Shown here in pieces: positions 1 through 64,000 of a DNA stretch of 64,000 bases. This stretch comes from Lophium mytilinum. Lineage: Eukaryota. The position numbers and the translations under genes are program-made. The stretch's first letter is position 1. Each line of letters begins with the position of its first letter. The notes beneath the pieces are model-generated. The model worked only from the letters and a program-made list of their open reading frames with translations. It was not told where the DNA came from and searched no databases. The stretch is from positions 310,001 through 374,000 of the forward strand of contig MU004200.1 in the NCBI GenBank assembly GCA_010093605.1, given 5' to 3'.

Positions 1-169
1 GACAATTCTCTAATTTGGGACTCGAATGTTCCAAGGTCGTCTAGGTACTCGAAATTCACAGGCAGCAGCGCCTCCAGGCACCAACATTAGCGAGGAGTAT
101 ATCGCAGCTATTGCCACAGAATTCGAGGAACACTTACCCTAGAAGAAGTCTGCCGTGGATTGTCTCATA

Positions 170-958
170 ATGTCTTCGAGCTCTCGTGTCTTTGCTATTC
201 CCGAGCTCTTCGAGCTTATTCTTCTTCAGCTACCGATGCGCGATCTCCTCCTAGCCTCACAGATCAGCAAGGCATTCCATGCTACCATCACCACATCACC
301 AGCTCTCCAATCTGCCCTTTTCTTACGCCCTATGAGTACTTTTCCGCCTCGACAGGATGTTTCAGAGTTCCAGATAAACCCCCTCCTCGACGTCACCTTT
401 CCAGGCTTCCTATCCGACGCCCCTAATATACCGGCAGAAGAATGGGACCTACACTTCAACCACTTCCCCAACCCCCCAGCACCCAACGACGGCTCTAGTA
501 CCGCACTCTACTTCCGTAGCGCATGGAGCCTCCAGCCCGAAGCCTTCGCCCGCAAAGAAGCAAGCTGGCGCCGCATGCTGGTCTGCCAGCCACCAGTTCG
601 GCGACTGACACTGCTCAACCAGTCCAGCGGACAGTTCGGAACCTTAGTGGATAAGGGCTCACTTGACATCGAAGAGGGAGAGGGGCTCCGCATGCGCACC
701 TTGGCGGACTATCTCTACGGAAACGTGGCTACGCTCCCGGTCTTCCGGCCGACTTTCTCGACGCGGGTGGGCTGGGGTGAGGTCGAGTACGATGAAGCGG
801 CGTACAAAGAGCAGCGCAGACTCACGCTGTGGCTGCAGGTGAACCGCTACACCAGCTGCGTGGTGCGTTTCGAGAAGAAGTTGGATCTGTATCGCAGCGA
901 GGGATACGAGAAGGTGGACATTCCTGTTGTTCAAACACGGAGGGCGAGCGCTGAGTGA
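170..958 (+). CDS. F-box domain protein (fungal family)
   Basis: Intronless ORF from ATG 170. N-terminus VFAIPELFELILLQLPMRDLLLASQISKAF...SPALQSALF, plus the later NPLL and ASWRRML..QPP motifs, is typical of expanded fungal F-box proteins. Confidence 0.85.
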   Translation: MSSSSRVFAIPELFELILLQLPMRDLLLASQISKAFHATITTSPALQSALFLRPMSTFPPRQDVSEFQINPLLDVTFPGFLSDAPNIPAEEWDLHFNHFPNPPAPNDGSSTALYFRSAWSLQPEAFARKEASWRRMLVCQPPVRRLTLLNQSSGQFGTLVDKGSLDIEEGEGLRMRTLADYLYGNVATLPVFRPTFSTRVGWGEVEYDEAAYKEQRRLTLWLQVNRYTSCVVRFEKKLDLYRSEGYEKVDIPVVQTRRASAE

Positions 959-1246
959 GGCGACATGACGACTTCTTGAAGCGCGTAGCTCACTCGTTCT
1001 GTAGACGCGAGGACTTTGTGCCTTTTTGGACGACTGCTTACAGAGGTATATCTGCCCAAGACGAGAGCCCGAGCCTTTTCGATTAGTTGCCAACTTGTCT
1101 CGCCAGGCCGTGTCTGGATACCAGAACGAATTGCATTCGGTTCGAGGAAGTTGGGCTTGATTTGAGTGGCTACATTGAGCGACTTGCTGGGTCTTTGCCT
1201 ATTTTCAGAGATTTAAGTCAGATTAGCGCCGCTGTGCCTGGTTCAA

Positions 1247-1516
1247 GGGGCAATAGTTTGGAATGCCAGTATCTTGGCGGTAAACGTTTTACAATGCCAG
1301 GAAACGCCTTAGAGACGCCAGATCGACACGCCTATGCCAATTGAGGCCTGGTAACTAGCTCCTAGGCCCCTTTAAGTATTAGCTCCGTCATCTTATATCT
1401 TAGAGGCGTTTTCAGCCACTACATAACTATATACAGGCCTTAATAGTATTAAGGCTTAATTTCTTATATACTTTATATACCGCACACTACTATTATTATT
1501 ATAATATTTTTTTAGG
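1247..1516 (+). repeat. Left terminal inverted repeat of the MULE (~270 bp)
   Basis: Aligns to the reverse complement of 20875-21147; differences are mostly C>T/G>A. Confidence 0.93.
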
Positions 1517-2318
1517 GTATATATAATTAATAATTTTACCTATTCTTTAATAGTTCTAGTATAGTTTAGTAGTTAGTAGAGCGGTATTAGGTTAGTATCC
1601 AGCCTATAAGAATAAATACTACTAATAATAGCTACTATATCTATAGCTATAATAGATACTAACCCGGCTCTACTATAGATATAAAACCTTTTTATAGGTT
1701 TAATTCCTAGTAAAATTACTTTCTTTTTACTTCTTACCTTTTAGTAAAAGATAGCGCTAAGTCTAAAGATTATTAAGCTAGAATTTAGTATAATTTAGTA
1801 TAGAAATTAATAAAGTTATAAATTTTTAAATAAAAGTATAAAAATAGTAAGTAAGAATACTTAGCGGTAATAGATTTTAATAGGGGAATAAATAAGTAGG
1901 GTAGTATTAAGTTTCTATATAATCTAATTAGCTTGCTAAGTAGAACTAACCTAATTAGGTAGTTAGTAATAGCCTCTAAATTAGGCTTAGAATACAGCCG
2001 GCATTCTACTAGTAGAAGTAGTTAATATAATTAATTAAAAATTAACTAAAAATATATAAAAAGTAACTAATAAAGGCCTATATACTAAATAAAGGGAAAA
2101 TAGGCCTAGAGAATATAAAAAAGGGCCTAAATCCCCTATAGAAGTATTAAAATATATTAAATAGTTATATATTCTCTATATATCTATTTATTTTATTTAT
2201 TATAACCTCTTAGGCTATATACTAAGCACGCCTAGCTCTCTACTCTTATAGAGCTATAGCTATTACCCGCACGCTACTAATTATACTATACTAGACCTTT
2301 AAGTATCTTTCTAGGTAG

Positions 2319-2537
2319 TATTATAGCTATAATATAACCTTTATTATAATATATTTTTAATATATATAATAGTATTATATACTCTCTAGTATATAATTAC
2401 TATTATATAACTAGGCTTAGCGCCAGCCTTATCTACCTCTTAGCCGGCGCTCCGCGCCCTTCTCTCTCTCTTATAGCTACTTTATCTATATATACTAATA
2501 TTAGGTCTTCTTTATAATCTACTATTATACTATAATA
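2319..2537 (+). repeat. 5' LTR of Gypsy #1
   Basis: TATTATAGC...TATAATA (RIP form of TG...CA); direct repeat of 10387-10605 differing only by transitions. Confidence 0.95.
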
Positions 2538-5500
2538 TAAAGTAGCTACTCTTCTAGCTTCTAAAAGTTTCTAGAAGTACTTTCTTTTTACCTATCTATC
2601 TACTAACACCGGCAACCCTATAATTAACTAAGTAGCTATCTTAATAGGCTAAAATTTTAATATATAAATTTAATACTCTCTATATTAATATAGAGAGAGT
2701 TAAAAGAAGGTTTTATAACCTTATAATAAGAACTCTATATACCCCGCCTACTATAGTTAGCGCGTAGGCCCTATAAATCTACTTACTATTACGCGCAACT
2801 AACTAATATAAGTATAGTTACTTTCTAATAATAGAGTAAAAACTATATATACTCTATTAGTAATAGGCTAGTATATAGACTCTATATACCTACTTACTAC
2901 TATTATACGTAACTAACTAGTCTATATATAGTTATCCTATTTTTATTTACTAATTAAAAGTAGCTACTAAGAATAGAGCTAGCTATCTAGCGCTCTAGCT
3001 ACGCCTACTTCTAAATTTTTATAGAGAACCTATACCCTCTACCTTATAATAACCTTCTTCTTTCTTTTAAATAGTTTAATAGCGCTTACTAGTAAAGATA
3101 TATATAACACCCCTATAACTAGCTATACTAAACTATAGTAGAAAAACTCTAACTCTATATAGTATAGCCTTATCTAGCGCGCAGCCTATAGGCTTGCCTT
3201 CTAGTAGTAACTCTAATAAGTATTTAGTTATTCTTAGTTATACTTCTACTCTCCCTTCTTCTAGCTTATAAGCTACTTAGTCTACTCTTACATTTAATTC
3301 TTAAGAAGCGCATAAGCTTAACTACTAAAAAAAGAAAGCCGCCTATAAGATAGGCGGCGGAGAAGTATTATAATATTAATTAACTATAACCCCGGAAGCT
3401 CTTACTATACGCGCTAAGAAATTTAGTAATCTAGGACTAGATATTTACCTTCTACTAAACTAATTTAGCGCTAACCTACTATAGAGCTAAGCCTATTATA
3501 ATCTAGCTAACTCTACTAAATAGAATACTAATAATAACGCCTATATAAATAAGAATAAAAGTAAAGTTAAAGCTAAAGGTAAAGAAGCCTTTAAGTTATT
3601 TACTAAAATATCTATACCTTAAGCCGTCTAATTTACTAAACCCCTAGTTAACCTAACTACTCTATTCTTCTTCTAAATTCTAATTACCTTAGTAGACTAG
3701 GTTATTACCTCTACTACTAATACTATTATAATTCTAAATATCTACTCTACCTAAGAATAGCCTAATATAGCTAACGCAGGCGCTAGTTCTACTAGAACTA
3801 GCAACTAACTATCTAACTATTAATAGTCCCTCCTTATAGATAATAATAACGGTATAGTCTTTATTATTAACTAAGCTAGTAATAGCTAATCTATTAATAT
3901 TACTATTAATAACGCGGAAGAGCTCTATAATATAGCTTAAGATAAATATATTAGTATTTATACTATACTACTTAACTACTATAAAAAACTAGGCGAGTTG
4001 CATAAAGATATTAGAAATATAGTAGCAGCTATTTAATAGAAAGATAATAAGATTATATAGCTTTAAAAATAATAAGGCGCGTAGAATAGTATTATAATCT
4101 ATAACCTTAAAGACTAAGCTAGTAAACTCTATTATTAAGTAGCTAAGATATATACTAACGCTAAGAACTTTACTAATAAACGCGATAGTCTTACTAAGTA
4201 GCTAGAAGATAAGCGTAAAAAGACTACTACTTAGACTATTCTTAACGCTAAGCTTTATATTAAGGTTAAAGGCCTTACTACTAAAGTAGTAAAGGTTACC
4301 TTCTACTATAATTAATACTAATAGTAGTATAATACCTTCTACGCTTAAGGTATAGAATATAAAAAGAAATATTAATAGGCTATATAATAATAGCTAGAAG
4401 CGCGCTCTTAATAAGATAATACTACTAACTAAGGTAACTATAGCTATATCTCTAATAAAGATAATAATAACCCTTCTAACTATAATTACTTTATCTAACC
4501 TAACTTCTTATATAATCTAAATGCCTAACTTACTACTAGCCTCTACTAGCTCTATACTAAGTTCCGCAACCTTTAGGAGTTTAAAGAATGTAATAATATA
4601 TCTAAGTATAAATTATAGAAAGCTTACGCCTACACTATCTTCTAGAATAAACTCTAAGACTTCTATAATAAGTAAGCTAAGCTTAAGTATATTAAATTAT
4701 ACTGCGTTAAATACGCTAAGAGCGTTATATATAGCTATACTTAATAGAACCGCCCTATAAGTAATAACTTTAAAATAATTAAAGAGATATTTAAAGTAAT
4801 AGACCTATATTTTATAATTAATAATAAAGCTATAGCTATAAATAATAAGCTTTATAGCTAACAGGCGTATATAAAATATAATAAGAAATAGACTATCTTT
4901 CTTCTTTAGTTTTAGAAGATAGTATCTATAGACTCTAATAAGAATATAGACTTTATTAAATAGAAAGGATAGCTTAAGCGCCTTATTACTTCTAAACTTA
5001 GGAATTAGGTCTTTAGAGCCGCTAATAACTATATAAACTAGCTAGAACTTATTACCGCTATTAACCGCGTAGTCTTCTATCTTGCTAGTAAGCGTAAATG
5101 CGCCTATAAGCAGTAATATTCTAATAGCCCTTTCTAGAATAATAGTAATAGCTTAAAATATACTAATAAGCTATTTACTAATAAGTCTAATTATACCTTC
5201 TAATAGAACTTTAACTAGAACTCTAAGATGTACTTATTATATTCTATTATAGATAATAGCTTACGCTGCTAAGACTATAATAGTAATACCCGCCGCATTT
5301 ATCTCCCCCTAGCGGTAACTAAAGTGCTTAGTAAATAGAATAAGAATATCTACTATAACTACCTTAAGATAGAATATTAGGTATTAAACCGCAATCGCCT
5401 CTATATAAAGAATACCCCTCCCTCTAAAAAGATAGTTTAATAATACCTTACCTATTTCTAAAAAGAACTAAATCTTAAGCTCTCTATAATCTACTATATA

Positions 5501-8500
5501 GATAACTCTATATTTAATATTAAGTTTAGTAACGCCCTAGCTACTATTAATTATAATAGCAGTAATAATAACGCCGCATAAGGACACTTCTTAGATAGTA
5601 AGGATTTTCCCTAGGCTTTAACTATAGTTATAGTTAGAGTCTAGTAGAGATTTATCTAAGTATACTAGTTGCCTATATCTATAAGTTAGAGCAACTACCT
5701 TCTAAGCTAGATAAACTCTAGCTCTCTACTTATACTATTAATTCCTCTAAGAAAGTTATATAAGGCAAGTAATTAAACTTTAAGTATAAGATTTATACTA
5801 TAATAAGCGCTATTAATAGCAGGTATCTTATAGATACTAGTTACTTATACCTAGCCTTTATATTATAGATATTTATAAAAGAATATAAGCTTATAACTAT
5901 TATAATTACTAAACTAATACTACTATAACTTACTAATAGTTACTCTATATTAATAGTTACGCATAAAGTATAGATTATACTATCTCTTAGCACTTATATT
6001 AAATACTTATAGTGCTATATTACTAACCTTTAAGGCTATAATATTATTTTTAGTATACTCTAGTTTAAGTACTATAAGCCCTGTTCTATATAGAGAGAAT
6101 ATATACTAGACTTTAACTCTAATTACTATATAAGCAACTATCTATATATAGACGGCTGCTAACGCGTCTAGAGTAATAGCTATAACTAAGATATTACCTA
6201 TAAGAGAAAGAAGCTATATAATAGCGCCCTATATAAAATTATTAACTATTACTAAAAGCTTAGCCTTAATCTAGATAAAGCTAATAACTTCCTTACTAAA
6301 TATTAGAAGCTTACCTATAAAGGTAAGAAAGACACTATTATCTAATTATAGAATAAAGACTTTAATAAACTTAACGCCTATAAGAATAAAGCTATTTAGA
6401 CTATAGCTAATAATTCTACCCTTTACAGGCTTACTAAGCTTAATAATACCTTAGCTAAGAAATAAGCTATATTTATATCTAATCTATTTATAATTAACCT
6501 AGCTAACTATAGAAAGTTCTTTAATAAAATAAATAGGCCTCCCGTTACTAATAAAGAGATTAAGTAGCTTCTTCTAGACTAGCTTTACTACCTCTATAAC
6601 GCCTAGAACCCCTAAGTAGCTAATATATTACTCTCTTATTATAATATAGATTATATAATTAACCTTTAACCTAATAGTAAGCCGCCTATATAGAAAGTCT
6701 ATAGCCTCTCTAGAGACTAAGCCGCTATTATAAAAGTATTTATTAATAAAATGCGCTCTAAAGGCTTTATTTAACTAAGCTTATTTTCCTTTACTACCCT
6801 AACGCTTATTATTAAGAAACCTAGAGGCGGTCTTTATATCTATATAGACTATAGAGGATTAAATAATATTATAATTAAGAGCTATAATATTCCGCCTCTT
6901 ATTAAAGATATATTAGCCCTACTTACTAAAGCTAAATACTATACTAAGCTTAATATTATTAGCGCCTTTAATGCTCTACGCATTAAAGAAGGTAATAAGT
7001 ATAAAATAGCGTTTTTAATAAGATAGGGACTATTTAAATTTATAGTTCTACTATTTAGCTTATATAATGTACCTAGCTTATTTTAAGCTTATATTAATAA
7101 CACGCTATATAAGAATCTTAATAGATACTATATAGCCTATATAGATAATATACTTATCTTTAGTAATAACTTAGAAGAATATAAGAAATATATTATCTCT
7201 ATAGTAATAAGACTAAAAGACGCTAGCCTCTTTCTTAATATTTACAAGTCTAAATTTATAGTCTAGAAAGTTAAGTATCTAGGTATTATTATAGGCGTTA
7301 ACGGCGTTTATATAGACCTATATAAAGTTTAAATAGTACTTAACTAGCCTACCCCTAGAAACCTTAAAAATATTTAAGCCTTTTTAGGTTTCTATAATTT
7401 CTACTATTACTTTATTACTAGGTACTCTAAGTTTACTATACCTCTTTCTATACTTACGTTCTCTACTAAGAAGTTATTTAAGTTCCCTTAGAAGAATAAT
7501 AGAGATAAAGTACACGCGTTTATATATATTAAAGAATACTTTAGAAACGCCCCTTAGCTAGCTCTATAGAATTTAAACTATAAGATATAGGTAGAGTGTA
7601 ACTTCTTAGACTATACTATTACCGCCGTGCTATTATAAGTATAACTAGATAGTACCCTATAACCTATTACTTTTATATTATAAAGAATAATGCTATAGTA
7701 GATTAATTACGCTATCTATAATAAAGAACTACTTACTATTATTCTAGCATTTAAAGACTAGCGCCTAGAGCTTACTAGTTAGGGTTAGAAATATAGTAGT
7801 TCTATTAATATTATCTCTAATTATAAGAATCTTTAGATGTTTATAATAACTAAATAACTTAACCGTTATTAAGCCTAATAGGCTAAGTTTCTAGTAGAAT
7901 TTAACTTTAAAATTACGTATAAGCCCGGTAAGCTTAATAATAAACTAGATCTTCTTATTTAATAACCTAGTAATAAGCCCTCTAAAGGTAACGCTTGCTA
8001 TAAATATTAGAAGCAGGTTATACTTAAGTCTACTAATTATAAGCCTAATATATACTATACTATTAACCTAGCTTATATTCTTATAGATAACGCCCCTAAG
8101 TATACTATTATAGAGCTAGCCTCTATAATATATAACCTTAGTAAGTTTAACTAGCTAGAGAATAATAAAGCCTAACTAGCGGTTATATATACGCGCTAAA
8201 TAAGATTACGCCTAGAGCCGCGCGTAGATAAGATAAAGGATTCTACGCTAGAGCCCTCTATAGAAGATAAGATAAATAATTCTTCTAAGTAAGAATATAG
8301 TTCTAATACTAAGCTATATAATGCGTTAAAACCTGTTCTTACTAGTAACTAGATCTTACGCTATATTAAGAAAGCCTTTTAGGCTAACCCTATTATATAA
8401 GCAGTTAAATATACTAAGCGGCGTAATAAGTAATAACTACTAGCTTAATTCTATTATAACTATTATCTATAAATTAAACTAGATAACTATAATATAATTA

Positions 8501-10386
8501 ATAACTTTCTCTATATTTATAGAAAACTCTATATACTAGCCGTACTAAAATTATATACTATAATTATTTATTCTATATATAAATCTAAACTAGCTAGTTA
8601 TATAGAAATAACCTCTATATATACTAGATTAAGTAACTACTACTACTAGCCTCTTATAACCTCTAATATTAATTAGTACATAGGCGCTTATATAACCTAT
8701 CGCCGCTTAAAGTACTCTAGAGAAGGTAAGTAAGGCCTTCTTTACCTACTACTAATTCCGCATTACTACTAGTATAATATCTTAGTTAATTTTATTAAAC
8801 CTCTACCTATCTATAAATAATAGGGTAGGAAATATAAGTATATTATAGTTATAGTTAATTAACTATCTAAGAAAAGAAAGTTTATCCCGCTTAATTCTAT
8901 AGAAGTTAAGCTAGTTATCTAAGTATTTATTAAATAGGTCTAGTATAAGAAAGGCTATCTATATACTATTATATCTAATTAAGAAGTATAGTTTATATTA
9001 TACTTCTAGAAGCGCCTCTACGCCTGTATTAGTACCTTACCTAAGTTATTCTTATTATTTTACCCTAAAATAGATAGCTAGACTAAGATTACTAATATAG
9101 CATTAAAGTAATACCTATAAGCCTATATTAATTATAAATAAGATAACTAGGTAGACCTTCTACCTATTACTAAATTTAAGGCTAACTGCGCTAAAATAAT
9201 AATAGGCGTATTACTATTTATAGCAACTAAAGACTATAACCCGCGCTCTAAACTTAAGCTAGTAAATAACTTAATTAAACTAAAGGGCCCCTAGAAATTA
9301 CTTTAAGAGAAAGCTAACGCTCTAGCTAAATAAATTAATTAGCTACGTCTCTTCTTATAAAATAAACTTACCTAGATTTAAGTATAATAAGCTTACTATA
9401 TAAATCTAAAGTAGAAGCCTGCGCTAGAGTTTAAGATTAGTAATAAGGTTATACTTAACGCTTATAATATTAAGACGCAACGCCTAAATAAGTTACTTAA
9501 CTATAAATAGCTTAAGCTATATAAGATAATACGCGTTATTAATAATAGCGCCTATAAGCTCGCCCTGCCACGCATAATAAAAGAGCTATTTAATATCTTC
9601 TACCTATAGCTACTCTATAGAGTTACTTATAAGCTACTTAAAGGCTAGATATATAATAAACTAGGTTCTATTAAAGTTAACTAGAAAGGTTTTAAATAAT
9701 AGAATATTAATAATATTATTAACTTATAAATTAATAAAGTAATAGTTAATTCTACTATAGGTAAGAAAAGCCTTCTATAATATAAGATCTAATATACTAG
9801 TTACCCTAACTAGAATACTAAACCTAAGTAGAAATTATATAAAAGTATATTTAACTACCGCGATGTTATAATAGATTACTATTATTAATACCCTTACGCT
9901 GCTAGCCCTTATAAGTCCTTTAAGAAACCTAAGTACTAGAAACCCCTACTAGCTATAATTATACTAAGACTATAGAAGTAGACGCTTAAACTAGACATTA
10001 TTAAAGCCGACTAGCGCTAGCTAGCCGAGTAATTACTAACTCTATTAGAAGACGCTAACCTAGTAGACTATAAGGTAATAGATAATATAAAGATTTATAA
10101 GTTTAACTTCTATACTAATTTATATTACGCCTATATAGTATCTACGGTTTATAATACTATATAAAAGACTAATTAGTTATAAAGAATTATAGTAAGACTA
10201 TATAATTATAGTAAGACTATATAACTATAGTAATACTGCGTAATTAATAAAAGTATTAATTAAAGGACTACTTATAAAAAGTAATTAATTATAGAAGAAC
10301 TACTTATATATAGTAAGTATAAAATAGAAAGGCTAATATATAATAAAAGAAGCTCTATATATAGTTTCTTTTTAGAGGGGGGGTAG

Positions 10387-10605
10387 TATTATAGCTATAA
10401 TATAACCTCTATTATAATATATTTCTAATATATATAATAGTATTATATACCCTCTAGTATATAATTACTATTATATAACTAGGCTTAGCGCTAGCCTTAC
10501 CTACCTCTTAGCTAGCGCTCCGCGCCCTTCTCTCTCTCTTATAGCTACTTTATCTATATATACTAATATTAGGTCTTCTCTATAATCTACTATTATACTA
10601 TAATA
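10387..10605 (+). repeat. 3' LTR of Gypsy #1
   Basis: Direct repeat of 2319-2537, preceded by the polypurine tract AGAGGGGGGG. Confidence 0.95.
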
Positions 10606-11601
10606 GGCGGCGCTAGGCAGGTATTTAATAGAATAATATTCTTAATTCTTACTAGCTAAGAATAGTATTTAACTAGGCTGCCCGGCACGCGTGCGGGCCT
10701 ATAGGAGCTTAGCTATAAAGCTATTTAATAGAATAATTATACCTATCTATCTACTTTCTACCTAAAGGCGCTAATAATAGTAATAGTATAGTAGTAAGAA
10801 AAGTTATAATTCTAGAATTCTTTATATATATAATTATATAGGTTAAGGCATACTATATAAATCTTTACTATATAGTAGTAGAGAATATATACTAAAAGAG
10901 AGGCGCTGCCTAGATTAGTAAATATATTTATATAATAGTAGTATACTAAGCCCTTCTTTTATATCTAGATATAGAGCTTCTAGCTACGCTATAAGAAGTG
11001 CTTAAAGCTATTAAAATTAAGCGGGCGCTTAATAAGGTTCTTAAGCTTTATAACTTTAAGAAAGCGCTTAGCGCGCGTTATAATATATTAGTGCTAGATA
11101 AAGTTAATAAGTAAAAGTATTAACTTTAAGCGCTTATTATAGATAATCTTATTAAAGGACTTACTTACGCTACTAGTAATCTACCTAAAGCGCCTAGCTA
11201 GATAGTCTCTTAATAGCTACTTTCTAGAGTTCTAGGTAAGTATATAGGCTATAGCGCCTATATTATAAATAGCTATTTTAGCTATATACTACTAAAATAA
11301 TATATTATTAGTATATTAAGTAACTATATAGAATAGGTATAAGTAGGTAACTCTATAGGCCTTTTTAATATTCTCTATAAGGTGCTAGCAATAGTATATA
11401 GTATAGTAGGCTAGAAAGTAAATTATAATAGTATTAATTAGGCCTTTATTATAATTACTATAAAAAAAATAGTATAAGTAGATGGATTTTTAAATAATTA
11501 ATTATAGAGAATAGCGTAGTTAATAGAGACTATAAAAATAGGCGTAGAAATTAACTATAGCGTTAAAAAGTATATAGAAGGAAATTAAGAGGTATAGATA
11601 C

Positions 11602-11823
11602 TATTATAGTATAAACCTAGAATTATAATAATTACGTACTAAGGTTACATGCCGCCCCTTATATAATCTAAGCGAGACGCTAGCCTAAGGCGCTAGGCCG
11701 TGGCCCGTGCGCCGGCGTTAAACTACAACCTCTTAAGAGCTCCTAGCTCTCTCTCTTCTTCTTAGCTTAGATTTTTATAATAGTTAATATACCTTATTAC
11801 TTATATTATATTAGCCCCCTATA
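11602..11823 (+). repeat. 5' LTR of Gypsy #2
   Basis: Direct repeat of 19115-19336; transitions only. Confidence 0.95.
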
Positions 11824-12280
11824 TAATCTAAGCTTACTCTTCTATACTTAGAATCTTATTAATTTTTTCTAGAACTCTATTATAAGATCTAGGCGTTTTT
11901 ACTAAAACTAATTAAATACCCTTCTACCGGCCTAGCTGTATAGCTATACGCGGCACCTAAATCTAACCTAGTAGACTATAATCTAGTACTGCCTTCTTTA
12001 AATAAGCTAGTTAATCTAATAGCTAGACTTTAAGATAATCTAAAGACTCTAGGCGCTATAAGTAGCGCTAACCTAAATACTTTAGAATATACTTCTATAA
12101 CCCTATTAACCGCTAGTAATAAGAAAGCCCGCTATACTACGCGCCTTACGCGCTTTTAAGGCGCAGTAAAAGGCTCTTCTATTCTAGCTATTATTCCTAG
12201 CTTCTAGTATAGAACTAGAGAACTAATTCTAAATATCTAAGAAGAAACCTAAGCCTTCTTATAGACTATAGATAATACTT

Positions 12281-12345
12281 AGCGCGCTAATACCTAGCGC
12301 GCTAATACCTAGCGTACTAACGCCCAGCGCGCTAATATCTAGCGC
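12281..12345 (+). repeat. 15-bp minisatellite (AGCGCGCTAATACCT, about 4 copies) in the gag region of Gypsy #2
   Basis: Four tandem units visible; the period is a multiple of 3, so probably a coding pentapeptide repeat. Confidence 0.85.
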
Positions 12346-14884
12346 CTAGAACGCTTAGCAGATAAATAAGTTAATGCTACTAGAACCTTAAACTAGAATA
12401 TTACTAATAAACTTAATCTAGACTATAACTCTAATAATAAAGGCGGCTTTATAACGCCTAGTATAAATATTCTAGGTAAGCGCGCTGTTTAATTTATTAT
12501 AGAAGATAATATATATAAATCTTAAGCTAGTACTAGTAAGCTACGCGCCTCTTATTACTAAGTCTCTATAGTAGACTAATAAGCCTCTATTCTAGTTACA
12601 CGCTATAAAACTAAGTAGGTTCTAGATACTAAACCTAAGTATATAGATATTCTAGAGGGACTATAAGAAACTAATCTATAGCGCTATATATAGCTACCGG
12701 TCTAGCTTTTTAACTATTATAGTAATAGTACTATAACTATTAATACTATAGTTACTAATAAGATAGAGTTTACCGCTATAGTAAATAAGAATAATCTAGT
12801 ATAGTAGAAGTTCTTCTAGAAGCTCTATATAAAGTATAAAGTAGGCTTTAAAAAAGCTAATAAAAAAGATAAGCTCTATAATAACCTCTAGAATAAGTAC
12901 TAGAAGTATAAGTAGAATACCTCTAATAATACTACTATAGTAGAATAGAAATTAAAGGCCTATTACGCTAAGTAGCTATAGTAAGTTATAAGTAGCTATT
13001 AGGCTAACCTTAAGCTTAACTAGATGCGCCTACGCTATAATTACTAGTGTAGTAAGTACTAAACTCTTAAAGAGATATATAAGAAGCTTACTACTTAAAT
13101 TAAAAAGCTTAAATAGTAGCTTTATTAATAGGCTTATCTATAGCCCTTAGACTCTAACTATAATTTAAATAATAATAATAGCACCCGCTCTTCTACGCCC
13201 ATAATACTAGTTTACTATTATTCTATTAGCTAGCCCCTATAGTTTAATTCTATTAAGAGTAAGTCTACTACTCTATTTATATCTATTTAGGATGCCGGCG
13301 CGTATATAGTAATATCTTGCCACCCTAATCTAAATAAGTTTAGTAGTAGTAATAAGAATAAGCTATTCTACTAGTAGTAGTGCATGCAGGTGCTTAGTAA
13401 GCTAGATATCTATATACTACTATATACTACTACTAATTATTATATAGTCTATATCTATAATAGGCTTAAGGGTAAAGTATTTAATATAATCTTCTACCGT
13501 GCTAAATCTAATAGTAATAAGCTATACCTCTCTATAGAAGAACTAATTAATAACCTTAATAAGGTCTATAGACCTTTTAATAAAGTAGCGGACGCGCGCA
13601 CTAATTTATATAATAGTAAGTTTATATAAAAGAAAGATAAGCACGTTATAACCTAGATAGAACGCTTTAATACTAGTGTAGCCTTCCTCTATCTTAAAGA
13701 CCCTAAGAAGATCTACTATATACGGCGTAACCTTACTAATAGCCTTAAGTATAAGGCCGCTAATAGATAAGACACTAATATAATAACTTTTATTACATTT
13801 CTCTAGACTTTAGAATTATAACTTAATATTATTAAACTAAATAAAGATATCTAGAAGAATAAGAAGACCTCTAAGTCTATACGCGATAACTATAAAACTA
13901 TAGGCGGTAGCTTAACTATACCTTACTATCCGCCGCTTACTAACACTAAGTATATATCTAAGAATAATACTAGTAATACTACCTCTAGTACTACTACTAC
14001 TACTACTATAAATAACTCCCCTAGCCTCTTTAGTTGCAACCGCTGCACTATTACGCGCCTTAAGTAGCTTAAACATTACTAGAACTATCTAGAGTATAGA
14101 TATATAGCTAATAGTAACGCCCTATATATTAGATAATAGCTAGTTACTATCTATAAGGTTAGCGGTCTTACTAATAAAATTAGCCTTACTAGCGTTAATA
14201 TTAGCGCTATAAATACTAGCTCTACCTATAATAAGATAATAGAAAATGCCTAGTTCTTAGTAATAGTTACTACTAAGAACTTTTAATAGCCTTTAATAAT
14301 AAGAAATTAAGAGTAGTTATAGATAGAATTACTATTTTAAAATAAGAAATTAAGCTAGTTATTATGCGTATATCTACTCTTACGCTGTAGCTAGTTAATA
14401 GTAAATAGTTTAGCTTCTTAGGTAGAATCCTCTAATCTAATTCTATTTCTAACTCTTTTACTACTAAGATTCTTTCTAATATAGGATTAGGCTCTTAATT
14501 CCTTTATTTAAAGACTGCGCGCCTTTATAAAATACCTACCTAACCCCTTTTATAACCTATTATTCTTAAGCTTACTAATAGTAAGCCCTCTATTATACTA
14601 GACTATATAGTAAATATTACCTTCTATATAGGCAACTACTATAATACTATTACCTACTATATTACTAATACTAGATAATATAATATAATTTTTAGCATGC
14701 CCTAGCTATAGCTTTATAACCCTACTATTAGTTTTAGAAAGATATAACTTATCTTCTAGTTTAACTACTATATATCTAATTACCTTTATTATAGTAGGCT
14801 AGTTATTATAAAGAGCCTTATTTATTTAAAATATATTAAAATTAAACTATACTAAAACCTAGGCGATTTCCACGGCTCTTAATA

Positions 14885-14950
14885 TAACCCTAACCCTAAC
14901 CCTAACTCTAACCCTAACCCTAACCCTAACTCTAACTCTAACCTTAACCC
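14885..14950 (+). repeat. Telomere-like (TAACCC)n array, 11 units, inside pol of Gypsy #2
   Basis: TAACCC x7 with TAACTC x3 and TAACCT x1; reads AAC-CCT in the pol frame. Confidence 0.9.
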
Positions 14951-17900
14951 CGTTATTAAAGGGCCTAATAATACTAAAGACTCCCCTTAGCTTAACTATA
15001 ATAGGAAACCTCTTTCTTCTAAACTAGTTATACTAGATAAACTACCTAAATATAATATTTAGTTTATCTCTATATACGCCTATTCTACTATAGTAAAATA
15101 AAATAAGAATATAGTAATAACTATTACTTTATAAGACTTTAAGTAATTAGACTAGCCTAATAAAATAGATAAGCAACACGTCTATAGGCGCTAGGTAGTA
15201 AACCTTATAGACGTTACCGCAGAAAACTACTATTAATTTAAGGAGAAGATAACTAAATTACCTTATACTAAAGATTAGCTATAGTAGAAAGTTCTACTTT
15301 TTTTCTACTAGATTTTAGACGCCTTTAATCTATAAGTAGTAAATAAACTACTACTATATAGGCCTAGTATAGACTATACTATTAACTTTAAAGACCTAAA
15401 TATAAAACTACTAGTTCTATATTAGTATAGTCTTTCCTATAATAAATTATAGGCTATTAAAGCTTATATTAATAAAATACTTAGTAAAAGCTTTATCTAT
15501 TCTAGTATATTACCCTTTATAGCGCTAGTTATTATTATCTATAAACTAGGCGGAGGACTCCGCATCTATATTAATTACCGCTTACTAAATAAAATTATAA
15601 TTAAGAATAGAAACGCTCCCCCTCTTCTATATAATATAATTATATAACTTTATAAAGCTAAGATATACTCTATCTTTAATATTATTGCCGCCTTTAATAA
15701 TATCCGCGTTAAGAATAGTAATTAACCTAAGATAGCGTTCCGCACTTAATATAGCGTCTTTAAGTTTAACGTTATACCTTTTAGCTTATATAATGCGCCC
15801 GGAATATTCTAATCCTTTATTAATTCTATACTTTATCTATATCTAGACGTCTACTATATAGCCTATATAGATAATATCCTTATATATAGTAATAATAAGA
15901 AAGACTATAAGAAAGACTATATAAATATTCTTACCGCTCTACGCAATATAGGACTCTATCTTAATATTAATAAGTATTACTTCTTAGTTAAGAAAGTTAA
16001 ATACCTAGGCCTAATTATTACGCCTAATAGAATAGAAATAGACCCTGCTAAAGTTAGCGCTATTTAAGATTAGAAGCTACCCTATACTATTAAGAATATA
16101 TAATTCTTTCTTAGCTTCTACAACTTCTATAGGTAATTTATTACTAGCTATTTATAGATTACCGCTCTACTTATAGAACTTACTAAGAAAACTATAGAAT
16201 AAGGTAACTTTCTACTACTTACTAATAGCCTAGTAGCTTAAGCCTTTAAGAAGCTTAAAGCCTTATTTCTAATAGCCCCGGTCCTTACCTATTTTAACCC
16301 GGACCTAGACTATATTCTTAAGACTAATACCTTAGACTATATTATAGCCGCTATTCTCTTATAATATAAACTAGATAGAATTCTACGTCCTGTTATCTTC
16401 CTCTTAAAAAAGATAACCCCCGCTAAGTATAACTATAAGATCTATAATAAAGAACTGCTTGCTATTATCTAAGCCTTTAAGAAATAGTAACCTAAGCTTA
16501 CTAGCGTTATTAACTCTATACTTATATAGATAGACTATAAGAATCTAGAATACTTTATATCTTCTAAGTAGTTAAATTACTATTAAGCCTAATAGGCTAA
16601 ATATTTTTCTTAATTTAACTTTATCCTAAACTAGCAACTAGGTAAGCAGTTAACTAAGCCTAATAGCCTTACTTATAGGCCTAGTAATATTCTAGATAAT
16701 CTAAATAATCCTAGAATAATATATTAAACGTAAACTATTTTAAAAAAGAGGAACCTACTAGATAGTATATACTAAGCCCTTTAACTAGCTAGTATACTAC
16801 TAAATAAATAGAAAGTTCTAGTTATTAGAATAGCCTAGCTTATATATAAAGTAGCTAAATAGTACCTAACTAATATTTCTTATATTATTCTAGCCGCTAA
16901 TAGAACTAGAGGAAAGAGACGCTTAACTAAGGCTATAGCTAACTATAGTAAGTTAGATAAAGATCTACGCAACGCTACCCTAGATATTGCCGCGTTAATT
17001 ACCCCTAAACCCGCACCTATAGATTCTACTACTAAAGAAGAAGCGCTAAAGGTATCTAAGCCTAGTAATAAGTTAAATAAAAACTTACTAAGGGACTATA
17101 CTAATAATACTACTATTTAGTAGATTAATTAAGTATATATAGAGAATAATATCCTCTAGCATATTATACACGCGAAGAAGATAGGTAAATAATATATTCT
17201 ACTTAAACTTATTTAGAAATAAGGAATTAAAATTAAGCTTAGTAACTGTAAGATTTATAAAAATAGGCTATTTATTAATAGCTACTTATATATTCTATAT
17301 AACGTAAAGCTCTATATATAGTTAATTAAGAAAGCCTATAACTCTCTTTCTAGAGGCTATACTAGAAGGAACTCCCTCTACTATTACCTCTTCTTCTAGT
17401 ACTACTAGCCTAGCATTATAAACTCTATTACTATATATATTAATGCCTATTTTATATATAGACGTATAAAGGTCTATAAGAAAGGTAAATATAGCTTACT
17501 TAAGCTACTATCTATTCTAAACTAATACTAGATAGATATATCTATTAATTTTATTACTAAGTTACCTTCTTACACGGTTAAGGGCTGTATGTACTAACAT
17601 ATTATAGTAGTTATTAACTAGCTATCTAAGAAGTGTAAGTTTATTCCTCTAGACTCTATAGAACTAGAAGACGTTATATAAGCCTTTATTAACTAGATTT
17701 AGCATAAAGAAGGCTATCTAGACTATATTATATCTAACTGCAGAGTATAGTTTATATCTTTCTTTTAGAAACACCTATATAAATATATAGAAATATACCT
17801 AAAGCTATCTACTATAGCCTACCTAGAGACTAATAGATAGATAGAGATTATTAATACAGGCCTTAAGTAGTACCTACGCGCTTATATCTATTACCTACAG

Positions 17901-19114
17901 GATAATTAGGTAAACCTTATTACCTTTACTAAGTTTAAAGCTAACGCAGATATTAACTAATCTACTAGCGTTTCCCCCTTTAAGGCTACTAAAGAATATA
18001 TACTAAGAAGTAGCCTTAAACTCTCTTTATAAGGAATTATTATACTAGGGCTCTAAAAATAAGGTATAGATACTACTAAGAAGCTTATTATATAAATTTA
18101 TAACCTACGCGAGTTTCTTAAAGGTAAACTATGTTAGAACCAATCTAAAATAAAGAAACTAGCTAACTAGAACTGCTTACTAGCCCCTAAGTTTAAAGTT
18201 AATAATATAGTTATACTTAATACTAAAAATATCTATACTACGCAACTAAGTAAGTCTCTTAACTATAAGAATCTTAGTCCCTTCTATATAACGCGTGTTA
18301 TTAATAATATAGTATATAAGCTAGAACTTTCTAAGTCTATAAAAGAAATCTTTTCTATATTCTACCTATAGCTACTCTATTAAATTAATAAGAATCTACC
18401 CCTTCTAGAATAATATCTAGAACCCCTACCTGCGCTTAAGATAGAAGAAGATAGCTTTATAGAGTAGTACTATATTAATAAAGTTTTTAATTCTAGGTTT
18501 AATAGCCGCCAACTAGATCTATATATAGGTAAGAAACTATATCTAGTATATAAGATGGCCTAGACTAGTTATAATAATACCCGGCTAAAATAGAAACCTT
18601 ACTAGAACGCGGACAGCTGTAATAAACTCCTTATAGAGTATTATAATAAGTACAGCCTTAAAGTAGAACCTTATTTAATATTTAGTATATCTAAATAAAA
18701 GGTTGTAAAGATAATAGATAAGAGTATAAGCACTGCCGCAGTAATAGTAGGCCTATAGAATATTCTTAGTACTAGCCTAAGTAAGTATAAATAGTAACCT
18801 TATTAGGTAGCTAAGTTATCTTATAAGAAGGCTATTCTATATAGGCAACCTAAAGTAGGACTCTAATAGGTAGAAGCTAATAATAGGCCTTAGGTTAATT
18901 TATATAGCCTACTTATAGCGCTTAAGAATAAATATAAAGATAAATATAATAATAGAAATAATAGAAATAATAGATATAGTAAGACTATAGATAATAGTAA
19001 GTATATAAATAGTAAGGCTATATAAGCGGCTTAATAGAAATAGAATAGAAAGGATATAGAAGCTATAATACATTATAAGCCTTATAGAACTTTAGCTTTT
19101 AAAGAGAAGAGTAG

Positions 19115-19336
19115 TATTATAGTATAAACCTAAGATTATAATAATTATATACTAAGGTTACGTGCCGCCCCTTATATAACCTAAGTAAGACGCTAGCCTA
19201 AGGCGCTAGGCCGTAGCCTATGCGCCGGTGTTAAACTATAACCTCTTAAGAGCTCCTAGCTCTCTCTCTCCTTCTTAGCTTAGATTTTTATAATAGTTAA
19301 TATACCTTATTACTTATATTATATTAGCCCCCTATA
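19115..19336 (+). repeat. 3' LTR of Gypsy #2
   Basis: Direct repeat of 11602-11823. Confidence 0.95.
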
Positions 19337-20874
19337 GATACTATTATAAATAGGCGTATAGAAATTAAAAGGGGGCTATTATAATTTTTATTTATATCCG
19401 TGCTTATTTATTATAAAGGGAACTTGCTTATAAATGTATAATTTCTTACTAAAATTAACGTATTTAGCGCGTTCTTCCTATAATAAATAAACGCACGGAT
19501 ATTATTAAAAAAGAAAATAATACTTATAAGTAAATAGTCTACTAGCTAGTTCTTAGCACTACTATAGCTCTTACTATATTTAAATAGAACTATGCCTATA
19601 TCTTATTACTCTTATTCTTAGTAATACTCTACGCTAGCGGATAAATCTTATTATTCTAGTTACGCCTAATAGCTATTAGAATAACGCCTTTATAGCTATT
19701 TTACTAGTATATTCTATTAAGTTCTATCTATCTAAGACTATTACTAAAAAAGAGGTTACTTTTCTCTAGGTAGATAAAAATATATAGAAAGATATTACCC
19801 TATATTACTAAATCTATAGTAACGCCCGGATTAGTATTCTCTAGGTACTAGAGAAACTTAGAAATCCTCTAGTAGTCCTCTCTTATAGTTATAATCTTCT
19901 TACTAGCTAGCTTCTTATATATCTTTTATACCTACTACTAGTTAATAGGCCTTTTATAGTATATAGTAATAATAGATTAAATAACTTTTATTAGTATAGT
20001 CCTCTTAATATATAGAAATTAAGGCAGCACCTCTACTAGGTACTTAATATAAGTATAAGGCGCCCTTTTAACTAGTAGAGCCCTAATATAGTAGTAGAAG
20101 TTATTAACTTTTACTATAGTAATTAACTTCTTATTTACCTTTCTTATAGTATAGAGGCGCTAGTTATAATCCTCTATTAAGTAGTAGTAAAGGTCTAGGC
20201 AGCTATTATTACTAAGAAGAGTATAAGAAGCCTATTACTTTTTAATAGCTATATTATAGATAAGAAGTTTAATCTTATTCTAATAGCTAAATTAATTCTT
20301 AATATCTAGTATACTAACTAACTATATAGTAGTAATAAGGTAGGCAATAAAAAGTAGTTAATTTAGGCTAGAAATAGCTTAATTTAGGGTAGAATTAAAG
20401 GCTATAGATAATAGTAAGTATATAGATAATAGTAAGTATATAGATAATAGTAAGGCTATATAAGAGGCTATATAAAATAGAAAGAATAAGTTAAGGCCTT
20501 TAAAAAGGTATAGAAAGGGCCTCTATATAGTAAGTTTTTATAGCTTTATAGTATTAAAATCTATTAATTTTTATTACTTTTTTATTACTAATATAGTATA
20601 GAAATATAGGTAGATAGATTCTTAGTATAGCTATAGTAAAAGTTAGTCTATAGCTCTTCTAACTAGATAAGGCCTATAAAGTTTTTAAATCTACTTCTCT
20701 ATAGCTTTCTATAGTATAGTAGCTTAGCTATATTCTCTATAGCTTAATATATATATCTATTACTATTTTAGGTAATTTAGTACTTATTAAGCGCCTCTAG
20801 AAGGGCCTTAAAGGCGGCTATCTATTAGAAATAAACCTATTAAGCCTAGTTTAATTTATAAGCTTATATAGAGG

Positions 20875-21147
20875 CCTAAAAACTATTATAATAATTAATA
20901 GTAGTATATAGTATATAAAGTATATAAGAATTTACACCTTAATACTATAGCTAAGGCCTATATATAGTTATATAGTAGCTAAAAATACCTCTAAGATATA
21001 AGATAATAGAGCTAATACTTAAAGGGGCCTAGAAGCTAGTTACTAGGCCTTAATTGGCATAGGCGTGTTAATCTAGCGTCTCTAAGGCGTTTCCTAGCAT
21101 TGTAAAACGTTTACCGCCAAGATACTGGCATTCCAAACTATTGCCCC
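20875..21147 (-). repeat. Right terminal inverted repeat of the MULE
   Basis: Reverse complement of 1247-1516. Confidence 0.93.
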
Positions 21148-22589
21148 TGGTTCAAGCCGTTCAGCCCTAATGCAGGGTCCCGTGCCGTGTGGGTGATGTG
21201 TGGCGTCGATTGTGGCGGGTGGGCCATTGCGTTCCGTCTCCACGAGATCTGCGCTGAGAATCGATATAGACCCTAATAGGGAGAAAGGCATGATCGTGAG
21301 GGTCCACAGCGAATCTTGGAAGCAAGTGGGGCGTTTGAAGCTGTAGATCGACGGTACGCCCCGCAGCTACCACGCGTTTTGGAAGGTTAATTGAACGTAA
21401 GTTGTATGAATGCCATTGCTCGTTGTGCAGTGCATCCCATGCATCTCGTCGTGCTGCAGCTGGACGCTGTCTTTCATCCCGCACGTGGCCGCCGGTGTCG
21501 TACTTCGCCATGGTGGTACAGAGGTAAAGGGAGTACAAGAACCCGAGTTTGACACCTCTCGTCTTGGAAAGACACAACGTGGCCGCACATCGGGTCTCAA
21601 GGGCACGCGGACCAACCATACGAAGGATTGGGGATACGCGTCCGGGGCTTCCTTGGGTGCGCGAAGGTTGCATCAGACGGATCGGGAGTCCAGCGTGGTG
21701 CGCAGCCATTCAGGCCAAAGGACGAGGTGAGCCCCTATCGCGTGCATCGTCCTAACGTCGGGTACCGTCGATGGGAAGCCAGTTGTCAACGTCCTCGTCG
21801 CGGGCCGAAACGCGTCGTTCACTTCAACCTGGGTAGTCGCATTTGACACTGCTCTTCGGTCTCCGATAGAGTTTGAGGATTCCAGCCATGGTCGAGGCTG
21901 TCTTTTGACTAACCTGATTGCGTGGTGCGCCAGCTCAGACAGCGGCAACCCAATAGACGAATACATATCTTGACGGATTCAGGAGTGAATAGCTACCGTG
22001 TACGGGCATCTGCGTATAGACGTTCGCTCAGACATCCGAATCAGGTCGGGCTCGGTCGGCATGCCGTTGCGCAACACTCAGCAGACTCGCGATCCCACCT
22101 GATCCCCGGCCAACTCGGCTGGCCGTTAGCTCGCCAGGTTTGCGTTTCACCAACGACGCGGTCCGTGCCCCGCCAGGCCAATTGCCGGCCCCTGAATCTT
22201 TTGGACGCCTCTCCTGCACGCCTCTGCGGCCTCTCCTGGTCCACCTCCTTCTCTCCGTACTTCCTTCTCTCAAAACTCCCCCCCCGAGGCCGCTGAGACT
22301 CCCTTCTCGCCGTGCGTGCCGTGCACGTCTCTCCTTTCCAATTCTCTTCTCTCTTCCCAGTCGCCGTCGCGTCCTTCAAGCCCCGGCAGGCCGTCCCGAG
22401 ACCCTTTCTCCACATCGCGTGGTACCTGCGCAGCCCTGCAATCCCATTCGCTGCGCGCTCCAACGCACTCTCTCCCTTCATCTCACGCCTTTACCTGCCG
22501 CACGGCGTCTTCGAACGACGCGCCCGCAGATAGCCCTTGTCTAGGAATCCTGACCTACGCCGACCCCAAGTGTCAGTAAGCGCCCGAAA

Positions 22590-24505
22590 ATGGCAACAGC
22601 GACACCCTCTCCTCAACCACTCCAGCCCAAGGACGCTTCGCCAGACGATACCGCACTACCCCAGTTCAAAGCCTCCACCTCTCCCAACGGCGATCAGCAG
22701 ATTGCCGGTGGTGCCCGCCGCTCTTCTTTTAATTTCTTGCGCAGACAGAAGTCCAACGAGGGACGAGGAAACCGCGCTGTGTCAGGAGGCAAGATGTCCA
22801 AGAAGCAGAAGGCGCAAGCTCAGCGCGAGGAGCTCCAGCGACAGGAACGAGAGGCCGCCATGTTGCCTCGTTCGCCGCCGCGTCTCCCTGCACACCATAC
22901 AACAGAAGGCCTTCCCACATTCGGAGGCGAGGACGCAAGACCCGACTCCTTCGCCATCGTCTCCAACAGGGCTGGCGGCTACGGACAAGGTGGAAACTTC
23001 AGCAGACCGTCCGCTGACTACAAGATGGGCCCACACGGCAAAGTCCCAGTGCCTCCAGTGCCTGGCAGCTCTCCCTCGAATGACAATTATGATCCCTATG
23101 CCAGGACCGAGAGCATGACACACCGGAGCCGCTACAGCTACGCCAACAGTACTGTCAGCACTCTGAACAGCCCTCGTCGCGTCCGGAGAAGGAAGGATCC
23201 GACACCCTTCAAGTGAGCCACTTCTGCTTTAGGGTCTGGATGACCAACCACTGACCGACTTCTAGCATCCTCGTCGTTGGCACCAAGAGTTCCGGCAAGA
23301 CGTCCTTCATCAACTTCCTCCGCACGTCCCTCGCTCTCCCGGCGAAGAAGCGGGGCCACACTCCTTCCCCACCTGCTACGGCTCAACGTTCCGACTCTGC
23401 CTTTACGTCTGAATATTTGGAAACCGAGGTGGATCATGAGAGAATCGGTGTCACTCTGTGGGATTCGCAAGGCTTGGAGAAGAACGTCGTTGACCTTCAG
23501 CTTCGAGAAATGTCCTCCTTCCTCCAATCCAAGTTTGAGGAGACCTTCACTGAAGAGCAAAAGGTCATCCGTGCACCTGGCGTTCGGGACACTCACATAC
23601 ACTGCGTCTTCCTGGTCCTAGATCCAGCTCGTCTTGACTACAATGTTGCAGAGTCGCGCAAGAACCCGAACACGGTCAGTAAGTTCAGCTCCCACCGCGT
23701 CATTGGTGGCCTGGACGAGGACCTTGACTTGCAAGTGCTTCGCACTCTTCAGGGCAAGACAACAGTGATCCCCGTCATCAGCAAAGCGGACACCATTACC
23801 ACAGCCCACATGGCACACCTAAAGAAGATTGTGTGGGACAGTCTGAAGCAGGCGAAGCTTGACCCACTTGAGGCCCTCAATCTATCCGACTCTGATGCCG
23901 AAGACGAGGACCGTCTCGATGAGCGAGATGAGGATGCGTACAACCATTCGTCTTCCGACACCGAGGAGCATTCATCGCCCATCCTCAACAAACTCCTCGA
24001 TCGCTCCTCCTCTGACGCCGGCCGCTCGACTACATCTTCCAACTCTTCGTCGCCTGCGACTTCGCCTAGTTCCCCTCCAGAGGCGGTCAAGCGTGGAAAA
24101 GATGGGCACCGCCGACGCGTGTCCGCCATGTCCGCGTCCTTGGAGAAGGAAGACTCCGAAATCCCGTATCTCCCTATGAGCATAATCTCCCCGGATATTT
24201 ACGAGCCGGGTGTCGTCGGTCGTAAGTTTCCGTGGGGGTTTGCCGACCCATACAACGTCGAGCACTGTGATTTCGTAAGGCTCAAGGACAGTGTGTTCAG
24301 CGAGTGGCGCTCAGAGCTACGAGAAGCCAGTCGCGAGCGATGGTACGAGGGGTGGCGAACTAGCCGGTTAAAGAGGCGAGGTGAAACGCCTAGCAAGCGT
24401 GGTATGACCTCTGATGGTCTCAAGGGCAAACATCTCAGCCCTACCAACGGCAACAACGGCCGTGCAGTCAGCGCTGGTAATCCCGACAGGAACACCTACC
24501 GCTAA
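22590..24505 (+). CDS. aspE: Septin-family GTPase, AspE/group-5-like (2 exons; intron 23213-23265)
   Basis: Splicing gives PTPFNILVVGTKSSGKTS (P-loop), then LWDSQGL, RDTHIHCV, VIPVISKAD and the septin-unique element GRKFPWGFADP...HCDF. No C-terminal coiled coil. The subgroup assignment is from recall of the family. Confidence 0.8.
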
Positions 24506-25290
24506 TTAACGATACCCAATTTCCACAACGGCGCAGAAGTACGTAATTTCGACGGCGCTTTCGAATGCATGTCTACTTTGCAGACTCACAAGGCGACGGC
24601 ATTTACTAAGCGAAGGAGGTGCGTTTCGTTCAGCCGGATTATCTTGCACCACAACTTCTTTTCTTGTATTTTGATAGGCCTACGGCTCAGATACCACCTG
24701 TGCTTCCTTACTTTTTCACCTGGTGCGAGGAGCGCGTGGGAAAAGGACTGAGAGCGATTCATCAAGTCAACACTTATGTCAATTTGTCTTTCAAGCGGAA
24801 TGGGATACCAGCGTCTTTAAATACTGGGTAGTAGCTTTTGTTTCTTGTATCTTGCCTGCGGCATCTTCCTCATTACCTCTTTTGGAGCATGCCGTCACCA
24901 TACAACTCATATCACGCCTCCTTCCTGTCTCTGCTTACACACTTCTTCTATGTGGGTTTACAATCGGCCTGCTGCTCCAATCCGTGCTTAAGAATGTTTG
25001 CTGGAAGCGAAATTGCGGTGCCGGAGCCTTCTCACTTTGTTTTATGTGCATCGGAATTTTTCTTTATTGGTCGGTTCGGTTCGGTTCAGATGCGCATACC
25101 CCTTCGTCAAGCTGTTTTCATTGGTGTTGCATCTGCTCATTATCTCATTTGTCCGCTTGCAACCATCTCTGAGAAACAGGAAAAGCGGAGAGATGCGCGG
25201 ATGAGGTGGTGGAAGGAGAGAAAAAATATCAAAGAGTTATATCATGAAGGGTTTTCTTATATTTCGGCGGAAAAGCTTGGAGGAGTGTGC

Positions 25291-25316
25291 TGGTGGTGGT
25301 GGTGGTGGTGGTGGTG
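25291..25316 (+). repeat. (TGG)8 microsatellite downstream of the septin gene
   Basis: Directly visible. Confidence 0.9.
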
Positions 25317-25996
25317 CGGCTTGGCTGTGCCTTGTTGCTCGTCTTGCGCTGGTTGCATCGCCCGGCCGGTTCGCGGTGTGATTGATGGTGGATGGATAGG
25401 AGGATCTTTCTTTAACTTCTCGATGCTAGCGGGGCGTGCTACTTTTGCAGCTAAAGCTGTGTAGATATAGATTCAACTGCATGTTCTGCTACATTCAGGT
25501 CCTTGCTTGGTGTGCGTGAGTGAAACCTGAAGATATACCGTCTAGAAAGGCTGGAAGCACGCTGCACAGCTGTTAATCAGGAATGACGAGACACTTGTAG
25601 TCTGATACTGTCAGTGTTGCGTTGTCCTTTTCATGTCACGTGAGTTCTTGGCATTCGAGTCACTGGAGAAGGTGGGCCGTGCATACGTGAGGTCGTCTCC
25701 AGCTTTCATCGTCAGCCTTAAGACCTGCATTCAGCTGGTTGTCCTTTTCCTTCTAGAAAGATACACAACGTCCAAGGTATGGAATGCTGACTTCTTTCTC
25801 GTCTATGTCTTTGCTTTTCTGGAGTCTACATCCTTTGCTCCCTAAGTTTTGCGAGTCCCCTTCACCTTTCACAGCGCCGTTGGGTCTGAAAGTGAAGCGT
25901 CTTCAGTCATCATTTCATAAATCATCAACTCTAAGATCATTCAGGAAAAAACACACTTCTCACTTGTTATTCCGTGGCCCTTCATCCTCGCTCTCT

Positions 25997-27642
25997 ATGT
26001 CTGGAAACTTAGCGCCAGGCTTGGGAGAGCTCGCCAAACTCCCACTAGAGCTACGTTATATGATATACGAGTTCTTGGACGAGGACTTCTGTTGCCACAT
26101 CTCAGAACCCTTATCTCTCTTCCGAAGCTACCGCCATGACCCTTGTGTCCCCCTCGGGGTCTCACGCGTCAGCAAGACCATATGGGGCGAAGTCCAGCAA
26201 CTCTTCTACCAACGTACAAATCGAGATCTTCGAATTCGTATAGGCTATGACGGCTGGAAAGCAACATGCCACGCCCTGGGTTTCCGCTCTGACTGGAGCT
26301 CACCGTCTCTTGCCTCGTTCCAGCGCCTAATCCTCGAGATATCAGCACCCGCAGAAGATGATCCTGGCCAAGCTCTGCTCACCATCCGCAACATCTCCAA
26401 TTTTGTCACAGTCCTAAATGCTGCACCGAGTCTCCCTCCGACGATGATCTGCTTTGTCGATCCAACAAACAACACCACGGCTAGCTGGGAGTGCAAACAA
26501 TTCCACCGCTTTGCCTTTTTCCCCTCGTTCTTCGGCCCGCCCTTTCACACGCTTGCCTACAACGTCAGGAACCCCCTCTACTACAGTACGTAAAGTCCCG
26601 ATACGGACAAGGAGTTTCCAGCAGTCTTTTTGTTTGAAAAACTACTCGGGGAGTATTCCAAGACTACCACTGTTACGCCACTGCTTGGGGTACCCTAACA
26701 AAATTTCGAAGACTCAAGGGCGATGTCAAACTTTAAGCAGTGCAAATTAGACTGCCTCTTAACTGATTACCTGCTCAGCAGTCAGGCTACCCCAAACAGT
26801 GGTGTTGAGTAGGCAAATTAGACAGTGGTGTCTTGGAAGTCCCTAAAGGAGTGGCTTACACAGCATAAGCTGTTATCAATACCTGGTTTCTCACTCTGTG
26901 TCTGAAAGATTTGCTAACTTCATTGCCCCTTTAAGTGTCAGCCTGCGCCCTACTGCCACTCCAGCGCCCCCCATCATCCTCAGTCCATCTCCCCGAATAC
27001 CTAGGCGTCAGACAGCGCGACGACATGAACCCCCTCCTCACCCACTGGCCCCACTTTCCCAACCCAGAGTTCCCACACACCTCCACGCACTTTGGATCCC
27101 ACTCCAGCTCCGACCCGCACTTCACCACCGCCGCCGCCGCCGCCGCCGCCAAATCCCCAACCCGCCTCCACCTCCTCCTCACCATCAACGCCCTCGGCCT
27201 CAGCAAGACGCTCGACGACCTCCCCGGCCCCACAGCCGCCCGTCTGCGCGCCTCCCGCCGCCGCAACTGGCCCGCCTACGCCGCCTGGCTGGCCGGCATC
27301 CGTGCGCAGCTGCGCCAGTGCCGCCCGGGCATCGCGTTCCTCTCCACCGAGCTGGAGCCCGGCTACTCGTGGCGCGACGAGGTGGCCATGATGGACGACC
27401 GCGCGCGGCGGCGGTGCGAGGAGACGCGCGACGCCGACTGGTGGGCGGAGAAGCGGTGGCTGAGGGAGGACGAAGGGCCGAGGGGGTCTGTGGTCACGGG
27501 GGCGTGTGGGTGCGGGGGGTGTGTGGAGGAGATGGAGAGTGCCGCCGCGCGGGGGGAGGTGGTGTATACTGTTTCGGAGAAGGCGGCGGAGAGGCTGTTG
27601 AGGGGGTGGGAGAGGAGTTGGTGGAAGGAGAAGGGGGAGTGA
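25997..27642 (+). CDS. Hypothetical protein with F-box-like N-terminus (2 exons; long intron 26586-26941)
   Basis: MSGNLAPGLGELAKLPLELRYMIYE... The phase-1 donor GTACGT at 26586, branch GCTAAC at ~26913 and acceptor at 26935 or 26941 join the two ORFs in frame. Exon 2 has LDDLPGPTAARLR, a motif seen in fungal hypothetical proteins. Confidence 0.65.
26586..26941 (+). other. Long fold-back spliceosomal intron A (~350-356 nt)
   Basis: GT...GCTAAC...AG; nested inverted repeats 26656-26673/26822-26838 and 26675-26696/26784-26805. Confidence 0.7.
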
Positions 27643-27939
27643 GGTTGCACGTATGTGCATAGCGCTAGGGATGGAAGTCTGTGTGCCTTTGCTTAGGCGG
27701 CCCTTTGTTGCATGAATCTATTAGGAGTTCAGATATAACGGAAGCTTCAAGCCAATACTGATCAAGGCGGGTTCCAAACCCTTTCAAACTGACGTATTCT
27801 ACTATCTCGCCTAGGGTGACACAGTGTTGTGTCAGAATCGCGGAAGTACGGTTGGATCTAATAGCAAAATCACATGCACATATTCAGGCCGTAGTCATAT
27901 ACGCGTGGTCGCACGAAGGTGCTGGCATCTCCACTGCGT

Positions 27940-28310
27940 GCCCTCCATATCCAAGCAGAAAGTCCCACGTGATTGGATCCGGGACTCCTTCTTGAATTGA
28001 ATGATATGCCGACAGCGCGTTCCCCTCAACATATGGCGCAACGTCTGAAGAATATCTGAATGACGCGGTTCTATATGTAACTCTTTCTCCTTAAACTCGA
28101 CCGATACAACACCACGTCCCCCCTCAACCTCTGCCTCCGTGCCTGAGGAGTATTCGATTCATGTGGTTCGATATGTGATTATATCTTCTTAAAGTGACCG
28201 ATACAACCACGGCACGGGGCCCCTCGGCGTCATATCCAGCACCCAACTAAAAATGATATTCACGCGATTCGATCTGTTACTCTCTCTTCTTAAGCGACCG
28301 ATGGTCTACG
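27940..28310. repeat. Degenerate ~100-bp tandem repeat, 3-4 copies
   Basis: Recurring core ACGCGGTTCTATATGTAACTCT..CTTAAA..GACCGAT / ATGTGGTTCGATATGTGATT..CTTAAAGTGACCGAT / ACGCGATTCGATCTGTTACTCT..CTTAAGCGACCGAT. Confidence 0.65.
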
Positions 28311-28852
28311 GAAACGCCCTGGCATCCCTCGAGTCCGCCCGGGGCCCGGCGTCCACCTCCGGCGAACTAAACTGGCAAGTCTTGGCTGCCGAAGATGACC
28401 CTGAGGTGTTGATCACAGATGAACCCAATTTCGCCTCCATTCGAGACTCCGACCACGTTTTCGCACATAACTCCACAACCACAACTCGCAGTACAGAAAG
28501 AAAACCGGGTGCGCATGCGCCCCAGTCAGGATAACAGTTGGTGAGAATTTTGAGAATTGATTGCGTTGTTTCGTTGAAAAGGGGTGGGGTCGGCAAGGTG
28601 GGTGGGAAAAAAGTCGGCTCTGGCTACCAAAGACCGGCCGTGCGTGGCGTTTGAAGGACTCGAGGATACGTATAGTAAACAGGAACATATCTGATAGCCA
28701 CTCTTGGTCTCAAGATCATGAGTGCATTGCAAAAATTGCAAGTGGATATCATAAACAGAGAGCCTATCCACACCTACCCAAACAAAGCCTGATCAACCCA
28801 GTACGCCATCCAACGCTATGCTCCGACCACCTATGCAAAACGATCTACATGC

Positions 28853-31800
28853 TCACCACTCCAACGCTCCTCCTCCTCTGATAAAACTCTCCTCTCCATC
28901 CTTCTCCAGCAAGCCCACCACGCTCCCGACCCCGTCTCTCACCCTATCCGCCCTCGCCTTCTCTCTCAACCGCGTGTAAAACACCGGGCAATCCCGACTG
29001 TCACACCGCACCTCCTCTCCAAAGGACAGGCCCGCACAGCTCCGGCACACGTCCTCCACGCTCTGAACCCGCGTCTCCGCCCGATTAAGCCGCATCCTCA
29101 GCGCCAGCAGCGTCTGCGCCGGCTTAGCCTTACACGCCTCACACAGCGGCAGGAGCAACACGGGGCTCGGCTCTTCAGCGTGGTGCTGTTGCTGCGGAGG
29201 CAGAGGTGAGAGCTTCGTCCGACAGACCAAACACGCCGAGCTCTTCATATAATTCTCCAGCGTCTTCCGCATCCCCGCCGCACCGCCGCCCTGCGCATCC
29301 TCGTTCGCACCCACCACCACGCCCACGCTCCTGATCCGCTGCACCTTCGGCATCTCCTCATACCACAGCCGCACGTTCGCGCCGACCAGGTTGAAGATGC
29401 GCTCGAGCGGTGGGATCAGGTTCTTGGAGATGTAGTACTCAGCATCGAGCTCGAGCGCGTCGTCCGCAAGCAGCGCCTCGGGCGCAACACAGCGGTCGAT
29501 CAGCCGGGCCTGCGGCGCGCCCGTAACAACGACGTAGGGCACGCGCTCGCCGTACTGCGGCTCCAGGCGGGGGTCGGCGAGCATGCGCTTGGTGGCGATG
29601 AGCGCGCCGGGGGGCGGCGGGCCTTTGTCGCTGTACGTCCCCAGCTTGACCTCTTTGGCGAAGAGGAAGTCCTGGATGCTGACGCTGCCCGTCATGATCT
29701 TCGCACACTGGGATTGGAAGTATGACTTCACGGCGCTGAGGTCGGCGCTGCGGAAGAGGATCTTGAGGGCCTTCTCTTCGATTTTCTGCTCGGCGGGCGT
29801 GCCGTCGCGGCGGACGGTTTCGATGCCTTTGGCGTCGAAGTCGGGGGTGGTCTGCGTGCGAGACTCGTATTTGAAGCCGACGTAGCGCTTTTTGGCGAGG
29901 AGGACGCATGGGTGGTAGACTTTCTCGAATTTGAGCTTGACGGGCCGCGGGTTGGCGTTGGTGACGGCTTCTGCGATCTCCTCGCCGATGGCGAAGGCTT
30001 GGTCTCTTGTGCGCCCCTTGAGGTACACGAAGAGGGAGTCGGTGTCCCCATAGACTACCTCTGCGCCCCACCGGTCGACGGAGTGGATGAGCGCGATGGC
30101 CTTCTCGAGAATCTCGCGGCCGGTTTGCACGATGCTGTCGGCGATTTCGGAGCAGGGCATACGGCCGGAAAAAGAGGCGGAAGTGTAGCCGTAAGTGACA
30201 TTGGCGATAAGCTTTAGGGCTAATTGTCTGTTGTTCAGGAGCTGCTGTAGGGATTTGTCGCCCTTGTCTGCCTTCATGCCGCTCTTGACCATGACGCGCG
30301 TTTCTAGGATCTCGCCCAGCATCTTTGCAAGGAGTGATTTGCGCATCTCAGGCTTGACGTACATCATTCCATTCGGTGCTATGTTGATGTAGTCTTTGAT
30401 GAGTTCGAGCAGTCGAGGCTCGCGTTGGAAGTCCGCAAATCCCATTTTGTTTTGACCGCGCCAGCTGACAACCCGTCCTAAACAAGTCGAGTAGCAATAG
30501 TTATATGCGATCATAACACTAGGATAGAGTGACTGGAAATCAAGTACCAAGAGCGGGCTTGTGTAGAACGCGCTTTGAGGCTCCATGACTAATGGAAGAC
30601 ACTCCAAGGCATTCTGCTGGCCAACTTGCTTTCGACTCGGGGAAACGAGAATGAAGCTTTCGGGTTTGGCAATCCGGAACATGAGCGACTCGACCTTGAA
30701 TTGCGATCCGCGGGAGAAGACCGAGAAAAAGTCAACACCCAAGAGACGTGCTTGCTCGCTAGTTCGTGAGACAAGCTCATTGACTTCTAGTATTTCTAGA
30801 TTTAGCTGTACCCGAGATAAGAAGTAATCCAGAATTTTGGCCAAATCCCGAGGCCTGGAGCTTCTATACCATGATGTGAGGTCCCGGAAGGAGTAATGCG
30901 GTATTCGCTTGTGTAGAAGATGGAAGACGACGTTCTCCATAGTGTACTGGAGCAAGTTGAGCTCGCCGCGCATGGCTCTCCAAATGTTAATCATATGTCG
31001 GCCTGTGACCTTGATGGTCGAAGTATGAGTAAAGCCCCAGCGATCCGCGTCTTTACCAAATCGCCCATGAGACTGCGATTTCATCCGAGAGAACTCATCG
31101 CAGAGATCATACTCGTACTTCAGCCTTGCACGTTCTATCAAGTAGCCCCAGGAGCCATTGTGAACTTCGTAGCCGGTAAGGATGTCGGGATCGAACTCGC
31201 GGACGATATCAACCAATTTGTTGATAAGATCGAGTTCGTCTTCCTCGTATTCAACTTCCACAGAGACCTGCTTAGCTATCCGTTTCGCGATGCCATCCTC
31301 GTCAGATAGCGTGACGATACCAATGCGATCTCTGTTGTCGCCGGCATTGTCATCTGCATCAATGCACCAGAAAACGCACGAGATTTCATCCTCGTTTGGG
31401 TCTGGCGCCAAGGTGCCTCGATTGTTTACGTGGACTTCAAGGCTCATAATGCTCATGTATTGAGTCTCATGTTTGACACTTGCAGACTTCTTCTTCTGTG
31501 AGTACTTGAAGCCACCTTTGTTCTTCTGGGTAGGGCCCTCGATTTGTGAGAGCTTTTTAGAGGGACTCTTCACATCTGTGACTCTGTTTGCAGGGCTGCC
31601 TTTTGTGGAAGGTACTCGATCTTTCTTTTCCTGTTGAAGCCATGCTCCTACTTCTACCACCGATGGCGGGGCTGTGGCGAGTTCCCAGTTGCGTAATTTA
31701 CAGAATTTAGCCCTAGCCCGGCTGTCTTGCTCCTCTTTAGTTCTGTTCAGGACAATGGCAGGTTTCTCCCCGAAATTTGAGAGCGCGGTTCCAGTAGGAT

Positions 31801-33990
31801 CGAAAGCTGGTAGATAGGGTATAGTGGTGCTTTCTAATTTGAACTCACGACCTGCATACTCCCGAGACCGATCTGGCACGTCATTTTCATCGCTGTAAAA
31901 GGCATCTTGGTAGATGACTGATGGCATTCCATATTCTGACATCGTTGATAAAATTACGTCAGCAACAGGAGGTAGTCCGCCATAGTACAGCACGCGCGAC
32001 GACTTGCGGCAGTAACAAGATGTCCCCAACTGCGCAGCTAGGGTTGCCATCTCCGATGGTGGCAGCTTGCGATTCGTGGTGGTAACGGTCGATGGCGTCC
32101 TCTGGTGGCTCCATGGCGTTCGAGGCGAGTCTTCAGAAGAATTTGGCAGTGCTAACTTGGCCGCGGCAGTTCTCTTGGGTGTTTTCTGGGTATTTGAGTA
32201 TCCTTCTTGGCTTAGTCTCAAAAGGGTCCCTGAATCATGAGGGTTCTTGACGACAGGAAATGAAAGAGTCTTAGGGGTGGTGCCGCCTAGAGCCTTAATA
32301 CTCCCTTGCGACGACTGTGGCCCCCCTTCCTCGACACTCTTTTGGGAAGTTGAAACAGGCATGTCCGAGTTTCTGTTTTCACCTAGAGCATCTTGGAAAG
32401 TAACACGTCGGGTGGATCCAGTTCTGATAGCCACACCTCCTGATAACAAGTGGGCACTTTTGAGAGGGGTCTCTGGGGAGATTTTGAGCCTCTTATTTGG
32501 ATGTGTCGATGCGGGAGGCGATTCCCGCTTTTTACTCGACTCGTGAGAGCTGTCCGAGCGAAGCGCTGTATGAGCTCCGCTGGAAGTGACTGGATATAGG
32601 TCGCTATTGGCACTTGTCTCAGCCTCAGCACTTCCTTCATCTTCTAGGTCATCCTGCTCTTTATCATCAATATCATTTACTTCGTCGGCAGCTTTGAGAG
32701 AATCGTCTATTCCTCCAAGCTCAGGCTTTCTCTGGCCAAAGGCCGCTTCTGCTGCAATATCATCATTGACAAGATCATCAATGTCCTCAACAATTTCTTC
32801 GGGAAGATTGACGGCCCTCTGAAGGTTTTCAGGGAACAGATCTTCCACGCTTTCGATTGCTGTCTGAACAAGATCTTCTAGTCGCACAGGCTTCACGAAC
32901 TTGTCGAAGCTCATGTCCGCATCCGGTTTCTGCTCTTTTTCTCCGTGGATCAGTTCTTGAATCATTTCGTTGAACTCCTCCTCATGTATCCATCCGCCCT
33001 TGTCGGTGTTTCGAGGATCTGCGGAAACGGATACCAAGACCTCTGGTGGGAAAGGAGTACCCGAAGACTCGCTGAGTCCCATGCGCAATCTTCGACGGCG
33101 GGTTTCATCACGCCATAAACCAGCCATGGAGTGTACGAGCTTCTCATCAGGTTGCAAATGACGAAAACGCTCGATGAAGTCATGATGCTGCGGACGAGGT
33201 TCAATGTCTTTCCGGTTCAAGATATCCTGGACACAGATATCGACCTCAATTGAACAATGGCTTTGCCGCGGAAATCTGTCTTGGTCGGAGAAGAGGTGGC
33301 CAGGAATCGATTTGTCATGCCATTTGTGTCCCGAAGCTGTCGAATCTGAACAATCCGGGACAGGGCTGCGGAAAGTGACCTTTGAACAGTCGATATATGC
33401 ACATCCGTAAAGGTTGTAATCGCACATCCATTGGAGAAGATACTGCATGTGACTTTCGTGTGGCTGCAGAACCCTGTTCATGATAGCCCCTTGGTACAAC
33501 AGGTCCGCGAATCGCGTCATATGCATTGGATTGAGCATGTAAACCTTCAGATAGAACTTGTAGCCAACGTGATAGCCAAAGAACGGTACCCCCTTTACGA
33601 GGGTAATATGACCCACGTAAACTGAGCGTCCATCATACGCATTCCGGCGGTAGCTGACAGCAAGAGCATGATCAATCGAGTCACGGAGGGTATGGATATA
33701 TTCATTAACTACTTCAATTAGCACTTGAGAATCTATGCAATTAATTTACACTTACCGGCATCGTGTTCCAGATTGCCGTCGTATTGTAGGTAGAGGTATG
33801 GTAGGGCACCATGGATATGCGCGCAGACCTTTTGGCCAGTCTCTGTTGCGCCAAAAGCCCTGATTACGGGGACTTGGGGGCCATTCTGGCGCTGGGAAAG
33901 ACCTGTTCCGCGACGAAGTACAGGATCAAGCTCCGTTGGAGCAGACTGATAGTGGTCTATGCAATTGAGGCGGAAGCGGAAGGTGTCCAT
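28853..33990 (-). CDS. REV3: DNA polymerase zeta catalytic subunit (intron 33709-33755)
   Basis: Family-B motifs LDFQSLYPS, KLIANVTYGY and YGDTDS; C-terminal CysA/CysB; N-terminal FGATETGQKVCAHIHG. Confidence 0.97.
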
Positions 33991-34342
33991 TGATGGCCCG
34001 GCCGGTGGGGTGGAATTCGATGCTAGAAGTGATCCTCATGGTGATGATAAAGATACTATAAGCAACTGAGCCCCACAGCAGCGCCTGCTAAGCGTTGTCG
34101 CATTCACGGCGCGTCGTAGTGAATGATGAAAACAGAGCGTGGCGGGGAAGACGCGCCGGCCAGCCAAATCAGCCCTATGAAACTAGGCTAGCACCGAGTC
34201 TTCTCCGATCCATCCTTGCCTTTACTTAACCTCCACACCTCACTCTGCACCACTACTACTACCTTCGACAACACCACCTGCGACCAGGTCCCGAGACAGA
34301 CCACCGTGCTCTATCAGTCCCCGTCGCTAGAAAATCCCAACC

Positions 34343-35773
34343 ATGCCGCCTCCAGGCCCGCCGAAGAAGCCGGATGTATCTGCGGCCAACAAGGAGCGCA
34401 ACGAATACATCCCGTCCTTCATCTCGAAGAAGCCCTTTTATGTCGACGACGCCAGCGAGCCAACCAGCGATTACCTCGAGCATCAACGTCTACAGAAGCA
34501 GGAGCAGGACTCGAAATGGTACGACAGAGGTCGCAAACTACGTCCTGCGGCGACTAAGTTCCGCAAAGGCGCATGCGAGAACTGCGGCGCAATGACACAC
34601 AAGGCTAAGGACTGTCTAAGCCGGCCCCGGAAGCAAGGTGCTAAGTGGACTGGGAAGAATATCCAAGCAGATGAGATTGTGCAGGACGTGCAATTGGGGT
34701 GGGACGCTAAACGAGATCGATGGAATGGATACGACGCTGCGGAGTATAAAGCTGTGGTGGAAGAGTATAATGAGCTGGAAGATATGAAGAAACAGGTCAA
34801 GGCCGGCACAGATAGAGAGGGTCCGGACGACGAAGGCGAGGACGACGAGGGCGCAAAGTACGAGGCAGAGACCGATATGGGCAGGAAGCAAGCCACGTCG
34901 ACTCGAAATCTGCGGTTACGGGAAGACACTGCGAAGTATCTCCTCAACCTGGATCTTGACTCGGCCAAATACGACCCCAAAACGCGATCGATGATAGACA
35001 GTGGCGCCACGGCTGATCAAGCAGCGGCATTGGTCGCAGAGGAAGGTTTCATGAAGGCGTCTGGGGATGCGGCGGAGTTTGAAAAGGCATCGCGCTACGC
35101 ATGGGAAACTCAAGAACGGGGAGACAAGAACAAACTTCATCTGCAGGCCAATCCTACGTCCGGCGAGTACTTCCGCAAGAAGGAAGAACAAGCAGCAGAA
35201 GCACGACGACTGGCTCATCAAAAGGCGATACTGGACAAGTACGGCGGGCAGGAGCATCTACTAAATGCGCCTAAAGGGGCTGCGGTTGTGGAGAATGAAC
35301 GTTATGTCGAATACGACGAGCGGGGGCGAATCAAAGGGGCACCCATCGTCAAGGCGAAATCAAAATATCCAGAAGACGTTCTCATCAACAATCACACATC
35401 AGTCTGGGGCAGCTGGTGGTCAAACTTCAAGTGGGGCTATGCATGCTGTCATTCCATTGTCAAGAATAGCTATTGCACTGGCGAGGATGGCAAGAAAGCA
35501 TTTCAGGAGACTACCCGGCTACGGACTGGAACAGACTTGGACGAGGTCCCAAAAGCAGTTGCCTGGAAGGAGGAAGAAGCTAGAGAGGAGCATGTTCCGA
35601 ATGCTGTCGGCGACGACCGGAAAGCTAGGGCTGATACTGGTACCAGGAAGCGGACGTTGGAGGAGATGAAGGGCGGCATCACAGAGGAGGATATGGAAGA
35701 GTACAGACGGAAACGAGTAACGGCTGATGATCCTATGGCGGCGTACTTGAGCAAGGGTGGTGAAGTTCACTGA
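34343..35773 (+). CDS. SLU7: Pre-mRNA splicing factor Slu7
   Basis: [14 protein letters not shown], zinc knuckle [45 protein letters not shown]. Confidence 0.97.
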
Positions 35774-36432
35774 TTCGACAGGTCAAACTGCATTTACAAG
35801 GCGTTTGGGGTGAAAGCATTTTCAGGCGTTGATATCGTATATACCTGCACCGGATACTGCATAGCAAATGAAGCACTTCTCCTTTTGACCAGAACGCATC
35901 GAAACCCCTCAAGCGGCGTCAAGACTGTGTACCGAATTGACAACACATCAATGGCAAGGCGTCCTCAGGCACACATGACGGCATGAACTCTGCTGTATCG
36001 TGGGTGGGTGAAGACATGGGGGTGTTGCCAGCGCAAAGTCGCACATGCATAGCAGCCTCCCACGTAGCACCACCCGGCCCAATGGCGAAACAGCGGGGAG
36101 AACTGCGAGAGAGGCGTCCCCGGACTTGCAGAGTGCATGGCATACGAGCAGTCCGTGAACTGCGCAGTTGGTGTCGTGGCGGCGTTCGTCATCAACAGGG
36201 CTGAAGAATAGAATACGCAGCTCTGCTTGGCGTGGCCCGACTGGAGGCGTAACCTTGCAATGCAGGTGAGCTTCCCACTGCTCCGACATCAACGCCCCAG
36301 CTCCCCACGCACCCCAGCCTGCTCCCCTCTACTCTCTTAATAGTCTACACTACTGCTGGAAGCTTGCTTGACTTATTGAATCTACTTTGAAACCCCCCGC
36401 AAGCTCGTGAGCCACCGGCTTCTCCGCCAGCC

Positions 36433-39400
36433 ATGGCGCTCTACGGATCCTCGCGCAACGTTGATATGGGAAAGTCAGTGCTGAGCTGCTTCTTGTAACC
36501 TCTTCCTGAGCATTTGCTGACTCTGATTGAAGGCAGGAGTCGGAGCTCGCAATCAACATTCGCAAGGCAACAAGCATCGGTACCTATCCTCCGCCTCCAA
36601 GCAACACGACACGGCAGCCTGCTGATATAGTGAAACAGATGAGACCGCCCCAAAGCGTATGGATAGTACTTCAGGATATGGAGACGTGCAGATGCTCATT
36701 GTCGCGTAGGGAAACATGTTCGAAGCTGCATTGTGTACACGTGGGACCACAAGTCCTCGGCGTCGTTTTGGGCGGGCATGAAAGTGTAAGCGCCAAATGC
36801 ACTCAGACATAGCGAGCATCGCTGATTATGATGGTCATTTCTAGCCAACCTATCCTTGCCGACGAAGTCCAGACCTTCAAAGCTCTCATCACGATCCACA
36901 AAGTTCTTCAGGAGGGCCACCCCATCGCTCTCAAGGAGGCGCAAGCGCACGTGAACTGGCTGGAGAGCTTGAACAGAGGCGTTGCCGGTGGAGAGGGTCT
37001 ACGAGGTGCGCGGCAAAGAGACCTTGGCGTATACGACCATGTATAATGGAATCACGGCTTATGATATGAACAACAGGCTACGGACCACTCATCTCGGAGT
37101 ACATATACTTCCTCCTCGCCAAACTCGCGTTTCACCGCCAGCATCCGGAGTTCAACGGTAGGAGCAACAGATGACTAGTAAATCCGAGCTTTCTGACAAT
37201 CACCAGGAACTTTCGAATACGAAGAATATATAAGTCTGAAGTCAATCAACGACCCAAATGAAGGGTAAGCGGTGCCGTTACTCGTCAAAAACTCACGCTC
37301 ACTCTGGCAGTTATGAGACCATCTCCGACCTGATGACCCTTCAAGACCAGATTGACACTTTCCAAAAGCTCATCTTTTCCCACTTCCGCAGCGGCGCGAA
37401 CAACGAGTGCAGAATCTCTGCCCTTGTAGGTTTGGTACAAGAGAGCTACGGGATATATAAATTCATAACGAGCATGCTGAGAGCGATGCATACAAGTGAG
37501 CAGCTTTTTAATTTTATGAAATTGATAACAGCTACTAACCCTTACAGCTCTCGGCGACGATGAAGCGCTGTCACCTCTCCGTGGCCGCTACGATGCCCAG
37601 CATTACCGTCTAGTCAAGTTCTACTACGAGTGCTCTAACCTCAGATATCTGACCAGCTTGATAACGGTACCCAAACTGCCACAGGACCCGCCAAATCTAC
37701 TTTCCGAAGATGAGAATGCACCGGCCTTGCCTGTACGTCCAAGGAAGGAGGTAGAGGCGCCTACGCCGACGCCTCCAAGGGTTGCATCGGTGGATCCAGA
37801 GCCAATTAACGAGTTCTGGAAGAACGAGCAGAAGCGCCAACAGGATGAATACGCGGAAGAGCAGCGCAGACTCCAGGAGCAATGGGAGGCTGCACAGCAC
37901 CAGCAACAACAGCAAGCACTTCAAGCACAGCGGGATTTCGAAGAGCAACAGCGGTTGCAAGCTGAGCAACAGCGGCTCGCCCAGGAACAATTGATGCGCG
38001 AGCAGTACCAACAACAGACCCAGGGCCGCCTTGCTGAGTTAGAGAGAGAAAATCTAAATGCGCGTGCGCAGTACGAGCGCGACCAGCTGATGCTGCAGCA
38101 GTACGACGCAAGAATGAAGGGTCTAGAGGCCGAACTAGCGACACTGAACGCGAACTTCTCCCAACAGTCCCAATCTAGAGATGATCAAATCAGAGCATTG
38201 CAAGAACAGTTGAACACATGGCGCACCAAATACGAAGCATTAGCCAAGCTATACTCGCAACTACGACATGAGCATCTCCAATTGCTCCAGAAGTTCAAAA
38301 CTGTGCAGTTGAAGGCCAACTCTGCGCAAGAAGCAATGGACGCGCGAGAGAAACTTGCGCGTGAACTCAAGACGAAGAACTTGGAGCTTGCAGACATGAT
38401 TCGCGAACGAGACCGCGCTCTCCTTGAAAAAGACAGATTCACTGGTGGTCACAAGGAAGAGCTAGAAAAGTTGAAGCGCGAGCTTCGCTTTGCATTGGAG
38501 AAGGCCGACAACGCGGAACGTGGTAAAGGTACTGAGCTGTCCGCGATGCTGTCCAGGCACAACCGAGAGATTGCAGATCTCGAGGAGGCACTGAGGAACA
38601 AGACCCGTGCTCTAGATGAGGTACACATGAAGTATCGCGATGGCGACACTGACCTAGAAAGGTCATTGCGGGAGAAAGAAGACGAATTAGAAATTTTCAA
38701 AGCCGGCATGGACCAAACACTTCTAGAGCTGAACGAGCTCAAGCTGTCTCAACACGCAAACGACAATGCCATGGATGGGCAGTTGGACAGCTTCCTTCTA
38801 GACAGCATCCAGAAGATCAACGACATCATCGACTCGGTCCTCCAAAGTGGAGTGCAACGTGTGGATGACTCGTTGTACGAACTCGACTCTTCAATGCAAG
38901 CAGGAAACCAGAATGCCTCTGGACCATATGTGTTGTCGCAGATCGAGAAGGCTTCCTCGTGTGCCATGGAGTTCTCGACTGCCTTCAACAATTTCATTGC
39001 AGACGGACCCAACAGTACCCATTCCGAGATCATTCGAACCGTCAACGCGTTTTCCAGCTCAATAGCAGATGTTCTCACTAACACCAAAGGTCTAACCAGG
39101 TTCGCATCAGACGAGAACAAGGCGGATCAATTAGTCAATGCTGCCCGACTCTCAGCTAGCTCTACCGTCAAGTTCTTCCGCAACTTGCAATCTGTGCGTC
39201 TCTACGACATGGAGCCAGAGCAGAAGACCAACGTTGTGCTCAACAACAACAGTGAGGTACTGGTCAACCTCCAGAAGCTGTCCAAATTAGCGGATGCGTT
39301 CGCACCCAAGAGCAAGATTACCACAGCCCAAGGGGATATCGGCGAGCTGGTTGACAACGAGCTGGTCAATGCCGCCAAAGCCATCGATGCTGCCACCGAG

Positions 39401-40186
39401 CGCCTGACCAAGCTGATGAAGAAGCCGAGAGACCAATACTCGACGTACGAGCTGAAGATCCACGAGTATGTCTATAGCCGTCCCCTAATCGTAAAATATG
39501 CAGCAATGCTAACTCCCTCCCTCCAGCTCCATCCTCGCCGCCGCCATCGCCGTCACAAACGCCATCGCCCAACTCATCAAAGCCGCCACCGCCTCACAGC
39601 AAGAAATCGTCCGCGAAGGCCGCGGCACCATGACCAAAACCGCCTTCTACAAGAAGCACAACCGGTGGACCGAGGGCCTGATCAGCGCCGCGAAAGCCGT
39701 CGCCTCCTCAACCAACATGCTCATCGAGACGGCCGACGGCGTCATCAGCGGCCGCAACTCGCCCGAGCAGCTCATCGTCGCCTCCAACGACGTCGCCGCC
39801 TCCACCGCGCAGCTCGTCGCCGCCTCCCGCGTCAAAGCGTCGTTTATGAGCAAGTCGCAGGACCGCCTCGAGGGCGCGAGCAAAGCGGTCACTGGCGCGT
39901 GTCGTAGTCTGGTTCGGCAGGTGCAGGATATTATTGCGCAGCGGAATAGGGATGAGGGGGATGTGCAGGATTATACGAAGCTGAGCGATCATGAGTTTAA
40001 GGTTCGGCAGATGGAACAGCAGGTATGGTTTTCACCCCGTTTCGATTGGCGTTCGTGGGGAATCTTGTTTTGCTAATTCGGTTGTTTGTGGTGCTTTAGG
40101 TTGAGATTCTGCAGCTGGAGAATAATCTTGCGCAGGCGAGGCAGCGGCTTGGGGAGATGCGGAAGTTGTCGTATCTGGAGGAGTGA
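36433..40186 (+). CDS. SLA2: Endocytic adaptor Sla2/End4 (ANTH, coiled coil, I/LWEQ; multi-exon)
   Basis: ETAPKRKHVRSCIVYTWDHKS, QTFKALITIHKVLQEGHP, FYKKHNRWTEGLISAAKAVA and MEQQVEILQLE, with GT-AG introns joining the ORF pieces. Confidence 0.95.
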
Positions 40187-41456
40187 GTGAGTGGGTGAGT
40201 GATTAAAGCGGGTTCTGCTCTGTTCTGTGCAGTGAGTGGATCAGGGGGCCGTGGAAAGGGAGTAGATGCGAGGCAGGGGTAGTAGCATAGGTGGCTGTAA
40301 CCGGGGGACTCTTTCTTGTCTCGATATCTTGACGTGGACCTGAAAATCTGATTTCGAAAGGGAACGAATGGGTGGTTCTGTTTCTTGTGGGTCGGCTTGA
40401 CAGCCAGCCGGTCGGTTTGATTCAATTCGGCGTAGAAAGACACATATCTCTTCTTCTTCCTCGCCTTTTCGCCTTTGTTCTCGGTGCTAGTAGTGCGGCT
40501 GTGGTTGTTTGTTGCATAGGCTTATATACCTTCTCCGAGTCAAGGAAGTTTGCTTAACCCTGTGCAAATCGATAAGAAGGAGAGAGTGGTTCATAAAAAT
40601 ATTGTTGCATTGCCTGATATTCTTCCCCATCCCATCCAGCATCCAGTGAACCCCCGATATTCCCATTGCCTGATATCTAGTTTCTATACTTTAAAAAACA
40701 ATCCCTAACGCTTCGACGAAGACATCTCGCCAGCGCTTTCCTAGCTTGTCCAGAAACCGCGGAAAACCCAACAATAAAGCCCCTGAACCAGCAAACGCAG
40801 TACCCAGGCCCTATCCATCACAGAGAAAAAAGAAAAGCACATGTGGGAAGCAGAATATAAATTACGTACAAAGAATCAGAAGAGCCTGTTCCATCCACCC
40901 ATACTTTGGTGGGTTGAGTGAAATCGGGGAAGGGGGTCCACTCGGTTTAGAAGATACCGTCTTCAAGAGTGGGGCATCAATCAGCCACAAATAAGACTAG
41001 CGTTATGGTATTCGAGAGTGACAAGAGAGAGAGAGATGGTCAGGTGTGACGGAAGACGCAAGAGAACTCGCGGGGAGTGGCGTTTTTGTACAAAACGAAG
41101 TGACATGCCATAGATAGATCCCAGTGAGAAGAGAAGAGAAGAGAGGGTATTATAGAAGCGGTCCATACCAGGGCCATTGACAAATGCAAAGAGACACATT
41201 GGCAGGGCCGGGCTACTTTTGATTCGTCGCCTGTGTGTTGAAGAAAGCAAGTCGTAAGAGGGAAGGCGTGGGTCGCAACGTATGGTTGGATTGAACAAAC
41301 GCCCGGAGAAGAGAAACTATTCCGTGAACTGAGGTGAGCAGAGAACGTGCTGAGACTCAATTTGAGCGAGGACACACGCAAGAACCAGGATCCGCGGGGT
41401 GATAGAGAGTATTCCAAACAGGACACCTGCATATGTTCTCGCGGGAAGTTGTGATT

Positions 41457-43852
41457 TTATATGGCTTCGGCACCAGGATATCTCCCACCAGCACCAGCAA
41501 TTGGAGGTATCACCCCTGGCTGTCTCCCTCCACCTCGTCCACCTCTCCCGCCGCCTCTACCACCCAGTCCGACACCTGGTATCGCAAAGTCGGGGTTTAC
41601 AGCGTTGGACTCTAAGATTATATCCTCTTGTCGAGGAGGTCGACGCGCGCCATAGCCGCCAGCATATCCTGCCCCTTGGTACGGAGGATACTGGCCAGGC
41701 GGCGGCGGGCCACCCATGCCTGGAGGTGGCGGCCGCCAGTTGGGATTAACACCTCTCTGGGAGACAGAGGTGAAGTGGGACGCTTCTGACGCAGCTGGCG
41801 AGCGTGATCCTTCGGCGATAGACTCGTACGAGGAATCACGTTCTAGCACAGGTTCGTTTGGGTGTAGGTGGTTTGGCGAAGCAGCGGGGAGGTATGGCGC
41901 ATTTTGTGGTATCGACGGGAGGTGTTGGTTCGCTGCGTAGCCAGGCACAAGTGCAGCAGGGAGTTCAGTCGCCTGAGGGGTATCTGCAAAGCGGGGATCA
42001 ACATCTTCATAGTAATCGGATGATTTGTTTCGGCGGTGTATTGGCGAATGGGCTAGTTGAGCAGGCAGTTCCACAGGTGAAGCTGCGATGGGCGAGAGCC
42101 CACGAGCACTGCTAGATGGAAGCGTCTGATCTGACACATTTTGGGGTGGCTCGTTCCAGTTCGCTCTAGGAGGGTTGTATTCGCTTCAGACTGTTAGCAG
42201 CGGAAAGCAGCTGTAATGGACTCGACTTACTCGGAGTATACACTCCCAGGGCTCATAGGATCACCTGGCGTCCCTTTCCGCGGTGCTTGAGGGCCATTAA
42301 ACCCTCCTCCTTGCTGCAAGGCTAGCATGCCTTGAACGTCCCCATCGCTATCCCTTAGTCCGTAGTTCATGGGTGGCGTCCCGTTTCTGGCATCCATTTC
42401 AATCGCTTGACCAATCCCCATTGGTTGCTGCATGGGAGCCACTGGAGATACACCCCCGGCGCCATAGGGAGCTGGTGACTGCTCTCGACCTGCGTAGAAG
42501 CGGTTGTTGTAGTCTGGTGGAGGGCCTCTGCCGCCACGTCCAGCCATGCCCGCGACCATCCCAGGACCCATGCCACCTCTTCCACCCCCATTCCACCCTG
42601 GCGGTGGTGGACCGCGCATGCCTTGAGGACCTCCTCGCCCATAACCTCCTCTCGGTGGGCCTCCTCTAGGGGGCCCGCCCCGTCCACGACCGTAAGGAGC
42701 TCCGCGTCCGCCTGGTCCCATCGGTGGCCCTATTGGTCCTTGTCGCATGGAACCTCCATTCTGCATACCAGGTGGAGGAGGTCCGTAGCCGTCCACGGGA
42801 AGCGGAGGAATAGTATTACCGTATTGATCTCTGGGTTGGCGCCGTCCTGATGGGCCTCTGGAGGGGTCGCGGTATTGATCCGGGCTTTCGTCTCCGTAAC
42901 CCGAACCGCCTTGCTGTCTACCGTTGGTGCTACTGCTTTTCACAGATGGGTTTCGCGGGTTTAGTGGTGTCATGTCGTCGGAGGTCTGCTGGTTTTGCAT
43001 CTCAAAGGTAGCAAAACCCCCTTTTCTGTCCCCAACCAGTGTATCACCGGTTGACAGCGGAGGTGGAGAGTCGGCCTTTGGTAGATCATCCATGACAGGC
43101 GCTTCCACAGGGTGGTTGTTGTAGTAAGTCTCGCCATTCATGTCGGCGTTCTCGGCGATCCTCTTCTTTCGAGCTTTCCTGCTTACCAAGGTTCGGCGCA
43201 TTGCACAAGTGACCACACCGCTTGCAGTGATGATGATGGTAGCGGCCAGGACAATCCATCCTCCCCAGGCCATGTGGGGCACGAACAATAGGATATCCAC
43301 CAGGAAGGCCAAGAGAGAAACGAGCAGTGTCGGAAAAGTAAGTATTAAAAGTGCTAGAAGATAGCGCGGAGAATGCGCGGGCGAATGGAAATGGGCTGCC
43401 ACAGACAGGGCGAAGCATATTAGAGTCAAAAGACATGCAATTGGATGGACAATCAAGATGGAAGAAAGCGAGTGTCTACGGTGATGTTTAGTAGGGGCCT
43501 TAAGTACTTGCTGGGAGAAGTTAATAACCTTGTAGCTGAGGGAAGAGAAAAGTCAGAGTCGTCTGCCTTGGAGAATATGCCATCTATCACAATTGGTGTC
43601 AGCTATCCGGTTCAATCGCAGCTGGCGCTCCGTGTATTGAGCGTCCGCATGGCGTCCAAACGCACCTGTGCCATATCCCACGCGCATCCCGCTACATGTG
43701 TCGCCATTGCAGTAGCCAAAGACGCCGAAATGGACGCCCTTGAAGGTGGCCAGGGGTATTGCCTTGATGATCGGCGTGGAAAGGGTCGAAAGGAGGAGCA
43801 GGACGAATGCGACGAAGAACAGGATGGACAGCGGCGTGGCTGGTCGCAACAT
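41457..43852 (-). CDS. palI: pH-response membrane protein PalI/Rim9 (SUR7 family; multi-exon)
   Basis: MLRPATPLSILFFVAFVLLLLSTLSTPII..FGVFGYC, LIVHPIAC, LLAFLVDILLFVPHMAWGGW and CAMRRTLVSRKARKKRIAEN, followed by a long Pro/Gly tail. Confidence 0.92.
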
Positions 43853-44948
43853 GGCGGCGGCGGCGTGGGCTGGAGTCGGCGGCGAAGATGCAGCTCGCCC
43901 TTGCTCGGCGGGCGAGTCTCTGGGCAGTGAGCGAGGTAGCGATGTGAGGTTGAAGAGGAGTGTGGCTGCGCAGGCGTTTGAGATGGTGAGACAGTCGCGG
44001 CGTCTAGCTCAGCGAGTCCGGGTGAAACGATGGGGAGAAAACGAGAGTCGGGTTGCTTGGGGCGCGCATTGGGGACGCGGTCTCAGGGCTCGTGGGAGGG
44101 CGCAGCGGTGAGGGCGTAGGGGAGTGAGAGCAATGGTCGCGCACGCAAGCAGAAGTTGGCAGGATAGCGTGGTGTTTGGCACAGTGATGCGCCAGCCAGC
44201 GGCAGAGCGGTGCCCAGATTCCACGCCGAGGGGGGGCTTGGGGGGCCGCTTGGACGCCAGACGTGCCGCTAGACCTGCAAACCGTTAAATTACTGCTCAG
44301 GCACGTACCACTGCGGTTAGCAGCCCGCCGGTGATAGCACGGGAGTTGTTAGAGTTGTTAGAGCACGGCTGGACACTTGGGGCACCCCGCTCCCAAGAAG
44401 CTGTACTGTCCTTCTCGAACCTCAGAACTTCACGTGCGGGCCGTATCCAATGCGACACGGCCCTGACGCCTGCAACACCACGGTAGCGCTTGTCTTCACA
44501 ATGTCTGACCGTCGCTCCAGCCGATAGCATCACTCCGCCGGGTTCCCTCCCCGGGCAGCCAGCACATCCCCGTCTCGTCCGTCTCCTTGAGCGGCTCCTC
44601 GGCCCTGGTTGGATGCCCGCGCCCCTGCTGCATAACGGAACCGCGACGGTGTCGTTCTGGAATGAAGTGCTCTGGGTTGCGACGTCTCGGCCCTGGATCA
44701 AGTGGCCTAGCCCACCCTGCTAATCATCACGCTTCACGATGCACTAGGGCTGCGCACGAACTCAAGTTTGGAAGCTTCTTTGGGCTCCGTCGTTTGTCAC
44801 TATGGGTGTGCTAGCATTTTGCCGTCCTTCAACGCCGCCTTCCTGCCAGCACGCAGACTGGTATAACAGATGGCTCCCGCACCATGGCAAGAAGCCTCGT
44901 CCAACTCTCCACCACCCCACATTTGGCATTACTCTCCAGGTCAAATGC

Positions 44949-46164
44949 TTAGTGCCCAGCCTGAGCCTGCGCACGGCGGCGGTCGCGCTCCTCGGCAATC
45001 GAGAGCTTGACACCCTTGCCCTTGGGCAGGCTGATCCATGGCTTCTCGCTGCCGATGATGAAGACGTTGCCTTCGCGGGTAGCAAACTCGTTGTCAACCG
45101 CGTCCTTGATGTGGACGATGTTGAAGCCTCCGTCGTGGCGTTCGCGATGGGTGACGACACCCACACGGCCCATGTTACGGCCACCAGTCCTGCCAATTCA
45201 GTTAGCATCGTTAAGTTGCCTCAGCTGGAAAGCACACTTACACCATGGCGATGACACCAGTGTCGAACTTGATGAAGTCCGTGATCTTGCCAGTGGCAAG
45301 ATCAATCTTGATCGTGTCGTTGACCTTGATCGCCGGGTCGGGGTACCGGATCCTGTGTACTGCGTTCAGTATGCCGTCTTCTTCTAAGCCAACGCCAAAG
45401 CTTGGTCCAACGTCTGAATGATGCTAAACTTACGTTCGTGCATCGTGCGTAACCAAGAATGGGATGCCGCCCTTTCCAAGCTGAACCCGCTTGACCTTGC
45501 CCAACTTGTATGCAGCCTGTCGAATATCAGTGACCTGTTGCCCCGTATGCTATATCCATAACTACGTACCTCCTCGGCCGTGATGCGGTGCACCGTGAAA
45601 CGGCCCTTGGTGTCGTAGACCAATCGGAAGCTCTCGCCAGTCTTCTCAATGGTGATCACGTCCATGAAGCCGGTGGGGTAGGTGGCATCGGTTCGGACCT
45701 TGCCGTCGACCTTGATGAGACGCTGCATAACGATGGCCTTGACCTCACGGCCGTTGAGCGCATACTTTAGGCTGAGGCGTTGTCAGAAGACCGTGTTCTA
45801 GAGCGAGGAGCGTGTTTCGAGTACTGACCGGTTGCGGAGGAAGACGATGAGCGGCATGCAGTCACGGAGCTTGTGGGGACCAGGTGAGGGTCGGGGAGCG
45901 TATGTGCCCGAGAGTTTGTCCAAGAGCCAATGCGAGGGCGCGCTGAGGCGCTTCTGGTGCTTCTTTCTGTGTAGAGAATCTTGTCAGTCCCAATTTTACC
46001 AAGCAGTGCTAAAGTATAGGCATGAAATTGGTGAGAGCCCCCAGCGTCGAAGAGATCCTGAGATTCGGTCCTTCGAAGATCTCCGTGAAATCTGGTCGAG
46101 GGCTGTCGCGGAAGAAGTTGCGTCGCTTGAGAAGAGAATCTAATACTTACGGTCCTCTACCCAT
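44949..46164 (-). CDS. RPS4: 40S ribosomal protein S4 (eS4; multi-exon)
   Basis: [69 protein letters not shown]. Confidence 0.97.
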
Positions 46165-46899
46165 GATTGCGATTTAATCAGAGGCGATGGTGGAGGAGGG
46201 TCGAAGTTGGCTGGGGCTGAAGTTCGGTCGTCAAAGTGCGCAAAATGGATTTCGTGGGCCCGCATCAATGGTCGGCCCGGTTAGCGTCGATAACTTGCAC
46301 GTGACTTGACACAGCATTTTATGCTTCAATTTTGGGTCAGCAAGTCTCCTTATCACTAACAAAATAACCTCTATGTGTCTGAGGGCGCATAGACAGAGGC
46401 TACATATAGCGTTTCAAATCCTTGAATTGGCTTGGTAGTGTTGTCACATGAAAAGTTAAAAGTAGCTTCTAATCATGAGCATGTAGCCTGTGGTATCTCA
46501 TATCAAAAGAAATACCAGTTTAAAAAGACTGAATACGATCAGAGGAACAGCCCATGCCTGGAGGAAAGCTATTAATTCCTGTTCTATGAAATAGTCATCT
46601 TCAAGCCCCTTCTCCCGATCTCTATGACCATGAGATGAGACGATGCTTTGAAAGCACAGGCATGGTTCCACTACTTCCATCCACATTTGTACTTATGCTC
46701 TAGTGTACCTTAAAAACGGGCTGGTATCTCTTAAGGTTTGGAAGCTGAGTGGTGGAAAAGATAGAAGAGATCCAGCAGTCCCTGGACCGGACATGCGTAG
46801 AAGGAAGGGCAATATCAGTCCGCAGCTTTTGAAGTCTCTTTAGATTGGTATCGAAGTCTATTAAGAACTTTTGAACACTGTACCGCTTCATGCAACGAC

Positions 46900-48181
46900 T
46901 CATGCATACCCTTTTAATACAGCCGCCTCGGCATTCAATATCGACGACCCGGCTGCTCCGATAACAGCTAGAAGCACTATTAGCACGACACGAAACCAAT
47001 CCGGATGGGGGAACCTACTATTGTGGCTCAACGCAACAAACTTGATATCAAAAATCCCGCTCTCGTCCTCCCTAATCCTCCCCACACTCACAGCATACCC
47101 CCTATCCGTCTCCCTATCCAGCCGCGGCTGCGGCCTATCCGCCTCCTCCATAACCACAATCGCATTCTTCGGCGCGGACGGACACCCCAGAGTCTGAGCC
47201 TCCGAGACATACTCCCGCATCGCCTGCTTAACCTCCTCCGCACTCGGCGGGGGCCTCTTCGCAAACCGCAGCGACACACACGCCGTATGCCCATCGAGCA
47301 CGGCCACGCGATTACACGCCGCCGAGATCTTCATCGGCTGGTCCACAAACCCCGTCACATCCGCGTTCGTGCCGCCCAAGATCTTCTGCGCCTCCGACTC
47401 CAGCTTGTCCTCCTCGCCCGAGATGAAGGGCACCACATTGTCTATGATATCCATGCTGCTGACGCCCGGGTAGCCAGCGCCGGATACCGCCTGCATGGTG
47501 ACGACGCTGACCTGGTCGACGGGGCCGAATTTGGACTGCAGCGCGGCGAAGGGGATCACGATGCCGATGACGGCGCAGTTGCTGTTGCAGACTAAGAAGC
47601 CCTTCTGCAGGCTGTGCTGCTTGCGTTGGTGCTTGATGACGTCGAGGTGGGGGAGGTTGACGGTGGGGACGACGAGGGGGACGAGGGGGTCGCGGCGGTA
47701 GTTTTTGGCGTTTGAGAAGACGGCGAACTCGGCTTTTAGGAAGGCCATTTCTAGGGTAGGGGTGTAAGTAGCCTTGATATGCGAGGGATATACTTGTTTT
47801 TAGAGTGAGACACGCACCTACGTCCCCAGCTACATCGCTATCTAGACCAGAGAAGACGAGGTCGCAGTCCTTGAACTCCTCCGGTGTGCATTTCTTCACT
47901 ACTAACTCGCCAATTTGCGCTGTGAATGGAAGAGCTTGCTTCCACTTGACGGCATCTCGGTATTTCTTCCCCGCGGACCGTTCGCTCGCGCCTACTGCGT
48001 GGAGGACGAAGTGTGGGTGGAGAGCGAGCAGTAGGATGAAGCGCTGTCCTACTGACCCCGTTGCGCCGAGTACGCCTAGTCGATGGTCAGGGTAGGTACT
48101 ATGAATGCAATGCTGTCACTGACCGCACTTCTTCTTCGGGAATCCAGGGCTCTTGTTAGAGAGGAATTGTTCTGCCTGCAT
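46900..48181 (-). CDS. HOM2: Aspartate-semialdehyde dehydrogenase (multi-exon)
   Basis: [32 protein letters not shown] active site, [27 protein letters not shown]. Confidence 0.96.
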
Positions 48182-48197
48182 GTTTGCGTGTGGATGT

Positions 48198-48204
48198 TGA
48201 GTCA
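48198..48204 (-). promoter_or_regulatory. Possible Gcn4/CpcA element (TGACTCA) just upstream of HOM2
   Basis: Perfect heptamer ~17 bp from the ATG, with near-matches at ~48252 and ~48328. It fits cross-pathway control of an amino-acid gene but may lie in the 5' UTR. Confidence 0.4.
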
Positions 48205-48488
48205 ACGCGCTTGGGATCTTTTTACTTATGAGAGCACGGTTGCGATTGCGGGGAGTCAAAATAAATACGGTATGCTGCATGTTCAGCCACACAAATGGGT
48301 CACCGAATGGATAATTTTCAAAGCCCGAGACTCATCGTCGGCCTGCAGGATACCCGATTATTCATTCGTGACATGATGCCTAATGTCGTGTCGCGCCGAA
48401 ACGGCGTTTGGCCGGTCTATGCAAGAAATGACAGAGGCCTCCCAATGCATGTGAAGTGAGATATACTCCGTGCTACCCTTCCAACCGA

Positions 48489-50666
48489 CTACGAACTCGG
48501 CAGATCAATGATCTTGCCAGGGTTCATGAGCCAGTGAGGATCCAATGCTCCTTTGATCTTCTGCATAACTCCAATAGTGTCCAGCCCGAGTTCTTTAAGC
48601 AGAGAATCTTTCTTGCCAAGCCCGATGCCGTGCTCCCCTGTGCACGTCCCATCCATTTCCAAAGCTCGATCCACCATGTCGTGGATGCACTTCTCGACCG
48701 CAGCTCGCTCCCTGGGGTTCTTGCTGTCGTAAAGAATGCTCTCGTGGAAGTTGCCGTCTCCAATGTGGCCAAGAATGCTGGCGAATAATCCCAGGTCATC
48801 CATTTCTTTCTTTGATATCTCTGCCGTCTGGTTAGTACATGCTGGTGCTTAGTGAGGACACTGCGTACCGATGATATCAGGCAGTCTTGACAGAGGTACT
48901 GCAACGTCTGTGGACCACACTTCTAGACCTTCAGTGCGCAGTGCAAGCATGCTCCAAAGTGACTCTTTCCGAGCAGACCAAAGGGTCTTCTGCTCCGCAG
49001 CATCGATTGCAAACTCGAAGTCACCGCTTTTGTGCATCTTTGCGATTGTTTTGACCATTGCCGTATTCTCTTGGACCTGAAAGATGGAAATTAGCATATT
49101 ATGAAATGAGCTCCTCAAAGGGAATGCGCAGCTGCTTACTCCTGCTTTCGTTCCAGAGAACCTGCGATTGAGTATCAGATTCATGCTCAGATGCCAGCAG
49201 AGGAGTGCTCTTACTTGAAAAACATTGTAGGAACTTCTTTCCACTTCTTCGGAGTAGACCCTGAGCGATTGATTACTCCCATCTGGACCTCGTCCATGAT
49301 CTCCATGGCAGCGACAGGGATGCCTGCGCGCATGACCTTTGAAGCTGCGGCTGCCGCATCGCGGATAGTAGGGAATGTGACGACTGCAACACTGGTTTCT
49401 TGAGGAATAACTGTGAGTTTGAGAGTGATCTCAGTGACGAGCCCCAATGTCCCTTCAGAGCCTATGAAAAGGTTCGTCAAGTTGTAGCCCGCTGAAGACT
49501 TTCTGAAAAGGGGTTAGTCGACAAATCTTGCTGCAGGCTGGTCTGTGGCGTACCTTGGACGGCGCCGTGTTTTTATGATGGTGCCATCTGCTAGAACGAC
49601 CGTGAGGTTGACGACCCAATCTTTCATGGTGCCATAACGAACAGCATTGGTGCCGCTGCAGGTATTCAAGACATGTCAGAACACGTCATGCTTCACAGAT
49701 AGGGTTGACCGGAGACCAACCTGCAGCTTGTGCCCACCATCCCGCCTATTCTGGCCTGAGACGCATTAACACGTGGACCGGGATACTCTATGTGGCGGTT
49801 CCGCGCCACATGCAAGCGTTACTTACAGATGGACCAGGGTCGACAGGAAAAAACAGTCCCGAGTCTTTTATCTGCTCGTTCAAACTCATCCAAGGCACCG
49901 AGGGCTGAACGACGACATCCATACTGACATATGCACGTCAGCTGCGACGTCCACGTAGCGATCTGCAGGTAAATCTCGCTTACTCGTCGGCGTGCAACGT
50001 GATGATCTTGTCCATGAATGTGAAATCGATACTCATACCTCCAAAAGGGGCCGAAAAGTTAGCCTCCAGACTAGATCCTCCCGAGTAGGGAACTAGGCCT
50101 CTATTTAGCGCAATCGTAGTAGCACGATGATCGGGACATACTCATAGGCACACGATATTTGTGGCATGTCTTGGCGATTTGGGCTACCTCTTCTGTAGAC
50201 TTGGGATAAGCAACTGCAACTGGAAGTTGGTCGATATTGATCGAAGACCACTCTGAATAGCCATGCAACAGGAGGTCTTCATCGTCGGTGCTGATGGCAT
50301 CGGACCCCAGTGTATACTTCAGTTCCTGGATAGCCTGGACACATGATCAGCATGAAAAGAAAGAATTGAGCCTCGCCTAAACTCTGTCCACACCTTTTCC
50401 ATGTCGGTCTTGTTCGCATAGCTGGGCTTGCGGAAATTGGCCCATGACAGCTTGAAGTGCGAGCTGGCGTCGTTGACGCCGTACAGATAGGTGAGTGATG
50501 CCGTGAATGCCGTGAACAGGAGCACTCGGCCAGAGGTCCAGGGCGATCTCTGGCCGGCAATGGGCTTGCCTGCTTTCTGGGCAGCGGTTGACTGGTGGCG
50601 AACAGCACCCCGCGCCAACAGTGGAGTGGCAGATAGCCTCGACAGAGGCCTCACGATGCGGAACAT
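48489..50666 (-). CDS. DLD1: Mitochondrial D-lactate dehydrogenase (cytochrome), FAD-linked oxidase (multi-exon)
   Basis: Presequence-like [82 protein letters not shown]. Confidence 0.93.
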
Positions 50667-52541
50667 GGTGGAGGGGGAGGTCAAGTGGGAAAGGAATGAT
50701 CCTCGGGCTTCGACAAAATGAGCGGGATGGGACTTGGGTTTCGGCTTTTACAGGCCATCAGGGTCTGGGACGCGCGAAGTCCACGAGAGTCGGTTTGATG
50801 GGAACGGCACCGCCAGCGGCCCGTTGAGACATTTTGTAGGCGGATGAGGGACCCACGAGGCGAGCGGGGAGGGAGCAACTAGCTGGCTTTTGAGTCTAAA
50901 CGCAGTTGGCGCGCAGGCCTGGGCAGAGGTGGTCGCCTCGAGGAACGGGACAGCTCACGGCCAGGGGCGATGTCGCCCGTCTCATCTGGCGGGTGCTGGC
51001 ACGAGAGCGGGCCAGTGAAGGGGCTGCAGGCTGAGGGCCCTTTGCACCGCGTTGTGTCCGGCGGCGTGTCGACATGCAGCAATTGGCAAGGGAAAAAGGC
51101 TGCATGATCAGCTGCAGGGGCGGGCACGACGAGCGTTGTCCCACGGCATCGAGGCCAGGCGGTGCAGCGTGCCGAAGCTGGCAAAAGAAACTGCGGGGAA
51201 GCATGTATGTACGAGGTATCGTGGGTTGAGAGGCAGCTTGCGTCCGTGCCGAGTCGCCGTCGAGTACGAGGCCACCGACGATAGGTAAACACCAGGCCAG
51301 ATTACGGTATAGAAATGGTAAACTGGCAGTCCCATTGGGCCGTACCAGCATTTGCAGGGATTGGACGTTACCATTGCAGAAATTCACTATCCATCGGACG
51401 TGGTCACGGTCTCGAGTACTGACATAGGGGAAGCCTGTCGAGAGTGGGAGGATGAGGCGCGATGCATGTATCGTCACATCGGCTGGCAGTGCTGGGACGC
51501 GCAGCAAGGCCCACGGCGCCCGTCATACGTACCTAACTCCAGGCCGACTGGTTCCTGGCCGATGTCGCGTGCCAGCAGCTGAGGCGCTGCAGCACACTCC
51601 GAATCCACGTCGGCGGTCCTCCCAGCGCGCATGTGCGGGTTTCCGTGGGCGCCCTCGAAAGCATCGCATTGCCGCTTTGGGCCAGATCTGAGGCTCGGCC
51701 GTGCAGCCGATCCCGTGTTCCAAGATTCGGGACGAGATCGTGAAGATGGAGAATATCCACAGCTAACGGCACAGCAAGCACCGCGTCCACAGAACCTAGC
51801 CATAACGACTTGCGAAATTGCTGCGACTGAACCGCCGCATCCTGCTCCTCTGGCTCCACTCCTTCGTGACATCCGCTGACGCAGTGCAGCAGCATGAGCG
51901 GTGAGCGTGTGGTCGTATCGCCTGTCTAATCGTATCTCCCGCAATTGGACGCAGCGAGATACAATTACCCTTCAGAAACAAAAGCGCCTGTGCTCGCTCG
52001 TACGGGAGCCATGGCCGTGTGGGGTGCTTGCATCCCGCACTGCTATCAGGCTCCCTGGAGCGAAAAGTGGCAGTCCACGAATCCGATGTCTGGTTTGAGA
52101 CATTCGATCCGTGAGATACACGCTCTTTCTGTGCTTGTGTCCGCTTGCCCGCCACTGCTCGTTCGTCGTCAGCTATTGAGAACTGTGGAATCAATCTGGC
52201 ACGTCTGATAGCGCTCTGGGCCATCCCGTCGGTATTGGACTGCCACTTTAAGTTCTTGGGACCTGCAGGTGGCGACGAAGTACCCCAGAGCCACGCCTCC
52301 ACGTCTGCTGAATACTTCCGCCGGAGCCTCGTGCGGTGAGGGGGAAATCCCGCAACCCTGCTGTTCTAGATGAATGGCATTGCCGAGCATTGGCGAGCTT
52401 GAGAGGTAGGAGGTAGGAGGTAGTGAATGCCTAAGGCATTCACACTCCGTTGCCCGGCAACCTCAATGGCGGCGATGACTTCTCCAGCAGGCGCGCTCTC
52501 GCACAGCACTCCGCATTTCTACGACGCACCACCGCATCATC

Positions 52542-55500
52542 ATGTCGGAAACCCACCGGCGGCTGTCGCGCGAGCTCTCCCGCATTCTTTCGTGCCCCTA
52601 CCCGGCCTCCCTCAAGGTAAGCTCACCGATCAGGACAATATGCAAGCCCCTGGGCTCCAGGACACATGATCGCCTTTCCTGCAAGTCATCAGCGCTGACG
52701 CGAACGGCATGCAGAGGCTCAATGACATCCTAGCCGACGCAGACGGACCGGCTGCGGCCACGGCTTGGATAGACCAGCACCCGTGTCAGGTTGCGAGGCT
52801 TTGCTCCGTGACGACCACCGCATTGCCTCTCTGGCCATACAGCCTGAAGATCCTGCAATGCTTATGTACGTGATCGCTTCAATTCCCATGTCTGGCGGGC
52901 CTGTCGATCCACCAGCATCATGGAGCTAATCGCCACCTGCCAGGTCACGCCGCCGCTTTTAGAAAACATTTGCTCCATCAGGAGCCTTGCATGCTAGACG
53001 ACCTCCTCACAAAGGCCAACGCGTCGCTGCATGGCTTTCACGAGGTAAGCTGAATTTTCTTTGAAAACGAGTAAAAGACCGAGCCTCGTATCTTGAGGTT
53101 TGAGGCAACCAACTACAGTGCCTCGTCGTAGAAATCTGTACACTTTGCTGCCACTGCATGTGGTACCCCAGACAGTGGCGGAGATGTGTACACATGCTGG
53201 GCGTCTTGATTGTCGTCGTGGGCGCCCATCAATTCGTGAAAGCACTACGCACTAACTGGAAAGTGTATGGATATCTTTGACGAGGCACTGTATATTTTCT
53301 CCTCTCATTCTGTGCGTTGGCATGAATTTGCAAATGCGGCTCTTTCGAAGCCATTTTTTGTCAGCCTTGGAAGCTTATTTCAGCCACGCAGTATTCCCTG
53401 ATATGTGTGCTTTTTCTCTCCGAGCCGCTTCCAGACTCGATCCCACTGCCAGCAGCCGCACAGTCTTTTTTCCTGCGCGTTTTCGACGAGGCTTCACAGA
53501 CACCATGCGTCACTACGCTGGCCCCTGTCTACACTATGCTAAAGGGGGCATGCCGTGATCTGATAGGCCTTCTATCGCAGAGCTCTAGAGACGACTTCGA
53601 CCAACAGATCTGCCGCATACTGGCCTCCAAGTCTGCCCAGAAAGACTCTATGCTTCTCCTCTGGTGTCTTGGAATTGCTGTACTCGCCGAAGGCATACCA
53701 GTGGCCTCGAGACGGCATGATTCGAACGCTAGATTGCAAGATGTTTCACCAATTATGAACACTTCTGAAGAGTGCACAGAAATCAGATGGAACTCTGCAG
53801 CCGCTCGGAGGCTATTCGGCTCCGTCAAAGCTATGACAAAGACTACGACCACGACTGTGCTCAGTGTCATCTGGGCATGCAAGAGCAGTTGCGGGGGCGG
53901 TGTCACAGATGCGGAGGCGGCTGAAGGCGTTCAAATCGCGATTCGAACTCTGCAATCCGTGGAAGTCGATGTTCGGCACGAATGGTCACACAGCAGCACC
54001 CTCGCAAAGTCAATGTTATCGAAGTTGGAAGAAAAGTCCCTTTCCCCGGAGATTCACCCGTTAGTGCAGCTTGAGGTAAGACATCTTTACGTATACTGTG
54101 GCACACTTAGCTAATAGATCCAGGCGTTCGGATTCCTGGGTACACTCTTGGGCCAAGAAAATATTCCGGCAGAAATTGTTGCCCAGTACAACAGAATCTT
54201 GAACTACTTTTTACTGAAGCCGTTAGCGACGACACGAGTGGGGCTATCTTTATCTGTCTCCATCCCAATATTTGCAGTAAGACCCCCCGAGCCCTTTTTA
54301 CTAGAAATGCTAATAGATAATAGCATCGATTGGATGACAATGCAACGAGAAAGTTGTTCCAAGATTTGCTAAATGCTTCGACCGAGATTATCTCCGCAGA
54401 GACGCTAGAGGTATATCGCGCATTGACATCGCAGCTGACTGCCGCTATGCCCGCTTGTGCTGCACTACGAAAGGGCATCCTGCTCAACATTTCGTCAAGT
54501 GGCATGCAAGACTCTCTCAACTCTTTGTTGGGCGACGCGATCCCTCCCGACGATGTCTTAGACCACAACATCGAAGATATCTGCAAGAGCCATGCCATTG
54601 CTTCCAAACGCGCGCTGGCCTCGGCTTTACTGAATATGATCCTCACTGCTACACTGACGGCCAGGGGAGACGAACCTAGAGTGCCAACGAAGATAGCAAT
54701 TTCTTTGCTTGAGATGCAAAATCGCATCACCCGTCCATCGGATACGTGTCCTCTAACAATCAGGACACCCCAACCTCGATCAAAACTTTCCGTGTTCGAG
54801 CAGAGTTGCACTCCTCGAGCTTTGACAAATCAACAGGATTGGAGGGATCGGTTAGCTCTCGATCTTCAACAACAATCCGCCCATCAGAGAGACATGATCG
54901 TCCACACTGTGGCACAAGTTTGCCAGCAGCTGGAGGAACGGTGCGACCATGTCGAAGAGCCTCTCAGAGAAGAGCGGCGTAAAGTTGAAGAGCTCGAAGC
55001 CGAAGTAACGAAGTTGAGGGAGCTCGCATCAGCGCTAGAGTCTGAGGCGATCGATCGCAAATTAGTGGTTGATGGCCTTGAAGGAGAACGCATGCAGTGG
55101 GAGCGAGACTTACAACAGGCGGAATCTCGGAATGACGACCTTTCAAAGGAGTTCTCGACCTCCCTGGAAGACATGCGGCAAAAGCTCGAGGAAACTGAAA
55201 GAGAGGCGCACCAAATGCGTGCTGATTTCGAGGCGCGGGAGAATCAACTGCGCGCCGGCCTTCTCTCTACCGAGGAGATCTTACAGCATCGCACTGGTCA
55301 GGCTGATTACCTCGAAACTCAGATGAAACAGTTGCAAGCCGATCTAGAATGCCAAACTACCGAGTTGGAGCGATTTAGACAAACGGATGAGTCTCTCGCA
55401 GCAGAGGTTGATGGCCTCCATGCAGCCTTAAAGCTGGCACGTCAGGACGGATCTCAGAAGACGAATCAGATTGCTGATCTTGTCGCCAAAGAAGGTGAGA

Positions 55501-56569
55501 TTACGACCTACCTGGAGAATGTCAAACAAGAGCTCGCCGAAAAGGCTCGAGCTCTAGAAAAGCTTCGCGACGATCACCTGGAACTAGAGAACGCCTCGAG
55601 AGACCAGATGGCAGCTGTGGAGTCAAAGCATCGAACGGATCTGCAAAACGTAGCTGCACAGGTGAGCAGCCCGAGGCAGTCATATCTCTTGAGGTATGCT
55701 AAAAGTCTATCAGGCAATCGCAGAGACGTCTCGTCTTAACAAACAGATTGAAGATACTGATGGCAGACTAAAAGAATTGAAGCAAAAGCACGAAGAGCTA
55801 TTATACGACATGGACCTCGACAAGGTCGCGATCAGTGAATTGGAGACCGAGGTCAGCATCTACGACTGGACCTCTGACCTTCACCGCTAATTATTTCTAG
55901 AACGACCACCTCAGAGACTCCTGCGTGGCTAAGGACGAGGAGTTGGATGCTCTCAAAGCACTAAAAAAGCGAGTACTCAGCACAATGGGGGTTGACAGTG
56001 CTTCGCCGATGCGTCCGAGTCGGGCACGGAACGAAACATCCAGCCTTGGTCTCAGTCGTCAACGTGAGACAAGGCCAAGACCCATCATGCAGCCACACCC
56101 GCGTAATGGTAATACGGTGCCGTTGGGGGATGCAATCACGTCCCGAGGCGCTAGGTCACCCTCATCGCCTATGATGAGTCCTGCAATGAAGCGAGCAAAG
56201 GCAGGCGGCCCGTTCAAGGCTCCTCAAATCAGTCTGCCCCGTCCGAACACTGGTGCGCGCACCTCGATGTCCATGTCTGTCAGTAAGGGCGTGTCTCAGC
56301 GACGGCCACTTGATGATGTCTCGGCGAAAGTAAACCAGTCTCCTCGGCGCCGACGCACGACAATTGGCTTTGGATTTACTGAGAGCCAGAAGTCTCTGGG
56401 TCAGGGGCAGCTTCATGAGAGCATGGACCGAGAGAACGCTATGGAATCAGTTTCTTTCCCAAGCGGCATGTTCACTAGCACGCCGCTAACGCCACAGAGG
56501 AGGAAATCAGATCTAGGTCAGTTAGAAGGCCGACAAGTCGCTTCCGACGAAACGACGGTAGAGTTCTAG
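52542..56569 (+). CDS. Conserved fungal protein of unknown function: helical N-terminal domain, long coiled coil, basic SP/TP-rich tail (multi-exon)
   Basis: Exons join in frame through GT-AG introns: MSETHRRLSRELSRILSCPYPASLK|RLNDIL..WIDQHPCQV..LPLWPY|CHAAAFRKHLL..GFHE|YSLICVLFLSEPLP...; later VAQVCQQLEERCDHVEEPLREE and the coiled coil. Confidence 0.8.
53045..53391 (+). other. Long fold-back spliceosomal intron B (347 nt)
   Basis: Phase-0 GTAAGC...CAG restores the frame. Perfect 14-bp inverted repeat 53114-53127/53279-53292 plus inner helices. Confidence 0.8.
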
Positions 56570-57854
56570 CGTTTGACGCAGGGTAGCTAAGGTCCGCGTG
56601 CGTAACACGATACTGTTGTGTAACCAAACGCGCATCCTAGCCTAGACAAAACCGCTTCCCATTGGCACGATTCTGTAAGTGACAACTCGTGATAATGTTC
56701 TTTGTTCACTGGCTACTTGTGAGTGGCTTTGCTGCGAACACCCGATTCCTTTTTCAGGTAGAGTTCCAGTCATATGACTCAACAATGGAAAGATGGTTAA
56801 ATCAGCGAGATTCGAGAAGCCGTTGGGCTTGAAGTACTGGCGAATTGCAGGCGGATGTAGCTTTATTTCAGCGGGTCATTCTCTCTTAGCCTACGAAAAG
56901 GTTATATATCGAGCTAGTGGTAGTCTCCCACTTTGATCTTGGTTAGATAAAAGCGTGCATCATGACCTGGATTCTTTTCGTCGTAAGTCACACCCTATCA
57001 TCCTGAAACACCTCTTGCTAATAGGCAAACACCAAGAAAGGCCTAGCAAACGTCAGACTGTGCACAAGCTTTGTCGAATTTGCGAGAGACATAAGATTTG
57101 ATGAAAGGAGAACAAGCCCCATGAGCAGGGTGGGCGAACACCACTACGCTCAGGCGATCTTCGGTGTTCAAAACTCCTTGAAAGACCTATCCCGCAGTAA
57201 AATCGATCTGTTTTCGGCCCCTGAATGACGTGTGTAATTCTACGCATGAAATAGCAAACTTCTCACTTTTAGCAATCACTTCCTTTTGTATTCATCCGTG
57301 CATTTCCCACATCGCAGGAAAACAGCCTCGCAAGGTCACATTGTAGTTGTCAAACTTGATCTACCTCTTCCTATCCGTGGTGATTAGCATTATATTCCCT
57401 CAGCGATGCGCACTACCACGAAGACAGTGATTCTCGAATATGGTGGGTACTGTTTCTTTCATAACGTTCGGAGTGCCGTAGTAAGGGCTTGCTGAGAGCC
57501 TGGCGCTGTTTCTTTAAAAGGAAGCATCCAAGACGCGACTTCCAAGTTGAGCCTTCTTCAACCGCACCTCGCCATCAAACTCCCGCTGAAGCCGGCACAT
57601 GCCCTCCGAGCAGATATTCCACCCCGCCCGCTTCTATTTCACTGCTGTTGCCTCCTCTTCTTCAACTGACCTCCACGCAAGCCTCTCACAACAAGCACGC
57701 CGGGCCCCGGCCTTCCTCTGCTCCACCAAAGCACGTCAATTCCTCAGCAAGGCGGAAGCAATCAAAGAAGAAGCCGTCAAAGCGCAAACAACCCACCCGG
57801 ATCAAGCCCACGCCCAGCGACGGGCACGTAGGCTCGGTCTCACCAGACACAGCG

Positions 57855-60800
57855 ATGGCGAATCGCAACAAGCCTCCTCTGCTTCGGCCTCCAGCCGAAT
57901 TAGACTCTCAGAACACCCAGCCAGACTCCCCTCGATCGCCCAACTCGCATCCGAACACTCGAGGTGGCTCTCGTCCACCCCCACGCCAGCCTGGCAATCG
58001 TCCACCGACATTAAAGTCCATGGTAAAGGCGCCATCCAAAGAGTCGTTGAGCGAGTGGTCGAGCGAGGCCTCACAGCCAGCTAGCCCATCAAAGAGGTCT
58101 GCCAGCCCGCAATCAGCTTCTGAGGCGACGTCGGCAACGACGAGCCCGCAGCAGCCAACGACGAGCCCGCAGCGGCATCCATTTCAGCCTCTCCCCAGTG
58201 TGGAAGCTACAGATTCACCATCGAGACTGCTCCCAAGCTCTTCACAGAAACTTGAGAGTTCCGAGCAGTCACGCAACGCTATGGGAATGCGGTCGAACTC
58301 CGACTCGCCACAACCGGCCTCCCGTCCTGCCAATAGACATACACTCCCGAATGCTCGAGCAACAAGGTCAGCAACGGGCCCCCTACAACAGCCTTTCCGC
58401 CCAGCACAGCATGGGCCTCGGCGACCCGCAACAGGCCCGACACAGTCCGTGTTTAGATCATCGGCTTCTGGTCCTCGACGAGGTCAGACTTCAGAGCCGT
58501 CGCGTCCAGCTTTGCACTCGTCGGCCTCCCCTTCTTCCCTGAGCAATCCATCAAATGGTCACCAAAACAGGGCTTTACTTCAAGGGGACAAGTCCTGGAT
58601 GGATCTACCAGAGTGCTCTATAACCATCTCCAAATTACCCGAGAAAACCACAACCTTAGAGATCTACCAATTGCTCAGGAAGGAAGGAACCATTTCGAAG
58701 ATTAGGATCAAAGGCAGTCGAATGAACCCCATTGCTTCAGTTGATTTCTGTCCACCACCCAAGAGACCGGTCTGGAACTTTCCTCTGCGCCTGCGTGGGA
58801 ACGATCAGGCCTTGGGAATACAACTCAACGCTCCAAATCGTAGTTTCTTTGTCCCGAGCCCTATCAACCCAGAAAAGAAATACCCAGAGCGCATTAGTCT
58901 ACGCCCAAGCGAGCTGGGCTTCGGCTTCATGTATAAGCCAAAGACCACGATGGCTATGAAGAACGTTGTTTCGAAAGGTGAAATAGGCATAGAGATGACG
59001 CTAAACCTCCTCCGGAAAGAGATCGATGTTCAGTTCAATATTGGGCTGAACTATGGACACAACAAGATCACCCAGCATAGATACCGATTTCGCTTGCCGT
59101 TTTCTCAGCTTCAGCGAATATACGAGGTCAGGGTTCCTGGGAGCACGAGATGTGAATTAGTTATTCCTTTTGATATGCCGCCAGCGTTCTTCAAGCAGGC
59201 AGGGGACATTCCTTCGACCATTAATAGATATGTCCCGTTCTGGAGCGAATGGCAAACCTGGTACCGCCAAACTAACATCTTACACCGTTGGCGCGGCGGC
59301 AAAGGTGTTGAGAAGGACGAAAACAATCCAATTGACCTGCGTAACCGGCATGCAGTCATCGATATCGGTAAAGCTATCCCCGTTTTATTTTCAATGGGTT
59401 CCTCTAACAAACAAAGGGCGCTGGACTATTTATCGGTTTGTCTTTGATGAATCGAAGAACATCGCTAGTACGAAGGAATACTCGCTGTTGCGAGAGGTTC
59501 TCGACGATTACAACATTCCAATCGAGCCACTCGAGATGTTTGAGGTCAAGGAGAGGTTTGAAGCTAGCTTCTGGAAGCTCTTAGATGGCGCTTACCTCAA
59601 GCCACTCGGCGATCAATCCCGACTTGGAAGTCTCGGTTCCTCCACGATCTCGTTGGAGTTTTCCGTGAGATACCAGCTTCAAGTTTGTTTGTCTCACGGC
59701 TGGCTCAACGAGCACAACATAACGAGCGAATTCCTCACGAGACTTTCGGATATGGACTCTTCCAAGGCTCGATACATTTTGGAAAAGACAGCCGACAAAC
59801 AATGCCGAACTTGGGATCCTATGGAAATTTTCAAGATACCTGTCAAGGACTCTGGCAAGATCAGACTTCCGAAATATTGCGTCTATGCTAGATCGGCAAC
59901 GGTCACTCCTTCGATGCTCTATATTAACACGCCAACTACTGAGATTTCGAATCGTGTAGTCCGATATAGGTCCGAGCTGCAAGACCGATTCCTGCGAGTC
60001 AAGTTCACTGACGAGAAAATTGAAGGCAGAATTAACAGTCAAGATGATGACAGATTCGAAAATGTTTTTCGCCGAATCAAGCAAGCCATGACTGAAGGGA
60101 TCATTGTAGGGGATCGCCATTATCAGTTCCTTGCCTTTGGCAATTCTCAATTCCGCGAGCATGGTGCATACTTCTTTGCACCCCTGGAGGACAGTCAGGA
60201 CTCAACTAGCTGCACTGTAGAAGGCCTCAGAGAATGGATGGGTGACTTCCGCCCTATCAAGTCGGTCTCTAAGTATGCTGCTAGGCTTGGACAATGTTTC
60301 TCGACCAGCCGAGCAATCGCAGCTGGCCGAAATGTGAACGTCATAGAGATTCAAGATGTCATCACCGGAGATTACTGTTTCACAGACGGCGTAGGCAAGA
60401 TTTCGTCGTTTCTTATCCAAATGGTTGCCCACGAATTCGGGATCCCTATAGATTCAGCCGATTACCCATCCCTTGTCCAGTTTCGTCTGGGAGGATGCAA
60501 AGGCGTGCTCGCAGTCTGGCCGGAAGTCAAGAGAAACGAGGTCATGATTCGCCCCAGCCAGAAGAAATTCAACGCCATACATCAAGGCCTCGAGATCATT
60601 CGTGTCTCATCATTTGCGACGGCCTGCTTGAATCGTCAGCTCATCATAGTCCTCTCTACTCTTGGAGTACCGGATAAGATATTCGCCGACACGCAAAAGA
60701 AAATGCTGGCTGAACTCAGCCGAGCCATGGTTGATCCAAATGTTGCGGTAGAAAAGCTGAGGCGGAACATCGACTTGAATCAAATGAGCTTGACTCTGGC

Positions 60801-62823
60801 CGGAATGATCGCGGACGGTTTCATGGAAAAGAAAGATCCGTTCATGATGTCTGTGCTCCACCTGTGGCGCTCCTACACCATAAAATATCTGAAGGAAAAG
60901 GCGAGGATAGTTGTTGAGGACGGTGCTTTCTTGCTTGGTTGTACTGATGAGACTGCGACCCTAAGGGGTCACCACAGCGAGTTCCAGGACCGGCATGATG
61001 CCACGAGGCAGCAAAAGCTGGATAGTCTTCCAGAGATTTTCTTGCAGATTTCCGATCAGGACAAGAAGGGAGCTTATAAAATCATTGAAGGTCTCTGCAT
61101 CCTGGCTAGAAACCCATCTCTTCATCCGGGAGATATTCGTATCGTCAGGGCCGTAGATGTTGCAGGACTTCGTCACTTGAAGAACGTAGTGGTACTTCCA
61201 CAGACTGGGGAACGCGACGTAGCCAACATGTGCTCTGGCGGAGATTTGGATGGGGACGATTATCTGGTCATTTGGAACCAGGATCTAATCCCAAAACTCA
61301 CTATCAACAGTCCGCCGATGGATTACGAGGCGGAGCCGACGAGGGAAGTTAGCGGCGATGTGACCATTGCCGAAGTCATTGAATTCTACATTCAATACAT
61401 GAAGAATGACAGCCTCGGGCAGATCGCGATCGCTCATCTCGCTACTGCGGACAGGAGCCCTCATGGCGTACTTGACGACAACTGTAAGTACCAAAGAAAT
61501 AGAATCGTCTCCGCCTTACTAACTAGCATAGGTTTGAAATTGGCAGCGCTACACTCTCGAGCGGTGGACTTCCCAAAAAGTGGAAATCCTGCGGTCATGG
61601 GCAAGCAGCTGAGACCCTTGATGTATCCCCATTTCATGGAGAGCAAATACCGTGCCAAAGACAGGATCTACACATCGAGAAAGATACTGGGACAGTTGTA
61701 CGACCAAGTCGAACGAGCGGACTTCACTCCATCATACGACAACCCGTTTGATAGACGGATTCTTGATGCCTATCAGTTGGACAAGGACACTCTCAGCAGC
61801 GCTGCAAGAATCAAGGAGCTTTACGATGCAGATATCCGTCGTGTTCAAGCTCAACATGGCATCAAGACCGAGTTTGAGGTGTGGACGACGTTTGTGATAG
61901 AGCACAATCTTGAGTCCAGAGATTATTCTTTCACGGAAGAACTGGGCCGAATTAGCAGCGGGCTAAAGAAGAAGTTCCAGGACTTGTGCATTGAAGCGGC
62001 CAAGGCAACCAGCATCAACGACACGAAGCTTAAACCATTCGTTGCTGCCATGTATAAGGTTACCGCCCAAGAGATGGCTGCGGCATTGGTGGAGTGTGAT
62101 AGCACCAAGCTTGTTGGGGGCCGCGAGGTGCCTGTGAGAGACAAGACAGTTCAGCACATGCCGCTCATGAGCTTCCCCTGGATCTTCGTGAACCAATTGG
62201 GAGCGATTGTCAATCCGACCGTCATTAGAGCAGTACCAGCACCGGCTCAAGGACCTCGTCACCGCACGAAGAAACCGCATTCTCTCCTCTCCGACCTCTA
62301 TACTACCCCAGGCGCGGTGCAGACTAAGGCTGGGATCGTTCAACCTGGAGAGATGCTGATGCTCTTCGACGATGAACTTGAGACTCATCCAAACGGATCC
62401 AATGACCCTAAAGCTGGTGAGCATGCGGCTAAGATTGAGCGAGGCACCCAGGGCCCAGCCCTAGAGATGCAGCAACCGACGAACGAGTGTGCACAGACTT
62501 ATAAAAAGGCAAGCCCGGTGGATCAGTCATCGGCAAGCCAGATTTTGGACAGTATCAACCAGTCTCAAGCGACCTCAGACGACACCAAGCCTATGGCCTT
62601 GCCGTCTACTTCCGGCACTACGGCTATTCCCATAGTAGTCGCAGATCAGGTCGAGCACACACTTCCTACGCCTGACCTGTCTGCCCCAACATCCCCAGAA
62701 ACAGCTCATTCTCCATCTGAAGGGGAGGATGAGGACGCGAATGAGGGCGAAGAGATATACATCGAGATGGATGATAAGCCCACGGCTTTGGAGGCTTTGA
62801 ACAACTTGTTCATTGAGGACTAG
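57855..62823 (+). CDS. RNA-dependent RNA polymerase of RNA silencing, SAD-1/Rdp1-like (introns 59368-59416 and 61484-61531)
   Basis: RFLRVKFTDE, FLAFGNSQFREHGAYFF, YAARLGQCFS, FTDGVGKIS, QFRLGGCKG, RNPSLHPGD, catalytic CSGGDLDGDDY and HSRAVDFPKSG, with an RRM-like segment upstream. The clade call comes from motif style, not a tree. Confidence 0.93.
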
Positions 62824-63844
62824 TGCGGCTGGTCTGGTACGGATAGGCCTTTGATCACAATTTTCCTCGCAGGCTGTCGATGAGTCCGGAATGGAAGTTT
62901 TTTTTTACGTTGCGGACGAGAGCTTATGGACAAAAGTGGTTCAGGCTTCTCAAAAGAGTCGAGTAACTTTATTGCTCATCTCGGACCTGAATGGCTATAG
63001 TTTCCTGCGATCACGAGCAACGAATCGGATGAAGTGGGTTTCTGATTTTGGAGACTGCAGGCATGGAATTATGGCAAAGCGTCTGAAATGAAGTCTAGAG
63101 AGCTTCATGCTTGATGCGTATCGACATTTGAGGTTCATGAGGAGCTTTCCGGTAGATAAAGACCTTCGAGGGATGCTAATCCCTTGAAGGTTATGAAAAA
63201 ATGATAGAAAAAAGTAGAAAAGCTGGGTCACCAATGCTTTGCTGTGAAGTCCGGGATCTTCCCTGAGAACATGCGAGAGAGAGACAAAGATGGTAGATCT
63301 GTAGATAGGATCGCTATGCTAAGCGGCCAGAATGCCTCGAGTGGACCATAGATAGTCATAGAGCATGAATTGAATACTCGTGAACAAACTCTTGGGATCC
63401 GGACCAGAGTAGAGTAGTATGCACATTAATGCTCTGATTGGTCGAATTCCGAGCACGTGATACTCACTCCAACTACTCTTTCTCTGTCCTTTTGTCTCCT
63501 CCTCTGCAACAGATTTGTGTACGCTCTTTCAATGCCGCCTGGAGTTTCACAAGTACCTCACAAGAACTTCAATCGAATCGTTTTGAGCGAATGGTTAAGT
63601 GGTCAGGGCGCCTCAGAATTTGCCATGAGGCTGCACCGAGGACAAATTTCTTCCCGTCAACTTGCCTGCCCGTTACTCCAATCACCCAAAGAGGAGCGAT
63701 TTCATACTTGACGCATCTTGAATTTCAGACCTTTGTCAGTCACTTTCCCGATAATACTGTGGATTGAGTATCTGATTAATTTTCGAGCACTACGCGCTCT
63801 CAAAAATATCTACTTTCATTCGTCCAACGTTTCTTCCACCCGAA

Positions 63845-64000
63845 ATGTCAACCTCCCGCATCCCACCAATCTTGGAGCAGTACACTCGAGCCCCAAGCGC
63901 GGGAGAGTTGGTACTGCTCACGAATGTGCTCGGCGCAGGGACGAACTGGCTTATTTCGCAGTTCTTGTGCGGTGCACTTGCGGAAGATCCAAGAAGGCGG
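63845..64000 (+). CDS. ELP6: Elongator subunit Elp6-like protein, 5' part (runs off the window)
   Basis: MSTSRIPPILEQYTRAPSAGELVLLTNVLGAGTNWLISQFL resembles fungal Elp6 N-termini. Confidence 0.65.
   Translation, partial: MSTSRIPPILEQYTRAPSAGELVLLTNVLGAGTNWLISQFLCGALAEDPRRR

Follow-up and report, generated by a model that had tools for sequence, protein, structure and literature searches.

A first-pass annotation singled out two introns of about 350 nt, in unrelated genes of the wood-dwelling fungus Lophium mytilinum, as possible members of one family: diverged introner-like elements (ILEs) or a conserved intronic RNA. Do these introns have a common origin and, if so, from what kind of sequence do they descend? 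We addressed this within a 64,000-nt stretch of DNA, referred to here as the window, which a protein match of 100% assigns to this species.

Two long introns and their genes

26586..26941, forward strand: intron A, probably U2-type, in a 2EXR-like orphan gene (gene A); from sequence, open reading frames and homologue P0010
53045..53391, forward strand: intron B, U2-type and RNA-verified, in the gene (gene B) for an uncharacterised 1102-aa coiled-coil protein; from transcript-like contigs and protein colinearity

Intron B is 347 nt long and in phase 0, with GT..AG ends and the donor GTAAGC. Exactly these 347 nt (53045–53391, GT..AG) are absent from one contig each of runs X3 and X7. Run X3 is labelled RNA by guess only, and its contig was taken as spliced RNA because three GT..AG introns are missing from it. 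Run X10 gave no coverage of intron B. Orthologous proteins P0001, P0002 and P0003 are colinear over the junction 53044|53392. Splicing at precisely 53045–53391 in contigs of two runs bears out the annotation of B as an intron, and its status as an ordinary spliceosomal intron is proven. The accompanying claim that other introns are short holds for gene B, where two more introns, both RNA-verified, measure 98 and 78 nt and three others appear as gaps of ∼41, ∼49 and ∼49 nt in a protein-to-DNA map. By eye, a direct repeat can be seen at the borders of intron B (CACGAG|GT ... CACGCAG|); it requires an indel, half of it coincides with the splice consensus, and we gave it no weight.

Intron A, at 26586–26941, is 356 nt long and in phase 1, with GT..AG ends, the donor GTACGT, a CTAAC at 26914–26918 and the acceptor TGTCAG. 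Its gene belongs to a family that we take to be 2EXR-like; a Pfam search of the exons flanking both introns, those of gene A included, gave no match above threshold. The deposited gene model P0008 (262 aa) ends at a stop at 26589–26591, two codons into the intron. Homologue P0010 (444 aa) matches both 25997–26509 (E 4e-49) and 27178–27543 (E 1.4e-24), on the two sides of intron A, the frame being restored by splicing. From reading frame and homologue, A is probably a spliceosomal intron. Its annotated coordinates and ends stand, and the deposited model, which terminates inside it, does not recognise it. The long intron seems to have split the gene model in two, here and apparently in the sister genus.

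Fold-backs inside the introns

Folding energies are –113.8 kcal/mol for A (z –3.96) and –128.5 kcal/mol for B (z –6.94), in each case lower than in all 100 dinucleotide shuffles. The source of this stability lies in two inner palindromes:

26642..26854, no strand: fold-back A, 213-nt imperfect palindrome; from minimum free energy (MFE) against shuffles, helix list and arm alignment
53114..53292, no strand: fold-back B, 179-nt imperfect palindrome with ends TA|CAGTGCCTCGTCG ... CGACGAGGCACTG|TA; from MFE and arms

The MFE is –85.8 for fold-back A (shuffle mean, –57.6; z –6.92) and –87.5 for fold-back B (shuffle mean, –54.8; z –8.66); no shuffle was as stable in either case (0/100 each). The 55-nt left arm of A and its 71-nt reverse-complemented right arm have 46 identical positions, with two CCACTG sub-repeats per arm, and the 44-nt arms of B are 77% complementary. 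Excess folding is restricted to these palindromes, which begin 56–69 nt past the donors and finish 87–99 nt before the acceptors; the flanks alone fold like shuffles (z –0.15 for A, –0.28 for B). Duplexes between the intron ends were matched by 21/200 shuffles for A and 63/200 for B, no excess over chance. The description of each intron as one long fold-back is therefore not upheld. Pairing of outer helices holds for the outer arms of each inner palindrome; at the intron ends it does not exceed chance.

Upstream of gene B, and in no known intron, is a third fold-back of ∼220 nt (52046–52267, z –5.04). We considered it as a further family member and rejected it, its likeness to A and B being marginal (4–32/200 shuffles). 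A raw minimum-energy scan of 21–64 kb, not normalised, picked GC-rich coding stretches only.

Discrete palindromes of this kind could also have arrived separately. Among non-autonomous DNA transposons, fold-back or MITE-type elements that produce TA duplications are of the Tc1/mariner type, and termini resembling TA|CAGTG...CACTG|TA would be typical of Tc1-like elements. Two such elements might have inserted, in separate events, into ordinary introns already in place, where they would be tolerated since splicing removes the intron in full. We consider this account somewhat unlikely. It fits the ends of fold-back B (TA|CAGTG...CACTG|TA, perfect 15-bp terminal pairing, 44-nt arms), the size of both fold-backs (∼180–210 nt, no coding capacity) and the confinement of all excess structure to them between flanks that fold like shuffles. 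Their distances from donors (56–69 nt) and acceptors (87–99 nt) are unlike those of elements that themselves supply the splice sites, and the third fold-back, outside known introns, points the same way. However, the flanks of A (left TA, right TG) do not form a clean TA duplication, and the TA flanks of B may merely be two more palindrome bases, since TA is self-complementary. Sequence comparison of the two introns bears on this account as well.

Similarity between the two introns

The best-conserved part of the A/B similarity is a core near the middle of each fold-back:

26677..26692, forward strand: left core arm in A, GCCACTGCTTGGGGTA; from motif search and arm comparison
26693..26787, no strand: centre of A between the core arms, 95 nt, bounded by GGTACC / GCTACC; from sequence and arm alignment
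26788..26804, forward strand: right core arm in A, TACCCCAAACAGTGGTG; from motif search (match at 26788–26803, reverse strand) and arm comparison
53150..53179, no strand: core of B, arms 53150–53165 (forward) and 53164–53179 (reverse); from motif search and arm comparison

Allowing at most three mismatches, GCCACTGCTTGGGGTA has four matches on both strands of the 64 kb, all inside A and B as inverted pairs, compared to 0.42 expected; four or more were found in 0/100 shuffles. The core is a 16-mer with two mismatches between A and B that sits at the palindrome centre of each and is not found in the other 63 kb. A C·A mismatch is common to the two stems, with C in the left arm and A in the right, and 13 of 16 pair positions are identical, confirming the central stem as annotated. 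Inheritance is the best explanation for the shared asymmetry. The 95-nt centre of A has no counterpart in B, where the arms share 2 nt (TA) at the GGTACC centre, and because of this overlap the uppermost part of the stem cannot pair. Two metagenome scans with the core palindrome gave, respectively, no matches and seven loci, none related: all seven are perfect palindromes in GC-rich contigs and lack flanking similarity.

A conserved stem could reflect selection on RNA, and a regulatory, catalytic or small-RNA precursor role had been suggested. The shared core might be a module that helps long introns to splice, that is cut by Dicer or yields small RNAs, or whose stem binds a protein. It is the best-conserved segment and, in A as in B, lies close to the tip of a highly stable hairpin. 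The pattern of change argues otherwise: A and B differ at three of 16 pair positions, with no compensatory change among the three and with pairing lost in B at two of them. Moreover, the 2-nt arm overlap leaves B without a stem top, and in the minimum-energy fold of B the left core arm pairs elsewhere. No Rfam family matched the window, introns A and B included, at gathering threshold, and nothing usable appeared at E up to 10; the best sub-threshold matches reached 21.4 bits (gathering, 97) and 17.6 bits (gathering, 44). No box C/D or H/ACA pattern was found by eye. The window holds 0 tRNA genes, and a tRNA or SINE origin was rejected. A selected RNA module strikes us as very improbable; the hairpins are most likely not working RNA, and they do not constitute a new RNA class.

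Outside the palindromes, similarity was sought in blocks near either end:

26628..26640, forward strand: 5' block of A, TTTTGTTTGAAAA; from shuffle tests, borderline and possibly chance
53055..53067, forward strand: 5' block of B, TTTTCTTTGAAAA; from shuffle tests, borderline and possibly chance
26889..26941, forward strand: 3' blocks of A, TCTCACTCTGTG (26889–26900), ATTTGCTAA (26909–26917) and TGTCAG (26936–26941); from chain alignment
53303..53364, forward strand: 3' blocks of B, TCTCATTCTGTG (53303–53314), ATTTGCAAA (53326–53334) and TGTCAG (53359–53364); from chain alignment

The annotated 5' block, TTTT(G/C)TTTGAAAA, is present in both introns at borderline significance, being reached by 6/500 shuffles and, in a stricter test, by 47/1000. 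Taken singly, the annotated 3' blocks are not significant (57/500 shuffles). As a colinear chain with similar spacing they are, the score being reached by 4/1000 shuffles and by 3/1660 real segments of the window; these real-sequence controls are mostly not introns, and signals common to intron 3' ends may inflate the figure. In B, the RNA contigs use an acceptor 27 nt downstream of TGTCAG. Across the whole introns, the colinear chain scored 34.6, a value reached by 0/300 shuffles and by 0/472 (against A) and 3/472 (against B) real segments, so that the similarity of A and B survives comparison with shuffled controls. Global MAFFT alignments of A with B, and of their 3' parts, were uninformative, as the blocks slip.

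Might the resemblance nonetheless be fortuitous, with palindromes present by coincidence in two long introns of separate origin? The matches are confined to short blocks (top BLAST hit, 29 nt at 83% identity, E 0.003), and an unrelated neighbouring region is likewise marginal against shuffles (4–32/200). Coincidence would nevertheless have to place a 16-mer with two mismatches, absent from the remaining 63 kb, at both palindrome centres, give both stems the same arm asymmetry, and produce a chain score that 0/472 and 3/472 real segments attain. We find it scarcely credible. Core, arm asymmetry and colinear chain support common descent of A and B beyond chance, as judged from sequence; beyond the core, we infer it.

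The distribution of similarity also speaks to the unit that was inherited. The outer palindrome arms are unrelated between A and B (score reached by 836/1000 shuffles), which argues against the palindrome itself as a mobile unit with conserved termini. In the case of two independent MITE insertions, the termini should have been conserved by the transposase; it is instead the centre and the 3' flank that are related. Because the 3' similarity extends outside the palindromes, the shared unit would exceed them and fill most of each intron: from the T-rich 5' block to TGTCAG(CCT) it spans ∼317 nt in A and ∼313 nt in B. The offsets of the splice sites from the shared blocks differ, at 42 versus 10 nt on the 5' side and 0 versus 27 nt on the 3' side.

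Copies, known systems and a possible origin

The prediction of many copies did not hold at the level of similarity covered. A BLAST search of both strands found no other copy of A or B in the 64-kb window; both copies are accordingly intronic. Both lie in the sense direction of their host genes, an argument from location and orientation that rests on n = 2. Among 129,617 contig records of a genome run, only one matched B at ≥80% likeness, and this was the contig of the locus itself, which is unbroken through intron B; at 80% the comparison also missed A, so it is blind to relatives that share only the core. A and B themselves have only short blocks in common. Many near-identical copies are hence not seen at ≥80% likeness, and diverged copies may exist. 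For MITEs one would not expect two intronic, sense-oriented copies and none between genes in 64 kb, nor termini that A and B do not have in common, and we know of no other copies or parent element.

ILEs of Dothideomycetes were reportedly described by van der Burgt et al. in 2012. Two published accounts portray ILEs as spliceosomal introns in many near-identical copies that decay quickly, until indistinguishable from regular introns (Collemare et al. 2015, PMC4457414), and as symmetric and longer than regular introns (PMC4457414; PMC8469720). A and B belong to a lineage where ILEs are known, and they share with those of Dothideomycetes a location in unrelated genes, sense orientation, greater length than regular introns, a stable fold and internal symmetry. 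B is a canonical spliceosomal intron, removed from mRNA as the contigs show, and A is presumably one as well; their structure is confined to the inner 179–213 nt. By description, Dothideomycete ILEs exist in many near-identical copies, whereas A and B are two copies sharing short blocks, and the symmetry of A and B is internal, stopping short of the splice sites.

An introner family from the same species offers a further comparison. The tabulated data list one four-copy family, Fam2, in L. mytilinum GCA_010093605.1 and one family, Fam1 with five introns, in the sister genus, in Mytilinidion resinicola (Gozashti et al. 2025, PMC12130899). As far as table entries (genes, size, offsets) go, Fam2 elements, of unknown class, are similar in size to our fold-backs (∼190 nt, table positions 32–221, versus 179–213 nt) (PMC12130899). 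Their genes are listed as BU16DRAFT 555116, 526374, 489440 and 595420 (PMC12130899); gene B (215948) is not among these entries, and A is not annotated as an intron in the deposited gene model. In the tables, Fam2 splice sites are offset from the ends of the element by 9 and 3 nt, and there is a 3-bp duplication (PMC12130899); for A and B the corresponding distances are 56–99 nt. A literature search found nothing that links Lophium mytilinum with introner by name.

The Hypoxylaceae are Sordariomycetes, a different class. Work on their internally symmetrical sister (stw)introns describes 45–55-nt inverted repeats around a short palindrome; in long forms, two copies of the palindrome are separated by ∼100 nt, and in cropped forms the arms overlap at a single copy (Fekete et al. 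2021, PMC8469720). In that description, long and cropped forms stand in the same relation as A, with its 95-nt centre, and B, whose arms abut at GGTACC. Like A and B, the (stw)introns match no Rfam family, and they are reported to lack similarity to known ILE families (PMC8469720). They differ in having terminal inverted repeats that include the splice sites, which A and B do not, tens of similar copies and many nested twin introns (PMC8469720).

We tentatively propose, at somewhat less than even confidence, that A and B are old, decayed relics of one family of introner-like, fold-back elements that make up these introns. Of the first-pass suggestion of a diverged ILE-type family, common descent is retained (core and chain), introner origin is plausible in context and multiple copies are not seen; family membership is unproven. 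The element would have been symmetric, non-coding and intron-borne, its copies forming introns rather than landing in older ones, and one decayed copy would account for most of each intron, which would explain why A and B measure ∼350 nt and the other introns of gene B ∼40–100 nt. At the heart of the shared unit there would be a palindrome around a GGTACC centre; A would retain the 95-nt centre, and in B a deletion between two GGTACC-like copies would have brought the arms together. The RNA hairpin would follow simply from the palindromic DNA and would probably do no more than loop out ∼180–210 nt so that the spliceosome meets an effective intron of ∼140–170 nt. We infer both the mobility of the element and this looping-out.

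Several observations run against the proposal. No further copy is known, the spacing between splice sites and shared blocks varies, the significance of the 5' block is borderline and the third fold-back is outside known introns. The TA|CAGTG...CACTG|TA ends of fold-back B, set back from the splice sites by 69 and 99 nt, resemble those of a cut-and-paste DNA transposon, insertable anywhere.

An improbable extension of the proposal is that A and B survive from a second, older Mytilinidiales introner family, distinct from Fam2, symmetric and ∼315 nt long. The GGTACC-centred palindromic core would then be required for propagation and, for that reason, would outlast the rest. Intron B could in that case be nested, with the element running from a GTAAAA donor-like site near 53071 to TGTCAG at 53359–53364, within a regular intron of ∼53 nt.

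Two diverged copies add little to what is known of ILEs. The catalogue for the order Mytilinidiales so far holds a single small introner family; relics of the kind proposed would, if the proposal is true, be worn illustrations of the way fungal genes come by long symmetric introns, and the part of the element that decays last would become visible.

Two long introns and their host genes

The features under study lie in and near two unrelated genes, called gene A and gene B after the introns they host:

26586–26941: intron A (probable), 356 nt
26642–26854: fold-back A, 213 nt, inside intron A
53045–53391: intron B, 347 nt
53114–53292: fold-back B, 179 nt, inside intron B
52046–52267: third fold-back, ~220 nt

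Intron B is a real, RNA-verified intron, spliced as the first-pass annotation had predicted. A 4704-nt contig from sequencing run X3, compared over 52500–54000, carries joints at 52614/52713, 52865/52944 and 53042/53390, each with GT..AG, and the last omits 347 nt; allowing for an ambiguity of 2 nt, the intron is at 53045–53391. The RNA label of X3 is a guess only, and the contig is most readily interpreted as spliced RNA because three canonical introns are missing from it. Contigs of run X7, from a coded organism (C) and 95–99% alike to 52500–54000, have the same spliced junctions, one of 259 nt carrying both the 78-nt and the 347-nt joints; gene B is thus expressed in a close relative or another strain. 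The sequence TGTCAG at 53359–53364, 27 nt 5' of the intron B acceptor, would be an in-frame alternative adding nine codons (PWKLISATQ); the acceptor in the assembled RNA contigs is 53391 only.

Translated, the exon 3' of intron B matches the hypothetical protein BU16DRAFT_215948 (P0001, 1102 aa) of Lophium mytilinum at 100% identity, which assigns the window to a Dothideomycete, order Mytilinidiales. Among 6536 candidates, seven proteins matched with E ≤ 0.001, the second best (83% identical) being P0002 of Mytilinidion resinicola. Colinearity across the intron B junction is kept in the annotated P0001 and in its orthologues P0002 and P0003 (Dothidotthia), with P0003 residue 109 ending at 53044 and residue 110 beginning at 53392.

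Intron A is probably a real intron, judging from its sequence and from homologous proteins. The ORF upstream ends two codons inside it (TAA, 26589–26591), exactly where P0008 terminates, a 262-aa protein deposited at NCBI on the contig that also carries P0001. The best named homologue is the 444-aa P0010 of Lepidopterella palustris; its residues 1–169 match 25997–26509 (E 4e-49) and its residues 281–400 match 27178–27543 (E 1.4e-24). By coordinate arithmetic, removal of 26586–26941 joins the second match to the first in frame; the 668 nt between them, minus 356, leave 104 codons, versus 110 residues in P0010. The donor is GTACGT, and CTAAC (26914–26918) lies 23 nt before the acceptor CAG. Gene A (25805–27642) seems to be mis-annotated as a truncated protein ending within intron A. 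The M. resinicola annotation has only the downstream half, a stand-alone protein of 138 aa (P0019, start Met corresponding to 27025) with an apparent frame change; the L. palustris protein is fused. Gene prediction may have failed at the long intron in both genera, or gene A may truly be split.

Elsewhere in the window, a single open frame of 1630 aa (28853–33745, minus strand) resembles, by eye, a family-B DNA polymerase, zeta-type catalytic subunit. An ~18-kb AT-rich block (2001–20000; 27–31% GC versus 50–59% in the remainder), with many AT-rich inverted repeats, adjoins the gene-rich part and looks like RIP-degraded repeat DNA.

Inner palindromes

Both introns had been described as long fold-backs. 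Whole-intron folds beat all 100 shuffles (A, z –3.96; B, z –6.94), and this signal arises from the inner palindromes only: fold-backs A and B give z –6.92 and –8.66 (each with 0/100 shuffles as stable), and the rest of the introns, 143 nt (A) and 168 nt (B), gives –0.15 and –0.28. Pairing of the 5' and 3' flanks is not beyond chance, being equalled by 21/200 (A) and 63/200 (B) shuffles. With structure confined to the palindromes and flanks that pair no better than shuffles, the introns are not end-to-end fold-backs, and only the inner part of that description stands.

Fold-back B, TA-CAGTGCCTCGTCG ... CGACGAGGCACTG-TA, has 44-nt arms (77% complementary) with perfect 15-bp terminal pairing. Its left arm has two alternative partners, one in 31-nt arms 0 nt apart and the other the outer arm, which points to a partial internal duplication. 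Each arm of A holds two CCACTG sub-repeats; the left flank of this fold-back is TA and the right flank TG. The core arms of A are 95 nt apart, with edges GGTACC and GCTACC, and B has a single GGTACC; an A-like centre would become B-like through a deletion between two GGTACC-like copies. Symmetrical sister (stw)introns of Hypoxylaceae are described as having long and cropped forms related in the same way (PMC8469720).

The discreteness of the palindromes would fit elements inserted into older introns, which we consider possible but unlikely. Fold-back B has TA-CAGTG ends, presumably Tc1-like. The palindromes are distant from the splice sites, whose offsets from the shared blocks vary. The third fold-back lies outside any known intron (z –5.04, 0/200 shuffles as stable), though its likeness to A and B is marginal and it is not demonstrably related. 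Its 26-nt arms are 81% complementary; it sits ~280 nt upstream of the gene B start codon, where the X3 contig reaches 521 nt past 52500.

A core common to both introns

The 16-nt core, GCCACTGCTTGGGGTA, has four matches with ≤3 mismatches in 64 kb on both strands (0.42 expected; at least four in 0/100 shuffles), all in introns A and B as inverted pairs. When each intron was compared with the entire window by BLAST, it matched only its own sequence, the core of the other intron and, by chance, two 13-nt stretches. The common stem noticed earlier is borne out: 13 of the 16 pair positions are identical, including the same C·A mismatch, with C in the left arm and A in the right. That the arms differ likewise in A and B is as predicted by inheritance from one asymmetric ancestor.

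Beyond the core, the colinear chain of 5' block, both core arms and GG(T/C)GTCTTG scores 34.6, reached by 0/300 shuffles and by 0/472 (versus A) and 3/472 (versus B) real window segments; the best local alignment, 29 nt around the left core arm, is reached by 3/500 shuffles. Of the proposed colinear blocks, the core and the 3' chain hold, and the 5' block alone, outside the palindromes, is borderline (47/1000). The 3' chain TCTCA(C/T)TCTGTG, ATTTGC(T/A)AA, TGTCAG, similarly spaced, is matched by 4/1000 shuffles and 3/1660 real 99-nt segments, the latter mostly non-intron; since two 3' blocks of A are its branch-site region and acceptor, this likeness could stem partly from signals common to intron 3' ends. 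The TGTCAG block of B is the site at 53359–53364, not its acceptor in use. The outer palindrome arms are unrelated (836/1000 shuffles reach the score), also by arm alignment. The core, at least, very likely has a common origin in A and B, and chance likeness is extremely improbable.

The three differing core pairs (G·T to G-C, T-A to A·G, G-C to T·C) include no compensatory change, and two destroy the pair. The core arms of B overlap by the TA of its GGTACC centre, so the top of its stem cannot form, and in the minimum-energy fold its left core arm pairs elsewhere. This decay is that of a DNA palindrome rather than a selected RNA helix; the conserved structured RNA once proposed, with the core as a selected module, fails the tests applied and is very unlikely.

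Copy number and origin

Many genome-wide copies had been expected. Only one of 129,617 contigs of genome run X1 aligned to 52500–54000 at 80% likeness, a 4945-nt contig unbroken through intron B. In that assembly intron B therefore has no copy that is nearly identical or moderately similar; the comparison missed A too and cannot detect relatives sharing the core alone. With the core palindrome as probe, one metagenome scan gave no matches and a second gave seven unrelated palindromes.

According to PMC12130899, L. mytilinum has one listed introner family, Fam2, with four copies of unknown class (element positions 32–221, splice positions 23 and 224, 3-bp duplication) in genes 555116, 526374, 489440 and 595420, and M. 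resinicola has one family of five copies. Gene B is absent from the host genes listed there and intron A is not annotated, in a comparison by host gene. A full-text literature search for 'Lophium mytilinum' with 'introner' returned nothing.

We tentatively favour an introner-like origin, in which the shared element would itself be the intron. The common unit takes up the greater part of A and of B, both copies lie in introns in the sense direction with none intergenic in 64 kb, the part kept is other than the palindrome termini, and introners are present in the lineage. Introner-like elements are defined as spliceosomal introns that occur in numerous, almost identical copies, and they soon cannot be told from regular introns (PMC4457414). 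An introner-like family stays plausible, though its defining multi-copy feature was not found in X1 at 80% likeness.

Structured long introns occur in yeasts, and by analogy the effect of the hairpin on splicing is likely passive in every reading: ~180–210 nt would be looped out, leaving ~140–170 nt between splice signals. In its essentials the original observation holds, and introns A and B are probably a new, decayed representative of an already known type of element.
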